In this document: one piece after another, positions 1 to 45,493 of the stretch | Layout of the letters: each line of letters opens with the position of its first letter | Numbering within the stretch: the first letter of the stretch is position 1 | NCBI GenBank assembly: GCA_003132585.1 | Contig: PKYG01000091.1 | Location: 18,893-64,385, forward strand | DNA length: 45,493 nucleotides | Reading direction: 5' to 3' | From: Actinomycetota bacterium | Lineage (GTDB): Bacteria; Actinomycetota; Thermoleophilia; UBA2241 | Notes under the pieces: model-generated | Database searches by the model: none | Told to the model about the DNA's origin: nothing | Seen by the model: the letters and a program-made list of their open reading frames with translations, nothing else | Program-made: the position numbers and the translations under genes

Positions 1-237
1 GGGCTCACGCTCAAGGGCATCTACGGACGGGAGATGTTCGAGACCTGGTACAAGATGACGGCGATGGTCCAGAGCGGGCTCGACGTCACTCCCGTCATCA
101 CCCACCACTTCCCCGTCGCCGAGTACGAGGAGGCGTTCACGATCATGCGCTCCGGCCGCTCCGGCAAGATCATCCTGGAGTGGCCGGCCGCGCTCGGCGG
201 CGAAGGCCGCGAACGCCAGCCTGGAGGTGAGTCGTGA
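1..237 (+). CDS. tdh: L-threonine 3-dehydrogenase, C-terminal part (5' truncated by window)
   Basis: Frame 1 reads [19 protein letters not shown]...VITHHF...SGKIIL, the Tdh C-terminus; stop overlaps kbl start (GTGA). Confidence 0.93.
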
Positions 238-1430
238 TCACCGATGTCGTCAGGGATCGGCTTCTGCACGAGCTGCAGGACACGCGCGATCAGGGCCTGT
301 TCAAGATCGAGCGCCCGATCGCCGGGACGCAGGGCGCGTGGGTGCAGCTCGCCGACGGGCGCCGCGTGCTCAACATGTGCGCCAACAACTACCTCAACCT
401 GTCGTCACATCCGGACGTGGTAGCGGCCGCCGGCCGGGCCCTCGAGCAGTGGGGCTACGGCATGTCCTCGGTGCGCTTCATCTGTGGCACGCAGACGGTG
501 CACACACACCTCGAGGAGACCATCGCGAGCTTCCTCGGCATGGAGGCGGCGATCCTCTACTCCTCCTGCTTCGACGCCAACGGCGGCCTCTTCGAGACGC
601 TCCTCGGGCCGGAGGACGCGGTCATCAGCGACGCCCTGAACCACGCCAGCGTCATCGACGGGATCCGCCTCTGCAAGGCGAAGCGCTACCGCTACCGCAA
701 CTGCGACATGGCGGACCTCCAGGAGAAGCTCGAAGAAGCGCGCGGCGCGCGCACGGTCCTGATCGCCACGGACGGCGTGTTCTCGATGGACGGCGTGATC
801 GCGCCCCTCGCGGACATCTGCGACCTCGCCGAGCGCTACGGCGCCCTCGTCATGGTCGACGACTCGCACGCGCTCGGCGTGTTGGGCGAGCATGGGCGCG
901 GCACGCCGGAGCACCATGGCGTCGGCGAGCGCGTTGACATCGTCACCGGCACGCTGGGCAAAGCGCTCGGCGGCGCCAGCGGCGGCTTCACGAGCAGCTC
1001 CCGCGACGTGGTCGAGCTGCTCCGGCAGCGCTCGCGCCCCTACCTCTTCTCGAACACCCTGGCGCCGATGATCGCAGCCGCTTCGATCACGGCGATCGAG
1101 GTCGTGCAGAGGTCGCTGGACCTGCGCGCGCGGCTGCGACGCAACGCGCAGCACTTCCGCGCGGCGGTGGAGGCGGCGGGGTTCGAGACGCGCGGGGCGG
1201 GCCACCCGATCATCCCGGTCATGGTCGGCGAGGCGCGCGACGCCCAGTTGATCGCCGCTGGGCTGCTCGAGCGCTCCGTCTACGCCGTCGGCTTCTTCTA
1301 CCCGGTCGTGCCCAACGGCGAGGCGCGCATCCGCGTGCAGGTGTCGGCGCTGCACGAGATCGCCGACCTCGACTTCGCCGTGGAGCAGCTCACCGCCGTC
1401 CGCGACGGCATAGCGGCGAGCCGAGCGTGA
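234..1430 (+). CDS. kbl: Glycine C-acetyltransferase (2-amino-3-ketobutyrate CoA ligase)
   Basis: [46 protein letters not shown] (PLP lysine), [11 protein letters not shown]; follows tdh. Confidence 0.96.
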
Positions 1431-1443
1431 TCTCGCCCTTCGC

Positions 1444-1565
1444 ACCTATCGCTTAGGACAATACGCAGACTGCATAACACCCCAACCCACGCGTGAAATG
1501 ATGTCTTACGTAGAAAGGCGTAGGCTACGGGGCGTGTTACACAGTCTGCATAATCACTGTTGGGC
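1444..1565 (+). repeat. Long attC-like element, family copy 1 of 3
   Basis: Imperfect palindrome ATACGCAGACTGCATAACAC...GTGTTACACAGTCTGCATAA ending in GTTGGGC (1559-1565); top-strand C.A mismatches become G.T pairs on the bottom strand; left R'' degenerate. Confidence 0.7.
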
Positions 1566-1645
1566 AGAGCTGGCGGCAAGGTCGGAGGGGCGAGGATCTT
1601 CATCATCCGCGGCAGGTGTCCTTGATCGACGGAAGGGGGAGACGC

Positions 1646-2410
1646 ATGTCCAGTGCATCGGAGCGACCGCAAGGACCTGCGAGAGGCCAAGGAACCGGAA
1701 TGCCCGGCGAAGGCGTTCACCTGGCGCCGGGCAAGATGGCTAGAATCGCGGGCGGCTTCTACCTCGCGTTCGTCCTAGCCTCGGTGCTTGCCGGCGCGTT
1801 GGGGCACATCGGGATGGGTGGAGCGGAGCAGGTTTACCAGGCGATCGTCACGAGTGTTGGGTCGTTTCGCCTCGCGCTTGTTGTCGCGCTCATATCAGCC
1901 TTCCTGTTCCTCATGGCCGCCTGGAGTCTCTATGTCCTTCTGCGGCCGATCAACGAGCGGCTGGCGCTGCTCTTCCTGCTGCTCAACGCAATCGGCGTTG
2001 CCATACAGTGCGCAAGCATGTTCCCGCTCATATCCGCGTTGTTGCTCGGAGACGGTGCCAGTCGGATGCAGGCGTACTCGGCGCCGCAGCTGGAGGGACT
2101 GGCCTACTTGTCCATCAACCTCTACAAGACGGGCTTCGTCACGGCCCAGCTGTTCTTCGGCACGTGGCTGTTCCCGCTAGGCTATCTGGTGTACAAGTCC
2201 GGATTCCTTCCCAGGTTCCTGGGCGTCCTGCTGATACTCGACGGTTTCGGTGTCTTGATCTGGTTCCTTCAGGCCCTACTGCTGCCGGCCTACCCCGCGA
2301 TCAGCTACCCAGCGTGGGCCCTAGGCTTCATTGCTGAAGTCGGGCTGGGATTGTGGCTCCTCGTCAAGGGTGTGGAGATTGTCGACACCGAAGCGGGTCT
2401 AGCCGGCTAA
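1646..2410 (+). CDS. DUF4386-like multi-pass membrane protein (cassette)
   Basis: ARIAGGFYL, LYVLLRPIN, FFGTWLFPLGYLVYKSGFLPRFLG; ATG 1646 after GGAAGGGGGAG. Confidence 0.8.
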   Translation: MSSASERPQGPARGQGTGMPGEGVHLAPGKMARIAGGFYLAFVLASVLAGALGHIGMGGAEQVYQAIVTSVGSFRLALVVALISAFLFLMAAWSLYVLLRPINERLALLFLLLNAIGVAIQCASMFPLISALLLGDGASRMQAYSAPQLEGLAYLSINLYKTGFVTAQLFFGTWLFPLGYLVYKSGFLPRFLGVLLILDGFGVLIWFLQALLLPAYPAISYPAWALGFIAEVGLGLWLLVKGVEIVDTEAGLAG

Positions 2411-2430
2411 TCGGCGTCCCGCGATTGCCT

Positions 2431-2514
2431 GCCCAACAAAGGCATCAACCCGACGGCGCAAGCGCCGTCCGACCGAGAGCGTATCGGCCGCGGGTTATGC
2501 CTACACCGTTGGGC
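2431..2514 (+). repeat. attC recombination site (canonical, 84 bp)
   Basis: R'' GCCCAAC 2431-2437 and R' GTTGGGC 2508-2514 fully complementary; L'' GGCATCAACCCG vs L' CGGGTTATGCC with one extrahelical base. Confidence 0.93.
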
Positions 2515-2548
2515 GGCTCTCTAGGATGAAGTGAGGTGGAACTCAAGA

Positions 2549-3379
2549 ATGGATTGCGAACTCAAGGACACCACAGTTCACTATGAAGCGTTGGGTGAGG
2601 GCAGACCCATCGTCATGCTCCATGGTTGGTCTATAGACCATCGCCATATGGTGAGTGATATGGAACCACTCTTCAGGCAGCGTGACGGATGGAAACGCAT
2701 CTATCTTGATTTGCCTGGTCACGGAACGACGCCAGGAAAGGATTGGATCACTAACCAAGACAGGATGCTAGACGTCGTTTTGGATTTCATTGATAGCCTT
2801 ATCCCTGGGCAACGGTTCGTGGTGGCCGGCGCGTCAGCCGGAGCGTATCTTGCCCGTGGCGTAGTCCATCACCGATCGGCATCAATAGATGGATTGCTGC
2901 TGACCGTCCCCCTGATCGTGGCTGACGATGCAGAACGGCATGTGCCTTCTCCCGTTACCCTGGTAGCGGACCCTGCGCTTGTGTCCGAATTGGGACCAGA
3001 TGAGGCGGAGGGGTTGTTCCAGATCGCCGTTGTTCAGAGTCGAAAGGTTGTTGATTACATTCGGGCCAATTTTACGTCTGGAAGTGAGACTGGTGATCAG
3101 GCCTTCCAGGCGAAGATCAGAGAGCATCCGGAGAACTACGCGTTCTCATTTGACGTGGATGCGCTTCCCAAGCCATTTCCTGCTCCAACGCTCATAGTCG
3201 CAGGTAGACAAGATTCTGTCGCTGGTTATCGCGACGCCTGGGGAATCCTGGAGAACTATCCGAGGGGAACATTTGTCGTCCTGGATCGTTCAGGGCATTT
3301 CTTGCCCTTTGAGCAAGAAGACCTGTTCCACGCGTTAGTGGGTGAGTGGCTTGACAGAGTGGAGGAATACGCTGCTTGA
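2549..3379 (+). CDS. Alpha/beta hydrolase (cassette, lower GC)
   Basis: LHGW, DLPGHG, GASAG nucleophile elbow, GRQD, SGHFL. Confidence 0.9.
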   Translation: MDCELKDTTVHYEALGEGRPIVMLHGWSIDHRHMVSDMEPLFRQRDGWKRIYLDLPGHGTTPGKDWITNQDRMLDVVLDFIDSLIPGQRFVVAGASAGAYLARGVVHHRSASIDGLLLTVPLIVADDAERHVPSPVTLVADPALVSELGPDEAEGLFQIAVVQSRKVVDYIRANFTSGSETGDQAFQAKIREHPENYAFSFDVDALPKPFPAPTLIVAGRQDSVAGYRDAWGILENYPRGTFVVLDRSGHFLPFEQEDLFHALVGEWLDRVEEYAA

Positions 3380-3438
3380 CGGGACCTTACTGCTGTATGG
3401 TTACCAATTCGCCTCTACTCATTGAAAGGAGAAAGCGT

Positions 3439-3750
3439 ATGTCCCAGAAAATTCTGCAAGTCAATATGAAGTTCAGCATTCCAAGAGCCGATCTGGAGGC
3501 AGCATGGCTCCCCGTCGCCCAACCGATTGCCGACTTGCCCGGTCTGCTCTGGAAGGTCTGGTTGATGAACGAGGCAGAACACGAGGCGGGCGGCATCTAC
3601 CTGTTTGAAAGCGAAGCCGCTGCGCAGTCGTATCTGGCTGGCCCGATCGTGGCAGCACTCAAGGCCAGCCCTGCAGTCAGCAATATCAGCGCCAAGTTGT
3701 TCGATGTGATGGAAAGCCATACCGCAATCACCCGCGGTCCGCTGAAGTAG
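3439..3750 (+). CDS. YdhR-family putative monooxygenase
   Basis: PGLLWKVWLMNE..EAGGIYLFESE..AQSYL; RBS AAAGGAG. Confidence 0.85.
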   Translation: MSQKILQVNMKFSIPRADLEAAWLPVAQPIADLPGLLWKVWLMNEAEHEAGGIYLFESEAAAQSYLAGPIVAALKASPAVSNISAKLFDVMESHTAITRGPLK

Positions 3751-3790
3751 GCGTTGGACGCCCACTCCGCCGCCACCACTCCCGAACCAG

Positions 3791-4609
3791 ATGGCGATGA
3801 CAGTCGATTTGAGGCTACGGGTGCTACGCCGTGCCGTAACGGAGCTCATCGCCTTCGAGAGTGATCTTGAGGCGAGGCTCGAGCGGGAGCGAGACGTGGT
3901 TCGCGCGTATCCCGAGGCCCTGGCTGCCATCGAGCGCTTCCGGCCGACGGTGCACGCCCAGCGGGACCGACTCGTGAGCTACCTCGAGGGCATCGGTGGC
4001 GCCGAGGCGGGGGCCGCCATAGAAAGCGGCTTGACGTTCACTCCCGCCGCCGGGGTTTCGGGGGCGTTGCGCGGCATCTGCGTCGCATTCAATCACGGCG
4101 CGATCGGCTACGCGATGCTGTACGAGACGGCGCTCCGTCTGTACGAGCCCGCTCTCCGGGAGATCGCGCCGGAGCACTTGGAGGCCTACGTTGATGCGGC
4201 GTCAACGCTCTACCGTCTTGTGCCAGCCGCTGTAGCCTGGGAGTTGGCCCAGGACGGGTTTCATTGCTCCTGCATCTGCCCTATGTGCGGGCTCGGAGCC
4301 TGCGGGTGCGTTGCCCACGGGACACAGACTCTGGTGGAGGCCTGGCGCGAGGCGATGGCCGCTGAATCGGCACTGCCCGGCTTCGGTCTCCAGCCTCCCA
4401 AGCCCGAGAGTGAGCTAGCGCGGGCCGGTGTGCGCGGCGGAGAACGACTCCTCGCCGTCGACGGCCAAGAAGTCCGCTCCGTGGCCGACATTCAGGCCGC
4501 GATTCGGAAGCACGCGCTCGGGGAGAAAGTGCGGCTCCTGGTCCAGCGAGGTTCGAAACCTGCGCGCGAGATCGGCGTCAGGCACGTCAGCGACTATCTC
4601 GAGACATAA
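3791..4609 (+). CDS. Ferritin-like helical domain + Cys-rich motif + C-terminal PDZ domain protein
   Basis: Helical N-terminus, CSCICPMCGLGACGC, then SELARAGVRGGERLLAVDGQEV..IQAAIR..GEKVRLLVQRG (PDZ). Confidence 0.65.
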   Translation: MAMTVDLRLRVLRRAVTELIAFESDLEARLERERDVVRAYPEALAAIERFRPTVHAQRDRLVSYLEGIGGAEAGAAIESGLTFTPAAGVSGALRGICVAFNHGAIGYAMLYETALRLYEPALREIAPEHLEAYVDAASTLYRLVPAAVAWELAQDGFHCSCICPMCGLGACGCVAHGTQTLVEAWREAMAAESALPGFGLQPPKPESELARAGVRGGERLLAVDGQEVRSVADIQAAIRKHALGEKVRLLVQRGSKPAREIGVRHVSDYLET

Positions 4610-4641
4610 TGAGTGCGTTCCGCAGCTGAGGAGGTGTAGTC

Positions 4642-5088
4642 GTGGATGCGAACCAGAACGCGCCCGCGTTTGCTCGTCACGAGATCCACATCGAGGCCCC
4701 GCCGGAGATGGTCTGGGCGCTTCTGTCAGACATCGATCGATGGAGCTCATGGCAACCGGACATCGCCACCGCGAGGTTGACTGGACCGCTTGCCCCAGGC
4801 TCCACATTCAAATGGAAATCGGCAGGCACCGGCGTCTCTTCGACGCTCGCAGAAGTCGACCCGCCGCGCCGACTTGGGTGGACCGGTCGCGCGATGGGCG
4901 CCAGGGCCAAGCACGTCTGGATGCTCGAGCCGCAGGGTTCCGGAACGACGGTCACGACGCAGGAATCGTTCGAGGGCCTGGTCGTGGTGCTGCTGAAGAA
5001 GAGGATGCAGCGCCTGCTCGATGACTCGCTCCAGAAATGGCTTGCGCGGCTCAAAGAAGCTGCGGAGCAGTCGTCGACCCGCGCCTAA
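4642..5088 (+). CDS. SRPBCC (polyketide cyclase/START-like) protein
   Basis: IHIEAPPEMVWALLSDIDRWSSWQP...LKEAAE; RBS GAGGAGG; stop TAA lies inside GCCTAAC. Confidence 0.88.
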   Translation: MDANQNAPAFARHEIHIEAPPEMVWALLSDIDRWSSWQPDIATARLTGPLAPGSTFKWKSAGTGVSSTLAEVDPPRRLGWTGRAMGARAKHVWMLEPQGSGTTVTTQESFEGLVVVLLKKRMQRLLDDSLQKWLARLKEAAEQSSTRA

Positions 5089-5116
5089 CCAGCGCGTCGC
5101 CAGTGCACCGTTGACG
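5083..5116 (+). repeat. Collapsed attC remnant
   Basis: R''-like GCCTAAC overlaps the SRPBCC stop, followed by CAGCGCGTC and a GTTGACG only 27 bp later; central arms missing. Confidence 0.5.
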
Positions 5117-5150
5117 CTCCCCTGCCGCTGTGGCTATACTTCGGATAGCC
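5111..5150 (+). promoter_or_regulatory. Promoter and palindromic operator of mazEF
   Basis: TTGACG-N18-TATACT; inverted repeat GGCTAT-N7-ATAGCC (5132-5150) over the -10. Confidence 0.7.
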
Positions 5151-5164
5151 ATTGGAGGTGCGGC

Positions 5165-5413
5165 ATGATCACCAAGGTCCAGAAGTGGGGCAACAGCCAG
5201 GGTCTTCGCTTGAGCAAGGAGCTGCTCTCGACCGTCCGCATCGACGTCGGGGACGTGGTGGACATCAGCGTGCACGACGGCGCGCTCGTCATCACACCGG
5301 CGCGCCGCGTCAGAGGCGGACTCGACCTCGCGCAGCTCGTCGAGCGCATCCCGGCGGACTACAAGCCGGAAGAGCTCGACTGGGGTCCGCCGGCCGGCCG
5401 GGAGGTCTGGTAG
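5165..5413 (+). CDS. mazE: AbrB/MazE-family antitoxin
   Basis: MITKVQKWGNSQGLRL...LDWGPPAGREVW. Confidence 0.92.
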   Translation: MITKVQKWGNSQGLRLSKELLSTVRIDVGDVVDISVHDGALVITPARRVRGGLDLAQLVERIPADYKPEELDWGPPAGREVW

Positions 5414-5749
5414 ATGGCGGCCTACGTCCCTCGCAAGGGGGACTTCGTCGCGGTGACATTCGACCCGCGGTCCGGGCACGAACAGCGCGGCCGCCGACTG
5501 GCGCTCGTCGTCAGCAACGACCTGTTCAACAAGGCCACGGGGCTCTGTATTGCGTGTCCCGTGACCAACACACGGCGCGACTACCCGTTCCACGTCTCGA
5601 TCCCTGACGGCCAAGACGTGACCGGGATGGTGATGGTGGAGCAGGTGAAGTCACTCGACTTCCGCTCCCGCAACGTCAAGCGCATCGGGACCGCGCCTGC
5701 GCCGGTGCTGGAGGAAGTGCTCTCGATACTGGATGCCTGCATCTACTGA
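5414..5749 (+). CDS. mazF: PemK/MazF-family toxin
   Basis: YVPRKGDFV..FDPRSGHEQRGRRLALVVSND.FN...EQVKSLDFRSR. Confidence 0.93.
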   Translation: MAAYVPRKGDFVAVTFDPRSGHEQRGRRLALVVSNDLFNKATGLCIACPVTNTRRDYPFHVSIPDGQDVTGMVMVEQVKSLDFRSRNVKRIGTAPAPVLEEVLSILDACIY

Positions 5750-5824
5750 GAACTGCCTTGCCCCACGGAAGCATTATCGTTAGTATAGACGTTGTACGTT
5801 CTTGTTATCGATAAGGAGGTCGTG

Positions 5825-6031
5825 GTGGAAACGGTGACCATCTCGCCCAAGTTCCAGGTCGTCATCCCCAAGCGCATCCGTGAGAGACTCGGCCTGCATC
5901 CCGGCCAGAAGGTCCAGGCGATCCAGTATGGCGACCGCGTGGAGCTGGTTCCGGTGAGGCCGATCAGGCAGATGCGCGGCTTCCTGCGCGGCATCGACAC
6001 CGACGTGCCGCGCGAGGGTGATCGCCTGTGA
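5825..6031 (+). CDS. vapB: AbrB-family antitoxin (VapB-type)
   Basis: TISPKFQVVIPKRIRERLGLHPGQKV; RBS AAGGAGGT; overlaps toxin start. Confidence 0.85.
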   Translation: METVTISPKFQVVIPKRIRERLGLHPGQKVQAIQYGDRVELVPVRPIRQMRGFLRGIDTDVPREGDRL

Positions 6032-6408
6032 ACGTCGTCGACTCCTCCGCCTGGCTCGAGTACTTCGCCGCCGGTCCCAACGCCGACTTCTTCGCCGACG
6101 CCGTAGAGGCGACCGACGAGCTGGTGGTGCCCACGGTAAGCGTCTACGAGGTCTTCAAGCGCGTCCTGCAGCAGCGCGGCGAGGGCGACGCGCTCCAGGC
6201 GGTCGCGCTCATGCAGCAGGGCTCAGTGGCCGAGCTCACGACGCCGATCGCGCTCGAGGCGGCGCGCACCAGTGCGGCACTCGGCATCCCCATGGCGGAC
6301 AGCATCATCCTCGCTACAGCGCGAGCGTTCGAAGCTACGCTCTGGACACAAGATGCGGACTTCGCGGAGATCGAGGGCGTCAAGTACGTCCCGGTGAAGT
6401 CGGCGTGA
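6028..6408 (+). CDS. vapC: PIN-domain VapC toxin
   Basis: VVDSSAWLEYF, YEVFK, MADSIILATA, LWTQDADF. Confidence 0.92.
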   Translation: MNVVDSSAWLEYFAAGPNADFFADAVEATDELVVPTVSVYEVFKRVLQQRGEGDALQAVALMQQGSVAELTTPIALEAARTSAALGIPMADSIILATARAFEATLWTQDADFAEIEGVKYVPVKSA

Positions 6409-6518
6409 TTTCAACACTCAGACCGCCTCACACCCCAACCCACGCGTGAAATGACGTCGTACGTGGAAAGGCGTACGCTACGGTGCGCGTTACACCGTCT
6501 GCATGACCACTGTTGGAC
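6409..6518 (+). repeat. Long attC-like element, family copy 2 of 3
   Basis: Shares CACCCCAACCCACGCGTGAAATGA...GAAAGGCGTA.GCTACGG..CG.GTTACAC.GTCTGCAT with copy 1; ends GTTGGAC (6512-6518). Confidence 0.7.
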
Positions 6519-6539
6519 CGAACGGGGATGGGAGGTCAG

Positions 6540-6947
6540 ATGACGATATGCCGGCGTGGACTCCTTGGACTGTTGCTCGTCACCCTAGCCATCGCGAGCG
6601 GGTTCGGACTGCTCGCCTGCGGCAAGTCGGGTTCGCACGATCGGTCGCTGACATCTTCCGTCACGGCGCACAAGGGTGGTCTCACAGCGACGGTGGCCGA
6701 CAACCGTGCCGGCACGCACACAGTGTGGGTCGTCCTTCTCAATCCGCCAAAGGGCAGGCACCATGAGTGGTTTGCCACCTCCAATGACGGAACCAACGGC
6801 ACCGGTTGGACGAGCGCGAGGGGGCCTGTGCCCGCCGGCACATATGCCTACGCCGTGTACGACGCCGATGGCATCATCTACTCCAGTGGCGCCAAGTACT
6901 GGACGCCTCAGAACCATATCGCCACAGGCCAAGTGACGGTGCCATGA
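6540..6947 (+). CDS. Hypothetical lipoprotein
   Basis: Signal peptide with lipobox LLAC; RBS GGAGGT; beta-rich body. Confidence 0.7.
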   Translation: MTICRRGLLGLLLVTLAIASGFGLLACGKSGSHDRSLTSSVTAHKGGLTATVADNRAGTHTVWVVLLNPPKGRHHEWFATSNDGTNGTGWTSARGPVPAGTYAYAVYDADGIIYSSGAKYWTPQNHIATGQVTVP

Positions 6948-7087
6948 CCGCGGGGCAGGCCGAAGGGCGCTGGAGCTTGGCCGGTCGGTCCGCCTCCACT
7001 GGAAGCGAACCTTCGATGATGGTCGGGCGTCTCTAGGCAGTTGGCCGGCGCGAGCCGGGATGGTGGCATGGGCGGGGGAGGTAGGGG

Positions 7088-8269
7088 ATGAATCGCAGGC
7101 TTCTCTTTACAGCACTGTTCGCGGTCGCCGCGATCGCGGTGCTCGGCGTGGTCGGTTGGAGGCACTCGCCGCAGGCCGGCGCGAGCACGCCACTGCCGAC
7201 TCCCTCACCGAGCTTCTCCGCGATCTGGATGTCGACGATCAACGTGGAGTACAACGGCTCGAGCACCCGCATCGAAACGGGGACCTTCCTCGCCGATGGG
7301 GCCGGCGACGTGCGTGTGCGTGAGTCGCAGGGGGCCATGGGCCGCAGCTCGGCGATAATCGTCTACGACAACTCGTCCCAGACGCTGACGCGGGCGCGCA
7401 ACAGTAGCGACGGCAGCGTCGGCTACTGGCGCAGTACCAACATGTCGCCCGACTACGGCATGCGGGACAGCGTCGTCTCGCCGTTTGAGTACATCTACAG
7501 TGCCGCCACGATCGTCAAAGCGGCGCTGGTCGAGAACGACCCCGCGATCGCGGTCACCGAGACGACCTGCCTGGGCCGTCCCGCCTGGCAGGCCGCGTAC
7601 ACCAAGCACGGGTGGCAGCACACGATTACGGTCGACCAGGCGACCGAGTTTCCGCTGCGCTACGTCCTCGTCGACATTCGCGCGCCGCGGACGAGCAAGA
7701 GCGTCTGGCGCGTGGTCGACATCGAGACCGACGTGCCGGTGACCGCGGCTGACTTCACGCTGGAGATCCCCGCCGGCGCCCCGATCGACAGTACCAGCCT
7801 GTACGAGCACTTCACGACGACCGACCAGATCGCCGCCAACGTCGGCTATCAACCCTTCCTGCCGGCCTGGCTTCCCGATAGCTGCGTGCTTGCCTCGGCA
7901 TCGACGCTGCCCGACCCCTGGGGCCCATACGGCTGGATCTTCCCCTTCTCGCACCCCTGGGTCGACCTCTCCACCCTGCCCGACAACGAGGCGCACCTCT
8001 ACTACCATCGCGGCTTCGACTGGTTCACCGTGATCGAGTCGCCGCGGATCGGCACCGCCAACTCCGTGCCCGCCGGGCTCGATCAACACCCGCCCTTCGC
8101 CTATCGCAAGACCGTCCTTGCAGTCGGCGCCTTTGCCGGCAAGACGGCGCGTACGTGGATGGGCGACGGCACCACGCTCTACGTTCAGAACGGCACGTAT
8201 GCCGTCGAGATCACAGGAGACCTGACACGCAGCGAGATACTGGCTGTGGCGGCCTCGCTGCAGCAGTAG
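7088..8269 (+). CDS. Secreted/anchored protein with LolA/RseB-like domain and C-terminal DUF4367-like domain
   Basis: N-terminal TM, PTPSPS linker, TITVDQATEFPLRY...ADFTLEIPAGA, PFLPAWLP, EITGDLTRSEILAVAASL. Confidence 0.6.
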   Translation: MNRRLLFTALFAVAAIAVLGVVGWRHSPQAGASTPLPTPSPSFSAIWMSTINVEYNGSSTRIETGTFLADGAGDVRVRESQGAMGRSSAIIVYDNSSQTLTRARNSSDGSVGYWRSTNMSPDYGMRDSVVSPFEYIYSAATIVKAALVENDPAIAVTETTCLGRPAWQAAYTKHGWQHTITVDQATEFPLRYVLVDIRAPRTSKSVWRVVDIETDVPVTAADFTLEIPAGAPIDSTSLYEHFTTTDQIAANVGYQPFLPAWLPDSCVLASASTLPDPWGPYGWIFPFSHPWVDLSTLPDNEAHLYYHRGFDWFTVIESPRIGTANSVPAGLDQHPPFAYRKTVLAVGAFAGKTARTWMGDGTTLYVQNGTYAVEITGDLTRSEILAVAASLQQ

Positions 8270-8331
8270 CGTCGTCTCAAGACGCGACGTTCGACGGGAC
8301 GGAGGGTCTCGCCGTCCGACGGAGGTGAGCA

Positions 8332-8814
8332 ATGCATCGATTGCGGCTAGCGGTGCTCCTTGCTGGGCTGGCGCTCGTCGCGTTCGCGTGCGGCTGCGCG
8401 AGGGCGGTGGTGATGGCGCCGCCACTGAAGCCCGATGCCAGCGTGACCGCTCAATCAGGCAAGCTGGTCGTCTCCATCCACGTCGACCCGGTGCGAGCAT
8501 CGGTCGGCGAGCTGATCACGGCGACGGTGTCGATTCGCAACATCTCAGCCCATCACTACCGGCTTGTCGAAGGAACCTTGGCGTTCATGGTGCGTGTCAC
8601 CGACGCCAGCAGCACAGTCGTGTTCGACTCAGCGGACGCTTACCGGGGCATGAAGATGCCGCTATTCACCATGAAACTCGCTCCCGGAGCCACGACCTCG
8701 GGGAGAATCACCTTCCGATTGAATGCACCCGGTAACTACGACGCCGTGGCTTACTCCACCAACAACCCTCAGCTGAAGACGCCCCCCGTCCGTGTGGTCG
8801 TCTCGGCGCTGTAG
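8332..8814 (+). CDS. Hypothetical lipoprotein with Ig-like (BsuPI-like) domain
   Basis: Lipobox-like FAC/GC; VGELITATVSIRN, LAPGATTSGRITFRLNAPGNY. Confidence 0.6.
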   Translation: MHRLRLAVLLAGLALVAFACGCARAVVMAPPLKPDASVTAQSGKLVVSIHVDPVRASVGELITATVSIRNISAHHYRLVEGTLAFMVRVTDASSTVVFDSADAYRGMKMPLFTMKLAPGATTSGRITFRLNAPGNYDAVAYSTNNPQLKTPPVRVVVSAL

Positions 8815-8830
8815 CGGAGGTTGGGAGCAA

Positions 8831-9466
8831 TTGCTGAAGCGCAGAGACGTTAGCCCGACCAGAGGTGGACCATCGCGGCTGATTCTGGGCAGCCTCGTCG
8901 TCGCGGCCGTGCTCGCTCTGACGGGCTGCGGTCTGACCGGCGATTCCCGTTCCACCGCCGTCAGCCCGCCTCTGACGACGTTCACGAGCGCTCTCTACCA
9001 CTTCTCCGTGAGCTACGATCCGCACCTCTTCGCGGTCGCTACGCAGCAGAACGCCTGGACGTCGCCGCCCGAGATCGAGTTCCTCGCAAAACCACGCCTG
9101 CCCGGTCTGCCCAGCGACTACCAGGTCCCGCGCCCCTTCTACTTCGTGGACTGCGTCTACATCTCCGTCTCGACGACGCCGCCGTGGCACTCGTGGCCAG
9201 CCGTGACTACCAAGGCCGACGTGCGCGCGTACGAGAAGGTGCAGAAGCGCAGGGATGCGCAGCATCGCGTCACCCTGGGCGACCTGGTGGGCACGCGGTT
9301 CGCGGACAACGGCGGGGAGAACGGCGTGAACAGCAAGGAGATCATCTGGAACCTGCGGCGCGGCAAAGTCTACTTTCACATCCAGCTCGACTGCCCCGTC
9401 CACAACTGGCCGATGTGGTGTCCGCGGATGCTCGCGCTCGTGAACTCGCTGAAGGCGGGCGAATGA
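8831..9466 (+). CDS. Hypothetical lipoprotein (start uncertain)
   Basis: LVVAAVLALTGC lipobox; FTSALYHFSVSYDP resembles PsbP-like lipoproteins; true start may lie downstream of the attC remnant. Confidence 0.6.
   Translation: MLKRRDVSPTRGGPSRLILGSLVVAAVLALTGCGLTGDSRSTAVSPPLTTFTSALYHFSVSYDPHLFAVATQQNAWTSPPEIEFLAKPRLPGLPSDYQVPRPFYFVDCVYISVSTTPPWHSWPAVTTKADVRAYEKVQKRRDAQHRVTLGDLVGTRFADNGGENGVNSKEIIWNLRRGKVYFHIQLDCPVHNWPMWCPRMLALVNSLKAGE
8833..8855 (+). repeat. attC right-half remnant
   Basis: GCTGAAGCGCAGAGACGTTAGCC closely matches the right arm of the attC at 11341-11362 (GCTGAAGCGCCGAGACGT-AGGT). Confidence 0.6.
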
Positions 9467-9476
9467 TGCGGCGGTC

Positions 9477-10094
9477 GTGAGCGCAGGCACTGACACTCCG
9501 AGGTCGTCAGAGTCTCGTGCGTCTGCGTTGATTCGCGCCCTGATCGTTGGGGCTGGCCTTCTTCTGGCCGTCGGCTTGGTCTGGGCGATCGCGTCACGAA
9601 CCACGGCGGGTCGGCGCCAGACAACCGCATCGACTGTGGTCGCGTTCACGGGCAAGTACATGTCCGTCGAGCCGATCGCGAACTTGCAGGCGCAGATCAT
9701 CCCACTCGTGAAGGGGCCAAAGCTGCGTCAGCGAGTTCTGGAGAACCTCGGTCTCACCTCACAGGAGTTCGGCAAGTACCACATCGACTGCCACGCCAAA
9801 GCGTCGGATTACCCGTCGCCTCCCCAGTTCGTGATCACGACGTCCGGGCCCGACCAGGCAACGACGGCGCACATAAGCAACGCCGCCGCGGCCGTGCTCA
9901 TCGCCATGAGGCAGGAGGCAGAGCGGGCGTCGATACGCAGGGCCGAGCAGGTAATAGGGAGCCTGATGTCTCGGATTGCCGGCAATGCCAAGCGAAGCTC
10001 CGACTACCGCGCCCTCCGGCAACGCCTGCGACAGCTCCGCTCCCTCGAGAAGTCCGTGACGGGGAACCTGAGCATCGTGCAGCCGGCGAGCTGA
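9477..10094 (+). CDS. Membrane-anchored protein, weak Wzz/CapA chain-length-regulator-like
   Basis: One TM, RVLENLGL, FVITTSGPDQATTAHISNAAA, coiled-coil tail. Confidence 0.5.
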   Translation: MSAGTDTPRSSESRASALIRALIVGAGLLLAVGLVWAIASRTTAGRRQTTASTVVAFTGKYMSVEPIANLQAQIIPLVKGPKLRQRVLENLGLTSQEFGKYHIDCHAKASDYPSPPQFVITTSGPDQATTAHISNAAAAVLIAMRQEAERASIRRAEQVIGSLMSRIAGNAKRSSDYRALRQRLRQLRSLEKSVTGNLSIVQPAS

Positions 10095-10159
10095 CGCGTC
10101 CCAGCCGAGGAGTAGACTGAGGCGCAAGGACGCGCCGCTGAACCGCGAGAACCTTAGGC
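10088..10159 (+). repeat. Degenerate attC
   Basis: Right arm GCGCCGCTGAACCGCGAGAAC-CTTAGGC (G of GTT changed to C); left arm eroded. Confidence 0.5.
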
Positions 10160-10172
10160 ACACGGGGGGTCA

Positions 10173-10787
10173 ATGGCCAGCAAGTCTCCAAGGATGAAAG
10201 CCATCAATCGCCTTCGCTGGACAATCACAATCGGCGCTCTCCTCGTCGTGATCGCGCATCTCGTCTGGCCTCATGTCAAGGTCGATATGGTCGCTGTGAC
10301 GCTTCTAGTGGTTGCGATTCTCCCGTGGCTGACACCCCTCGTTAAGTCCGTCGAATTGCCTGGTGGGTTCAAGGTCGAGCTGCAGGATCTGCAGAAAGCG
10401 GCGTCGCGCGCAGATACGGCAGGCCTGCTGGCGCAACCGGCGAAAGCGGAGCACGCATTCACATTCGAGGCCATGGTCGCACGAGATCCGAACCTCGCAT
10501 TGGCGGGACTGCGTATCGAGATCGAGCGTCGGCTCGGCCTACTCGCACAGGCGCATGGCCTGGACGCAGGTCGCCAGATGGGAGTTGGCCAACTGCTTCC
10601 TGCTCTTGTTGGCGCAGACGTGCTCTCGCAGGACGAAGGATCGGTGCTCGCGGACATGACCAGCCTGCTCAACGAAGCCGTTCACGGAGCCGACGTCGAT
10701 CCACGTGCGGCCGAGTGGGCGTTTGACGTTGGTCCGCGACTGTTGGCGTCTCTGGACGAACGGGTCGATGAGAAGTCCGGCGCCTAA
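10173..10787 (+). CDS. 2-TM protein with C-terminal HEPN-like helical domain (cassette)
   Basis: Two TMs, KSVELPGGFKVEL, LALAGLRIEIERRL, LLNEAVHG (Rx4H-like with Arg replaced); stop inside GCCTAAC. Confidence 0.6.
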   Translation: MASKSPRMKAINRLRWTITIGALLVVIAHLVWPHVKVDMVAVTLLVVAILPWLTPLVKSVELPGGFKVELQDLQKAASRADTAGLLAQPAKAEHAFTFEAMVARDPNLALAGLRIEIERRLGLLAQAHGLDAGRQMGVGQLLPALVGADVLSQDEGSVLADMTSLLNEAVHGADVDPRAAEWAFDVGPRLLASLDERVDEKSGA

Positions 10788-10838
10788 CCTCAGCGGTACA
10801 CTCGGCGGCCGTTGTTGTACACCCAGAGGGTGTTGCGA
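10782..10838 (+). repeat. Degenerate attC
   Basis: GCCTAAC overlaps stop; partial arms GTACA/TGTAC; GTTGCGA at 10832. Confidence 0.45.
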
Positions 10839-10867
10839 ACACCGCCTCCAAAGGGCGCACTGAGCAC

Positions 10868-11098
10868 ATGCAGACCACCGACCTTGACATCAGCAAGCTT
10901 TCGGTCTCCGAGCGCATCCAGCTCGCCGAGGACCTCTGGGAGAGCGTCGCCGCTGACACCGGCGACCTACCGCTAAGCGCCGCCCAAAAGGCCGAGCTGG
11001 AGCGCCGCCTCGCCGACCTCGAGCGCGACCCGGGCGCAGGCGAGCCTTGGGAGGACGTGCGCGCCCGCATCGAGAAGCGGCTGGCCCAAACCGGATGA
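10868..11098 (+). CDS. Putative addiction-module antitoxin (TIGR02574-like)
   Basis: LSVSERIQLAEDLWESV...QKAELERRL...PWEDVRARI. Confidence 0.88.
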   Translation: MQTTDLDISKLSVSERIQLAEDLWESVAADTGDLPLSAAQKAELERRLADLERDPGAGEPWEDVRARIEKRLAQTG

Positions 11099-11273
11099 CG
11101 CCTCGCCTCGTCGTCCGTTCGGCCGCCGAGGCAGACATCGCCGAAGCCGCCATCTGCTGCGCCGCTACTCGTATGCCGTTTACTTCGTCGCAACCGCCGA
11201 CCTGACCAGCGTGCTCGCCTGTATGCACGTCCGCCGTGATCCACGCCGCTGGGAAGAGCGCGTCGATGAATGA
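11095..11273 (+). pseudogene. RelE/ParE toxin pseudogene (internal deletion + frameshift)
   Basis: MTPRLVVRSAAEADIAEAA in one frame and LLRRYSYAVYF...VLACMHVRRDPRRW in another; central part of the toxin absent. Confidence 0.8.
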
Positions 11274-11274
11274 C

Positions 11275-11362
11275 CGGCAACAGCGCTTCCAGCGGACGCG
11301 CCATTGACCGCCGGTAGGCTTCGGATTGGCGGTTCGCGCCGCTGAAGCGCCGAGACGTAGGT
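11275..11362 (+). repeat. attC site with damaged R'
   Basis: CGGCAAC; L'' GCGCTTCCAGCGG vs L' CCGCTGAAGCGC (one extrahelical base); ends GT-AGGT. Confidence 0.75.
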
Positions 11363-11721
11363 GGAGTCATGGAACACCCAGCAATCGCTACCCACAGTTG
11401 TCTGCCGGTGGGGAGTTGGTGACCGTTGCTTTCTGCCAAACGGCTCGTCGTTCGCGCGCTCAACGGCCTCTGCGCCGGCGTCGACGCGGTTGCCTACCGG
11501 CCTGCGGTCGTCCGCCTGGGAAGGCGCCTGCCGCGGTGGTGGAACTGCCAGCTCGCGAAGCTGTCAATCCGGCTGGATGATCGGTGGCTCCGCGGACGTG
11601 CCCGACCGCGACTCTGTCTGGGAAGGCGACGACGACTCGTTCATGGCCCACCGGCAAGTCCACATCGCTCCTTGCGACTGTCGAGGCCATCTTCAACCTG
11701 GGTACGCTCAGGCGGAATCCC

Positions 11722-12141
11722 TTAGGACTTCGCTTTCTTCGAAGGTTTCGACTTGCCAGAACTGTTGAGGGCGACCGCTTGGCGAACGAGCGCCTTGAAG
11801 GCGGACTCGTCAACTTCTTCTCCTTCGTGGATGTCGATCGCGCGGCGTGCGTTTCCGTCGAGACTCGAGTTGAAGAGACGGGCCGGATCCTTCAGAGACG
11901 CGCCCTTGAAGAAGGTAAGCTTCACGACATTCTTGTAGGATTCGCCAGTGCAGATGATGCCGTCGTGCGACCAAATCGGAGTGCCCATCCACTTCCACTC
12001 CTCGACGACGTCCGGGTCTGCTTCCTTGATGAGCTTGCGCATTCTGCTGAGGGTTTCCCCGCGCCAGTCCCCGAGTTCGGCGATTCTTTTCGAGATGAGC
12101 TCCGATGCCGACTGGCCTTGGCTCGCGCCCGACTCTTTCAT
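11722..12141 (-). CDS. DUF1801 (YdhG-like) protein, inverted cassette
   Basis: [62 protein letters not shown]. Confidence 0.9.
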
Positions 12142-12347
12142 GTTCTCCTCCTAGAAGTTCCAGATATATTTCACTTGCAGGACAGTGGAGGATAGTCATG
12201 TAAGACTTCAGAGCAATGTTACGGCGCCTTGCAGGCCCGTCCTGTCGGGAATAGGTCCGTCTCGGTTGACAGATGGTTCCCCGCCGTCGGTACTTCCAAG
12301 CAGCATTCGGCAATGCGGGCGTCTGGACTTCCTCGACAGGCAAGGCC

Positions 12348-12431
12348 ATCCAACAAGCGTTTCGAGCGGACTGCGAACGCGCTAGATTGAAGTGAGCGGC
12401 TGCTCGGCCGCTCAAGCGGTGGGCGTTAGTA
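12348..12431 (+). repeat. attC site (84 bp)
   Basis: ATCCAAC...CGTTTCGAGCGG / CCGCTCAAGCG...GTTAGTA. Confidence 0.85.
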
Positions 12432-12449
12432 GCCGACATCGGAGGGGCC

Positions 12450-12860
12450 ATGGAGTTCCATCGTGGCAGGCTGATAGACCACATACATTTGCGTGTGGCA
12501 GATCTGGCAGCCAGCAAACGATTCTACAAGGCCGTGCTTGCCGCGCTGGGTCGCCTGGACGCCATAACGGAAGGTGCCGACTACTTCTCCGCCGATGAGC
12601 TTTGGGTGGACATGGCGGACGGACCAGTCTCGCGGGTTCATCTCGCGTTTCAAGCGCGAGACCAGGGCGAAGTCGGTCAGTTCTTTGCTGCAGCCATTGC
12701 AGCGGGTGGCAGGGACAACGGCGGCCCGGGCGAACGCGCGTACCATCCAGGCTACTATGCGGCGTTCGTTCTCGACCCAGATGGAAACAACATTGAAGCG
12801 GTCTACGACGGGCCGGTGCGCAAGTCCGCCGAGTCGATAGTTGTCACTCCGCTGGATTGA
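12450..12860 (+). CDS. VOC/glyoxalase-family protein
   Basis: IDHIHLRVADLAASKRFY, HLAFQA, GGRDNGGPGERAYHPGYYAAFVLDPDGNNIEAV. Confidence 0.93.
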   Translation: MEFHRGRLIDHIHLRVADLAASKRFYKAVLAALGRLDAITEGADYFSADELWVDMADGPVSRVHLAFQARDQGEVGQFFAAAIAAGGRDNGGPGERAYHPGYYAAFVLDPDGNNIEAVYDGPVRKSAESIVVTPLD

Positions 12861-12877
12861 GCGTTGAACGAAACGTG

Positions 12878-12964
12878 CGCCAACAGGGCGTTCGCGCAGA
12901 CTCGCAGAAGGCCTGCGTTTGACCGGGGCGTCGGCGCTCGCAGCTCAACGCCCGCACGTTAGGC
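12878..12964 (+). repeat. attC site (87 bp)
   Basis: CGCCAAC...GGCGTTCGCGC / GCTCAACGCC...GTTAGGC. Confidence 0.85.
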
Positions 12965-13087
12965 CGCAACGCAAGTCTGGCAGGCCTTTGCGCTCAGGGA
13001 CTACGGCCCCCATCTCCAACACCGGAGATGGCCGTGGGGCTATCATGGCAAGCGGACCAGTCGCGCGCACGTACAGGAGGGCACATC

Positions 13088-14143
13088 GTGGACGACGCCT
13101 ACGAACGGCTGGCTGACGCGCTCGACCGGCTGGCGAACGGCTTTCCGAGGACGACCGCCGGCGTCGAGATCCGCCTGCTGCAGAAGATGTTCTCACGCGA
13201 GGAGGCGGCGGTCGCCGCCGCTCTGACCGCGACGCCGCAAACGAGCGCAATGATCGCGGAGCGGGCCGGCGCGGCCTCCGGCCACGCCCGCGCGCTCCTC
13301 AAGTCACTGGTGGAGCGCGACCTGGTGTGGCTCTCGACCAAGCCTGGCTTACGTGGCTTCCGGCTCGCGCCCTTCGTCGTGGGATCCTACGAGGCCCATA
13401 TGTTGACGACTCGAGACCCGGAGTACGCGGCGCTCGTCGAGGAGTACCTGACGACCGGCGGGGCGGCGGCCATGATGGCGCCGCAGCCGGCGATCCATCG
13501 CACGGTGCCCGCGCGCGCAGCGGTGAAGGAGGAGTGGGTGCTGCCCTACGACGACGTGCGGCAGCTCCTGCTCGGAGCCGACGCCTTCCGTCTTGAGGAC
13601 TGCGTCTGCCGCGTCCAGCAAGAACAGCTCGGTCAGCGGCGCTGTGATTTCCCCATCGCGACCTGCCTCTGGTTCTCGAGCGGGGAGCCCAGCGCTGCAG
13701 AGGGGACGATCTCGCGCGCGGAAGCCCTCGCCTTCCTCGACCGTGTCGAGGAGATCGGCCTGGTGCACACGGTGAGCAATGCCATGGAGGGTGCAGGCTA
13801 CGTCTGCAACTGCTGTGGCTGTTGCTGCGGCCTGCTGCGCGGGATCACCGAGTGGGGCATCGAACACTCGGTGGCGCAGGCCAACTACTTCGCACTCATC
13901 GACTCCGACGCATGCTCGAACTGCGGCATCTGCATGGAACGCTGCCAGGTGCATGCCATCTCCGAGGCGGACGATGTCCCTGTCATTGACCTCGCCCTGT
14001 GTATCGGCTGTGGCCTGTGTGTCACCGGCTGCGGCCAGGACGCGGTCCAGCTCCAGCGCAAGCCACAGGACGAGATCGTCGTGCCGCCGATCGACTTCGG
14101 CGCCTGGGAGCGCGAGCGCCTGCGCAACCGCGGCCTGCTGTAG
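13088..14143 (+). CDS. Fe-S protein: N-terminal wHTH-like region, Cys-rich core, 2x[4Fe-4S] ferredoxin domain
   Basis: CVCR, VCNCCGCCCGLL, CSNCGICMERC, CIGCGLCVTGC; GTG after AGGAGG. Confidence 0.88.
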   Translation: MDDAYERLADALDRLANGFPRTTAGVEIRLLQKMFSREEAAVAAALTATPQTSAMIAERAGAASGHARALLKSLVERDLVWLSTKPGLRGFRLAPFVVGSYEAHMLTTRDPEYAALVEEYLTTGGAAAMMAPQPAIHRTVPARAAVKEEWVLPYDDVRQLLLGADAFRLEDCVCRVQQEQLGQRRCDFPIATCLWFSSGEPSAAEGTISRAEALAFLDRVEEIGLVHTVSNAMEGAGYVCNCCGCCCGLLRGITEWGIEHSVAQANYFALIDSDACSNCGICMERCQVHAISEADDVPVIDLALCIGCGLCVTGCGQDAVQLQRKPQDEIVVPPIDFGAWERERLRNRGLL

Positions 14144-14198
14144 GTGTGCCCTGCCCGCAGGAGTTCCATGAGCCGGAGAGGAGTGGCCGGTATCTGGG

Positions 14199-14222
14199 GC
14201 GCTGAGGCGCCGAGCCTTAGGC
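14199..14222 (+). repeat. attC right-half remnant
   Basis: GCGCTGAGGCGCCGAGC-CTTAGGC, same arm type as 8833 and 11341, directly before the HAD gene. Confidence 0.5.
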
Positions 14223-14230
14223 CCGGCGCC

Positions 14231-14836
14231 ATGAAACGACCTTCCGTACTATTGTTCGACCTCGGTGGAGTCCTCGTCGAGATCGCGGCCTTCGACGCGC
14301 TCAAGTCGATGGTCGCCGAGACTCTCGACGACGATGCCATCAGATTGCGTTGGCTGCGGTCACCCGCGGTCCGAAGCTTTGAGCTGGGACGCATCGCGCC
14401 GGCCGCATTCGCCGCGCAGTTCCTCGACGAGTGGCAGGTTGGGCTCACACTCTCAACGCCGGAAGCCTTCCTTGAGAACTTCGCCACCTGGGTCAAGCGA
14501 CCGTATGAGGGTGCCGAGACTCTCATCGCGCGTCTGCGGGTCGAGTATCGCGTGAGCTGCTTGAGCAACTGCAACGAGCTGCACTGGTCGCAGCTTGGCG
14601 GCTTGCTGAACTGCTTCGATTCCGCGTTCTCGTCCCACCTGCTGGGGGCGATCAAGCCAGACGAAGAGGTCTTCCAGAAAGTCATGAGCGAACTGCGCGT
14701 GGAGCCGGACCAGCTCTGCTTCTTCGATGATTCGTACTTGAACGTTCAGGCAGCCAAGAGGCTCGGAATCGGAGCGTACCGGGTGGACGGAATCAGGGGT
14801 GTTCGGCGCGTTGTGCAGAGCGAGGGATTGCTCTGA
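14231..14836 (+). CDS. HAD-IA family hydrolase (YihX-like)
   Basis: LLFDLGGVL, LSNCN, IKPDEEVF, FFDDSYLNVQAA. Confidence 0.9.
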   Translation: MKRPSVLLFDLGGVLVEIAAFDALKSMVAETLDDDAIRLRWLRSPAVRSFELGRIAPAAFAAQFLDEWQVGLTLSTPEAFLENFATWVKRPYEGAETLIARLRVEYRVSCLSNCNELHWSQLGGLLNCFDSAFSSHLLGAIKPDEEVFQKVMSELRVEPDQLCFFDDSYLNVQAAKRLGIGAYRVDGIRGVRRVVQSEGLL

Positions 14837-15016
14837 GGAATAGGCGTGACGTCAGGTTTGAAGTGTAACGCTTGCGCTCGCATCGCACCGGCCGCCTGAC
14901 TCCGCCCTCCACTTTGCACCTGCCCATGCAGCGGTTAGGACGACCGGGCGGGAGGAGTGGCTACGCTGCCGGTTTGCGCCGGTTACACAAGACAGCTGCC
15001 CTCCCGCGACTCTACT

Positions 15017-15119
15017 ACTCAGACCGCCTCACACAGCAACCCACGCGTGAAATGATGTCTTACGCAGAAGGGCGTAGGCTTCGGTGCGTGTTGCGCAGTC
15101 CGCATAACCGCTGTTAGCA
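15017..15119 (+). repeat. Long attC-like element, family copy 3 of 3
   Basis: ACTCAGACCGCCTCACAC..CAACCCACGCGTGAAATGATGTCTTACG...CGCATAACCGCT-GTTAGCA; matches copies at 1444 and 6409. Confidence 0.7.
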
Positions 15120-15262
15120 GGTGAACCGCATTCTGGGGTTCCACGGGCCTACAGCAGCAGACTTGCGACCAACGAATTGTCGGAACAGGCTCGGACCAGC
15201 TGTTCACCCGGTGGGCACTGCTTGGCGCACCGATGGACAATGCTCAGTATTGAGAGGCAGCG

Positions 15263-18200
15263 ATGGGAGCTGACGACACCGCCACACTCTGGAATCAAGA
15301 CAGACAATCTCTCCACGGGTTGATTGGGGAAGTAGACCCCGCCCTTGCCGGTCTTTATCGGCAGGCCATTCTACTCATGGACTCCCAGCCGATGCCGGGC
15401 GACGACAAAGCCCGCCTCTCCCTCGTCAGCCACTGCGTCCGTGAGCTGATGAACAACCTGCCAGACGCCCTTGGCGATGTGAAGGACTTCCCGGCAAACA
15501 GGAGAGGCGACGAAGAGAAGGCGCGCGCTGATCTCATTGCTGCTGTCGAAATGCTCGAGGGCATGCCACGTGATCAGCCGGTTGAAGCCGGAAGTCCTTT
15601 GGACAAGCCGGGCAAGGTGACTGTGCCTGCCGACTTTCTCGACGCCGCGGTGAATTTTGCAGGTGTGTTCAAGGACGGGGAGACTCGCGTAAGACTCAGG
15701 GACTCGGCCGCTCTCTTGGGCTACATTGACCGCTATCATCCAGCCCTGAAGCCGTGGAAAGCTGCCAGGGACTTCTTCATGTCCTTCGCCCACCTGGATC
15801 GGCACAAGTCGGACCGGCCCGGCGGGCACGGTCTTCCCACAGACGAGCGGGTGATGGCACATATCGCGATCATCGAAGCGTCGATGCGCGTCCGTCTCGG
15901 CGCGTTCTTTGACAGTCTGAACGAAGTCAGAGCCCTTGCTGGACAGGCGAACGAGGTCGGCGCGGATGGCATTGAGGTCCCGTCCGATGATGATGTTCGT
16001 GCGATCTTGGCACGTTTGGGCTCGCTTCAGCTGAGGCGCGCGTTCTACGCTCAGTTTGAGAATCCGTATTGGGTCGGGGCACTGGCGAAACAGGACGCTT
16101 TCGGCAACCCACCCGCCACTGAGGTCATGCCGGATGGAACGGTCCGTTCGGACCCATGGCCCGAAATCGGCTATCTCGTTCGCATGGCTCCGGTCGCCAG
16201 CATTGAGGTCGGTGGGGTCTTGGAGAGGATTGCGGACTCCAGTAGTCAATGGGTGCGCCGAGGGATTGCGGAAGCCGCGACTGTGCTTGCGCCCGAAGAC
16301 GCAGCTGGCCTCGTGCCGAAAATGAAGGAATGGCCTGGCGGCGAGCTGGCGAACTTCCGTATTGATCCAAATGACATTACGCAGGTGATTGTCAGGTTGC
16401 TCGGGAGCACGGAGCGCGCCAAAGGTCGGCAGCTTGCGAACGCCTACTTCACACCGCGTCCGCCCTCCGAGACGCCCAAGTTCGGGTCACCTGAGCCGGT
16501 CGCAGGGATTGACTCCTACTGGTATGCGGAGGGCCTTCCGGCAGTCGCAGAGGCGCTCGGCAGCGACCGCGTCCCCGCACTGGCGGGATGGCTGCGCGAG
16601 TACCAGATGCACTCCAACTCATACGCGGGAGAGCGGCACTACGACTTCAGCCACATCTGGCGTTCATCTATCCGCACCTCAGCCGAACACCACGCCCGCG
16701 AGATAGGCGACTCCCTGGTCGACGTACTTCGCTCTGCTCTGTCGGAAGAAACTCAACAGTCCACCGAACCACTTGCTCGGCTCCTCCAGGATGATCAGCC
16801 GCTGTTGCGTCGCCTTGCTCTCGACGTTCTGGCAGAGGCTATTGACCAGGTGGAGGACAAGTCAGACGAAAATACGGCCGATCTGAGCGAACACGAGGCT
16901 GAGCTTGTCGTTCAAGCTGCAGGTGTTCTCACTGACGAGACGTTCACCGAGAGCGAGTATTCGGCGGAGTACCATCCGTTCATCAGAGCGTGTCTAGCTT
17001 GGCGCGCAGTCGTTGACGTGTCGCCGTTCTTCGCCTTCGTCCGTATGGGTCCGTTGGCTCTGCGAGATGAGCGCCGCGAGCGATTCGCCGACGACGGCGA
17101 TACCGCAGCAGATACGGCAGCCCGGATTGATGACTACAGGAAGCGGTGGCAGCACACGATGTTGACCATGGTCGGCGCTGCGGGCCTGCCCGAGGATCTC
17201 CGCGAAATGCTAACCGCGCTCGACGCCGAGTACGGAACCCTCGAGGTCAGCGATGGCGAGATGCATTTCCGTAGCTTCCGTGGGCCAAGCAGTCCAATCG
17301 ACGCTGAAACGATGCAGAATCTCAGCGACGACGACCTGATAGAACACCTACGTTCTTGGCATCCGGAAACAGACAACTGGACGGGCCCCAGCCACAGGGG
17401 GCAAGGGCACGTTCTTGCCGAGGCTCTATCCTCGCAACCCGGTCGTCTGGGTGACCGGATTGAGGATTTGAAGACTCTTCGACCAACCTACATCCGGTCA
17501 GTCATCGGCAGTTGGAGGGAGGCAATCAAGGCAGGCAAGGTCCTGCCTTGGGGCGAGATCGTGCCGTTGTGCGAATGGGTTACTGGTCTTGGTGACGACA
17601 CCACGGTTGCCAGCGAGGGCGACCCATTTGATGACGACTCTGACTATCGGAACTTGAAGTTCGAAGTGCTCCAGCTACTCGAGGCAGGGCTAGCCATCCA
17701 GCCACGTGACGAGGACCCTGGAATCGGGGAGACCAATGCGGGACGCATCGGAGCTATTCTCGCCAGCTTCAGTGACAATCCTGAGCCCACGCCTGAGTAC
17801 GAAGTCAAGTACGGCGGCAGCAACATGGACCCGCTTACACTGTCCATCAACACTGTCCGACCTGGGGCCATCCGCGCACTCATCCGACTTGTTCATCGTT
17901 TCCCAGAGACCGACGCTGCCGCTGATGCGCTAGCCATCATCGACCGGCACATCGCAGGTGTCGACGCGAGTCTGGCCGTTGCGGCAGCCGTGGGGGAGGG
18001 GACCGGTCGACTCTTCGAATCGGCACATTCCTGGATTGAGGAGCGAGTAGCGGCGATCTTCGGCGTCAGGCTTCCGACAACGGAATACCAGCAAGTCGCC
18101 CTCTCGATGGCGCTGGCCATCCATCTCTTTCACACCCCTCTGCTTGAGCTACTGCGCCGGCCAATACTGCTAATGATCGAGGAGATCGGGAGAGTCGAGC

Positions 18201-18865
18201 ACGTTTCGGGCTGGAGGACTCATGATCGCACCTTCAATCAGCTGATAGGCGACTGGATCCTACGCGGAATCATCGATGGCCACCTCAGCTATGACGACCC
18301 GCTTGTACAGAGCTGGTTTGAGCACGCCGACGCCGAGCTTCGGGGGGATGCGCTTGGTCATCTTGCCTGGCTAATGACGAGGTGGGGTTCGGTACCAGAT
18401 GACGTTGTCGAACGGGTGGCAGATCTCTGGGACCGCCGCGTGGCTCATGTGAAGGAACACCGGGAAGATGCGGCCGAATTGGCAGGCGTCTACTGGCTGG
18501 CGCGCTCAGAGAAGTACGAAGTCCAGTGGTGGCTGCCGAGACTGGAGTACGCGTCATCCGTTGTGCCGGACTTCCGCACACGCGGCATGCTTGGCGAGTG
18601 CTTGGCCGGTGCCTCCGCTGTCGACCCGGATACAGCACTCAAGGTAGTTGAGAACGTGCTCGGCGAACGTGGATCTCATAGCTCGAGTATGGAGTACGAC
18701 CTGATGGAGCGTGCCGTGCCGCAGGTGATCGCCTCAGCACTTGACACAGGCGAAGCCGAACTTAAGCAGCGAGCGACAGACCTGATGAATCGGCTCGGAA
18801 GAGCTGGATACATCGACCTTCAAGACCGGGTCGAGCAGCTTCGCAGAGCGTCCGATGAAGAGTAG
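15263..18865 (+). CDS. 1200-aa hypothetical protein: HEPN-like N-terminus + long alpha-helical region; candidate defence protein
   Basis: Long intact ORF with atypical codon usage; SHCVRELMNNLP...FFMSFAH N-terminal domain; WPEIGYL, LSINTVR, W-rich helical region reminiscent of sensor regions of SIR2/STAND defence proteins. Confidence 0.6.
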   Translation: MGADDTATLWNQDRQSLHGLIGEVDPALAGLYRQAILLMDSQPMPGDDKARLSLVSHCVRELMNNLPDALGDVKDFPANRRGDEEKARADLIAAVEMLEGMPRDQPVEAGSPLDKPGKVTVPADFLDAAVNFAGVFKDGETRVRLRDSAALLGYIDRYHPALKPWKAARDFFMSFAHLDRHKSDRPGGHGLPTDERVMAHIAIIEASMRVRLGAFFDSLNEVRALAGQANEVGADGIEVPSDDDVRAILARLGSLQLRRAFYAQFENPYWVGALAKQDAFGNPPATEVMPDGTVRSDPWPEIGYLVRMAPVASIEVGGVLERIADSSSQWVRRGIAEAATVLAPEDAAGLVPKMKEWPGGELANFRIDPNDITQVIVRLLGSTERAKGRQLANAYFTPRPPSETPKFGSPEPVAGIDSYWYAEGLPAVAEALGSDRVPALAGWLREYQMHSNSYAGERHYDFSHIWRSSIRTSAEHHAREIGDSLVDVLRSALSEETQQSTEPLARLLQDDQPLLRRLALDVLAEAIDQVEDKSDENTADLSEHEAELVVQAAGVLTDETFTESEYSAEYHPFIRACLAWRAVVDVSPFFAFVRMGPLALRDERRERFADDGDTAADTAARIDDYRKRWQHTMLTMVGAAGLPEDLREMLTALDAEYGTLEVSDGEMHFRSFRGPSSPIDAETMQNLSDDDLIEHLRSWHPETDNWTGPSHRGQGHVLAEALSSQPGRLGDRIEDLKTLRPTYIRSVIGSWREAIKAGKVLPWGEIVPLCEWVTGLGDDTTVASEGDPFDDDSDYRNLKFEVLQLLEAGLAIQPRDEDPGIGETNAGRIGAILASFSDNPEPTPEYEVKYGGSNMDPLTLSINTVRPGAIRALIRLVHRFPETDAAADALAIIDRHIAGVDASLAVAAAVGEGTGRLFESAHSWIEERVAAIFGVRLPTTEYQQVALSMALAIHLFHTPLLELLRRPILLMIEEIGRVEHVSGWRTHDRTFNQLIGDWILRGIIDGHLSYDDPLVQSWFEHADAELRGDALGHLAWLMTRWGSVPDDVVERVADLWDRRVAHVKEHREDAAELAGVYWLARSEKYEVQWWLPRLEYASSVVPDFRTRGMLGECLAGASAVDPDTALKVVENVLGERGSHSSSMEYDLMERAVPQVIASALDTGEAELKQRATDLMNRLGRAGYIDLQDRVEQLRRASDEE

Positions 18866-19036
18866 CGACGGCAGCTGCAATGTCGCGGGAGCGGCCTGGC
18901 TGATGTGCGTCCCGACGGGAGGTCTCGCATTCTTCGTGACGACTGTTATCGCCCCCATTTGCCAGAAGCCTACTCGGGCGTCACTGCCTTGGATCGGTCA
19001 TGGATGCCGTCACGGTTGGCAAAGCATGTCAGTCCC

Positions 19037-19096
19037 TGCTAACAAACGGATCAACCTGGCTCGCTTCGCTCGCAGGTTATCCGTCAGACGTTCGCC
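19037..19096 (+). repeat. attC site (60 bp)
   Basis: TGCTAAC-AAA-CGGATCAACCTG...CAGGTTATCCG-TCAGAC-GTTCGCC; L box with single extrahelical base. Confidence 0.9.
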
Positions 19097-19132
19097 GTCG
19101 ATCCGCCAGAGACCGAACTCGAGGGGCATAGG

Positions 19133-22100
19133 TCACGCCTTCTCGATGCTTGATTCGACGATTGCGATATCGTCGTCGGTGAGACCGTACGCAGCATAGA
19201 CAGCAACGTCTACGCGAGCCCGCAGCATCGTCGCCTCTCTCTCCCAGCGTCGTTGATCTTCCGAAACACGACACAGCTGGACTTGCTTCTTGGCTTCCTG
19301 CAGCGCAGTCACTGACTCGGTGATGTCATCGTGGATTCGTCTCTCATGTGCGTTGTTGGGACTCAGCACGCGAACCGGCCGTCTCTCGATGTACTGCTTG
19401 TTCGCGGCATAGTAGCCGCCTCGGAAGCTGGTTGAGATGCGCTTGAGGTAGAAGTCGAGTGCTCGATTGTTCAGAAGCGCACAGAGATACGCCATCGACC
19501 CGAAGGAGGGGTCGACGGTGAGGCCGTAGCCTCCCGTGGTCACGTTGATGAAGTAGAAGTTGTCGGTCAAATCGCAGTAGGCGGCTAGGTCAGTGACCAT
19601 ATACGGGACAAGCAGTTTAGGCTGCTCCCAGCACCCGAGGTTCTGGGTGCGACCGAACCGATACCACGACGCATCTCTGAACCCACCGTGCTCGCGGGCT
19701 TCGAGTTCGCAACGATTGAGCTCCAGATAGGCACGGGCAAGTGGATAGCGATCCTGCAGCGCCTGTCCGGTAAGAAGATGCGCATCGGTGCCCACGAGGT
19801 CGTACGGAAACAGAACCTTCGCCGTCGCGTGCGCCCAGTATTGGCCAATCGAGCCGCTACGGACGACGTCTTTCAAGGCCGCCGACTCAAGCGTTACCCA
19901 CCTGCCAATCGACTTCGAGAACACGTCCGTCAGCCCGCTCTCTTGAGACAGGTTATGCTCCTTAAACACGAAGACCGGATCCGCGCTGGTCTGTTGCCCA
20001 ACGAACATGCCCGTAACAACATCGCGCAAGCGGACCGGCATGGTATCGAGCCGCTCGAACAAGCTCGCGCACCGTCCAACAACGAAAGCCCAGTCCGAAC
20101 TCCCATAGGAATCGGCCGGCAGCTCGTCGACAATCGGCTTCTCACCATTGCGCCAAGCTGGAATATCGTCAACCGGCACAAAGGCGAAGCGTGGTGAACG
20201 TGCCTTGCTGAGAAGAAGGAGGCACGTGTACGTCGAAGCGTTGGTGAAGACCTGGCTGTGGCCAAAGTGAACGACCCGATCTAGGTGCCCGCCCTTGGCG
20301 AGTAGGCCGCGCAACGGCTCCCCGTACTGTGCGTTGAAGAACTTGTGCGGCAGGATGTAGCCAAGGCGGCCGGCCTCGTTGAGCAGAGACAGGCCCCGCT
20401 CGACGAACACCACGTAGATGTCGTAGTTGCCCTTGCTCGCCGCGACGTATCGCTTCTTGTAGAACTCAACTTCGCGCGGCGCGAACTCCTTCAGGTTCTG
20501 GATGCGGATATACGGCGGATTCCCGATCACTGCGTCGAACCCGCGCTGCTCCTCCGGCACCGCCTTCCCCTGAATCTGCGGGAACTCCGCCTCCCAGTCG
20601 AAGACGTTGATGCGGTAGCGCTCCTCGTCGTCGAGGCCGGTGAGACCGAGCTGCTGATCGTCGTAGAAGTCCGGGCCGATCAGCGAATTGCCGCACTTGA
20701 TGTTGGCGGCCAGGTCGGGCAGGGCGCGCTCGTGCAAGAAGCTGAGCTGGGCGTCGATTGTCTCCGACGTCTCGCCCTCGAGCACCTTGAGCAGCAGGCT
20801 CAGTTTGGTCGTCTCCACGGCCTGGGAGTCGATGTCGACGCCGTAGATGTTGTTCAGCAGTATCCGCTTCTTTTCGGCCGTGGTGAGCTGCCACTCGCCG
20901 GCGCGGCCCTGCACGATCGGCTTGTTCTTCTTGTCGAGCGCGTGCTCCACGTACCAGTCGCGGTGCCAGTCGAGCAGGCACTGGTAGGCGCCGATGAGGA
21001 ACGAGCCCGAGCCGCAGGCGGGATCGAGGATGCGGAGGTCGGCCGCCTGCTTGGGCGCAAGCCCCTCGAGCAGGCGGCCCACTGTGTTCTTGACGATGTA
21101 GTCGACGATGTAGGTCGGCGTGTAGTACACGCCGCCGGCCTTCTTGACCTCGGGCTTGTCCTCGACCTTGGCCTGGTGCCCCGTCGTGAGGCGGATCACC
21201 TTGCCGAGGAACTGCTCGTAGACCTGCCCCAGGATGTCGGCGGGCAGCACGCTGAACTCGTACGGGCTCTCCGGGTAGTACAGCCGCTTGAGGATCTCCT
21301 TGAGCACCCTGTCGTCGATCACCAGATCGGGGGTGAGCGTGTCGGGCGCGTCCGCGCGCCCCCTCTCTTGCTCGAAGTGGAAGAGGCCGGAGTTGTAACG
21401 ATGGTCGGCCTCGAAGAACAGGGTTCTCAGCCGCTCCCACACGTTCTGGCCGTTCACCAGACCCTGCAGCCGCCCGTAGGGTTCGATCAGCCGGTCCTCG
21501 CAGATGCGCAGGAAGATGATGCGGTCGATCGTCGCCTGCACGGCGTAGTTGAGCTCGCGCGTGCTCAGCGAGCGGTTGCGCAGCGCGATGTTGCGCGCGA
21601 GCTCGTCGCGCCAGCTCTCGATCTCCTTGAGAAAGGCGGTGTCGACCTCGGCCGTGCCCTTCTTCGCCTTGGTCGACTCGGCGTACTGGTCGAACGAGCC
21701 CTTGTAGATCGCGTCCTTGCTGAAGATCGACGCGATCTCGTCCCAGCGGTGCTCGTACTCGTCGAAGGTCGCGTACATGATGCGTGCGACCGGCGATTTG
21801 TCGGTGTTCGCCGGTCGCACGCGGCAGTCGTAAACGACGAACTCCTGGAAGTCGGTGACGATGCTCAGCGGCAGCTTGGCCGACCAGGCGTAGCGGCGAA
21901 GCTGGTAGGCCGGGCTGGGGTCGTCCTTGAGGTTGACCGCGGGCTTCTTCGCCTCGACAAAGAACTTGCGCGCGCCTCCTACTCTGAACGAGTAGTCCGG
22001 CGCCCGGCTGTCGATGCCCACCTTGATCGCGTCTTCGTGCACCACGTCGCGGTACTGCGGCGCGTTGCCGGCGGAGTTGTCGACGTCCCAGCTCAGCGCC

Positions 22101-22222
22101 TTGAAGAACGGGTCGATGAACTCGATGCGCACCTGGGTCTCGTTGTAGGCGGGGTTGAGATAGGTGGTGAAGTTGTGCCTGAAGCGCTCAACGAGCTCGA
22201 CAACCGCATCGGGTGCGCCCAC
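19133..22222 (-). CDS. Single-chain type IIG (Eco57I/TaqI-like) restriction-modification enzyme
   Basis: N-terminal PDY...VEAKK nuclease, GVYYTP, LDPACGSGSFL, GNPPY m6A MTase motifs, C-terminal TRD. Confidence 0.92.
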   Translation of the reverse strand: MGAPDAVVELVERFRHNFTTYLNPAYNETQVRIEFIDPFFKALSWDVDNSAGNAPQYRDVVHEDAIKVGIDSRAPDYSFRVGGARKFFVEAKKPAVNLKDDPSPAYQLRRYAWSAKLPLSIVTDFQEFVVYDCRVRPANTDKSPVARIMYATFDEYEHRWDEIASIFSKDAIYKGSFDQYAESTKAKKGTAEVDTAFLKEIESWRDELARNIALRNRSLSTRELNYAVQATIDRIIFLRICEDRLIEPYGRLQGLVNGQNVWERLRTLFFEADHRYNSGLFHFEQERGRADAPDTLTPDLVIDDRVLKEILKRLYYPESPYEFSVLPADILGQVYEQFLGKVIRLTTGHQAKVEDKPEVKKAGGVYYTPTYIVDYIVKNTVGRLLEGLAPKQAADLRILDPACGSGSFLIGAYQCLLDWHRDWYVEHALDKKNKPIVQGRAGEWQLTTAEKKRILLNNIYGVDIDSQAVETTKLSLLLKVLEGETSETIDAQLSFLHERALPDLAANIKCGNSLIGPDFYDDQQLGLTGLDDEERYRINVFDWEAEFPQIQGKAVPEEQRGFDAVIGNPPYIRIQNLKEFAPREVEFYKKRYVAASKGNYDIYVVFVERGLSLLNEAGRLGYILPHKFFNAQYGEPLRGLLAKGGHLDRVVHFGHSQVFTNASTYTCLLLLSKARSPRFAFVPVDDIPAWRNGEKPIVDELPADSYGSSDWAFVVGRCASLFERLDTMPVRLRDVVTGMFVGQQTSADPVFVFKEHNLSQESGLTDVFSKSIGRWVTLESAALKDVVRSGSIGQYWAHATAKVLFPYDLVGTDAHLLTGQALQDRYPLARAYLELNRCELEAREHGGFRDASWYRFGRTQNLGCWEQPKLLVPYMVTDLAAYCDLTDNFYFINVTTGGYGLTVDPSFGSMAYLCALLNNRALDFYLKRISTSFRGGYYAANKQYIERRPVRVLSPNNAHERRIHDDITESVTALQEAKKQVQLCRVSEDQRRWEREATMLRARVDVAVYAAYGLTDDDIAIVESSIEKA

Positions 22223-22326
22223 GTTACCCCCCTGGCAGGTGTGGTGACGCGCCCAGTCTACACGGGCGCGGGGACGTCGGCGTGCGGCCAGTCCGCGGAA
22301 CCTCCATCACCGAAAGTCGCCATTGT

Positions 22327-22363
22327 TCAAACGGTTTGACGATTACCAGCAAGAGCGTACTGT
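22327..22363 (+). promoter_or_regulatory. Promoter with palindrome over the -35
   Basis: TCAAAC-G-GTTTGA (22327-22339) overlapping TTGACG-N16-TACTGT. Confidence 0.45.
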
Positions 22364-22411
22364 CGCTGCTTCTGGTCTACGACTTCAATCTGGCAACTTG
22401 GAGGTGCTGGT

Positions 22412-23014
22412 ATGAGTCAAGTCGTTGGGAGTCAAGCCATTGCGACGACTCCCAAAGCCAAAGCAGGACCATTCGTGCCCTTGTGGGGTGTTGCAGTCTC
22501 CGGCGCGGTCATTGTGGCGCTCATCGTGACCATCGCCAGCAACTCGCACTTCGGGCTGGATTTCTTCCATGTCTTCGGCGGCGCCCTGTGGGTCAGTATC
22601 GATCTCTTCATGGGCTTCATCATCGGCCCGATCATGGGCCGGCTGGACATTCCCGCCCGAATGGTGTTCTCCAAGAACCTGATGACAAAGATGATGGTCG
22701 TCATGCCCACCGTGGTGATCTGCACTCTGACGTCAGGCTGGCAGCTTGCCCGCTTGGACAATCTCTTCACCACCCCGTACTCGCCCCAGCACGGCTGGAT
22801 TCTGGCAGCGTTGATAGTGGTGGCCTTCCTCGCCATCATCGCCTACGCCTTTCTTGAACCAGCCAACATCGTGGTGCTCATGGAACTGCGCAAACCGGAA
22901 CCCAACGGCTTGCTTATCGGCAGGATGATGCGGCGCTTCCTCTATACCGCCGGCGTTTTGGGGATTCTGCAGCTCTCGATAATCGTCATCATGGTGAGGT
23001 TGGCGACATGGTGA
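22412..23014 (+). CDS. Multi-pass membrane protein (DUF2269/CopD-like)
   Basis: HVFGGALW, TLTSGWQLA, about 5 TMs; RBS GGAGGT. Confidence 0.7.
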   Translation: MSQVVGSQAIATTPKAKAGPFVPLWGVAVSGAVIVALIVTIASNSHFGLDFFHVFGGALWVSIDLFMGFIIGPIMGRLDIPARMVFSKNLMTKMMVVMPTVVICTLTSGWQLARLDNLFTTPYSPQHGWILAALIVVAFLAIIAYAFLEPANIVVLMELRKPEPNGLLIGRMMRRFLYTAGVLGILQLSIIVIMVRLATW

Positions 23015-23427
23015 ATACACCACAACCCTACGCCGGAGACACCAAGCGCTCACCAGTTATCGCGTGCATAGTAGGAACGATCATCTCCTGCATTCTGGCT
23101 GCCGGCATCATCATCGCGCATATTCCCGGACCGGCACCAATGTGGGGATCCATCATGTGGGTGTGCATAGCCGCGGTGCTGACCATAGCTACGATAGTTC
23201 TCATTCTCCGGAAGCGGCCATTCGCCCGGAACACGTTCTTCACTGTGGCGAAATGGGTGTTCCTGTACATCCTGGTGTTGACCGGGATGGGAGAGTACGT
23301 CATTGCATTTGACGGCACGAGGGGGGAACCGCTCGTCGTCATGACCATCATTCTTCTGCTGTTCCTGGTCAATATCCCGATGCTCTGGGGCTTCTCGGTC
23401 GCCCGCCACGAGCGGACTCCTGGTTGA
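23008..23427 (+). CDS. 4-TM hypothetical membrane protein coupled to the upstream gene
   Basis: Four hydrophobic segments; overlaps upstream stop. Confidence 0.7.
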   Translation: MVNTPQPYAGDTKRSPVIACIVGTIISCILAAGIIIAHIPGPAPMWGSIMWVCIAAVLTIATIVLILRKRPFARNTFFTVAKWVFLYILVLTGMGEYVIAFDGTRGEPLVVMTIILLLFLVNIPMLWGFSVARHERTPG

Positions 23428-23453
23428 TCGCGGCTGACCATAGGGCCGAGGTG

Positions 23454-23490
23454 TTGCCTTCCGCTGTCCCGCGGTTATACTTCTGGTATG
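23454..23490 (+). promoter_or_regulatory. TA promoter, probably leaderless transcript
   Basis: TTGCCT-N16-TATACT, ATG 6 nt downstream, no RBS; ATAC-N5-GTAT palindrome. Confidence 0.55.
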
Positions 23491-23724
23491 AAGACAGCGA
23501 TCTCCATCCCCGATGAACTCTTCGACGACGCCGAGAGGCTGGCCCTTGCGCTGAAGAAGTCACGCAGCCGGCTCTACGGCGACGCGGTGCGCGAGTACGT
23601 GGCGCGTCACTCGGCCGATGAGGTCACGGAGGCGCTCGACGTCATCTGCGCAGAAGCAACGTCGAGCGACAGTGACTTCGCCGTCACTGCGGCGCGGAGC
23701 ACGCTCGAGCGGTCCGACTGGTGA
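23488..23724 (+). CDS. RHH/CopG-type antitoxin (ChpI/MazE6-like)
   Basis: MKTAISIPDELFDDAERLA..LKKSRSRLY..AVREYV. Confidence 0.88.
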   Translation: MKTAISIPDELFDDAERLALALKKSRSRLYGDAVREYVARHSADEVTEALDVICAEATSSDSDFAVTAARSTLERSDW

Positions 23725-24062
23725 TCGCCCAGGGCGAGGTCTGGTGGGCCGAGCTGCGCGAGCCGTCGGGCTCCGAACCCGGCTTTCGGCGGCCGGTCGT
23801 CGTCGTGCAGGGCGATTCGTTCAACCGTAGTCGCATCGCCACCGTGGTGTGTGTCGCGCTCACCAGCAACCTGCACTGGGCAGAGGCTCCCGGCAACGTG
23901 TTGCTGACGTCGAAGGCGACGGGGCTGCCCAAGGACTCCGTTGCCAACGTGTCGCAGATCGTTGCGCTCGACCGAGCGTCGCTGACCGAGCGGGTCGGCA
24001 CCCTGCCCGACAAGAAGCTCGAGCTCGTGCTGAGCGGTATCGATATCGTGCTCGGTCGCTGA
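23721..24062 (+). CDS. mazF: PemK/MazF-family toxin
   Basis: GEVWWAEL..PSGSEPGFRRPVVVVQGDSFNRSRI...GLPKDSVANVSQI. Confidence 0.92.
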   Translation: MIAQGEVWWAELREPSGSEPGFRRPVVVVQGDSFNRSRIATVVCVALTSNLHWAEAPGNVLLTSKATGLPKDSVANVSQIVALDRASLTERVGTLPDKKLELVLSGIDIVLGR

Positions 24063-24097
24063 GGCGTTGGTCCTCTTCCCGGTCGCGTTCGGTTGAC

Positions 24098-24352
24098 ATG
24101 AATCCATTGACCGCCTTCGGCGCCGGAGCCGTCACTCTCATGCTGATCTCCTATGCACTGGAGCATCGCGCGGCTCTGTGGATATTGATCTTTGCCTTCG
24201 CCTGCGCTGCTTCGGCGGTCTACGCAGCGCTCGCGAATACTTGGCCCTTCATGGTCGTCGAAAGCATATGGGCGCTGGTAGCCTTGCGGCGGTGGTGGAC
24301 GACGCGCGGCTCAAGCCGTAGGCGCGGCCAACGAGGCAAGCGTTGGACGTGA
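24098..24352 (+). CDS. Small 3-TM membrane protein (CBU_0592-like)
   Basis: MLISYALE...WPFMVVESIWALVALRRW. Confidence 0.7.
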   Translation: MNPLTAFGAGAVTLMLISYALEHRAALWILIFAFACAASAVYAALANTWPFMVVESIWALVALRRWWTTRGSSRRRGQRGKRWT

Positions 24353-24939
24353 TATTCGACCTCGGCGGCGTGCTACTGACCTGGGATCCTCCCGCCATGC
24401 TCTCGTCCGTGTTCGAGGATCCCCACGAGCGTGCGCGGGTGCTCGATCGCCTCTTCGGCGATCCGGACTGGATCGAGCTCGACCGCGGCACGCTTCCGGT
24501 CGCAAAGGCGATCGAGCGCGCCGCGCAGAGAACGGGCATCAGCGCCGACAGGCTGCGCACCTTGTTCGATGTGATGCCTAGCTGGCTGGTGCCCGTGCCG
24601 GCGGCCATCGAGCTCGTCAGAGCCCTTCGGGCCGCCGGCAATCGACTGTTCGTGCTCTCGAACATGCAGCGCGCCACGCTTGCGCACATCGAGACCGCCT
24701 ACGACTTCCTTGCACTGTTCGACGGTCGCGTCTTCTCCTGCGAGGTCGGCGAGTGCAAGCCGGAGCCGGCGATCTATCGCCGCCTCCTCGACACATTCGC
24801 GCTCGACCCAAGCGCCACGGTGTTCATCGACGACCATCAGGCCAACCTCGACGCGGCGGCCGCGTTCGGCATCGCGACTATCAGGTTCGAGACGGTTGAG
24901 GGGTGCCGTGCGGAGCTCGAGGCGCTGGGGTGCGTCTAA
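24343..24939 (+). CDS. HAD-family phosphatase
   Basis: VIFDLGGVL, LSNM, KPEPAIY, FIDDHQANL; stop inside GTCTAAC (R''-like). Confidence 0.9.
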   Translation: MDVIFDLGGVLLTWDPPAMLSSVFEDPHERARVLDRLFGDPDWIELDRGTLPVAKAIERAAQRTGISADRLRTLFDVMPSWLVPVPAAIELVRALRAAGNRLFVLSNMQRATLAHIETAYDFLALFDGRVFSCEVGECKPEPAIYRRLLDTFALDPSATVFIDDHQANLDAAAAFGIATIRFETVEGCRAELEALGCV

Positions 24940-25331
24940 CCCAGGTGCGAACGCAGCCATGCCGCGAGTTCCTCTTCATCGAGTTCGCCGGCAGCGAGCG
25001 CGAGCATGACGGTCACGACCTCCGCCTCAGGCGCAGCGAGATCGCGGCCGTTGAGCCCCAGGAAGACCCCCATCGTCACGAAGGCGATGCGCTTGTTGCC
25101 GTCGTTGAACGGGTGACTCCGCGCCAGCCCGTGTCCGTACGTCGCAGCCAGACCGGCCAGATCGACTGTGGGCTCGTAGGCGAAGCGCTGCTGGGCACGG
25201 GCAAGCGCGGACTCCAGGGCGTGCTCGTCGCGGATGCCCGGCATCCCTCCATGCTCGCGGATCAGGTCGAGGTGCACTGCCTCGACGACCAGCCGGTCGA
25301 CCCACCGCGGCTCCGCGGTTTGACGCGCCAC
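24936..25331 (-). CDS. doc: Doc/Fic-family toxin
   Basis: HPFNDGNKRIAF Fic motif; HGGMPGIRD. Confidence 0.93.
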   Translation of the reverse strand: MARQTAEPRWVDRLVVEAVHLDLIREHGGMPGIRDEHALESALARAQQRFAYEPTVDLAGLAATYGHGLARSHPFNDGNKRIAFVTMGVFLGLNGRDLAAPEAEVVTVMLALAAGELDEEELAAWLRSHLG

Positions 25332-25334
25332 CGG

Positions 25335-25562
25335 CTACTTGGCCAGCTCGCGGAGTGCGTTGCGGTACTTCCCAGAGACCTTGGTAGCCAGAGCAAGCGC
25401 CTCCTCGGTCTGCGGGTCGTAGGGCGTGAGCAGGATGCCGCGATCGGTCTCGACGGCGAGCACGGTGTCGCCGGCCGACAGGTGGAGTCTCTCCGCCATG
25501 TCCTTGGGCAACGTGGCGCTGATCGAGCCCCCGGCCTGGCGCAACTTCAGTCCACGAGTCAT
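25335..25562 (-). CDS. AbrB-family antitoxin of Doc
   Basis: LKLRQAGGSISATLPKDM...LLTPYDP...YRNALRELAK; RBS GGAGG. Confidence 0.88.
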   Translation of the reverse strand: MTRGLKLRQAGGSISATLPKDMAERLHLSAGDTVLAVETDRGILLTPYDPQTEEALALATKVSGKYRNALRELAK

Positions 25563-25588
25563 GGATCCTCCAGTCGGTCGTGCAGAGT

Positions 25589-25606
25589 GTAGCATTCTAA
25601 TGCTAC
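25589..25606 (-). promoter_or_regulatory. Operator palindrome over the -10 of abrB-doc
   Basis: GTAGCATT-CT-AATGCTAC containing minus-strand TAGAAT. Confidence 0.7.
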
Positions 25607-25621
25607 CACATCGCGGGGCTC

Positions 25622-25680
25622 GGCTAACAGCGTGTCGAGCATGCGCGCTCCGCGCGCACCTCACGCGCTAGACGGTCGGC
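25622..25680 (+). repeat. attC site (59 bp, R' degenerate), last recognisable in the array
   Basis: GGCTAAC-AGCGTGTCGAG / CTCACGCGCT, central GCGCGCTCCGCGCGC hairpin, ends GACGGTCGGC. Confidence 0.7.
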
Positions 25681-25806
25681 CCAACCGAGACGCATCGCCG
25701 TCTACGAACCCGCGAACTGTGAGCCCATGGTGCTTTCGAGTACCTGGAGACGCGCCGCGCGTCGCTGCGGTTCGCGGCCGAGACCCCAACGCGCTGGCCG
25801 GAAGCC

Positions 25807-26871
25807 CTACCGCGGCCGCCAATCGGGTTCCTCTGCGTTGTCGATGCCCGGCACCGCGGAGAGCCCGGAGCCGTCGGCGTTCACGATGTAGAGGCGAGAG
25901 CCGTGAGACCCCATGTGAGAACTGCTCGCCATTGCCAAAGCCTTCCCGTCCGGCGTCCACGCTGGCGCGGCGTAGGGGTCCGGCGTGATGAAGTCCGAGA
26001 TGGGGTGGAGGACCGTCACCGGAGTCCCGCCCCCACGCGCGGGCACGATCTCGATGCTCTGACTCGTCTTGCTGTCGATGGCGATCCTCTTGCCGTCCGG
26101 CGAGAGTGCGAAGTCGCCGATGTTCCCGACCTTCGTCAGCTGGACGAGTCCGCTCCCGTCGTGGCCGATCGCGCAGACGTCGCTGAGCCGTAGGAAGAGG
26201 ATCTTGCCGCTCGGCGCCCAGGCGGGGAAGTGGTCGACCTGCCCACCAGGAGGTGTTCCAGGAGCCGGGTGCGTCACGCGCCTGAGACCGCTGCCGTCGG
26301 CCTTCACCGAGAAGATGGCGTGCTCCTCCAACGACAGAGCTCTCATGAAGGCGATCTTCTTGCCGTCCGGTGACCACACCGCCCAGTCGCCTCTCACCGA
26401 CCCCTTCGTCAGGCGCCTCTTGTTCGAGCCGTCGGCGTTCATGACCCACAAGGTGGCGTATATCGTGTCATCGGCCCTGGGGGCGTACACGGCGTATACG
26501 ATCCTGGTTCCGTCCGGAGACCAGGAGGGGTTGGTCTCCCAGCCGGGGGTATCTGTCAGCTGCTTGAGAGCCGTGCCGTCGGGGTTGACGACATAGATGT
26601 CACTGTTCCCGCCGTCCCCAGTTGTTACGACTTTCGCGAAGGCGATGGTGCCGGCGACGGTGGGTCTCGGCAGAGGTGTCGCGCTCTCGCTCGGCGCCAC
26701 CGAAGGCGAGGGCGAAGCGCTCGGCGAGGTCGATGCCATAGGGCTCGCGCCGCCGCAGGCGCCGAGCGCGAGCACGAGAACTGCGACAACGACGAGCGAC
26801 GAGAATGCGGCGGTCAGCGCGGTCACGCCCCACGTGGGCGCGCGTGACGCTGATCTCCCGATCCCTCTCAT
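25807..26871 (-). CDS. TolB/PD40-like beta-propeller lipoprotein, paralogue 1
   Basis: LALGACGG lipobox, SPS linker, repeated PSWSPDG..I and MNADGS motifs. Confidence 0.88.
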   Translation of the reverse strand: MRGIGRSASRAPTWGVTALTAAFSSLVVVAVLVLALGACGGASPMASTSPSASPSPSVAPSESATPLPRPTVAGTIAFAKVVTTGDGGNSDIYVVNPDGTALKQLTDTPGWETNPSWSPDGTRIVYAVYAPRADDTIYATLWVMNADGSNKRRLTKGSVRGDWAVWSPDGKKIAFMRALSLEEHAIFSVKADGSGLRRVTHPAPGTPPGGQVDHFPAWAPSGKILFLRLSDVCAIGHDGSGLVQLTKVGNIGDFALSPDGKRIAIDSKTSQSIEIVPARGGGTPVTVLHPISDFITPDPYAAPAWTPDGKALAMASSSHMGSHGSRLYIVNADGSGLSAVPGIDNAEEPDWRPR

Positions 26872-26887
26872 GGCCTTGCCCCCTCCC

Positions 26888-27937
26888 CTATCGCGGCCGC
26901 CAGGCGGGGTCGACAGCATTGTCGATGCCCGGGACCGCGGAGAGGCCGGAGCCGTCGGCGTTCACGATGTAGAGGCGAGAGCCTCCTCCGTCTGCGTGCC
27001 CGGTCCAGCTGCTGCTCGCTAAGGCCAGCGCTTGCCCGTCCGGCGTCCACGCAGGAGCGGCGTTGGGGGCATCTGGGATGAAGTCCGAAACTGGCTCCAG
27101 AAGTGCCACTGGGCTCCCGCCGCCATGGGCGGCAACCACCGCGACACGGTCACTGTTGTTGTAGTGGACGGCGATCCTCTTGCCGTCTGGCGAGAGCGCG
27201 AACTCGACGATGTTCTCGCCCTTCGTCAGCTGGACAAGTCCGCTCCCGTCGGGGTTCACCGCAAACACCTGGCCCTGCCGAAGGAGGAGGATCTTGCCGT
27301 TGGGCGCCCAGGCGGGGAACAAGTCGTTGACCGCCGCACCAGGCGTCCCCCCAGCAGGCGGGCGCGTCGCGCGCCTAAGACCGCTGCCGTCGGCGTTCAT
27401 GACGAAGATGCAGTACCCGTCTGGCAGGGGATTCACGAAAGCGATCTGCTTGCCGTCCGGCGACCACGACGGGTATATGCCTCTGACCGCACCCTTCGTC
27501 AACTGTGCCTTCCCGGAGCCGTCCGCGTTCATGATCCACACGCTCGCGTCTTCGACTCCAGACCATCCTCGAGGGTAGCCGCCGTAGACGATCCTGCGCC
27601 CGTCCGGCGACCAGGCGGGGCGCTCCTCGACGCCGGGGTCGTCGGTCAGCCGCTCGAGGCCTGTGCCGTCGGCGTTGACGACGTAGATGTCGGCGTTGCC
27701 GCCGATCCCAGGTTCTACCAATCTCGTGAACGCGATGGTACCGGCGACGGTCGGCGTGGGCAGAGGAGTCGCGCTCTGAGACGGCTCTGCCGAGGGCGAA
27801 GCCATCAGGCTCGGCGAGTTCGATGCCGTGGTGCTCGTGCCCCCGCACGACGCGAGTGCGAGCGCCGCAATCGCGACGAGCAACGACAGTGCGACGTTGA
27901 TGGCTACGCATGGTGGTGACTCTCCTAGCCTCTTCAT
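26888..27937 (-). CDS. TolB/PD40-like beta-propeller lipoprotein, paralogue 2
   Basis: LALASCGG, PAWSPDGRRI, IYVVNADGTG, DPAWRPR. Confidence 0.88.
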   Translation of the reverse strand: MKRLGESPPCVAINVALSLLVAIAALALASCGGTSTTASNSPSLMASPSAEPSQSATPLPTPTVAGTIAFTRLVEPGIGGNADIYVVNADGTGLERLTDDPGVEERPAWSPDGRRIVYGGYPRGWSGVEDASVWIMNADGSGKAQLTKGAVRGIYPSWSPDGKQIAFVNPLPDGYCIFVMNADGSGLRRATRPPAGGTPGAAVNDLFPAWAPNGKILLLRQGQVFAVNPDGSGLVQLTKGENIVEFALSPDGKRIAVHYNNSDRVAVVAAHGGGSPVALLEPVSDFIPDAPNAAPAWTPDGQALALASSSWTGHADGGGSRLYIVNADGSGLSAVPGIDNAVDPAWRPR

Positions 27938-27987
27938 GACCCGCCCCTTCCCCTTTGGCCCCTTGGCTCCTAAGAGGTCGGTCCCCA

Positions 27988-28085
27988 GAAAGCACGAAGA
28001 CCGGCCGACGGGCCGGTCTCACTAGTGGCTCCCCGCCGGACTGCGGTGGCCGCAGCGGTACGTCCGGCGGATCACAGCCTCCCGT
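27988..28085 (-). promoter_or_regulatory. c-di-GMP-II-type riboswitch with overlapping terminator (copy A)
   Basis: ACGGGAGGCTGTGATCCGCCGGA...GCGGCCAC...TCCGGCGGGGAGCCACTAGTGAGACCGGCCCGT: P1, kink-turn GA motifs, CAC/GTG pseudoknot; hairpin AGACCGGCC/GGCCGGTCT + TCGTGCTTTCT. Confidence 0.78.
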
Positions 28086-28152
28086 GTGCAGTGCTGCACC
28101 TATCAGGAGTCTCGTACGACGATTGTATATCCCGACGCGGTGACGAGGTCAA
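28086..28152 (-). promoter_or_regulatory. Repeated promoter/leader (copy A)
   Basis: TTGACC-N17-TATACA then TACGAGACTCCTGATAGGTGCAGC. Confidence 0.65.
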
Positions 28153-28192
28153 GCGTACGGGGATCGCGGCGATCGACCAGAGCGCGGTGAGC

Positions 28193-28525
28193 TCAGGGCT
28201 GTTCGAAGAGCAGGACTCGGATACATTCGCCCGCAGCGGGTTCCATCCTGTGGGCGTCTGCTTCACCGGCGAGGATTATGCCGGTGTCGCCCGGCCGCAA
28301 GCGGATGGCTCTCCCTCCGTCCCTGAACCGAAGGGTGGACTCACCGGCGAGCACGTGGAGGAGGTGCCCCTGCGTGCACCAGCTGTCCCTCACGTATCCT
28401 TCCGCGAACTCGATCAGATCCACCTCCTGACCGTCGCGCACGCAGGTCTTGCTGCGAAAACCCTTTTGGGGCTCGCCCTCGACCTCGTCCCAAGGCATGT
28501 TCTCCCAATCGATCATGACGTCCAT
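28193..28525 (-). CDS. Cupin-domain protein
   Basis: IDWENMPW, WCTQGHLLHVLAGE, LRPGD, AHRM. Confidence 0.8.
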   Translation of the reverse strand: MDVMIDWENMPWDEVEGEPQKGFRSKTCVRDGQEVDLIEFAEGYVRDSWCTQGHLLHVLAGESTLRFRDGGRAIRLRPGDTGIILAGEADAHRMEPAAGECIRVLLFEQP

Positions 28526-28560
28526 GGTTCCCTCCTCGTATCCTCAGCTTCCTCTGGCAG

Positions 28561-28635
28561 TCCCGTCGCCGCGCTGCACCTGTCAGGAGTCTCGTATGGT
28601 GGCGGTGTACCCCCGTGCAGTGATGGGTTCAAGCG
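28561..28635 (-). repeat. Third copy of the promoter/leader, lacking the riboswitch aptamer
   Basis: TTGAAC...TACGAGACTCCTGACAGGTGCAGCGC...ACGGGA, then diverges into the cupin RBS. Confidence 0.65.
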
Positions 28636-28682
28636 TTTGGGGCGCGCGGTCCGCTGGCTGAACCCGCGGCCGGCCGTCGGAG

Positions 28683-28967
28683 TCAGAGCTCCTTGGTCTC
28701 CACCGTCTCGACGATCCGCGCTTGCGGCTCCACGATCACCGTCCCCTCCACCCGACTCCACACCTGGCGCATCGCGGCGAGAAGTGCCTCGGCCTCGCTC
28801 TGAGTGTCGAACTCGAGGTCGATCATGACGTAGTTGGGATCGTCGATCGATCGCAAGACCTGGTAACGACGCACGCCCGACTTTTTCCGATCGACAGGGT
28901 CGCTGTCGAAGGCCCTCTTCCAGCCGTCGAAGTTGGGGACTGAGTGTTCGATTCGCAGAATTGGCAT
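28683..28967 (-). CDS. Dimeric alpha/beta-barrel (ABM-like) protein
   Basis: HSVPNFDGWKRAFDSDP..RKKSGVRRYQVLRSIDDPNYVMIDLEF. Confidence 0.8.
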   Translation of the reverse strand: MPILRIEHSVPNFDGWKRAFDSDPVDRKKSGVRRYQVLRSIDDPNYVMIDLEFDTQSEAEALLAAMRQVWSRVEGTVIVEPQARIVETVETKEL

Positions 28968-29117
28968 GTCATCTCTCCCCTGCTTGGCATCGTCGACCAG
29001 CAGGCGCTCTCAGTGGCAAGGTACGCCGCGGCAATCGCGCGGATTCGGAAGGCAAAGTGCGCCGAGGGCGCAGTTCACACCGCGCCCTCGGCGCACTCGA
29101 TCAAGCTGTCGGCCTGG

Positions 29118-29417
29118 TCAGGCGGCCACGCGGCTTGCGTACGTGCGGGTTTCGCCATCGCGCACCCACGTCGCCACGGGTGGTGTCTCCACGCCGGCAC
29201 GCTTCATGATCGCCGCGAGCTCCGGATCCGTGCGCAGGGAGTCCCCGGCCTCGCGGGACGGGAAGCGCAGATGGACGGTCAGGTCATTGCCGTCTTCGTC
29301 GCCGCGGAAGATCTCGTGACCGGTGCAGCCATGCTTCGCGCGCAGCGGCTCGCCGTCGTCGAAGACCGACTTCCACGTGTCGTAGTCACGTACTCTCTCT
29401 CGCATGATGAGGATCAT
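29118..29417 (-). CDS. Dimeric alpha/beta-barrel (ABM-like) protein
   Basis: VRDYDTWKSVFD..RAKHG...IFRGDEDGND...MKRAGV..PP. Confidence 0.8.
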   Translation of the reverse strand: MILIMRERVRDYDTWKSVFDDGEPLRAKHGCTGHEIFRGDEDGNDLTVHLRFPSREAGDSLRTDPELAAIMKRAGVETPPVATWVRDGETRTYASRVAA

Positions 29418-29546
29418 GATCGCCTCTCGAAGGGAGCGGGGGCGCCGCTCCTGTCCAGAGTCGCACGCTTGCCCACAATAGTGTGTCGTACCGCACTATT
29501 GCCGACCACTAACGCGTTGCGTGGCGGGGACGACTGAGGGGTTGGC

Positions 29547-29588
29547 TGGTGGACCGCGGTGGAGCCGCGCCCCCAACCTCCGCCGTGC
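29547..29588 (-). repeat. Degenerate duplicate of tRNA-Ala 3' half (att-like scar)
   Basis: 35/42 identical by manual alignment to 32291-32332, from the CCA end to the anticodon loop. Confidence 0.8.
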
Positions 29589-29645
29589 TGACGCGGGCCT
29601 GTCGCGTCCCCGCGTGCCGAGAGCCTAACGCGCTGGCCGGAAGCC

Positions 29646-30689
29646 CTACCGCGGCCGCCAGGCGGGGTCCTCCGCGTTGTCGATGCCCGGAACCGCGGAG
29701 AGGCCGGAGCCGTCGGCGTTCACGATGTAGAGGCGAGAGCCATAGAATCCAAGGTAGTCGCTGCTCGCCACCGCCAGCGCGTGTCCATCCAGCGTCCACG
29801 CAGGAGCAGCTTTGGGGTCGTTTGGGATGAAGTCCGACACCGGGTCGAGGAGCGTCACCGGAGTGCCGCCGCCATGCGCCGGAACCACCGCGACACGGTC
29901 ACTGTTGTTGTAGTGAACGGCGATCCTCTTGCCGTCCGGCGAGAGCGCGAACCATATAATGTTCTCGCCCTTCGTCAGCTGGACAAGTCCGCTCCCGTCG
30001 GGGTTCACCGCGAACACCTGGCCAAGCCGAAGAAGGAGGATCTTGCCGTTCGGCGCCCAGGTGGGCGAGTTCTCGTCGGCCTGCGTACCAGGCGATGTCC
30101 CGGCAGCCGGGCGCGTCACGCGCTTAAGACCGCTGCCGTCGGCGTTGATCACGAAGGTGGCGAACCGTTCTGGCAGCAAGAGCCTTATGAAGGCGATCTG
30201 TTTGCCGTCGGGCGACCACGTCGGCCAGGCGCCTCTGCCCGACCCCTTGGTCAGCTTGACCTTCCCGGAGCCGTCCGCGTTCATGACCCAGACGGTCGCG
30301 TCTTCGATGTCATCGCTTCCTTCGGCAATGACGTCGTAGACGATCCTGCTCCCGTCCGGGGACCAGGAGGGGTGGTCCTCCCAGCCGGGAGCTTCGGCCA
30401 AGGCTTTGAGACCCGTGCCGTCGGCGTTGACGACGTAGATGTCGCCGTTGCCGCCCTCGCCTGGTCTTACTACTCTCTCGAACGCGATCGTGCCGGCGAC
30501 GGTCGGTGTCGGCAGGGGAGTCGCACTCGGAGACGGCTCGGCCGAGGGTGAGGTCATCGCGCTCGGCGAGGTCGATGCCGCGGTGCTCGCGCCGCCGCAC
30601 GACGCGAGCGCGAGCACCGCGATCGCGACGAGCAGCGGTAGCAGCAACGCGACCGATGCAGGTGATCTGGATCCCCACGGCGTCTTCAT
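29646..30689 (-). CDS. TolB/PD40-like beta-propeller lipoprotein, paralogue 3
   Basis: LALASCGG, PSWSPDGSRI, PTWSPDGKQI, DPAWRPR. Confidence 0.88.
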   Translation of the reverse strand: MKTPWGSRSPASVALLLPLLVAIAVLALASCGGASTAASTSPSAMTSPSAEPSPSATPLPTPTVAGTIAFERVVRPGEGGNGDIYVVNADGTGLKALAEAPGWEDHPSWSPDGSRIVYDVIAEGSDDIEDATVWVMNADGSGKVKLTKGSGRGAWPTWSPDGKQIAFIRLLLPERFATFVINADGSGLKRVTRPAAGTSPGTQADENSPTWAPNGKILLLRLGQVFAVNPDGSGLVQLTKGENIIWFALSPDGKRIAVHYNNSDRVAVVPAHGGGTPVTLLDPVSDFIPNDPKAAPAWTLDGHALAVASSDYLGFYGSRLYIVNADGSGLSAVPGIDNAEDPAWRPR

Positions 30690-30796
30690 GACTCTCCCCC
30701 TCCACTTGGCCGTTTGGCTCTTGAGCGGCCCGGACCCCGCCGGTGTCCGGGCCGCTCGCGTGTGCTCGTGAAGTCAGTCTGTGATGCTCAGCGACG

Positions 30797-31375
30797 TCAA
30801 CGCACGGCGCGCATCGCCGCTTGCCGGCAGCCGCTGCCGATTGCCTCATGGTGAGGCAATCGACACCCATCGGATCCCTTCCAGCGGATCATCCCAGCGT
30901 ACGTCGCACTGCTGTCGAAGCCGGAGCTGACCCATGTGCCGCTCCCGCTCACGTGCTTCAGCGCCTTCGTCCCGGAAAGGATGACCCAGGTCCCGGTCAT
31001 CACCGTACTGTTCGCCGCCTCGCGAATGGTGAAGAACATCGTCATGTGGCCGTTCTTGCCACCAACCTTGCCCTTGAACGTAGCCGTGAGCGTGCCCCAG
31101 GCGGCGCCCCACTCCGGACCCTCCAAGGGTGGCGCGAACGTCATCTCGAAGACGTCGTACGAGCTGCCTGCGAACGTGCCCGTCCACGTGCCGTATTCGT
31201 CACCGTCGACCAACATGTCCCCGTTGTCCAGCGTCGTTATCGTGGCGCTGTTGTTGACCCACGACCAGTTGCCCGACACGTGGGTCGTGGTGCAGGGCGG
31301 CGCCGCCAGAGCGGCAGGTGCGACGGCCATGGCCAGCACCAACACGATCCCTGCGATGATCAATCTCGCTTTCAT
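30797..31375 (-). CDS. Secreted beta-barrel protein (DUF3224/allene-oxide-cyclase-like)
   Basis: Signal peptide MKARLII...ALA; GTWTGTFAG, GTWVILSGTKALKHVSGSG; RBS GAGGAGGG. Confidence 0.65.
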   Translation of the reverse strand: MKARLIIAGIVLVLAMAVAPAALAAPPCTTTHVSGNWSWVNNSATITTLDNGDMLVDGDEYGTWTGTFAGSSYDVFEMTFAPPLEGPEWGAAWGTLTATFKGKVGGKNGHMTMFFTIREAANSTVMTGTWVILSGTKALKHVSGSGTWVSSGFDSSATYAGMIRWKGSDGCRLPHHEAIGSGCRQAAMRAVR

Positions 31376-31591
31376 CAGAGTCCCCTCCTCGTTACCTCGG
31401 TTTCCGTTGTCCGTGCCCGCGTCTCTCGTGCATAGGCCCTCCTTCTGCTCTCCGCCGATGTCGTGGCGACCGCGGACCATCGCTCCGACCCGCGACGCAG
31501 CCCCGTTGCCGGGCGCCGCGCTGGGCAGCGCACGGCGAGGACGTCCGCGGCGGCACGAGGCGCGCAGCCGCGGTCGTCCTCTTTGGAGGGA

Positions 31592-31897
31592 TCAGATCAG
31601 CAGGCAGAGGCCGCCGGGAACGGCGGCGAGCAGGCCCGGGGCGCTGAGGCGCAGCCGGGCGGGAAGCGTGGCGGGACGCCGGGAGGCGTCGCCGGCGGGT
31701 ACTGCGCGGGAGACCTCGTCACGTGCGCAGGAGAAGCCGTCGGCCCGGCAGAGCGAGACGCTGAGGTCGCCGTCTTCGTCGAAGGCACAGACGAGACCGA
31801 AGAGCACGGCGAGGACGACGCAGCACAGAACGAGCGTCCACTCAAGGCGCGTGCCCGAAGCGACGCCGAGACAGCCGGTGGAATACCGAGGTGTCAA
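31592..31897 (-). CDS. Small hypothetical membrane/leader protein directly after the riboswitch
   Basis: TTG after GAAGGAG; one TM with Cys residues; ends ...LCLLI. Confidence 0.35.
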   Translation of the reverse strand: MTPRYSTGCLGVASGTRLEWTLVLCCVVLAVLFGLVCAFDEDGDLSVSLCRADGFSCARDEVSRAVPAGDASRRPATLPARLRLSAPGLLAAVPGGLCLLI

Positions 31898-31969
31898 CGT
31901 CGCCCTCGTTTCTCCTTCACGGCCCGACTCCTCCTCGTCGGCACCTGCTCCCCCGAGGGGTCGGTCCCC

Positions 31970-32067
31970 AGAAAGCACGAAGACCGGCCCGCGGGCCGGT
32001 CTCACCAATGGCTCCCCGCCGGATGATGGTGGCCGCGACGTGCCTCCGGCGGATCAGAGCTTCCCGT
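31970..32067 (-). promoter_or_regulatory. c-di-GMP-II-type riboswitch with overlapping terminator (copy B)
   Basis: ACGGGAAGCTCTGATCCGCCGGA...GCGGCCACC...TCCGGCGGGGAGCCATTGGTGAGACCGGCCCGC + GGGCCGGTCTTCGTGCTTTCT. Confidence 0.78.
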
Positions 32068-32134
32068 ATAGAGCGCTGCTCGTATCAAGAGTCTCGTACT
32101 TTGATGGTCTATACCTACGCAGTGACAGCGTCAA
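32068..32134 (-). promoter_or_regulatory. Repeated promoter/leader (copy B)
   Basis: TTGACG-N17-TAGACC then TACGAGACTCTTGATACGAGCAGC. Confidence 0.65.
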
Positions 32135-32290
32135 GCATTCTCACTCGGTGCCGCGGCGCTAAGCCGCAGAAGACGAACGAGACGGACTCGGCGCGGGATT
32201 CGGTGCGTTGCCGCGAGGCCCGACAAGCCTCTGTCGACGCCGCCGAGCAGCATGCTGCCGCCCGCGAAACACGCTTTCCCTGCAAATGGT

Positions 32291-32366
32291 TGGTGGACCG
32301 CAGGGGAGTCGAACCCCTGACCTCCGCCGTGCAAAGGCGGCGCTCTCCCATCTGAGCTAGCGGCCC
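32291..32366 (-). tRNA. tRNA-Ala(TGC)
   Basis: GGGCCGCTAGCTCAGATGGGAGAGCGCCGCCTTTGCACGGCGGAGGTCAGGGGTTCGACTCCCCTGCGGTCCACCA; G3:U70, encoded CCA. Confidence 0.97.
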
Positions 32367-32459
32367 ACAGGGGCACAGTATAGCGCGGTGGGGTTTCCAT
32401 GGTCAGCATAGAGGAAAACAAGCCGGTGACGCCGCCCCGGGAAGAGGGCCGACAGGCGC

Positions 32460-32777
32460 ATGGGCGCGGCACTGGCATTCGCGAAGCAGCCGTCGCCCGC
32501 CGGCGGCAGCGGGACGTCGACCGTACTCAACACGATAGCGCCGAAGACGGTCGCCGGGTCGCTTGGGGCGCTGTCCGGAAGTCGCGCCGAAGAGGGCCGC
32601 GACATGGCTCCCCAGACGACGGCCGGCAGGCTCGCCGAGAGTCACGAGCCGCAGCCTTTGGGCGCAACGACATCGGCAGCGACAGGCACCGCGTCGACGG
32701 GCCTCCCGCGCGAGGAGACGACCGAGACCCCGCCGAGGAACCCGGTCGCGGCGCTGACAGAGCGCAACGAACCCTGA
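32460..32777 (+). other. Low-complexity ORF or structured non-coding RNA (unresolved)
   Basis: 105-aa A/T/G/P-rich ORF without motifs; flanks show long-range complementarity. Confidence 0.3.
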
Positions 32778-32794
32778 TCCGGGGAGATGACCAT

Positions 32795-32838
32795 GCACGA
32801 GGCGGGGGGGCCGCGATCGCGGCCCCCCCGCCTCGTGC
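32795..32838. terminator. Perfect 44-bp palindrome, probable terminator hairpin
   Basis: GCACGAGGCGGGGGGGCCGCGA|TCGCGGCCCCCCCGCCTCGTGC; no U-tract. Confidence 0.65.
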
Positions 32839-32928
32839 TGCTACACTGGCCGATTAGGAGTGACTCGCCGGCGGGCGTGAAGTCGGGCGCCACGACCGGC
32901 CGGGCGGCGGCCACTGAGCAGAGGCGAC

Positions 32929-34110
32929 ATGGGCGACGACCAGATCGGCGGACGCGGCGCTGGCGCAGCGCCCGAGCGCGGCACAGGCGCGGCACCGCCG
33001 CGCCAGCAGAAACGGCACCGCGCATTCATCATCGCCCTGCTGGTTGGCGTGCTCCTGATCGCCGTGTTCCTGCTGATCGATGCCGTCCGCCAGCATCCGC
33101 ATCTCGACCGCCCCGGCAAGCCGCCGTTGGGCTACCTGCGCAAGCCGCTCGGCGGGCGCACGTACCGTGTGAGTGCGTGGACGCTGGGCGACACACACTC
33201 ACTCCAAGTTGCGACCGCCGCCAACGCCGTCGACGAGATCGACTTCGACTGGTACCAGTCGCGGCGCGACGGCAGCGTCGCCGCGCACAACGAGAACCTC
33301 GACCTCGTCGCCGCCGCCCGCGATCACAACCTCAATATCTTCGCCACGGTGACCAACTATGCCGGCGGCAAGGCCGGCTTCGATCAGAGTGCAGCGGCGG
33401 CGATCCTCGCTTCGCCCGACAGCCGCCGCCTCCACATCGACAACCTCGTCGCCCTGGTCATCAACAAGGGCTACGACGGCATCGACCTCGACTGGGAGAG
33501 CCTCAGGGCGAGCGATCGCGAGCTCTTCGCAACGTTTGTCACCGAGCTCGCCGCGGCGCTGCACGCCAAGCATCGATTCCTCTCGATCGCCGTCTTCCCG
33601 AAGACGTCCGAGCCCGGCCCTTGGGACAATCAGATCTCCCAGGACTACGCGCGTCTTGGCGCAGCCGTCGACGAGTTCAAGATCATGACCTACAACTACA
33701 GCGGCTCGTGGAGCGCCCCCGGGCCGCAGGCGCCGGCGGCCTGGATCAACGCCGTGCTCACCTTCGCCGAGAGCAAGGTGCCGCCGGCCAAGATCAGCAT
33801 GGGCGTGCCGTTCTACGGCTACGACTGGCACAGCGGCTCTACGTCCACGTTCCTCGCCCGTGACGCCGTCGCGGCGGCGGCCAAGTACAACCTCGAAGTC
33901 GCCCGCGAGCCGGCGTCAAACGAGGCGAAGCTGAGCTTCACCGACACCGGCGGCACCAGCCACGTCGCCATCTACCAGGACGCGGCGGCGATCTCCACCA
34001 AGCTCCGCCTGCTCGCCGACAAGCACCCACACATCGCCGGCATCGCGATCTGGGTGATGAGCCAGGAGGACCCGGGGTTCTGGACGGTGATCGAGCAGAA
34101 GCTGCGCTGA
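32929..34110 (+). CDS. Membrane-anchored glycoside hydrolase family 18
   Basis: N-terminal TM; GYDGIDLDWE catalytic motif, IMTYNY, MGVPFYGYDW, GIAIW. Confidence 0.9.
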   Translation: MGDDQIGGRGAGAAPERGTGAAPPRQQKRHRAFIIALLVGVLLIAVFLLIDAVRQHPHLDRPGKPPLGYLRKPLGGRTYRVSAWTLGDTHSLQVATAANAVDEIDFDWYQSRRDGSVAAHNENLDLVAAARDHNLNIFATVTNYAGGKAGFDQSAAAAILASPDSRRLHIDNLVALVINKGYDGIDLDWESLRASDRELFATFVTELAAALHAKHRFLSIAVFPKTSEPGPWDNQISQDYARLGAAVDEFKIMTYNYSGSWSAPGPQAPAAWINAVLTFAESKVPPAKISMGVPFYGYDWHSGSTSTFLARDAVAAAAKYNLEVAREPASNEAKLSFTDTGGTSHVAIYQDAAAISTKLRLLADKHPHIAGIAIWVMSQEDPGFWTVIEQKLR

Positions 34111-34128
34111 GGACGGCCGGCGGCCATC

Positions 34129-34686
34129 TCAGCCGTCACCGCGCAGCCGCCGCGTCCACGCCACCAGCGCTTCGAGCTGGGCGCGGACCACGGCGCGGGT
34201 CTTCTCGTCCACGAGAGTGCCCTTTTCGTCGAACCGCTCCGTCGCGAAGGAGACCATCACCTCGGGCTTGTTGAGCACAAGCGCCTCGACGAAGACCATC
34301 GACTGGCGCAGATGATACTGCATGCGCGCCGTGCCCATGGCACCGCTCGTGGCGCCCATGATCGCCACCGGCTTGTCTCTGAACGGCTGACCGGCAACCG
34401 GCCGTGACACCCAGTCGATCGCGTTCTTCAACACCCCCGGCATCGAGAAATTGTACTCGGGCGAGATGAACAGCACGGCGTCGGCGGTGGCGATCTGCTC
34501 GCGCAGTCGTTTCACGGGCTCGGGATGACCGTGCTCGACGAGCACGTCCTCGTTGTAGAGGGGGATCGCCGAGATGTCGGCAGCGTCAATCGTCACCGCG
34601 TCGGGAAGAAGGTCTCGCAGGTTCTCATACAGCATTCGGTTGTACGACGCCCGCCGCAGGCTCCCGATGATCGCGAGGATGTGCAC
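34129..34686 (-). CDS. NADPH-dependent FMN reductase (ChrR/SsuE-like)
   Basis: GSLRRASYN, SPEYNFSMPGVLKNAIDWVSR, GTARMQYHLRQ. Confidence 0.92.
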   Translation of the reverse strand: MHILAIIGSLRRASYNRMLYENLRDLLPDAVTIDAADISAIPLYNEDVLVEHGHPEPVKRLREQIATADAVLFISPEYNFSMPGVLKNAIDWVSRPVAGQPFRDKPVAIMGATSGAMGTARMQYHLRQSMVFVEALVLNKPEVMVSFATERFDEKGTLVDEKTRAVVRAQLEALVAWTRRLRGDG

Positions 34687-34828
34687 TATCGCCTCCGTTC
34701 TCCGTGACGCGAACCGCGAGCGCGGTTGACCGCAGCTCCACAGTGCAGTGATACCCGGTGGGAAACGTGGCGGGCGGTGGCGCAGCAAGGCCGTCGCGGG
34801 CGGTGGCGAAGCCGCGTCCGCCCGCCGC

Positions 34829-35638
34829 CTACTTCTCCGAGGCCGCCTGCTCCTCCGACGCCGCCGTGCGCGGCCCCATGGCGACCCAGCCACCGTTGCC
34901 GTCACGCTGCACGGGCACGACCGGCCGGCCGCCCCAGAGGCGCGGCCGCAGCCAGTTCTCCGTCGCGATCGGCTCGTCCCCGCGCAGTATCGGCGCGTCG
35001 CGGTCGAGCGCGGTGACGGCGATGCCTGCGGCCGCGAGCTCGGCGACGGTCACCGGGTCGCCGAACTCGCGCAGCGGCACGTGGTAGTCGATCATGCGGC
35101 CGCTCCAGCCATCGTGCGTGAGCCCGACCCCGGCGGCAGCGCCGATGACGCCGTCCTCGCTGCCGCCGTGGCCGGAGAGATGCACGCCTTCGGCGGCCGC
35201 GTACGCCTCGGCTTGCGTGACGACCTCGGTCGCCGCCCGTCGCCCGAAGGCGGCGAGGCGCTCCAGCGCCGGCGACCCGTCCCAGGCGACGCAGAGGCCC
35301 GGGTCGCTGCCGTCGAGCCAGTGGCGCGCGAGGTGCCGCACGGCGCGCTCGACGAGGTCGTCGAGACCGGGCGGCACGGCGGAGCCGTCGCCGCCGCCCA
35401 CCTCGGCGCCCACGTACTCGAGTACGCACACCGCGGCGCTGTTGTGCGACGTGTACGGCACGCGCGGATCGACGAGCAACTGCTGGCGCACGACTGCCCA
35501 GGGCCGCCACGGCACCACGAGTTCGTCGCAGAACCAGCGACCGACCTTGCCGGTGCCGCGCTCGGCGCCGAGGTAGTCGGTGTCGTCGAAGGCGACGTAG
35601 ACGCGTCGCCACGCCGCGACCGGCATGGCCGGCGTCAT
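34829..35638 (-). CDS. TiaS-like N-terminal-domain (DDTD) protein
   Basis: VAFDDTD..GTGK, RQQLLVDPRVPYTSHNSA, GSDPGLCV, GVIGAAAGVGL...GR. Confidence 0.75.
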   Translation of the reverse strand: MTPAMPVAAWRRVYVAFDDTDYLGAERGTGKVGRWFCDELVVPWRPWAVVRQQLLVDPRVPYTSHNSAAVCVLEYVGAEVGGGDGSAVPPGLDDLVERAVRHLARHWLDGSDPGLCVAWDGSPALERLAAFGRRAATEVVTQAEAYAAAEGVHLSGHGGSEDGVIGAAAGVGLTHDGWSGRMIDYHVPLREFGDPVTVAELAAAGIAVTALDRDAPILRGDEPIATENWLRPRLWGGRPVVPVQRDGNGGWVAMGPRTAASEEQAASEK

Positions 35639-37587
35639 CGCCCGATCGCTTTCAGCTGGGGGCCGTCGATGCCGGTCGGAGGCGTGACGTGGTCGAAGCG
35701 CGCCAGGCGCCGCAGGCGCCGGCCGACAACGAGTCCCGGCACGAAGAAGATGCCGACGGCGGCGCCGAACAGGCCGGCGGCGAGCGATGCCGCGCTCACA
35801 TGCGAATCGAACCCGCCGCCGGCAGTGCTGTCGGCGCCGCCAGCGCCGATGATGCCCTGCACGGGGATGCCCGTGACCTCGCTGCCGGACCCCGTGGTCG
35901 CCGTCGCCGGAACGATTCCCGGTGACTGCGTGCCGGCGCCGTTGCCTGATGTGCCGGCGCCGGCAGCTCCGCTGCCCCGACCGGCTCCCGTGCCCGAGCC
36001 CGACCAGCCGCCCGGCCCAACCGGCAAGATCGTGCTCAAGTCGGGGCTCAGCGGCGGCTGCGGGTGCACGGCCGTCTTGTCGTCGGTGTCGTCGCCCGAT
36101 CCGTTACCGCCACCGGACGTGACCGGCACGGAGGCGATCGTCACATCGGCGAGTACCGGCGAGACAGCGCAGGCGGCGCTCGTCAGGGTCACCCGGTACG
36201 CAATCGTCGCGGCGACGCTGCCGGCGGGAAGAGAAAAGCGCGACGCGCCGTCGAGCGAGACGGCGCCGGCGGCCGGGAGCCACGCGCCGCCGCCGAGCCG
36301 ATACTCGAGCCCGACATCGGCGCCGTCGGGCACCGTCGCGCTGCACGCGATCCGCAGAAAACGCTTTTTGGCGAAGGCGCTGCCTGCATCGAGCGGCGCC
36401 GACGTGAGCGTCACGCTCTGCAGCATGCCGATCTCGACGATGCGCCGGAAGCCGCTGTCGGCGACCAGCACCGATCCGTCGGCGGCGAGTGTCGCCGAGC
36501 GCGGCGCCGATACGGCAGTCGTTCCGGCGCCCGCCGGCGGGTCGAACGCCGCCATGTCGTAGCTGCGCACCACTTGCCTGGCTTCCGTCACCTCGAGTAC
36601 GCGGCCGTTGCCGGTGTCGCAGATCAGCGTGTCGCCGTTGGCCATCCGCTGCGCGTAGGTGGGGTCGGAGAGATGACCGGCTGCCGTGCCGGCGACATCG
36701 GTCGTGCCGTACTGCCAGACGATGTCGCCGCCGCGGTCGACCTCGATCACGCGCTGGCCGTCGGCGTCGGTGATCAGCGTGTCGCCGTTCGCCAGCCGTT
36801 GCGGCGAACGCGGCTTCTTCAGTTGGTCGGGGCCGCTGCCGTAGACGCCGGGCATGCCGTACTGCCAGACGATGCTGGCGGCCGTGAAGCCGTTATCGGG
36901 CTCACCGGCGCGATAGTCGGCGTAGCGCACTTCGATCACCCGCTCAGCGCCGAGGTTGTCGGCGATCAGGATGTTGCCGTCGGGTGTGCGCGAGGCCATG
37001 AACGGGTCTTCGAGCCGGTTCACGCCGAGACCCGGTTTGCCGGCCTCGCCGTACTGCCATACCACGGTCTTGCTCTGATCGACGACGAAGACGCGCGCGG
37101 CGTAGCGGTCGGCGATCAGCGTGTACGGCCGGCCGTGATCGTAGAAGCGCCAGGCGAAGAATGGCTTCTGCAGGTTCGGATCGTCGGCCTGGGTGTACGA
37201 CCACAGGGCGTGACCGTCGGGTGCGACAACGGCGACGAACCCGGACGTCGGGTCGTTGAAGAAGCGATTGGTGATCAGAACGTTGCCGCCGGGCAAGGGT
37301 TGAGCGCTGCGCGGGTCGACGGTCGTCGGATCGAAGCCGGCGTAGATCGGGCTGGTGCCGTCGAGCCGCCACTTCACGATCGGCGCGAGCGCCAGGGACT
37401 GGTCCGCACCACCCGACAGAGCGACGCCGGCGGGCACGGTGCCAAACGAGAACGGATAGCCGCTCGTGCCTTCGAGCGTGAGCGTCGGCGCGAGGGCGGC
37501 GGCCGCGGCGGCGTTCGCCGCCCCGGCCGCCGCGCACAGCGCCGCGACGAGAAGGGTCTGGATAAGGCTGCGCAGCCGCCGGCTCAC
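35635..37587 (-). CDS. Surface beta-propeller (NHL/arylsulfotransferase-like) protein with G/S/T linker and C-terminal TM anchor
   Basis: Signal peptide; repeats WQYG...P..AQRLANGDTLI.D.GN.RVIEV; TM + RRLRR tail; GTG overlaps upstream TGA. Confidence 0.78.
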   Translation of the reverse strand: MSRRLRSLIQTLLVAALCAAAGAANAAAAAALAPTLTLEGTSGYPFSFGTVPAGVALSGGADQSLALAPIVKWRLDGTSPIYAGFDPTTVDPRSAQPLPGGNVLITNRFFNDPTSGFVAVVAPDGHALWSYTQADDPNLQKPFFAWRFYDHGRPYTLIADRYAARVFVVDQSKTVVWQYGEAGKPGLGVNRLEDPFMASRTPDGNILIADNLGAERVIEVRYADYRAGEPDNGFTAASIVWQYGMPGVYGSGPDQLKKPRSPQRLANGDTLITDADGQRVIEVDRGGDIVWQYGTTDVAGTAAGHLSDPTYAQRMANGDTLICDTGNGRVLEVTEARQVVRSYDMAAFDPPAGAGTTAVSAPRSATLAADGSVLVADSGFRRIVEIGMLQSVTLTSAPLDAGSAFAKKRFLRIACSATVPDGADVGLEYRLGGGAWLPAAGAVSLDGASRFSLPAGSVAATIAYRVTLTSAACAVSPVLADVTIASVPVTSGGGNGSGDDTDDKTAVHPQPPLSPDLSTILPVGPGGWSGSGTGAGRGSGAAGAGTSGNGAGTQSPGIVPATATTGSGSEVTGIPVQGIIGAGGADSTAGGGFDSHVSAASLAAGLFGAAVGIFFVPGLVVGRRLRRLARFDHVTPPTGIDGPQLKAIGR

Positions 37588-38159
37588 GCCCCCACTCCCG
37601 GGATCTTCCTCAGTTGCGCGACCAGCAGGACGCCGAGCAGGCCGCCGATCGCGCCGAACACCACATGCGTCGTCGCCGCGTAACCCAGGCCCCAGAAGAG
37701 GAAGCCCAGCGGCAGCTTGAGGATCGCGCCGATGATCAGCGTCGTGATCAGCTTGGCCAGGTTCGCCAGCGCGCCGATGACGGCGACGCTCACCTTGTTC
37801 GAGATGCCGCCGGGCAGGAGCGCCGCGCCGAGGTCGACCGTGAGCCCCATGGCGACGTACTTGACCCACTCGAGAAACGGCGCGTGGCCGTGGCCGAGCA
37901 AAGTCAGGAGAACACCGGCGAGCAGTCCCATCAGCAGGCCGGTGCCGCGCCTGCCGACGATCCCGCGCCCGACGACGAAGAGCGCCACGACGACAGCGCC
38001 GGTGTGACCGGGCACGTGCAGCGGCACGTTGATCAGCACCTTGCCGAGCACGACAAGGTCGGCGATCAGCGCCACCAGGAGAGCGTCGCGCAAGGTGAGC
38101 GACCAGATGAAGCGCCGGCTCGTCGCCGGCGCGTTAGTGGACACGGAGCTCTGTGACAT
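37584..38159 (-). CDS. ECF-transporter S-component-like membrane protein
   Basis: 191 aa, about 6 TMs, PLHVPGHTG, GTGLLMGLLAG, THVVFGAIGG. Confidence 0.65.
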   Translation of the reverse strand: MSQSSVSTNAPATSRRFIWSLTLRDALLVALIADLVVLGKVLINVPLHVPGHTGAVVVALFVVGRGIVGRRGTGLLMGLLAGVLLTLLGHGHAPFLEWVKYVAMGLTVDLGAALLPGGISNKVSVAVIGALANLAKLITTLIIGAILKLPLGFLFWGLGYAATTHVVFGAIGGLLGVLLVAQLRKIPGVGA

Positions 38160-38616
38160 CGCGCACCCTCAGGCGCCAGTCCATCGTCGGCGACACGATC
38201 TTGACCGTGCCGCGGTCGTTAAAGTCGAGGATCGTGTCGCCGGTGACCGCCTTCGCCGCCAAAGTGAGGCGGCCGCTGTCACGCAGCCCCATGCCGCGCA
38301 CTTCCAGTGTCGTGAAGCTCGTCACGCCGGCCGCCGTGAGCACCGTCTGCACGGTCGGGCCGTGCTGCGGCTTGCCGTCGGCGATGATCGTCACCGCGGG
38401 CAAGGCGCGCAGCGCGGCGACACTGAACTGCTTCAGCACAGTGTCGCCGCGCATCACCTTGACCGCGTAGCCGGGCGCCGGCCGGCCCGACGCCGACTGC
38501 GTCGTCCCGGTCACCCGCCACTCGACGATCCAGGCGAGGGCGACCAGCACGAGCACGGCAGCGACCAGCGCCGCCAAGCGGCGCGGCGTAGCTTTCCGTG
38601 TGCGCTGGTCGCCCAT
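38134..38616 (-). CDS. Membrane-anchored protein with molybdopterin-oxidoreductase-like fold
   Basis: N-terminal TM; FSVAALRALP, GPTVQTVLTAAGV, LEVRG, VRDVTELRV resemble truncated Oxidored_molyb domains. Confidence 0.55.
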   Translation of the reverse strand: MGDQRTRKATPRRLAALVAAVLVLVALAWIVEWRVTGTTQSASGRPAPGYAVKVMRGDTVLKQFSVAALRALPAVTIIADGKPQHGPTVQTVLTAAGVTSFTTLEVRGMGLRDSGRLTLAAKAVTGDTILDFNDRGTVKIVSPTMDWRLRVRDVTELRVH

Positions 38617-38636
38617 CGCCCTCCGTCACATTACCG

Positions 38637-40778
38637 TCACGTTACCGTCAGGTACCGGTACGCCGACTTCGTCGCCGCGTGCAGCGCGTCGGCCGGATGG
38701 TAGGCGCGCAGCCGCCAGCGGCCGGCGCTCGGCAGCGCGAACCGCGCCCGGTACTTGCTGTAGGTCGAGTAGTTCAGGTTGGCGGCGTTCACCGTCAGTT
38801 TGAGCACCCACGTGCCGCTCCGCAGCTTGTAGCAGAGGATCCTGACTGAGCGCTGCCCGGCCGGATGCCGCGGCTGAAGCGTGCCGGTCGAGGTGAAGGC
38901 GACACCGTGACGCACTCTCAACGGTGCGCTCGGCGTGCCGAGCAGCACGTGCGGCGTGACGGTCACCGGCGCACTCTGCGAGCCCGCGAAGTCGACATCG
39001 CCGGGGAAGCGCAGACGGTACATCGTCTTTTGCCTGAGATGGGCCGCGGCCAGCACGCTGTACGAACCGTCGGCCGAAGGCAGGTCGGCTACCCAGGACC
39101 ATACGCTGCCGTCGGGTGAGCTCTCGAGCACGACTTGCTTGCCGCCGAGCGGCGCGCCATCGGTGCTCAGCTGCCCGCTGAGCTGCACTGCGCCGCGCCA
39201 CGGGACGACGAGCAGAGGCGGCGTCAATGTGAGCATCGTCGCGCCCCGCGGCACGACGCTCCCGAAGACGCCGCTCGACCAGTTGCCGGCAGCATCGCGG
39301 GCGAAGATGCCGTAGTAGTACGTAGCGCCGTTGCTGAGACTGGAGTCGTCGTAAGCGGTGCCTGCGCCGGAGTAGACCGCCGTGCCGTCGGCGGCGTCGG
39401 CCGGCTGGTGGCTGTCGTTGCGCACCACCGTCGTCGCGCTCCAATCGGGGTCGCCGGGGTTGGTCCACGCAATCGACGCCGCTTGATCGCCCGGCGTGAA
39501 GGTAGCGCCGGTCACCGGTCCCGGCGGCGTGCCGTCGGGGGTCGCCGTCGCTTCGTTCGAACGCGGCCCCTCGTTGGTCGCCGCGTCGTGTGCGCGCACG
39601 AGGTAGTGATACGTCGTGTCGTTCGCGACCGTTGCATCGGTGTAGGTCGTCTCCGTTGTCGTGCCGATGACGACGGCGGGCGCCGTTTCGACGGCCAGGC
39701 CGAGGTCGACCCAGCGGTAGATCGTGTAGCCGGTGACGCCGACGTCGTCCGTGGCTGCCGTCCAGGAGAGCGCGACGCTGGCGTTGTGCGCCGTCGCGCT
39801 CAAACCCGTCGGCGTGTCCGGCGGCGTCTGATTGGAAGCGCCGTAAGCGATGTCGACGTCGCTCGTGGCGCCGGTGAAGCTGCTCGCGCCCGTCGGCCAG
39901 ATCGTGGTGCCCTGCAGCAGCACGTCGAACGCGAGGCCGGCGGGCACCGCCAGCCGGAAGTCACCGGCGGTGCCCGCCGGCCCGTAGTCTTCGTTGTCGA
40001 GGATCCCGTCGGCGTTGTCGTCGCAGAGATTGGGCTCGGTGCGCTGCAGGCTCCACAGCGTCGTCGTGCCGCCGGCGACACTCTCTGCCCGCTTGGCGCC
40101 CGTCAACCCAGTGGCCACGCCGTTGTGGACCCAGAAACCGCCGCCGCTCGTCGCCGTCATGTCGAGCACGGTGACGGCCGGCGCGGACGAGCCGTTCAGA
40201 GTCGATCCGCTCGCCCCCGGGTTGAGCGACACGATCCAGTGGTAGGTGCCCGACAGCCGCGTGTCGCCGAACTTGACGTAGTACCAGGAATTCGTCGTGA
40301 TCAGTCCGGAGCTGTCGGTCGTGATCGACGGGAAGTCCGCCCAGGTCGCGTCGTCCGACTGCACCCACTGACTGGTGGTGGAGTTCCAGATGAAGCCGCG
40401 GTTGGCGCCGGAGACGGGGCCCGTGGAGGGGCTGAAGCGGATCTTCACGTAGTACGTCGTGCTCGTGGCCAGCCCGGCGGACGCCGAGAAGCGCACGGCA
40501 GTGACAGTGTGATCGTTGGCCACATACGTGGCGCTGTCGGCGGCGGTCACCCCGCCGGTGTACGAGCCGCTGGCGGCGAAGGCGGCGGGGGCCGCGAGCG
40601 CGACAAGCGCGGCGGCGAGCGCGAGTGCAAGACCGAGGCCGACGAGAGCGGCGATGCGCGCGCTCGTCATTCTCCGTCGGGTGCTCGCGCCCGTCATCCT
40701 CCGTCGCTCGCTCGCGCCCGGCTTCTCTGCCACCGGCCTCCTCATGGATGTGCCTGACACTGGTTTCTCTTGGAGCAT
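38637..40778 (-). CDS. Secreted fibronectin type III domain protein
   Basis: Signal peptide; PDTPTGLSATA..VALSWTAATDDVGVTGYTIYR, YHYLVRAHDAATNE, second FN3 YYYGIFARDAAGNWS; C-terminal Ig-like domains. Confidence 0.82.
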   Translation of the reverse strand: MLQEKPVSGTSMRRPVAEKPGASERRRMTGASTRRRMTSARIAALVGLGLALALAAALVALAAPAAFAASGSYTGGVTAADSATYVANDHTVTAVRFSASAGLATSTTYYVKIRFSPSTGPVSGANRGFIWNSTTSQWVQSDDATWADFPSITTDSSGLITTNSWYYVKFGDTRLSGTYHWIVSLNPGASGSTLNGSSAPAVTVLDMTATSGGGFWVHNGVATGLTGAKRAESVAGGTTTLWSLQRTEPNLCDDNADGILDNEDYGPAGTAGDFRLAVPAGLAFDVLLQGTTIWPTGASSFTGATSDVDIAYGASNQTPPDTPTGLSATAHNASVALSWTAATDDVGVTGYTIYRWVDLGLAVETAPAVVIGTTTETTYTDATVANDTTYHYLVRAHDAATNEGPRSNEATATPDGTPPGPVTGATFTPGDQAASIAWTNPGDPDWSATTVVRNDSHQPADAADGTAVYSGAGTAYDDSSLSNGATYYYGIFARDAAGNWSSGVFGSVVPRGATMLTLTPPLLVVPWRGAVQLSGQLSTDGAPLGGKQVVLESSPDGSVWSWVADLPSADGSYSVLAAAHLRQKTMYRLRFPGDVDFAGSQSAPVTVTPHVLLGTPSAPLRVRHGVAFTSTGTLQPRHPAGQRSVRILCYKLRSGTWVLKLTVNAANLNYSTYSKYRARFALPSAGRWRLRAYHPADALHAATKSAYRYLTVT

Positions 40779-40800
40779 GACGTGGTTCCCTCCCTGTTCT

Positions 40801-41802
40801 TCAGGCGCTCAACTGGATGACAGCGCCGGTTGCCGATGTGTCGTAGCCGGTCAGATCCTCGACCTGCCGCTTGAAGTCGGCCGACTCGAGGCGCGCGAGG
40901 ACGGGGTGAAAGCGCGCGCTGGCGAAGATATCGTGCGGCATGACGAGGTCGAACTGCTCCTTGAAGAGCGGCACGAACCCGAGCCCCTGGCGGGCGGCGG
41001 CGGCGCGGATGCCGAGCGCCGCGTCGGCGCGGCCGGCGGCGATCAGCGCGGCCGCCTCCCCATGGCTCGTCACTTCCGTGACGTAGCCGTTCAGGGCGGC
41101 CGCGCCCAGCCCCTTGCCGGCCAGATACCGGTCCAGCCACACGCGCGTGCCCGAGCCGACGTTGCGATTGACGAACACGGCGCCGGAGGCGGCGACGTCG
41201 GCGATCGAGCCGAAGCCGCGCGGATTGCCGGGAGCGACGATCAGCCCCTGCTCGCGATGCGCCAGTGTCACGAGTGAGAGCGGGCTGCCGGGAAACAGGT
41301 GCTGCGCGTAGGAGCGGTTGTACTCGCCCGTGTCGGCGTCGAGCAGGTGGCAGCCGGCGGCGTCGCCGAGGCCGTGACGCAGGGCGATGAGACCTTCGAG
41401 GCTGCCCATGCGCATCGTCACGATGTCAGGTGCAGCCGGGTCAGCGCGCAGGTCGGCGGCCAGCAGGTCGAGCGCCGCGTCGTCGCTGCCGACGATCACC
41501 AGCAGGCCGCGCTCGCGCGCCTCGGGCACGACGATGAAGTCGACGGCGAAGGCGCGCGCCGTCGCGGCATAGTACTTCTCCTGATGGCCGCGGACGGCAC
41601 GGGTCTCCGCGAGCTCGATCAGACCGGCGCGCTCGAGCGCGAGCACGTGGTGGCGGATCCAGGCGGGGTGCTTGCCGAAGCGCGCGCCGAGCTGCGTCAG
41701 CGTCGCCGGCGCCGCCATGACGTGACGAAGAATCGCCAGCCGGTCGGCGTTGGCGAGCACCTTGAGTTGTTCGTACTGGTCGACGTGATGGATGTCGTCC
41801 AC
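40801..41802 (-). CDS. ArsR-like HTH + molybdate-type PBP-domain transcriptional regulator
   Basis: LKVLANADRLAIL...HHVLALERAGLI; GSDD.ALD, GSLEGLIAL, AGCHLLD..GEYN, REQGLIV, FVNRNVGSGTR, GYD. Confidence 0.88.
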   Translation of the reverse strand: MDDIHHVDQYEQLKVLANADRLAILRHVMAAPATLTQLGARFGKHPAWIRHHVLALERAGLIELAETRAVRGHQEKYYAATARAFAVDFIVVPEARERGLLVIVGSDDAALDLLAADLRADPAAPDIVTMRMGSLEGLIALRHGLGDAAGCHLLDADTGEYNRSYAQHLFPGSPLSLVTLAHREQGLIVAPGNPRGFGSIADVAASGAVFVNRNVGSGTRVWLDRYLAGKGLGAAALNGYVTEVTSHGEAAALIAAGRADAALGIRAAAARQGLGFVPLFKEQFDLVMPHDIFASARFHPVLARLESADFKRQVEDLTGYDTSATGAVIQLSA

Positions 41803-41824
41803 GCTGCTCCTGCGACTGCGGTCG

Positions 41825-41879
41825 GGCCGCTAAGGAAGTGCTTAGCGGCCATTCTACCGCAGTCGCCGGCGCCGGTGAA
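41825..41879 (-). promoter_or_regulatory. Promoter with perfect operator palindrome at the start site
   Basis: TTCACC-N17-TAGAAT (41879-41851), then GGCCGCTAAG-N6-CTTAGCGGCC (41825-41850). Confidence 0.75.
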
Positions 41880-41975
41880 GTCCTCGCGCCGCCGCGCTTC
41901 ACAGCACGCCCACCTGTGCGCTACTCTTGCGGCAGCGCGGTGACCCCCGCGCGTCGGCGTCGGAGGGATGAGACC

Positions 41976-42266
41976 ATGGGATGCTGCTTCGGCTGCGTAG
42001 GGCTGATCGCACCGCGTCTGGCGACGCTCTTCCTTTGGCTCTTCACTAATCTCGTCACGCGCGCCTTCACCAGCTTGGTGTTCCCGCTGGCCGGCATCAT
42101 CTTCCTGCCGTTCACGACGCTGGTCTACGTGCTCGTCTATGCGCCCGGTCGCGGCGTCACAGGCTTGGGCTGGGTGTGTGTGGTCGTCGCCTTCTTCATG
42201 GACTTCGGCTCGTACGGCGGCGGTTACTCGAATCGCAAACGCCTGCCCGGATACGGCCGGTACTAG
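41976..42266 (+). CDS. Small membrane protein
   Basis: PRLATLFLWLF, GIIFLPFTTLVY, GWVCVVVAFFMD; RBS GGAGGG. Confidence 0.75.
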   Translation: MGCCFGCVGLIAPRLATLFLWLFTNLVTRAFTSLVFPLAGIIFLPFTTLVYVLVYAPGRGVTGLGWVCVVVAFFMDFGSYGGGYSNRKRLPGYGRY

Positions 42267-43438
42267 CTCTTCGCGCCGCCGCGGCGCAACTTCGCGGCCA
42301 ACCGCTGCGTCAGCGGCCGCGTGTCTTTGACCGGCGGCGGCGCCGCCGCCCTCGTGAGCTCCGAGTCGAGCACCTCGTGGCGCTGGGCGAAGGTCTCGAT
42401 GCCAGCCTGGATGACCGCCGTCACGGGCAATGCCAGGATCCCGCCGATCGCTCCGAAGAGACTGGCGCCGACGATCACCGAGCCGAAGGCGATGCCGGCG
42501 TTCAGCTCCATCGTGTGCGCCGTCACGCGCGGGCTGAAGATGTAGTTCTCGAGCTGCTGGTAGACCAGGACGTAGATGAGGAACACCAGCGCCCGGGACG
42601 GAGACACCAGCAGCGCGACCATCAACGGTAGCGCCGCGCCGATGTACGTGCCGATCGTCGGGATGAACTGCGAGACGACGCCCATGAAGAGCGCCAAAGG
42701 CAGGGCGTACCCGACGCCGATGATCTTCAGCGCGGCGTAGCCGAAGACCGCCGAGAGCGCCGCCAGCAGCGCCCGCGAGTAGAGGTAGCCGCCGACCTTG
42801 TCGACGGCCGTCTCCCAGCCCCAGAGAAAGTAGTGCTGGCGCCGCTCCGGCAGGTAGGAGAGCACGGCCCGCCGCAGTCGCGGCCCGTCGGCCAGCAGAT
42901 AGAAGGCGAAGAGGCCGATCGTCAATGCCTTGAAGACGGCGCCGACGACGGCCGCGCCGAAGCCGAAGAGCTTGCCGGCGATGTCGCCCCTGTAGCTGAG
43001 CAGCTTGGCACTCGCCGCGCGCAGCGTGTCCGTGACGTGCTGCGTGGAGAGGTCGATGCTCAGCCACTTGTTGCTGTACTTGCTGATCCGCGCCAGCCAG
43101 TCCGGCAGGTGGTCGATGAGGGCGCGCGCCTGGCTGATGAACAGCGGCATCATGAGGATGATCGTGCCGACGGCGAGGATGACGAGCACGACCAGCATCG
43201 TGAACGCGGCGAGCCCGCGGGGCCAGCCGTGCCGGGCCAGCCACTGCACCGCCGGCTCGAGCGCGAACGAGAGAAAGAGCGCGACGACGACCATGGTGAT
43301 GAAGCTGCCGAGTTGGCGGACGGCGGCGATCGTGAGCAGCACCGCGAAAACGGTGACGAACAGACCCGCCATGAACGGCACGATCCAGGCCGGCCGCTTC
43401 AGTTCGGGATCGTGCAGTTCGACCTGCGGGTCTGTCAT
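42263..43438 (-). CDS. AI-2E family transporter
   Basis: ALFLSFALEPAVQWL, FYLLADG, QFIPTIG, YQQLENYIFSPRV, GGILALPV. Confidence 0.92.
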   Translation of the reverse strand: MTDPQVELHDPELKRPAWIVPFMAGLFVTVFAVLLTIAAVRQLGSFITMVVVALFLSFALEPAVQWLARHGWPRGLAAFTMLVVLVILAVGTIILMMPLFISQARALIDHLPDWLARISKYSNKWLSIDLSTQHVTDTLRAASAKLLSYRGDIAGKLFGFGAAVVGAVFKALTIGLFAFYLLADGPRLRRAVLSYLPERRQHYFLWGWETAVDKVGGYLYSRALLAALSAVFGYAALKIIGVGYALPLALFMGVVSQFIPTIGTYIGAALPLMVALLVSPSRALVFLIYVLVYQQLENYIFSPRVTAHTMELNAGIAFGSVIVGASLFGAIGGILALPVTAVIQAGIETFAQRHEVLDSELTRAAAPPPVKDTRPLTQRLAAKLRRGGAKS

Positions 43439-43464
43439 CCCGGCTCCTTCGACTCGTGGGGTCG

Positions 43465-44910
43465 CTAGAGGTTGGTCTCGCTCGCTGCCGGCTGCCCGCC
43501 GGCGCCCAGCGCCTTGCGGGCAGCCTCGGCGATCTCGCGCTCGTGCTCGCGGCTGGTGGCGAACACGCGATAGAGATGCGCCTTGGCGGGCACGAACTCG
43601 AGGATCCCCGAGAGCAACTGCTCCTCGATCGCATCGGTCGAGGGGTCGTACACGGGGATGCGCTTGGGCCCGCGCATCGGGTTGAGCGGGCGCGGGTCCT
43701 GCGAGGCGATGTCGACCTTGAACTCGATCGCGCGCAGGCGCGAGGGCAGGTTGGCGACGATCGCCGCGCGGAAGTCGTCGGCGGTGAGGTCGCGGCTCGC
43801 CGGCGCCGGCTGCTGGCGCTCCACCGACTGCTCGTAGACCATGTGGTACTTCACGTCGCGGTGGATGATCGCCTGCCACTCTTGGCCGAGCCGGCGGCGC
43901 TGGCTGCCGGCCGGCTCTTCGAGCCAGCTCTCGACGGTGTTGAAGAGCGACCACTCGGTGAGCTTGCGGTAAGCCTCGAGGTCGTCGAGCGGGCTCTCCG
44001 GCAGGATCAGCTGCAGAGTCTCGCGGAAGATCTCATGCAGGTGCATGTCGATCGCGTGTCCGATGCGATGGAAGTAGACGTTCTCGTACATGTAGAAGCG
44101 CGCGTTGAGGAACGCCCGCAGGGCGCCCAACGCGCGCTTGTGGAACGTCAGCCCCTCGGCCGTGCAGAACGTGTAGTAGAGCAGGCGGTCGACGTCGACG
44201 GCGTTGAGCGACACGCCGCACATGTAGGCGTCGCGGCGCACGTAGTCCATGTTGTCGACCGTGACCGCGCCGGCGAGCGTGCGCTGCAAGAGACCGACCC
44301 AGCGGGGCAGCTCGGCGGCGCCGGCGCCGCCCTTCCCTGCCCCGCCCGTACCCCCGACCTGCTCCGTGTCGCCGTCGGCGCGGATGAGCGCCGCCACGTG
44401 TGCCGGATCGACCCTTTCGCCGGGCGCGAAGGCGCCGCTCGGGCTACGTTCGAGCGCCGCGATCGCCCGCCCCAGCGAATGGACGATGAGGTGTTGCGAA
44501 ATGATCTCGTGGTTGAGCGAGAAACAGGGTTGCAGGTATTCTTCGTCAAAGAAATGACTGAAGGGGCCATGACCGAGGTCATGCAGTAGCCCCGCCAGCC
44601 GCAGGGTCTCTTCCACCAGCGGCAACGAAGGCGTGTCGGCTTCTACCGCTGAGAGAGTGGGATAGACCTGCTTCGCTAACTCTCCCGCCAAGTGCATGAC
44701 ACCCAGGCTGTGGGCGAACCGGCTGTGCTCCGCCGTGGGGAACACCCACCACGAGCTTTGCAGCTGGTGGATGCGCTTGAGGCGCTGCACCCACGCGTCG
44801 TCGATGACGTCGGCCTCGGCGACCTCGCCGTCGCGGCCCGCCATCGTAATGCGCAGGTAGCCGTACAGGGGGTCGGCGATCAGGTGGATGTCGTCGTAGG
44901 GAAGGGCCAT
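43465..44910 (-). CDS. HD-domain phosphohydrolase (dNTPase, SAMHD1/YdhJ-like)
   Basis: DPLYG, QRLKRIHQL, HSRFAHSLG, LLHDLGHGPFSH, DNMDYVRRD, MYENVYFH. Confidence 0.92.
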   Translation of the reverse strand: MALPYDDIHLIADPLYGYLRITMAGRDGEVAEADVIDDAWVQRLKRIHQLQSSWWVFPTAEHSRFAHSLGVMHLAGELAKQVYPTLSAVEADTPSLPLVEETLRLAGLLHDLGHGPFSHFFDEEYLQPCFSLNHEIISQHLIVHSLGRAIAALERSPSGAFAPGERVDPAHVAALIRADGDTEQVGGTGGAGKGGAGAAELPRWVGLLQRTLAGAVTVDNMDYVRRDAYMCGVSLNAVDVDRLLYYTFCTAEGLTFHKRALGALRAFLNARFYMYENVYFHRIGHAIDMHLHEIFRETLQLILPESPLDDLEAYRKLTEWSLFNTVESWLEEPAGSQRRRLGQEWQAIIHRDVKYHMVYEQSVERQQPAPASRDLTADDFRAAIVANLPSRLRAIEFKVDIASQDPRPLNPMRGPKRIPVYDPSTDAIEEQLLSGILEFVPAKAHLYRVFATSREHEREIAEAARKALGAGGQPAASETNL

Positions 44911-45059
44911 GAGAGCAACCATAACGAGCCGCGCGCCGGGCGGCAAGGAGCTCCGCTGGAACGTCCGTAGCCAGTTCCTTGTCGCCTACCTCTGCGCGGC
45001 GGTCGCCTCGCTCAACTGACGCGTTCGGCGGCCGCCGCGCAGGTCCGTCCCGCTCTCAC

Positions 45060-45493
45060 TCAGGCGCGTGGGTCCCGATCCGACGCTTCTTCGAGCATCC
45101 GTCGGTAGGCGTCCTCATGGGCGACGACGAAGCGGTCGATACCGAAGCGCTCCTCGACCGCCTTGCGGCACTCCTGCGGGTCGATCTCATCGATGTGTCG
45201 CGCGGCATCGACCATCTCGTCGATCGTGTCGACGATGAAGCCCGTGCGCCCGTGCTCGATCACCTCGGGCACCGAGCCGCGGCGGAAGGCGATCACGGGT
45301 GTGCCGGCAGCGAGCGACTCGATCATCACCAGGCCGAACGGCTCCGGCCACTGGATCGGGAAGAGCGTGCAGCGCGCGTGACGGTAGAGCTCGGCCTTGC
45401 CATCGTGGTCGACCTCGCCGCGGTAGTGGATCTTGTCGCTCAAGTACGGCTCGATCTGCTTGGCGAAGTAGCTCTTCTCGGCCGTCTCGTTCA
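45060..45493 (-). CDS. Glycosyltransferase family 4, C-terminal part (5' truncated by window)
   Basis: LFPIQWPEPFGLVMIESLAAGTPVIAFRRGSVPEVIEHGRTGF. Confidence 0.9.
   Translation of the reverse strand, partial: NETAEKSYFAKQIEPYLSDKIHYRGEVDHDGKAELYRHARCTLFPIQWPEPFGLVMIESLAAGTPVIAFRRGSVPEVIEHGRTGFIVDTIDEMVDAARHIDEIDPQECRKAVEERFGIDRFVVAHEDAYRRMLEEASDRDPRA

Follow-up and report, generated by a model that had tools for sequence, protein, structure and literature searches.

How a run of attC-bearing genes with no integrase of its own is to be understood in an actinobacterial chromosome is the question raised by the stretch of DNA analysed here (the window, 45,493 nt, on contig C85). The first-pass annotation had read positions 1431-25680 as a 24-kb cassette array starting straight after kbl, where intI and attI would be expected, and lacking a recombinase; an attC cluster lacking an integron integrase is termed a CALIN (Cury et al. 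2016, Neron et al. 2022). Two attC covariance models, R1 and then R2, were built from the host genome's own sites and briefly calibrated, and four of the six window sites, all except those at 11271 and 25617, were seeds of the first model. With filters off, R2 finds six matches in the window, all on the plus strand, at E ≤ 3e-5, where E-values are rough and seed scores circular because the models come from the host genome's own sites with short calibration. These are 2426-2519 (core 2431-2514; 76.7 bits, E 3e-16), 11271-11367 (a non-seed with a degenerate R' box; R1 25.6 bits, R2 46.1 bits, E 5.6e-9), 12343-12436 (R2 60.2 bits), 12873-12969 (58.4 bits), 19032-19101 (core 19037-19096; 59.0 bits) and, last in the window, a degenerate non-seed at 25617-25685 (R1 20.7 bits, R2 30.2 bits, E 3.1e-5). 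The best further match in the window under R2 with filters off has 13.1 bits (E 0.34), and a gap of 17 bits separates the weakest of the six from noise. All six sites and their uniform polarity had been proposed from the sequence, and both proposals hold. Across the 3.0-Mb genome R2 gives 33 matches at E ≤ 0.1, on 8 of 142 contigs. A search of the window with Rfam 15 gave no attC match; Rfam 15 may hold no attC model.

In an alignment of 31 sites, 90.3% of cells are paired, versus 25-37% when the partners are slid, and compensatory changes are seen in 12 of 17 pairs; covariation as high as this occurs in 0 of 500 shuffles, and the L stem of the model consensus contains an unpaired column. The bottom strand of attC 2431 folds at -29 kcal/mol (z -5.0 against shuffles) into an R stem and a singly bulged L stem separated by an internal loop, and the site at 11271 has z -2.6. 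Three of the six window bottom strands fold no more stably than shuffled sequences (z -1.4, -0.2 and, at 25617, -0.7), and two folded extracts ended 1-3 nt before R'. The window sites are supported as true attC sites, with R'', L'', L' and R' boxes, a RYYYAAC...GTTRRRY core and a bulged base. About eight additional attC remnants had been listed in the first-pass annotation, and these could not be upheld: there is no further significant model match, and three extra candidates chosen by eye (5083-5120, 10782-10817 and 14863-14941) show no folding advantage over shuffled sequences (z +0.2, +0.3 and +1.6). The bare RYYYAAC motif is barely enriched (52 occurrences versus 41.6 ± 6.2; 5 of 100 shuffles reach 52).

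The window attC sites are scarce relative to genes (six for about 29 ORFs, the gaps reaching 6-9 kb) and spaced 0.5 to 8.8 kb apart. The only tight cluster is that of 11271, 12343 and 12873, within 1.7 kb, and for each of the sites at 2426, 19032 and 25617 the nearest neighbour is over 6 kb away. The clustering rule for CALINs is 4 kb, and the three clustered sites form one (at least two close attC sites, no integrase). Because only these three are tightly clustered, "24-kb cassette array" overstates the continuity of the region. One might still suppose that there is a single continuous classical array, in effect a CALIN with some 30 cassettes, and that a lineage-specific model misses most of its attC sites because they belong to other sequence families. 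Short R''-to-R' motifs at gene ends (5083-5120, 10782-10817 and 24328-24347), R'-only motifs at 3753 and 24062, and a window module that lacks attC here and is a cassette in the relative G020 would fit this, as would the stop codons within RYYTAAC, of which several had been claimed and three are found (5083, 10782 and 24934). However, nothing besides the six sites exceeds 13.1 bits even with filters off, the three folded candidates have z above 0, and the region is split into segments by three attI-type elements. As R2 finds a site every 0.6-1.4 kb on contig C61, the model is sensitive to sites of the host genome. A continuous array is thus considered unlikely.

The attI-type elements are copies of a 115-nt element, found three times in the window, from which attI is thus not missing, and 13 times in the host genome. 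All three window copies are on the plus strand and are members of the direct repeat family D4: e1 (1459..1565, R box GTTGGGC at 1559-1565, nhmmer E 4e-41), e2 (6412..6518, GTTGGAC at 6512-6518, E 1.9e-38), which directly follows a VapC stop, and e3 (15013..15119, GTTAGCA at 15113-15119, E 2.6e-36). Its assignment as an attI-type site rests on homology with the DNA immediately 3' of intI, both in the host genome, where a copy directly follows the stop codon of intI on C61, and in relatives, where a copy is 3' of intI in six of nine intI loci. It also heads integrase-less arrays of relatives (G010:C4, E 1.8e-17; G023:C2, 6e-14; G003:C1, 6e-6), and there are several further integrase-less attI-headed arrays elsewhere in the host genome. 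Remnants of the last 13-22 intI codons adjoin the element on C60, C24, C25 and C22; a tblastn search of C85 with IntI detected neither intI nor an intI remnant alongside e1, e2 or e3. The element is predicted to be bound by IntI.

The e1 minus strand folds as a long hairpin (z -3.3), and the element has inverted and direct sub-repeats. Covariation is absent from the hairpin (score 0.084 versus 0.080 for shuffles, of which 194 of 500 reach the observed value), which is compatible with a double-stranded attI-type site. The hairpin, the sub-repeats and the 13 genome copies could also be taken to indicate some other dispersed repeat (MITE-like, a module with a leader or promoter, or a folded site resembling attC) that happens to adjoin arrays. 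This is quite improbable, given that the hairpin does not covary, that the element lies immediately 3' of intI on C61 and in most intI loci of relatives, and that its GTTRRRY end falls exactly at the cassette boundary, where in six of seven loci (e1, e3, C61, C25, C60 and C22b) the R box is complementary at 7/7 positions to the R'' box of the first attC. In the seventh locus, C22a, the R box is not 7/7 with the first attC.

Under the cassette register rule, the R'' box of each attC pairs with the TTRRRY that opens its own cassette. Behind e1, the attC R'' box GCCCAAC is complementary at 7/7 positions to the cassette start TTGGGC, and behind e3 the R'' box TGCTAAC at 19037-19043 pairs equally fully (7/7) with the cassette start TTAGCA. 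For e2 a cognate attC is lacking, and the closest partner is the site at 12348 (6/7). Among the 21 adjacent attC pairs up to 2.5 kb apart in the whole genome, R'' is 7/7 complementary to the upstream junction in ten and to its own local R' in none. The two close pairs in the window break this rule (3/7 and 4/7), and in the window it holds for two cassettes, those behind e1 and e3. Full 7/7 complementarity of R'' to the attI junction is the signature of IntI-catalysed insertion.

The genome encodes one intact integron integrase, at C61:27464-28405 (487.9 bits against a TIGR02249 cut-off of 265). It aligns full length, over residues 6-313, with VchIntIA (PDB 2A3V, E 8.8e-94), and the alignment includes the IntI-specific insertion and the HxxR and Y motifs. 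On C61, intI, attI and then 14 attC sites follow each other on one strand, with one attC per 0.6-1.4 kb. None of the 22 TIGR02249 matches is on C85, and tblastn with IntI finds none there either, in agreement with the earlier statement that the window has no recombinase. The expectation of an integrase in trans is likewise borne out by the genome search, and it is supported that the integrase for the window cassettes is encoded on C61, with the co-occurrence of C85 and C61 in one cell resting on binning and on shared site families, because the host genome is a draft (142 contigs, 91% complete, 2.7% contaminated). IntI is predicted to be active at present.

The host had been described as Thermoleophilia-like, and this placement is supported. 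All seven named relatives among the 120 RpoB matches listed are actinobacterial in label, comprising six Thermoleophilia MAGs (74-89% identity) and one Actinobacteria MAG (86%), and host RpoB is 60-66% identical to, and colinear with, that of four named Actinomycetota genomes. WhiB was not detected in any of 41 genomes of the class, an atypical feature for Actinomycetes. Of the 24 other genomes in the host family, 22 contain matching attC sites and 13 an IntI that exceeds the cut-off; neither is found in 16 genomes from six sister families. The integron system is therefore supported as native to the lineage, as the first reading had supposed. The same-strand order intI, attI, attC is seen also in relatives G010, G012, G019 and G021, and IntI relatives at ≥74% identity comprise at least 120 metagenomic protein clusters.

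The left flank of the region is a conserved kbl-like gene (234..1430, plus strand) that shares 86-94% of its DNA sequence with four relatives in the family and 75% with another, and in all five relatives compared homology ends at the kbl stop. The array-like region begins 29 nt beyond this stop, so that its start straight after kbl stands as first described; its continuity does not, as there are three attI-headed segments. The abrupt end of homology, together with the draft state of this metagenome-assembled genome and the GC content of parts of the island (0.57-0.61, versus 0.66-0.70 in the flanks), might point to an assembly or binning artefact, either a chimeric join at the kbl stop or an island from an organism other than that of the IntI contig. 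However, cassette arrays are expected to show a sharp boundary and a lower GC content, the attC and attI families of C85 occur also on C61, C22, C25 and C60, the kbl flank is 84-95% identical to that of family members, and cassettes of the island are found again in 49 of 60 family genomes, making an artefact very improbable.

There are 29 ORFs called in 1431-25680, of which 28 are on the plus strand. The first cassette (1560..2508, junction 7/7) consists of a DUF4386 membrane protein gene (Pfam; ORF 1616-2410) and its attC. It is 95% identical in G075, where it lies between an attI-like core and an attC, 99% identical in G076, and 84% identical in G020, on the intI contig of that genome. Cassette-like genes follow at 2531..6408, for an alpha/beta hydrolase, YdhR, a PDZ protein, SRPBCC, MazE/MazF and VapB/VapC (Pfam); the model search detects no attC in this stretch, and its toxin-antitoxin modules are patchily shared with relatives. 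Five consecutive ORFs at 7088..10787 have no match in Pfam, NCBIfam or PADLOC, and are followed by an Unstab_antitox antitoxin gene (10868..11098, Pfam E 1.3e-18). A glyoxalase/VOC cassette gene (12450..12860, Pfam) has DNA matches of 79-86% in four relatives. The 4Fe-4S protein and HAD hydrolase genes at 13028..14836 (Pfam) may belong to the core genome and not be cassettes; in G023, kbl has a Fer4 relative (66% amino-acid identity) as its neighbour. Behind e3 is a large cassette (15114..19090, junction 7/7) with a 1200-aa ORF (15263-18865) of weak Dsr1 similarity (PADLOC E 9.4e-8). All of these are on the plus strand, and the sole minus-strand gene of the region encodes a Type IIG restriction-modification enzyme (19133..22222; Pfam Eco57I; PADLOC REase_MTase_IIG, E 2.6e-251). 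Cassette-like plus-strand genes at 22412..25592 comprise two unknowns, a short ORF with MazF (23488-24062), a HAD hydrolase and one unknown (Pfam), and 23472-24066 is 78% identical to a G020 stretch between two attC sites of an intI-linked array. The cargo of the region is typical of chromosomal integrons.

The first interpretation is thus supported in a refined form, and it is concluded with good confidence that the window carries an integrase-less part of a distributed chromosomal integron, partly decayed and with orphan attI sites. Under this explanation e1, e2 and e3 would be orphan attI-type sites, each heading a run of cassette-type genes, and cassettes would have entered them when IntI, supplied in trans, recombined attI with attC at the R-box G|TT. 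The DUF4386 cassette (1560-2508) and that of the 1200-aa protein (15114-19090) have perfect sites and should stay mobilisable, and most other units would have lost their attC, or had it degraded, and would now be fixed. The toxin-antitoxin modules probably stabilise the region.

This integron resembles sedentary chromosomal integrons such as the Vibrio cholerae superintegron in its IntI, which carries the integron-specific insertion and matches 2A3V over its full length, in its homogeneous lineage-specific attC family with an R''/R' register along the array, and in a cargo of toxin-antitoxin modules, small unknown proteins, glyoxalases and defence genes. Unlike in V. cholerae, intI is oriented in the direction of attI and the cassettes, the cassettes occupy several loci with a separate attI-type site at each, and the host is Thermoleophilia-like and not proteobacterial. 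The inverted layout is usually cited for spirochaetes, Chlorobi, cyanobacteria and planctomycetes. It is seen here on C61 and in the four relatives with the same-strand order, and no actinobacterial family was found among inverted-layout taxa in the literature searched. [quoted passage not shown]

Xanthomonas integrons are reportedly ancient, vertically inherited and fixed in their chromosomal place, with intI often inactivated and arrays that persist. The arrays described here similarly outlast intI; however, intI is cut to 13-22 codons at several loci, with one intact copy elsewhere. Decayed integrases in Xanthomonas chromosomal integrons are reported in 10.1101/2025.06.18.660453. CALINs are reported to be common, with a wider distribution than that of complete integrons (PMC9668308, PMC9024848). 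The window is like a CALIN in having attC without a nearby integrase, most clearly in the three-site cluster. Unlike CALINs, the arrays here keep an attI-type head, some also the last intI codons, and three heads stand in tandem within 14 kb. Since they keep this head, the arrays could still capture cassettes.

Genome surveys of Actinobacteria give no complete integrons, one In0 and a few CALINs, according to the IntegronFinder 2.0 report (PMC9024848). The integrons described here extend across a whole Thermoleophilia-like family, in a group where they were thought nearly absent, and offer a natural system for asking why Gram-positive lineages rarely have them. The orphan attI sites suggest that integrase-less attC clusters can stay capture-competent. 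If so, CALINs would have to be interpreted differently, whatever the genome. As a more tentative extension, though one that we take seriously, a single IntI may serve many orphan attI pads scattered across the chromosome, and thus allow cassettes to be captured at several loci simultaneously; integrase-less attC clusters would then be active outposts of the integron, and not dead.

The island lies downstream of a kbl-like gene (234-1430), its left flank, and comprises about 29 ORFs (28 on the + strand), with GC of 0.57-0.61 in parts of this stretch versus 0.66-0.70 in the flanks. The host genome (G000) is a draft MAG (142 contigs, 3.01 Mb in total; completeness 91%, contamination 2.7%). The only Rfam matches above gathering score in the window are one tRNA and two c-di-GMP-II riboswitches, with no attC family matched, and a strict scan (RYYYAAC...GTTRRRY, at least 6/7 R''/R' complementarity) gave a single good site within the window and likewise a single one genome-wide. 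With these results in hand, the integrase gene intI was searched for before the attC sites; the strict scan was dropped because, within an array, each R' is part of the cassette that follows.

A single G000 match exceeds the cut-off of the integrase model TIGR02249, at C61:27464-28405 (487.9 bits versus 265), and none of the 22 weaker matches falls on C85, the contig carrying the window. Thus the window has no integrase, as the first-pass annotation had stated, and the IntI search elsewhere in the genome that it proposed yields one protein. This IntI aligns to VchIntIA (PDB 2A3V) over residues 6-313 (E 8.8e-94), and the aligned part covers both the catalytic motifs (HxxR and Y) and the integron-specific insertion. 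Immediately after intI come short ORFs in the same orientation, separated by sites resembling the attC sites noted in the window.

Two covariance models of attC were built. The first (R1), seeded with seven aligned sites (four from the window, three from C61), found another 23 in G000 and picks up both window sites that had been described as damaged and were not seeds (11271-11367, 25.6 bits; 25617-25685, 20.7 bits). The second (R2), built from 31 sites and run with filters off in the window, recovers all six sites located in the first-pass annotation (2431, 11275, 12348, 12878, 19037 and 25622) with the same + polarity (30-77 bits, E 3e-5 to 3e-16), the next-best window match having 13.1 bits. 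Across G000 it gives 33 matches at E <= 0.1, confined to 8 of the 142 contigs; both models are home-made and briefly calibrated. The about 8 remnants also proposed could not be substantiated, having no significant model match. Three candidates picked by eye (5083, 10782 and 14863) were rejected for lack of fold support (z > 0).

In the 31-site alignment, 90.3% of paired cells are complementary, versus 25-37% with partners slid, and compensatory changes are seen in 12 of 17 pairs (0/500 shuffles as high as observed), although its fitting to the model biases this alignment towards the structure. Folded as single-stranded DNA, the site 2431 bottom strand gives an R stem, an internal loop and a singly bulged L stem (-29 kcal/mol, z -5.0). 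Sites 19037 and 11275 have bottom-strand z-scores of -2.4 and -2.6, and sites 12348, 12878 and 25622 fold no better than shuffles (z -1.4, -0.2 and -0.7), two of the folded extracts having fallen 1-3 nt short of R'.

A 115-nt direct repeat occurs three times in the window (e1, 1459-1573; e2, 6412-6526; e3, 15013-15127), each copy ending in GTTRRRY, and 13 copies were found in G000 with nhmmer. Its 3' 60 nt match the C61 stretch from the intI stop to the first cassette. In relatives, the element directly follows intI in six of nine intI loci, with full-length matches 3' of intI in G010 (E 6e-17) and G006 (E 1e-14) from a profile made of integrase-less copies only, and it also heads integrase-less arrays of G010, G023 and G003 (the G012 match is weak, E 0.004). 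The last 13-22 intI codons precede the element on C60, C24, C25 and C22 (tblastn; blastn 74-80% over 76-84 nt), unlike the three window copies, which carry no intI remnant. The GTTRRRY box is 7/7 complementary to the first downstream attC R'' in six of seven loci (e1, e3, C61, C25, C60 and C22b), the exception being C22a. No cognate attC was found for e2, the best candidate being site 12348 (6/7). On these sequence comparisons, the element was concluded to be a predicted attI-type site, and one cassette was concluded to have entered at each of e1 and e3 through attI x attC recombination. A hairpin model of the element was rejected, since the long hairpin of e1 has no covariation in 10 copies (0.084 versus 0.080 shuffled; 194/500 shuffles as high). 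Thus the repeats within the element look like putative protein-binding sites rather than a folded site.

On C25, a tRNA-Asp gene (G000:C25:12340-12416; L105:3341-3417) is directly followed by the last-22-codon intI remnant, an attI-type site and four attC sites, with an apparent deletion of the integrase that reaches the tRNA gene. About 100 nt are nearly identical between the attI-type copies at G000:C22:46608-46753 and G000:C60:23156-23303, each of which has an intI 3' remnant; contig C22 stops 5 nt past its copy. The assembly was probably interrupted by this repeat, which makes the number of arrays at each locus uncertain.

IntI cuts between the G and TT of R'. Therefore, a TTRRRY just past a junction is part of the following cassette, whose own R'' it should pair with. 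This register rule is kept 7/7 in the first seven cassettes of the C61 array. Among adjacent attC sites of G000 at most 2.5 kb apart, complementarity to the upstream junction is 7/7 in 10 of 21 pairs, versus 0/21 for the local R'. The register shows true cassette insertion, independent of model scores. The close pairs in the window break it (11271 to 12343, 3/7; 12343 to 12873, 4/7), which fits decay or lost intervening sites.

The G000 RpoB shares 74-89% identity with six Thermoleophilia-labelled MAG proteins and 86% with one labelled Actinobacteria, the only named relatives among the 120 matches listed, bearing out the earlier description of the host as Thermoleophilia-like. It is also colinear with four named Actinomycetota genomes (60-66% identity), and a named Clostridia genome matches at 65% over part of the protein. 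Kbl proved uninformative for taxonomy or synteny, as its best matches in the genome_contigs collection are 56-64% identical and spread over many phyla. A WhiB-like protein (PF02467) was found in none of 41 genomes of the class (G000 and G001-G040), with a positive Corynebacterium control; this absence is unusual for a lineage labelled Actinomycetota. It was at first read as indicating Coriobacteriia, following a passage of PMC4255298, a placement dropped as the RpoB matches pointed to Thermoleophilia.

Of the 40 other genomes, 24 share the family of G000 and 16 represent six further families of the class. IntI above cut-off is found in 13 of the 24 versus none of the 16 (14/41 overall, counting G000 itself), and R2 matches at E <= 1e-5 in 22 of the 24 versus none of the 16, with up to 49 attC sites per family genome over several contigs. 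The IntI of G020 (L125:100-1050, G020:C15) is only 54.5% identical to that of G000, with two other compared family IntIs at 71-76%, which suggests a putative second integrase lineage within the family. Relative to the C61 protein, identity is 75-97% for one of these lineages and about 54% for the other. In five relatives with kbl orthologues, homology to C85 stops at the kbl stop in all, with no attC or attI-type match and no conserved synteny downstream; thus the island is specific to G000 among the genomes searched. Cassette 1, the DUF4386 cassette behind e1 (1560-2508), recurs at 95% identity in G075, there too flanked by an attI-like core and attC, as well as at 99% in G076, at 92% in G012 and at 84% in G020, where it is on the contig with intI. 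The counterpart of module 23472-24066 in the G020 array sits between two attC sites, and some part of the island is matched in 49 of 60 family genomes.

Five packed + strand ORFs at 7088-10787 (393, 160, 224, 205 and 204 aa) have no Pfam, NCBIfam or PADLOC match; they may make up a single multi-gene cassette, perhaps encoding a defence system. A 1200-aa protein (15263-18865) is carried on a perfectly bounded 4-kb cassette, and residues 660-809 give its only match, a weak and partial one to Dsr1 in PADLOC (E 9.4e-8). Its gene adjoins a type IIG restriction-modification gene on the opposite strand.

The two riboswitches (28002-28091 and 31985-32073, - strand; 65.4 and 60.6 bits, gathering score 40) are set among three paralogous genes (25807-26919, 26888-27937 and 29646-30689), the first of which, the only one scanned, encodes a PD40 beta-propeller. 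A further leader candidate, diverged from these two, is suggested at 28538-28634 by repeat D8. In repeat D19 (29543-29608 and 32291-32366), a 66-nt stretch matches the 3' portion of the tRNA-Ala gene at 76% identity. Together with repeats D1-D11, it looks like a putative tandem duplication of a segment made up of tRNA, riboswitch and propeller; the same repeats could alternatively be an old integration scar.

Passages of published surveys report no complete integrons in Actinobacteria (PMC9024848), describe a 'virtual absence' in Actinomycetota (PMC13323075) and list Actinobacteriota among phyla with integrons (PMC8618304). No paper was found on integrons of Thermoleophilia, Gaiellales or Solirubrobacterales; cases may be held in the surveys' supplementary genome lists. 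Proteins of Thermoleophilia MAGs are already annotated as integron integrases at NCBI. The parts are like those of a classical integron; however, the G000 system differs in its host, its same-strand intI-attI-cassette layout and its many orphan attI sites.

In the proposed mechanism, one IntI made from C61 would work in trans on attI-type and attC sites at several loci, with circular cassettes entering at G|TT of the attI-type site; within the window, e1 and e3 at least have taken up cassettes in this way. Older units would have lost their attC and now be fixed. Toxin-antitoxin pairs are known as stabilisers of such arrays, and the window carries MazEF, VapBC, an Unstab_antitox gene and a second MazF. 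On the simplest reading, the three tandem attI copies would be successive integron platforms with intI deleted.

What the first reader, a model, noticed from the sequence alone, without database searches (positions are those of the whole stretch)
27988..32134. Two c-di-GMP-II-like riboswitches with variant pocket bases controlling surface-protein genes
Seen: two homologous leaders with class II architecture, each overlapped by a terminator that competes with P1 (predicted ON switch). Compared with the canonical ..UGGGCAC...GUGCAACCG (recalled from clostridial examples), both read ..CGGCCAC...GUGAGACCG: a covarying U-A to C-G change at a ligand-contacting pair, resembling the c-di-GMP-II-GAG variant. 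Inferred: cyclic-dinucleotide control of the propeller lipoproteins, possibly with altered ligand preference.
Basis: partly seen in the sequence, partly recalled or inferred. Interest (0 to 1): 0.7.

Follow-up and report, generated by a model that had tools for sequence, protein, structure and literature searches.

The report
Two c-di-GMP-II-GAG variant riboswitches
Two copies of an already catalogued riboswitch variant sit before genes for membrane-anchored and secreted proteins and probably switch them on by blocking a transcription terminator; they are good new examples of a known RNA family whose signal molecule is still unproven.

Summary
Rfam's c-di-GMP-II-GAG model (RF03169) matches the minus strand at 28002-28091 (65.4 bits) and 31985-32073 (60.6 bits), above its cut-off of 40. 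Both places score lower with the GCG model and fall below the cut-off of the canonical c-di-GMP-II model. Each aptamer's 3' strand is also the left arm of a 10-bp terminator hairpin, which fits an ON switch.

The first copy leads a two-gene operon of PD40 beta-propeller lipoproteins. The second copy is followed first by a small membrane protein and a secreted protein; a third propeller lipoprotein lies 1.3 kb further on, and its control by this copy is uncertain.

The family is common in this lineage:
- 33 of 101 relatives carry it, with up to 7 copies per genome.
- 35 of 151 sampled genomes of the phylum carry it.
- Most downstream genes there encode proteins with N-terminal hydrophobic segments.
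- Earlier notes of this scan report it in at least 14 other genomes.

I found no reported ligand. The genome has many GGDEF genes and no detected c-di-AMP or SMODS-type synthase, so c-di-GMP is the likeliest signal, but this is inferred.

Verdict: new members of a known kind, of modest interest.

The parts
28147..28152 (-). -35 box (TTGACC) of the promoter of riboswitch 1
   Evidence: Read directly. It lies 17 nt from the -10 box, and the same layout is conserved upstream of many relatives' copies. The consensus scan did not list it.
28124..28129 (-). -10 box (TATACA) of the promoter of riboswitch 1
   Evidence: Read directly; aligned with the other two promoter copies.
28103..28116 (-). Conserved leader motif TACGAGACTCCTGA, at about the predicted transcript start
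   Evidence: There are six promoter-context copies in the genome, only two of them with an aptamer. The motif is conserved in relatives. Its function is unknown.
28086..28099 (-). Small 6-bp hairpin (P0) just 5' of the aptamer core. Its 3' arm is what Rfam models as the outer part of P1.
   Evidence: a hairpin of at least 5 bp occurs in 32 of 82 lineage copies, against 15% with shuffled upstream sequence. Rfam's six outer P1 positions pair at a mean of only 2.8 of 6.
28002..28091 (-). Riboswitch 1 aptamer, c-di-GMP-II-GAG (RF03169)
   Evidence: 65.4 bits against a cut-off of 40. Helices are supported.
27987..28020 (-). Terminator hairpin of riboswitch 1 with its U-rich tail. Its left arm lies inside the aptamer.
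   Evidence: 10 pairs, tail CGTGCTTTCT; -21 kcal/mol. The hairpin is conserved at this place in most relatives.
26888..27937 (-). PD40 beta-propeller lipoprotein A (349 aa), first gene after riboswitch 1
   Evidence: PF07676, E 2.2e-25. The lipobox LASC is read from the translation.
25807..26874 (-). PD40 beta-propeller lipoprotein A2 (paralog), immediately downstream and probably in the same operon. The start codon is uncertain; the ORF is open from 26919.
   Evidence: PF07676, E 4.9e-27; 63% identity to A.
32129..32134 (-). -35 box (TTGACG) of the promoter of riboswitch 2
   Evidence: Read directly; aligned with the promoter of riboswitch 1.
32106..32111 (-). -10 box (TAGACC) of the promoter of riboswitch 2
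   Evidence: Read directly. The spacer is 17 nt, and the box matches the relatives' consensus.
32085..32098 (-). Conserved leader motif (TACGAGACTCTTGA)
31985..32073 (-). Riboswitch 2 aptamer, c-di-GMP-II-GAG (RF03169)
   Evidence: 60.6 bits against a cut-off of 40.
31970..32003 (-). Terminator hairpin of riboswitch 2 with its U-rich tail
   Evidence: (-23.4 kcal/mol)
31592..31897 (-). Small predicted membrane protein (101 aa, TTG start), first gene after riboswitch 2
   Evidence: A 48%-identical homolog lies in a relative's riboswitch-rich region (L033). No Pfam family matched.
30797..31375 (-). Secreted protein (192 aa, with a signal peptide) and a weak DUF3224 likeness
   Evidence: PF11528, E 0.0017, below its cut-off. 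In another genome a 37%-identical homolog is the first gene after a GAG riboswitch (L067).
30723..30757 (-). Strong inverted repeat between the secreted-protein gene and propeller B, with no U tail. It may end or process the transcript.
   Evidence: arms of 17 nt, 94% complementary. The terminator scan did not list it.
29646..30689 (-). PD40 beta-propeller lipoprotein B (347 aa). Control by riboswitch 2 is possible but not shown.
   Evidence: PF07676, E 2.3e-25; 74% identity to A. I saw no promoter of the shared type directly upstream.

Best explanation
Both elements are members of the catalogued c-di-GMP-II-GAG riboswitch family and act as transcriptional ON switches.

Proposed mechanism:
- A sigma-70-like promoter starts a transcript that carries a conserved 5' motif, a small hairpin and then the aptamer. 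The aptamer has a short P1, P2, a long P3 and a pseudoknot between the P3 loop and the 3' strand.
- The 3' strand (GAGACCGG) and the P1 3' strand (CCCG) together form the left arm of a 10-bp G+C-rich terminator hairpin.
- Without ligand the terminator forms and transcription stops before the gene.
- With ligand bound, the pseudoknot and P1 hold that arm, the terminator cannot form, and RNA polymerase reads on.

Riboswitch 1 would turn on two PD40 beta-propeller lipoproteins. Riboswitch 2 would turn on a small membrane protein and a secreted protein, and perhaps a third propeller lipoprotein.

The ligand is most likely c-di-GMP, at about 0.55-0.6, because GGDEF is the only cyclic-dinucleotide synthase family I detected in the genome.

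Shown: family membership, helix support, the overlap of terminator and aptamer, and the gene products. Inferred: the direction of the switch, the ligand, and the extent of the second operon.
For: Family membership:
- RF03169 scores 65.4 and 60.6 bits against a cut-off of 40.
- Both scores are higher than for the sibling models.

Structure, on 82 distinct lineage sequences:
- 88.7% of cells are paired, against 29-43% with slid partners.
- The covariation score is 0.203, against 0.04-0.06.
- 0 of 500 shuffles reach the observed value.

Expression platform:
- Terminator-like sites overlap both aptamers, at -21 and -23.4 kcal/mol.
- The same hairpin and tail follow most of the 82 lineage copies.

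Gene products:
- The downstream genes encode PD40 lipoproteins.
- In relatives, 52 of 78 first ORFs have an N-terminal hydrophobic stretch, against 8 of 20 other window genes. This is a crude measure.

Ligand:
- The genome has 23 GGDEF matches at E<=1e-10 and 3 EAL matches.
- No DAC domain, no c-di-AMP riboswitch and no SMODS domain were found.
- 13 of the 14 GGDEF domains caught by a recalled motif have Asp at the base-reading position, and none has Ser or Thr.
- All 33 relatives with the riboswitch also have GGDEF genes.
Against: - No ligand is reported for this variant in anything I could read. By inference the position that reads one guanine in the canonical class (A69) is G here, so specificity may differ.
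- The terminator tail is a poor U tract (CGUGCUUUCU), and the hairpin z-scores are modest.
- GGDEF genes occur in 97 of 101 relatives, so their presence does not discriminate.
- The genome is only 91% complete, so a missing synthase is not proof of absence.
- 0 of the 58 first downstream proteins scanned in relatives carry GGDEF or EAL domains. Canonical c-di-GMP riboswitches often control such genes (this point is recalled).
- There is no expression evidence: the RNA-library contigs were uninformative.
Confidence: 0.78

Rival explanations
1. The RNA and the ON-switch mechanism are the same, but the ligand is not c-di-GMP. The variant pocket would sense another dinucleotide, such as 3'3'-cGAMP, a linear pGpG-type product or an unknown signal. 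That would give a second regulon alongside the c-di-GMP-I-type riboswitches of the same genome.
For: - The canonical model scores below its cut-off while the GAG model fits.
- In the canonical structure A69 reads one guanine and G73 the other. By spacing, the variant's strand puts G at position 69 (inference).
- The same genome has three c-di-GMP-I-type aptamers, two of them before pilin-like genes. A separate class could therefore carry a separate signal.
- Single changes in this scaffold shift specificity among cyclic dinucleotides.
Against: - GGDEF is the only synthase family detected. None of the 14 domains examined has the Ser/Thr signature that I recall for cGAMP-making GGDEFs.
- No DAC or SMODS domain was found.
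- Two riboswitch classes for one ligand in one genome is known from clostridia (recalled).
Confidence: 0.3
2. The aptamers are real, but the hairpin is not a working terminator. Control would act on translation or RNA stability, or would be an OFF switch.
For: - The tail is U-poor.
- A conserved purine-rich stretch and a further possible pairing (CGGGAGGC with GCUUUCUG) appear in the minimum-energy folds.
- The start codons lie 64 and 87 nt beyond the aptamers.
Against: - The hairpin and tail are conserved right at the aptamer's end in most of the 82 copies.
- The ribosome-binding sites lie well outside the aptamer.
- The shared arm logic gives ON, not OFF.
Confidence: 0.1
3. The elements are decaying copies of a duplicated regulatory cassette and have no present function.
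For: - Four other copies of the same promoter and leader in the genome lack the aptamer.
- The region before propeller B looks like a degraded 3' part of the element.
Against: - Both copies match the model over its full length, 1-86 of 86 positions.
- Both keep every nearly invariant position of the lineage alignment.
- Both keep an intact terminator.
Confidence: 0.03

Closest known systems
c-di-GMP-II-GAG riboswitch aptamer (Rfam RF03169, clan CL00127). By my recollection it was proposed by Weinberg et al., PNAS 2017, a paper I could not open.
   Same: Both copies match the model over its full length and above the cut-off, with P1, P2, P3, the pseudoknot strand GAGACCG and a 5'-UTR position.
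   Different: In this lineage the outer part of the modelled P1 is not paired: a mean of 2.8 of 6 positions. Its 5' strand often forms a separate small hairpin with upstream sequence. A conserved promoter-proximal motif and a near-identical terminator accompany the aptamer.
Canonical c-di-GMP-II riboswitch (Rfam RF01786; structure 3Q3Z as described in PMC13715770)
   Same: Same overall fold class: a three-way junction with a pseudoknot, and G at the position of G73.
   Different: The scores of 45.5 and 37.7 bits are below the cut-off of 53.5. By spacing, the position equivalent to A69 is G, and the loop partner is C/U paired to it (the mapping is inferred).
c-di-GMP-II-GCG riboswitch aptamer (Rfam RF03170)
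   Same: Both places also pass this model's cut-off: 51.9 and 49.3 bits against 47.9.
   Different: They score 11-13 bits lower than with the GAG model, and the strand reads GAG, not GCG.
c-di-GMP-I / c-di-GMP-I-GGC riboswitches (RF01051 / RF03167) of the same genome
   Same: They are cyclic-dinucleotide-type leaders before envelope genes; here two of the three stand before pilin-like genes.
   Different: They have an unrelated fold and belong to another clan.

Membership tests
c-di-GMP-II-GAG (RF03169) | Covariance-model score at or above the curated gathering score | tested here: met
   65.4 and 60.6 bits against 40, over the full model length 1-86
c-di-GMP-II-GAG (RF03169) | Fits this model better than the other models of the clan | tested here: met
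   GCG model 51.9/49.3 bits; canonical model 45.5/37.7 bits; cmscan's clan competition kept GAG
c-di-GMP-II-GAG (RF03169) | Helices P1, P2 and P3, and the pseudoknot between the P3 loop and the 3' strand | tested here: met
   88.7% of cells paired against 29-43% with slid partners. By helix: P2 97%, P3 94%, pseudoknot 97% (nearly invariant, so little covariation), P1 82% over the inner 5 pairs. The alignment was fitted to a model built from these sequences.
c-di-GMP-II-GAG (RF03169) | Signature 3' strand GAGACCG, with G where the canonical class has the guanine-reading A | tested here: met
   Both copies read GUGAGACCGG against the consensus GGCGAGACCG. The mapping onto A69/A70/G73 of 3Q3Z is inferred from the numbering and from recall.
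c-di-GMP-II-GAG (RF03169) | Cis-regulatory position: in a 5' UTR, on the gene's strand, with an expression platform | tested here: met
   Promoter-like boxes lie upstream, a terminator overlaps the aptamer, and start codons follow 64 and 87 nt downstream.
c-di-GMP-II-GAG (RF03169) | Binding of a specific ligand | not testable with these tools
   I found no reported ligand. The defining paper is not held.
Canonical c-di-GMP-II (RF01786) | Covariance-model score at or above the gathering score | tested here: not met
   45.5 and 37.7 bits against 53.5
Canonical c-di-GMP-II (RF01786) | Adenine at the position that reads G-alpha (A69 of 3Q3Z) | tested here: inconclusive
   By spacing the position is G here, but I could not see a canonical alignment.
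Intrinsic (factor-independent) terminator | G+C-rich hairpin followed by a U-rich tail | tested here: met
   One search lists both sites (10 pairs, 7 G-C, loop of 4). The tail passes the scan's rule of at least 5 T in a window of 8 but is interrupted. Four sites were found in the region against 2.5 expected from shuffles.
PD40 / TolB-like beta-propeller (PF07676) lipoprotein | PD40 repeats, and a signal peptide with a lipobox cysteine | tested here: met
   PF07676 at E 2e-25 to 5e-27 for A, A2 and B. The lipoboxes LASC, LGAC and LASC are read from the translations; no signal-peptide predictor was run.

The most novel reading that the evidence does not exclude
The GAG variant does not sense c-di-GMP. 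It would sense a different, possibly still unknown, dinucleotide-type signal. In this peat and soil actinobacterial family that signal would run a large separate regulon of envelope proteins (up to 7 leaders per genome), alongside the c-di-GMP-I-type riboswitches that control pilin-like genes in the same cell. The roughly 80 near-identical aptamer-terminator cassettes found here would then be a ready test set for finding that signal.
Probability: 0.25. Interest if true: 0.75.

Novelty: new member of a known kind. Interest (0 to 1): 0.3.

Why it matters
The family is already in Rfam and is common in the phylum, so its presence here is not a surprise. Its value lies in the material it offers:
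- This uncultured lineage carries many closely related copies with a clean terminator platform.
- The downstream genes are mostly for proteins with N-terminal hydrophobic segments.
- Within one genome there are paralogous genes with and without the aptamer.
- Only one detected cyclic-dinucleotide synthase family is present.

Together these make it a convenient system for settling what the orphan GAG variant binds, and for asking how a riboswitch module is gained or lost between paralogs.

Tried and rejected
**Long-range helix.** I asked whether the conserved 5' motif (CUCCUGA) pairs with the purine-rich stretch after the terminator. Duplex energies were the same for cognate and non-cognate pairs (-13.7 against -13.9 kcal/mol) and close to shuffled sequence (-12.2, sd 2.75), on the 40 leaders that had the motif, out of 82. 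The helix is not supported. One aptamer-less paralog leader in which the two elements would form a simple hairpin remains a single anecdote.

**Expression evidence.**
- Of the 22 runs listed, the DNA runs that hold the stretch are peat or soil metagenomes; the RNA runs hold only 0.00-0.07 of its sampled words.
- Laying four RNA-library contig sets gave short pieces. Two cover the aptamer (28011-28085 and 28009-28089) and then diverge, so they come from related copies. Contigs cannot show transcript ends. No conclusion follows.

**Propeller relatives elsewhere.** Riboswitches were not found next to relatives of the propeller protein in other lineages: 0 matches in 79 loci. The link between aptamer and propeller is therefore local to this family.

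**Literature.**
- The term 'c-di-GMP-II-GAG' occurs in 2 held papers, in both only as a model name: passages read for PMC9943018, listing only for PMC11539752.
- Weinberg et al., NAR 2017 (PMC5737381): passages read, no mention of the variant.
- PMC5473149: passages read, nothing on the variant.
- Searches gave nothing on its ligand.
- Weinberg et al., PNAS 2017 (PMC5358364) and Smith et al. 2011 (PMC3093532) are not held. Their supplements could bear on the pocket mapping and on any binding tests.

**Other checks without a result.**
- The search for the DncV-like family was uninformative, because its control rang nowhere.
- The look-up of earlier notes around this place returned nothing.


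Full report
**1. The observation**

A scan of the whole window against Rfam gives three matches: a tRNA and two c-di-GMP-II-GAG aptamers (RF03169). Both aptamers are on the minus strand, at 28002-28091 (65.4 bits, E 6.2e-11) and 31985-32073 (60.6 bits, E 1e-09). The gathering score is 40, and both cover model positions 1-86. They are the only two matches in the 3.0-Mb, 142-contig, 91%-complete genome that holds the window.

The same two places score 51.9/49.3 bits with the GCG variant model (cut-off 47.9). With the canonical c-di-GMP-II model they score 45.5/37.7 bits, below its cut-off of 53.5.

**2. Anatomy**

All elements lie on the minus strand. Each leader has these parts, in order:
- a sigma-70-like promoter: TTGACC, 17 nt, TATACA for copy 1; TTGACG, 17 nt, TAGACC for copy 2 (read, aligned);
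- a conserved motif, TACGAGACTC(C/T)TGA, at about the predicted transcript start;
- a small hairpin;
- the aptamer;
- a 10-bp hairpin (GAGACCGGCC / GGCCGGUCUU) with the tail CGUGCUUUCU, which the terminator scan lists for both copies (-21 and -23.4 kcal/mol).

The left arm of that hairpin is the aptamer's pseudoknot strand plus the 3' strand of P1. The folded aptamer and the terminator therefore exclude each other.

**3. Support from relatives**

RF03169 matches 33 of 101 related genomes, counting the window's own. That includes 28 of the 60 other genomes of the same family, with up to 7 copies per genome. I fetched the surrounding DNA and built a model from 31 copies. It found 89 matches in 70 sources, some of which overlap each other, and 82 of the sequences are distinct.

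On that alignment the structure I wrote down is P1 inner 5 pairs, P2, P3, a 3-pair extension, and the pseudoknot. The counts are:
- 88.7% of cells are paired, against 29-43% when partners are slid;
- the covariation score is 0.203, against 0.04-0.06;
- 0 of 500 shuffles reach the observed value;
- the pseudoknot is 97% paired but almost invariant;
- the loop C (or U) pairs with the middle G of the AGA stretch in 77 of 82 sequences (CG 64, UG 13).

The alignment was fitted to a model derived from these sequences, which favours the structure.

Rfam's six outer P1 positions are poorly paired in this lineage, at a mean of 2.8 of 6. In 32 of 82 copies the 5' strand instead forms a hairpin of at least 5 bp with upstream sequence, against 15% with shuffled upstream sequence. 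The terminator hairpin and its tail follow the aptamer in most copies.

**4. Genes**

*After riboswitch 1.* A 349-aa PD40 beta-propeller protein (26888-27937) is followed at once by a paralog (25807-26874). Both have signal peptides ending in a lipobox cysteine.

*After riboswitch 2.* The genes, in order, are:
- a 101-aa predicted membrane protein (31592-31897), with a 48%-identical homolog in a relative's riboswitch-rich region;
- a 192-aa secreted protein (30797-31375), whose 37%-identical homolog is the first gene after a GAG riboswitch in another genome;
- a strong inverted repeat without a U tail (30723-30757);
- a third propeller lipoprotein (29646-30689).

I saw no promoter of the shared type before this third gene, so co-transcription from riboswitch 2 is possible but not shown.

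*Between the two operons.* A 110-aa cupin gene (28193-28525) carries the same promoter and leader motif but no aptamer. Its homologs in two other genomes are riboswitch-linked (L017, L037).

*Paralogs elsewhere in the genome.* There are five propeller paralogs in all. The two on another contig also carry the promoter and leader without the aptamer. The aptamer-terminator unit thus behaves as a module that is present in some paralogous leaders and missing in others.

**5. What the family controls in this lineage**

I predicted a first downstream ORF for 78 of the 82 copies. I scanned 58 of the 76 non-window ORFs against Pfam. I left out 6 near-duplicates and 12 short or doubtful ORFs.

Families found:
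- PD40 propellers (4);
- other propeller or repeat proteins (PQQ/BamB-like, NHL, FG-GAP);
- SnoaL-like proteins (4);
- solute-binding proteins (2);
- TIG-domain proteins;
- peptidases (A4, trypsin-like);
- an ECF sigma factor, with two near-duplicates among the ORFs I left out;
- a LuxR-type and an ArsR-type regulator;
- a hemerythrin;
- a cupin.

29 of the 58 had no family, and none had a GGDEF or EAL domain. By a crude measure, 52 of 78 first ORFs have an N-terminal hydrophobic stretch, against 8 of 20 other genes of the window. Relatives of the propeller protein in other lineages (best 53% identity, an uncultured Actinomycetota genome) have no such riboswitch: 0 of 79 loci.

**6. The ligand**

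I found no report of a ligand for this variant. The term occurs in two held papers, in both only as a model name. The paper that I recall as defining it is not held.

A 2026 structural paper, which I read whole, describes the canonical pocket. A69 reads one guanine, and G73 with the ribose of A70 reads the other. A70 intercalates. An A-U pair of P2 lies against the ligand backbone. Small changes in this scaffold shift preference among cyclic dinucleotides.

By the spacing A69-A70-C-C-G73, the variant's strand A-G-A-C-C-G puts G at position 69. This mapping is my inference.

Evidence from the genome:
- 23 GGDEF matches at E<=1e-10 and 3 EAL matches;
- no DAC domain, no c-di-AMP riboswitch and no SMODS domain;
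- the DncV-like search was uninformative;
- of the 14 GGDEF domains caught by a recalled motif, 13 have Asp and 1 has Asn at the base-reading position;
- all 33 riboswitch-bearing relatives have GGDEF genes, but so do 97 of 101 relatives overall.

c-di-GMP is therefore the likeliest signal, at about 0.55-0.6. A different GGDEF product or an unknown signal stays open.

The genome also carries three c-di-GMP-I-type aptamers. cmscan assigns them to the GGC variant. Two of them stand before pilin-like genes.

**7. How ordinary it is**

In an even sample of the phylum, 35 of 151 genomes (26 of 116 genera) have matches at E<=1e-6, with 1-6 copies each. This tally includes the window's genome and one unpublished genome, G238; without G238 it is 34 of 150. 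Among the control genomes, Deinococcus radiodurans also rings.

Earlier notes of this scan report the same family in at least 14 other genomes, mostly before surface-protein genes, and none names a ligand. These are unchecked AI notes.

**8. Verdict**

The elements are new members of a known, catalogued riboswitch variant. They most likely act as terminator-based ON switches for envelope proteins, and their ligand is unproven. Interest is modest. The main open question is the ligand, for which this lineage offers unusually rich material.

Noticed in passing
window 28526-28640 (minus strand), before ORF 28193-28525: A third copy of the same promoter and TACGAGACTCCTGA leader stands before a 110-aa cupin gene but has no aptamer or terminator. 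Homologs of this cupin are riboswitch-linked in two other genomes (L017, L037).
   Followed up: partly
own genome, G000:C12 near 42143 and 73236 (also 27529): Two further PD40 lipoprotein paralogs carry the same promoter and leader motif without the aptamer. In one of them the leader and the downstream purine-rich element would form a simple hairpin. The aptamer-terminator unit looks like a module gained or lost between paralogs.
   Followed up: partly
window 30723-30757: A 17-nt inverted repeat (94% complementary) without a U tail lies just before propeller gene B. The flanking sequence resembles a degraded 3' part of the riboswitch.
   Followed up: partly
L151:629-708, L152:374-448, L153:105-179 (own genome, near contig ends): Three c-di-GMP-I-type aptamers, which cmscan assigns best to the c-di-GMP-I-GGC variant. 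Two stand before genes with a type IV pilin N-terminal motif (GFTLIELL).
   Followed up: partly
relatives, e.g. L032:780-820, L034, L035, L067: A second type of upstream region, with the palindrome AATCACCGGATTCCGGTGA about 25 nt before the aptamer, replaces the usual promoter and leader in at least 13 copies. It may be an operator.
   Followed up: no
L008:2477-2580: The 3' half of a riboswitch with an intact terminator is fused to what looks like coding sequence of a PQQ-type propeller gene. It may be a recombination product.
   Followed up: no
window 27985-28091 and 31968-32073 (minus strand): In the minimum-energy folds, the aptamer's 5' strand CGGGAGGC pairs with GCUUUCUG in the terminator tail. 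This may explain why the tail sequence is so conserved.
   Followed up: no
window 32291-32366 (minus strand): A tRNA-Ala (TGC) gene lies about 160 nt upstream of the promoter of riboswitch 2.
   Followed up: no
window 19133-25331: Defence and addiction-type genes lie just downstream of the propeller operon: an Eco57I/MmeI-like restriction-modification fusion (19133-22222), a MazF/PemK-like ORF (23721-24062) and a Fic/DOC ORF (24936-25331).
   Followed up: no
own genome: No diadenylate cyclase (DAC) domain and no c-di-AMP riboswitch were detected in this 91%-complete actinobacterial genome. By my recollection most Actinomycetota have both.
   Followed up: partly

Follow-up and report, generated by a model that had tools for sequence, protein, structure and literature searches.

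Bacterial uptake systems of several described types provide points of comparison for the locus analysed here. Transporters of the ModABC, TupABC and WtpABC type combine a periplasmic binding protein with a permease and an ATPase. In the CbiMNQO and NikMNQO systems, the S-unit is accompanied by a small anchored accessory protein (CbiN or NikN), and the metal site of CbiM and NikM is their Met-His N-terminus. Other importers are fed by TonB and ExbBD, as in the BtuB route for B12, and exporter-fold ABC proteins serve some siderophore importers. Among the ECF S-components, in which the AxxxA motif has a role, 5edl is what we take to be the thiamine-binding YkoE of B. subtilis (Pfam PF09819). In the sulfite-oxidase family, the Mo ligand is a cysteine, held in a full-length catalytic domain. 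Archaeal TiaS, the tRNA(Ile2) agmatidine synthetase (3amt, 3amu, 4rvz; PF22641), has a kinase domain and holds tRNA by ferredoxin-like, OB and zinc-ribbon domains. Tungstate/molybdate regulators of the PBP_like type include TunR of Desulfovibrio. Also described are TupR (Rajeev 2019) and a MoeA-PF12727 fusion (both treated in PMC10102598). No published description of a system such as the one proposed below was found in the literature.

The six genes considered here (g1-g6) lie on the minus strand at positions 34829-41802 of the window, i.e., the whole 45,493-nucleotide stretch of DNA that was analysed (Table 1). All six are real and tightly coupled, as the preliminary description had proposed, with neighbours at most 22 nt apart or overlapping. 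A purine-rich stretch lies close upstream of every start, and g5 is 650 aa long rather than the 744 aa of its open reading frame. With a probability of about 0.5, the operon serves to capture a molybdopterin-type (Mo-/W-pterin) cofactor, or a fragment of one, from anoxic peat and to import it through an ECF transporter, under Mo/W control.

Table 1. Genes and control-region features of the operon, in window positions.
Feature	Positions	Strand	Remarks
g1	40801..41802	-	start GTG 41802
g2	38637..40778	-	start ATG 40778; gap to g1 22 nt
g3	38134..38616	-	start ATG 38616; gap to g2 20 nt
g4	37584..38159	-	start ATG 38159; overlaps g3 by 26 nt
g5	35635..37587	-	start GTG 37587; overlaps g4 by 4 nt
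g6	34829..35638	-	start ATG 35638; overlaps g5 stop by 4 nt
Candidate promoter TTCACC-17-TAGAAT	41851..41879	-	upstream of g1; consensus match only
Perfect 10-6-10 palindrome GGCCGCTAAG-N6-CTTAGCGGCC	41824..41849	-	between -10 hexamer and g1 start

The six genes form one operon behind a single promoter-like site and the palindrome. The candidate promoter is the only sigma-70-like match in positions 34000-42400 (shuffle mean 0.5), and the core pattern of the palindrome is found at a single place in the window and in none of 100 shuffles. Half-sites resembling CTAAG-N6-(C/T)TTAG were seen by eye near upstream of g1 in loci L001, L002, L003, L004, L013 and L021, and were absent by eye upstream of g1 in L005, L006 and L012. 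The palindrome is a candidate operator to which g1 may bind. A Moco riboswitch was not found in the window, nor a TPP or other riboswitch in its operon or in loci L113, L114 and L110. As the preliminary description stated, the operon is devoid of ModABC/TupABC and of ECF A/T subunits: Pfam and NCBIfam matches reveal no set of the ModABC/TupABC/WtpABC type in it, and neither it nor any of the 10 Actinomycetota loci described next contains EcfA or EcfT genes. The association of the six genes goes beyond chance: the same set was met again in 10 loci from Thermoleophilia, Coriobacteriia and further Actinomycetota, with identities of 34-69%.

Central to the proposed import is g4, modelled with six helices at pLDDT 85. 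In a fold search of 48,161 chains, its top 14 matches are all ECF S-components and the first non-ECF chain has Z 8.3; the best match, 5edl, shares the six-helix fold (Z 18.5, rmsd 2.6 over 165 residues). No Pfam or NCBIfam match was obtained for g4 itself (E up to 1 for S-component models, e.g., PF09819, PF07155 and PF12822), while 7/13 relatives match PF09819 weakly (best E 3.4e-6) and 2/13 match PF07155. An AxxxA-like pattern is present in helix 1. In the 80 loci holding g6 relatives that make up our context sample, g4 homologues come after fused EcfAA' and EcfT in nine, and likewise in the sister operons discussed below. By its modelled fold, g4 is an ECF S-component, as suggested earlier; it would belong to a divergent branch near YkoE/PF09819, and substrate binding is predicted. 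It is set apart from 5edl by its own Gly-His, invariant in the loop following helix 1 (an Asp is nearly invariant), by its anchored Oxidored_molyb-like partner, and by a Mo/W rather than thiamine context. The fold also resembles the metal S-units NikM (4m5c, Z 11.4) and CbiM (5x3x, Z 9.8), yet g4 has six helices and its sequence lacks their Met-His N-terminus.

The partner of g4 is g3, encoded directly upstream and comparable to CbiN or NikN in being a small anchored accessory to an S-unit. Its N-terminal hydrophobic anchor passes the membrane once. In contrast to CbiN, g3 has a folded ectodomain of ~110 aa, which is unrelated to CbiN. Direct searches with g3 gave no Pfam or PDB match, and 0/9 relatives match PF00174 at E up to 5. 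By hhalign, residues 47-160 align with seven small anchored PF00174-positive proteins (probability 96.3%, E 1.5e-9, 110 columns); a further comparison with small PF00174-positive proteins gave 95.5%, and two larger PF00174 proteins only 0.15% and 0.6%. Profile-profile comparison thus suggests, by an indirect link, that g3 is homologous to the sulfite-oxidase-type Moco-binding domain PF00174, in agreement with its earlier reading as an anchored Moco-oxidoreductase-like domain. A full PF00174 catalytic domain was ruled out: g3 contains no cysteine and its ~110 aa face a 169-position model, and because of these features it is regarded as a binding-type relative rather than an enzyme. In the predicted complex, the g3 helix packs on g4 helices 4-6 with a score of 0.63, a mark reached by 116/157 solved complexes and 2/215 mismatched pairs; the best of three controls scored 0.00, the runs have 86% or more of their contacts in common, and the partner pLDDT is no lower than 79. 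On this model, g3 is a predicted accessory subunit of g4.

Of the remaining proteins, g1 joins a PBP_like domain (PF12727, 6e-59) to the DNA-binding domain HTH_20 (7e-7), and its residues 93-330 align with the C-terminal part of a MoeA-fusion model (8e-62). No other protein of the genome matches PBP_like strongly, and g1 is, as proposed, probably a regulator of transcription in which an ArsR-type winged HTH is combined with a molybdate/tungstate-type sensor; oxyanion binding and control are suggested by context. PF12727 is common to g1 and the known PBP_like Mo/W regulators, whereas the regulators of deltaproteobacterial neighbours carry an HTH_17 head in place of HTH_20. The earlier assignments of g2 and g5 as an FN3 surface protein and an anchored beta-propeller are also borne out. 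An uncharacterised N-terminal domain of g2 is followed by FN3 repeats (Pfam fn3 match; 3.4e-9 to FN3 of chitinase A1) and an Ig-like tail; since its N-terminus is signal-peptide-like, g2 reads as secreted rather than anchored. It is kept beside g1 in 8/80 loci (query coverage at least 40%). In g5, an NHL propeller (TRIM2 NHL match, 7.6e-7) is accompanied by a signal peptide, a linker rich in Gly/Ser and a hydrophobic membrane anchor at the C-terminus, all read from the sequence.

The last protein, g6 (269 aa), matches the kinase domain of TiaS in fold (Z 18.8, rmsd 1.9 over 145 residues; next unrelated chain at most 6.7) and in profile (E 4.8e-5 to P. furiosus TiaS). The TiaS motifs DDTD, PY(K/T)(T/S), (N/D)PG and G(I/L)IGA align in g6, and its FDDTD (D18 D19 T20 D21) is invariant in 16/16 aligned relatives, so that its description as a TiaS-like DDTD protein holds. 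Against PF22641 (TiaS_TCKD), g6 itself stays below detection and 3/16 relatives match (best E 0.0038). It appears to be a cytoplasmic stand-alone TiaS-type kinase domain (TCKD) of an uncharacterised family. Some relatives are named TiaS by JGI; g6 is not filed as such because the ferredoxin-like, OB and zinc-ribbon domains are missing. Unlike archaeal TiaS, the family is bacterial and found in Mo/W loci.

The Mo/W link of the system is strongly supported by gene context in relatives. Mo/W-linked genes lie near g6 in 58/80 loci, the neighbours of this kind including TupA (35), TupB (33), a MoSto-like gene (44) and a PBP_like regulator (29). Further neighbours in the 80 loci are a TonB receptor (12), EcfT (9) and a g4 homologue (20). 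The MoSto-like protein, a MoSto-beta homologue (5.9e-60 to 2ogx_B), is encoded directly downstream of g6 in 29 loci and an ABC ATPase directly upstream in 18; ModA is near g6 in L047 (NF002917 cut-off passed). The same gene set adjoins tupABC and cofactor genes in relatives, with the orders g3-g4-g5-ExbB-DUF2149-g6-[Moco riboswitch]-TupA-TupB-TupC (L007) and g1..g6-[Moco riboswitch]-TupABC-MobA/FdhD-MoeA-MobB (L021). Unlike the ModABC and TupABC systems, the transporter encoded with g1 is ECF-type, is accompanied by surface proteins and lacks a periplasmic binding protein. In Gram-negative relatives, the order is TonB receptor-g6-fused EcfAA'-EcfT-g4 homologue (L035, L073, L071), which recalls the TonB-fed importers. 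The TonB receptors near g6 passed no NCBIfam subfamily cut-off, and no Moco riboswitch was found in seven TonB/ECF loci scanned. An ExbB-like gene and DUF2149 follow g5 in Actinomycetota loci L005, L007 and L013; the window's own operon, by contrast, lacks this pair, which its genome holds in another ECF cluster (contig C7). Five loci combine a TonB receptor with g6 paired with an exporter-fold ABC protein. Most often, g6 stands beside tupABC and a MoSto-like gene without any S-component, and 2/5 g6 genomes have no g4 homologue, a context that points to metal as much as to pterin. The check on co-occurrence with AOR proved not discriminating (10/10 g6 genomes vs 154/191 others).

Support for a pterin substrate comes from sister operons, which hold distant homologues of the g3/g4 pair (profiles 1e-13 to 1e-18 for g4; 96% hhalign probability for g3). 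By Pfam, in three loci and one more, they encode three Oxidored_molyb-like proteins, a PF09819 S-component, Phosphodiest/NPP, EcfA, EcfA', EcfT and MobB. Among 12 genomes with such operons (92-98% complete), a PF00384 molybdopterin enzyme is present in 12, MoeA in five, MoaA and MoaC in one each, and MoaE in none. Within one family of 80 genomes (f21), MoaC occurs in 2/22 carriers vs 33/58 non-carriers (odds ratio 0.076; naive Fisher p = 1e-4, which overstates the contrast because relatives are not independent), and in 1/12 vs 18/33 of the genomes at least 90% complete. The operon and MoaC are complementary within seven genera. In the sister operons g6 is absent; it was found in 3/401 genomes of the phylum sample. 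The scavenging of Mo/W or a pterin cofactor proposed in the preliminary description thus stands for its Mo/W link and ECF transporter and gains, for the pterin, from the missing MoaA/MoaC/MoaE; it is weakened by the MoaC kept in the window's genome and by a g6 context that fits metal equally. A g4 belonging to a known vitamin family with no Mo/W link, the outcome named as speaking against it, was looked for and is not what was found.

These elements suggest a scheme in which g1 would sense molybdate/tungstate through its PBP_like domain and, with ample oxyanion present, act at the palindrome over the promoter to repress the operon. At the cell envelope, secreted g2 and anchored g5 would serve to capture the substrate or to process it; in Gram-negative relatives, synteny shows a TonB-dependent receptor in their position. 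Docked on g4 through its transmembrane helix, g3 would pass the ligand on, and the energy for g4 would come from an EcfAA'T module whose genes lie elsewhere; the genome has five CbiQ/EcfT matches, all outside the operon. In the cytoplasm, g6 would use ATP to act on the Mo/W cofactor pool; its reaction, at a guess, might be pterin re-phosphorylation or activation. The genome also encodes MoaA, MoaC, a stand-alone MoCF_biosynth gene, two MoeA genes and a ModABC-like set (contig C86); no MoSto-like gene was matched by tblastn (E cut-off 1e-5; genome 91% complete). MoaC is kept in 8/8 g6-bearing genomes checked, the window's and seven others. Having MoaC, the organism is not a cofactor auxotroph, and pterin import is not needed here.

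The main rival, prompted by the genome's own cofactor synthesis, is import of the metal itself, as trace tungstate/molybdate or as Mo/W on organic matter, a metallophore or sulfide. Here, g3 would capture oxyanion or metal and g6 would perform an ATP-dependent trafficking step between import, storage (MoSto-like) and insertion (MoeA). We consider this less likely than import of the cofactor, although it suits the TupA, TupB, MoSto-like and ModA neighbours of g6, the oxyanion-type domain of g1, the self-made pterin of all eight genomes tested, the five loci with exporter-fold ABC proteins, the invariant His and nearly invariant Asp of g4, and the peat habitat. A pterin or nucleotide ligand is indicated by the homology of g3/g4 to a pair in operons that replace missing MoaA/MoaC/MoaE and contain MobB and a nucleotide pyrophosphatase; moreover, the genome already has its ModABC-like importer, and a small oxyanion needs no TonB receptor unless very scarce.

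Other explanations fare less well. Import of an unrelated nutrient, e.g., a thiamine-type compound, with coincidental Mo/W neighbours, would agree with 5edl as the closest fold, the weak PF09819 matches and the lack of any Mo/W enzyme or transporter gene within the window's operon; it is improbable given that Mo/W genes recur around g6 and around the whole set in several phyla, that sister operons with MobB and Oxidored_molyb-like proteins are anticorrelated with MoaC, and that the riboswitch scans of the window's operon and of L113, L114 and L110 were negative. Still more improbable is a surface redox or hydrolytic pathway with g3 and g5 as extracytoplasmic enzymes and g4 as a membrane scaffold: the cysteine-less, short g3 domain and the g4 homologues directly after EcfAA'T in nine Gram-negative loci and in sister operons weigh more than the enzymatic nature of PF00174, the hydrolases among NHL propellers, the Actinomycetota loci without EcfA/T or the ExbB-like gene and DUF2149 after g5. 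That g6 is a tRNA-modifying enzyme like TiaS, unrelated to g1-g5, is hardly credible despite the common fold, motifs and JGI names. Nearly all of 150 listed representatives are short (230-270 aa), the TiaS alignment stops inside the kinase domain (within chain residue 243 of 402-420), and no longer, fused forms were found, which is weak evidence; in addition, the g6 start overlaps the g5 stop and Mo/W neighbours are frequent.

Returning to the import of a molybdopterin-type cofactor, its gain to this organism is probably scarce metal and saved synthesis rather than rescue from auxotrophy, since the genome still makes its own cofactor. More tentatively, ECF transporters for such cofactors may exist in two forms. 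The complete form would comprise three Moco-domain-like capture proteins, a nucleotide pyrophosphatase, EcfAA'T and MobB, and would allow bacteria that have lost MoaA/MoaC/MoaE to run molybdoenzymes on scavenged cofactor. The form seen in the window would be Mo/W-regulated, would rely on surface proteins or a Gram-negative TonB receptor, and would use Mo-/W-pterin as a metal source, with its constant partner g6 as a missing ATP-dependent enzyme of W/Mo cofactor metabolism, e.g., a pterin kinase or activating enzyme.

The six minus-strand genes, g1 to g6 in transcription order, lie in a part of the window with about 70% G+C and are joined by gaps of 22 and 20 nt followed by overlaps of 26, 4 and 4 nt, which bears out the tight coupling proposed in the preliminary description. 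A purine-rich stretch precedes the start of every one of them. Translation of g5 starts at GTG 37587 to give 650 amino acids; a 744-aa ORF, which overlaps g4, was rejected as g5. The region upstream of g1 contains a sigma-70-like promoter site and a perfect palindrome, whose core has a single occurrence in the window and did not arise in 100 shuffles. Other genomes do not share the exact palindrome; looser half-sites, recognized by eye, precede g1 in six related loci and would be compatible with autoregulation by g1.

The upstream flank comprises a small divergent membrane ORF and an AI-2E-family transporter. Downstream, an FMN reductase gene was rejected as a seventh member of the operon because of a 142-nt gap and the lack of a homologue in 80 related loci. 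No Mo/W-related gene was found among the genes flanking the operon, and no riboswitch in the operon itself, in seven TonB/ECF loci or in the related loci L113, L114 and L110. Elsewhere in the window are two c-di-GMP-II-GAG riboswitch aptamers (gathering score, 40) and a tRNA gene adjoining a chitinase-like gene. In a listing of sequencing runs, the stretch is contained in peat and soil metagenomes and in no RNA run.

Features of the window and of related loci (L-numbers), each in the coordinates of its own sequence
Sequence	Feature	Position	Strand	Remark
Window	c-di-GMP-II-GAG riboswitch aptamer	28002-28091	-	65.4 bits
Window	c-di-GMP-II-GAG riboswitch aptamer	31985-32073	-	60.6 bits
Window	tRNA gene	32294-32366	-	63.8 bits
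Window	GH18 chitinase-like gene	32929-34110	+	
Window	FMN reductase	34129-34686	-	next gene downstream of g6; start most likely 34686
Window	Perfect 10-6-10 palindrome	41849-41824	-	between promoter-like site and g1 start
Window	Sigma-70-like promoter site, TTCACC-17-TAGAAT	41879-41851	-	sole such match in 34000-42400
Window	Small, very hydrophobic ORF	~41975-42266	+	divergent from g1, promoter region in common; within listed ORF 41838-42266
L002	Full Oxidored_molyb protein	2739-3611	-	9.1e-28; divergent from g1
L005	ExbB-like protein and DUF2149	16859-17916		after g5
L007	ExbB-like protein and DUF2149	3215-4174		after g5
L013	ExbB-like protein and DUF2149	9015-9989		after g5
L008	DUF364/DUF4213 protein	10776-11555		after g6
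L071	240-aa ORF	10731-11453		directly after g6
L103	Surface-protein/ECF cluster	1539-8940		contig C7 of the window's genome

The operon proteins are annotated as hypothetical at source, g6 sometimes as TiaS. The regulator g1 fuses an ArsR-type HTH to a PBP_like domain (PF12727, 6e-59) and is the sole strong PBP_like match in the genome. The secreted protein g2 has a signal-peptide-like start, an N-terminal domain without family assignment, FN3 repeats and an Ig-like tail. In g5, a signal peptide and a C-terminal anchor accompany an NHL-type propeller, which matches the NHL domain of TRIM2 at 7.6e-7. The HTH-PBP regulator, FN3 surface protein and anchored beta-propeller first read from the sequence are thus upheld.

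Direct Pfam, NCBIfam and PDB sequence searches gave no match for g4, and an atlas look-up, taken as a lead only, placed PF09819 in 20% of its rank-4 cluster. Its predicted fold (six helices, pLDDT 85) was compared with 48,161 chains in a Foldseek-independent search, in which the first 14 matches were all ECF S-components, as the preliminary description had supposed. The best was 5edl (Z 18.5), followed by ThiT, PanT, FolT, RibU, BioY, NikM and CbiM, and the first unrelated chain had a Z of 8.3. The noted absence of EcfA and EcfT from the operon was likewise substantiated, and the energising module would be encoded elsewhere: the genome has five EcfT matches, one of them a fused EcfAA'-EcfT set on contig C7. 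This contig carries a surface-protein/ECF cluster (DUF4430, EcfT, fused EcfAA', an S-component of DUF6580/ECF-ribofla_trS type, a squalene-cyclase-like Ig protein, a MotA/ExbB-like protein and DUF2149) that follows the building plan of the operon with different parts.

In g3, a single hydrophobic helix at the N-terminus is followed by an ectodomain of some 110 residues. Direct searches of Pfam, NCBIfam and PDB sequences gave no match; PF00174 was present in 17% of its rank-5 cluster in the atlas, again a lead only. Profile comparison with two larger Oxidored_molyb proteins returned probabilities of only 0.15% and 0.6%. The g3 alignment matched one small anchored PF00174-positive protein with 95.5% probability and an alignment of seven such proteins with 96.3% (E 1.5e-9, 110 columns). 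Because g3 has no cysteine, it is best regarded as a relative of the Moco-binding fold and not as an enzyme of the PF00174 family; of the anchored Moco-oxidoreductase-like domain seen earlier, the anchor and the fold kinship stand. A full Oxidored_molyb protein is encoded divergently from g1 in a Thermoleophilia relative (L002). In the predicted g3-g4 complex, the g3 helix (residues 10-36) packs on g4 residues 111-166 with a score of 0.63, whereas none of three controls exceeds 0.00. Of 157 solved complexes, 116 attain this mark of 0.63, as do 2 of 215 mismatches. Contact agreement between runs was at least 86% and partner pLDDT at least 79, and the model supports binding of g3 to g4.

Direct Pfam, NCBIfam and PDB sequence searches were also without a match for g6. 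Its predicted fold (pLDDT 85) superimposes on the TiaS kinase domain with a Z of 18.8 and an rmsd of 1.9 over 145 residues, no unrelated chain scoring above Z 6.7; an HPPK-like fold was discarded, its Z of about 6.4 lying inside the range of common arrangements. A profile built from 16 g6 relatives retrieves TiaS by sequence (4.8e-5) and aligns the motifs DDTD, PY(T/K), (D/N)PG and GIIGA, confirming the proposed TiaS likeness of this DDTD protein, yet g6 lacks all the tRNA-holding parts of TiaS. Among 8000 scored candidates, 2287 matched. The family comprises 966 clusters at 50% identity (230 with E ≤1e-30), nearly all of the 150 listed representatives being 230-270 aa long, in Actinomycetota, Syntrophales, Desulfobacterales, Synergistales, Acidobacteriota and others. 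The family is large, well conserved and unnamed. No longer fused forms were found, which is weak evidence, and seven longer representatives carried no informative extra domain.

A scan of one genome per species yielded 582 confirmed g6 relatives, the best 80 loci of which, mostly MAGs, come from Thermoleophilia, Coriobacteriia, Syntrophales, Desulfobacterales, Desulfovibrionales, Synergistales, Spirochaetes, Acidobacteriota and Bacteroidota.

Genes near g6 in the best 80 of 582 loci, which include many related Syntrophales and Desulfobacterales (tblastn, E 1e-6, query coverage at least 40%; ABC ATPase totals, inflated through cross-matches, are left out)
Neighbour	Loci
At least one Mo/W-linked gene	58/80
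Amino-acid-kinase-fold protein, MoSto-beta homologue (5.9e-60)	44/80
TupA-type binding protein	35/80
TupB	33/80
PBP_like regulator	29/80
g4 homologue	20/80
TonB-dependent receptor	12/80
EcfT	9/80
MoeA	6/80
AOR	3/80

In 29 of these loci, the next same-strand gene after g6 is the MoSto-like one; the gene just upstream of g6 encodes an ABC ATPase in 18 loci and a TonB receptor in 8. A Pfam scan of 102 neighbour proteins from 13 loci revealed three recurrent forms: regulator-TupA-TupA-TupB-TupC-g6-(MoSto-like or DUF364), TonB receptor-g6-fused EcfAA'-EcfT-g4 homologue, and TonB receptor-g6-exporter-fold ABC protein. The cultured deltaproteobacterium NaphS2 is the source of L073, a locus of the TonB-g6-ECF form. 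The TupA calls rest on NF041772 as sole match, below its cut-off, and one ModA lies above its own. The whole six-gene set is present in 10 Actinomycetota loci; it is followed by a Moco riboswitch and tupABC in L007, and by a Moco riboswitch, tupABC, mobA-fdhD, moeA and mobB in L021. Together with the g6 neighbourhoods, these loci give good support to the Mo/W linkage that had been proposed. The suggested co-occurrence with AOR does not discriminate, since 164 of 201 phylum genomes have AOR.

From the layouts of Actinomycetota and Gram-negative loci, the Gram-positive surface proteins and the Gram-negative TonB receptor fill one position in the system. The ExbB-like proton channel and DUF2149 encoded after g5 in three loci of Gram-positive-type Actinomycetota suggest that, where no outer membrane exists, a proton-driven motor may serve the uptake proteins of the surface. 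A DUF364/DUF4213 ("putative heavy-metal chelation") protein takes the place of the MoSto-like gene in L008, and a DUF364 match is present in L061. In L071, from an Acidobacteriota MAG, the 240-aa ORF after g6 is read as a tandem second g6 copy because, as a tblastn query, it matches 79 of the 80 loci. L114 (contig C105 of genome G300) may be a third variant: its g6 is divergent (3.9e-46), a stretch with weak likeness to g4 (1.3e-7) is about 150 nt away, and a protein of 1346 aa with a terminal SBP_bac_11 domain is encoded nearby.

Among 401 genomes sampled from the phylum, g6 was found in just three. Distant relatives of g4 were detected with its profile (1e-13 to 1e-18) in another 12: G355, which belongs to the same family as the window, and 11 members of the low-G+C family f21. 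In four loci, Pfam places these relatives in complete ECF operons, here called sister operons, and in two more loci the gene sizes agree. In L115, L118 and L121 (genomes G058, G129 and G101), ten genes follow a fixed order: Oxidored_molyb-like proteins of 359-394 and 158-162 aa, an S-component (PF09819), a Phosphodiest/nucleotide pyrophosphatase, a third Oxidored_molyb-like protein (174-181 aa), EcfA, EcfA', EcfT, MobB and a protein of roughly 260 residues, which in one locus weakly resembles APH kinases. L113 (G355) encodes S-component and pyrophosphatase as one fusion protein, with an Oxidored_molyb gene ahead of it and genes for Big_2 surface proteins around it.

All 12 sister-type genomes encode a PF00384 molybdopterin oxidoreductase, while MoaA and MoaC are each found in one, MoaE in none and MoeA in five, absences that rest on MAGs 92-98% complete. 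Across the 80 genomes of f21, MoaC is present in 2 of 22 S-component carriers vs 33 of 58 non-carriers (odds ratio 0.076, naive Fisher p 1e-4), and in 1 of 12 vs 18 of 33 when completeness is at least 90% (p = 0.007), p-values not to be taken at face value given kinship and many incomplete genomes. The worry of shared ancestry is reduced because S-component and MoaC replace each other within seven genera (g189, g230, g74, g65, g39, g254 and g257). On a plain reading of these gene contents, the sister operon would supply a pterin cofactor that its carriers cannot make, and the carriers look like Moco auxotrophs with a salvage transporter. A pyrophosphatase outside the cell and MobB inside it would suit a route in which the cofactor is taken up stripped of its nucleotide and then reassembled.

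Since g3 and g4 form the homologous core of the sister system, the simplest assumption is that they too would handle a ligand of molybdopterin type. Unlike the sister-operon carriers, genomes of the window's type make their own cofactor: MoaC is present in all eight tested, and the window's genome encodes MoaA, a MogA/MoaB-like gene, two MoeA genes, a ModABC-like importer and four AOR loci. A role of g6 as replacement for MogA/MoaB was rejected for this genome because a stand-alone MoCF_biosynth gene adjoins moaA/moaC. The window's operon further differs from the sister operons in having an oxyanion-type regulator, g1, and in having g6, which elsewhere stands beside plain tungstate transporters and storage genes with no S-component needed. 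That the ligand is inorganic or chelated Mo/W is conceivable in view of such tungstate loci, but the core shared with the sister system points to a pterin, and we consider this main rival the less likely of the two. Own cofactor synthesis, the oxyanion-type regulator and the occurrence of g6 in tungstate and storage loci led to a model, to which we assign a probability of about 0.5, in which the operon would respond to Mo/W limitation by importing preformed Mo/W-pterin, chiefly as a source of the metal, and g6 would be a general ATP-dependent enzyme acting on the Mo/W cofactor pool.

We know of no bacterial importer for molybdenum or tungsten cofactor, and none was found in the literature covered, in which subscription journals are mostly missing; the same literature yielded no account of Mo/W or its cofactor being taken up through an ECF or TonB-dependent system, nor any of bacterial TiaS-like proteins. 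Every fold described here is already known, as are ECF transporters, Mo/W ABC importers, PBP_like regulators, Moco riboswitches and MoSto. What appears new is an ECF system with a proposed new ligand class, an accessory capture domain and a partner enzyme family. To our knowledge, how cells acquire and sort tungsten versus molybdenum is still an open question, as is the reason why some genomes retain molybdoenzymes without the biosynthetic genes. For these questions, the locus offers candidates: a capture domain derived from the Moco fold, a dedicated S-component and a widespread, putatively ATP-dependent enzyme family tied to loci of tungstate uptake and storage. Should this be confirmed, the cross-feeding of cofactors, like that of vitamins, would count among the factors at work in anoxic communities, for instance in peat.
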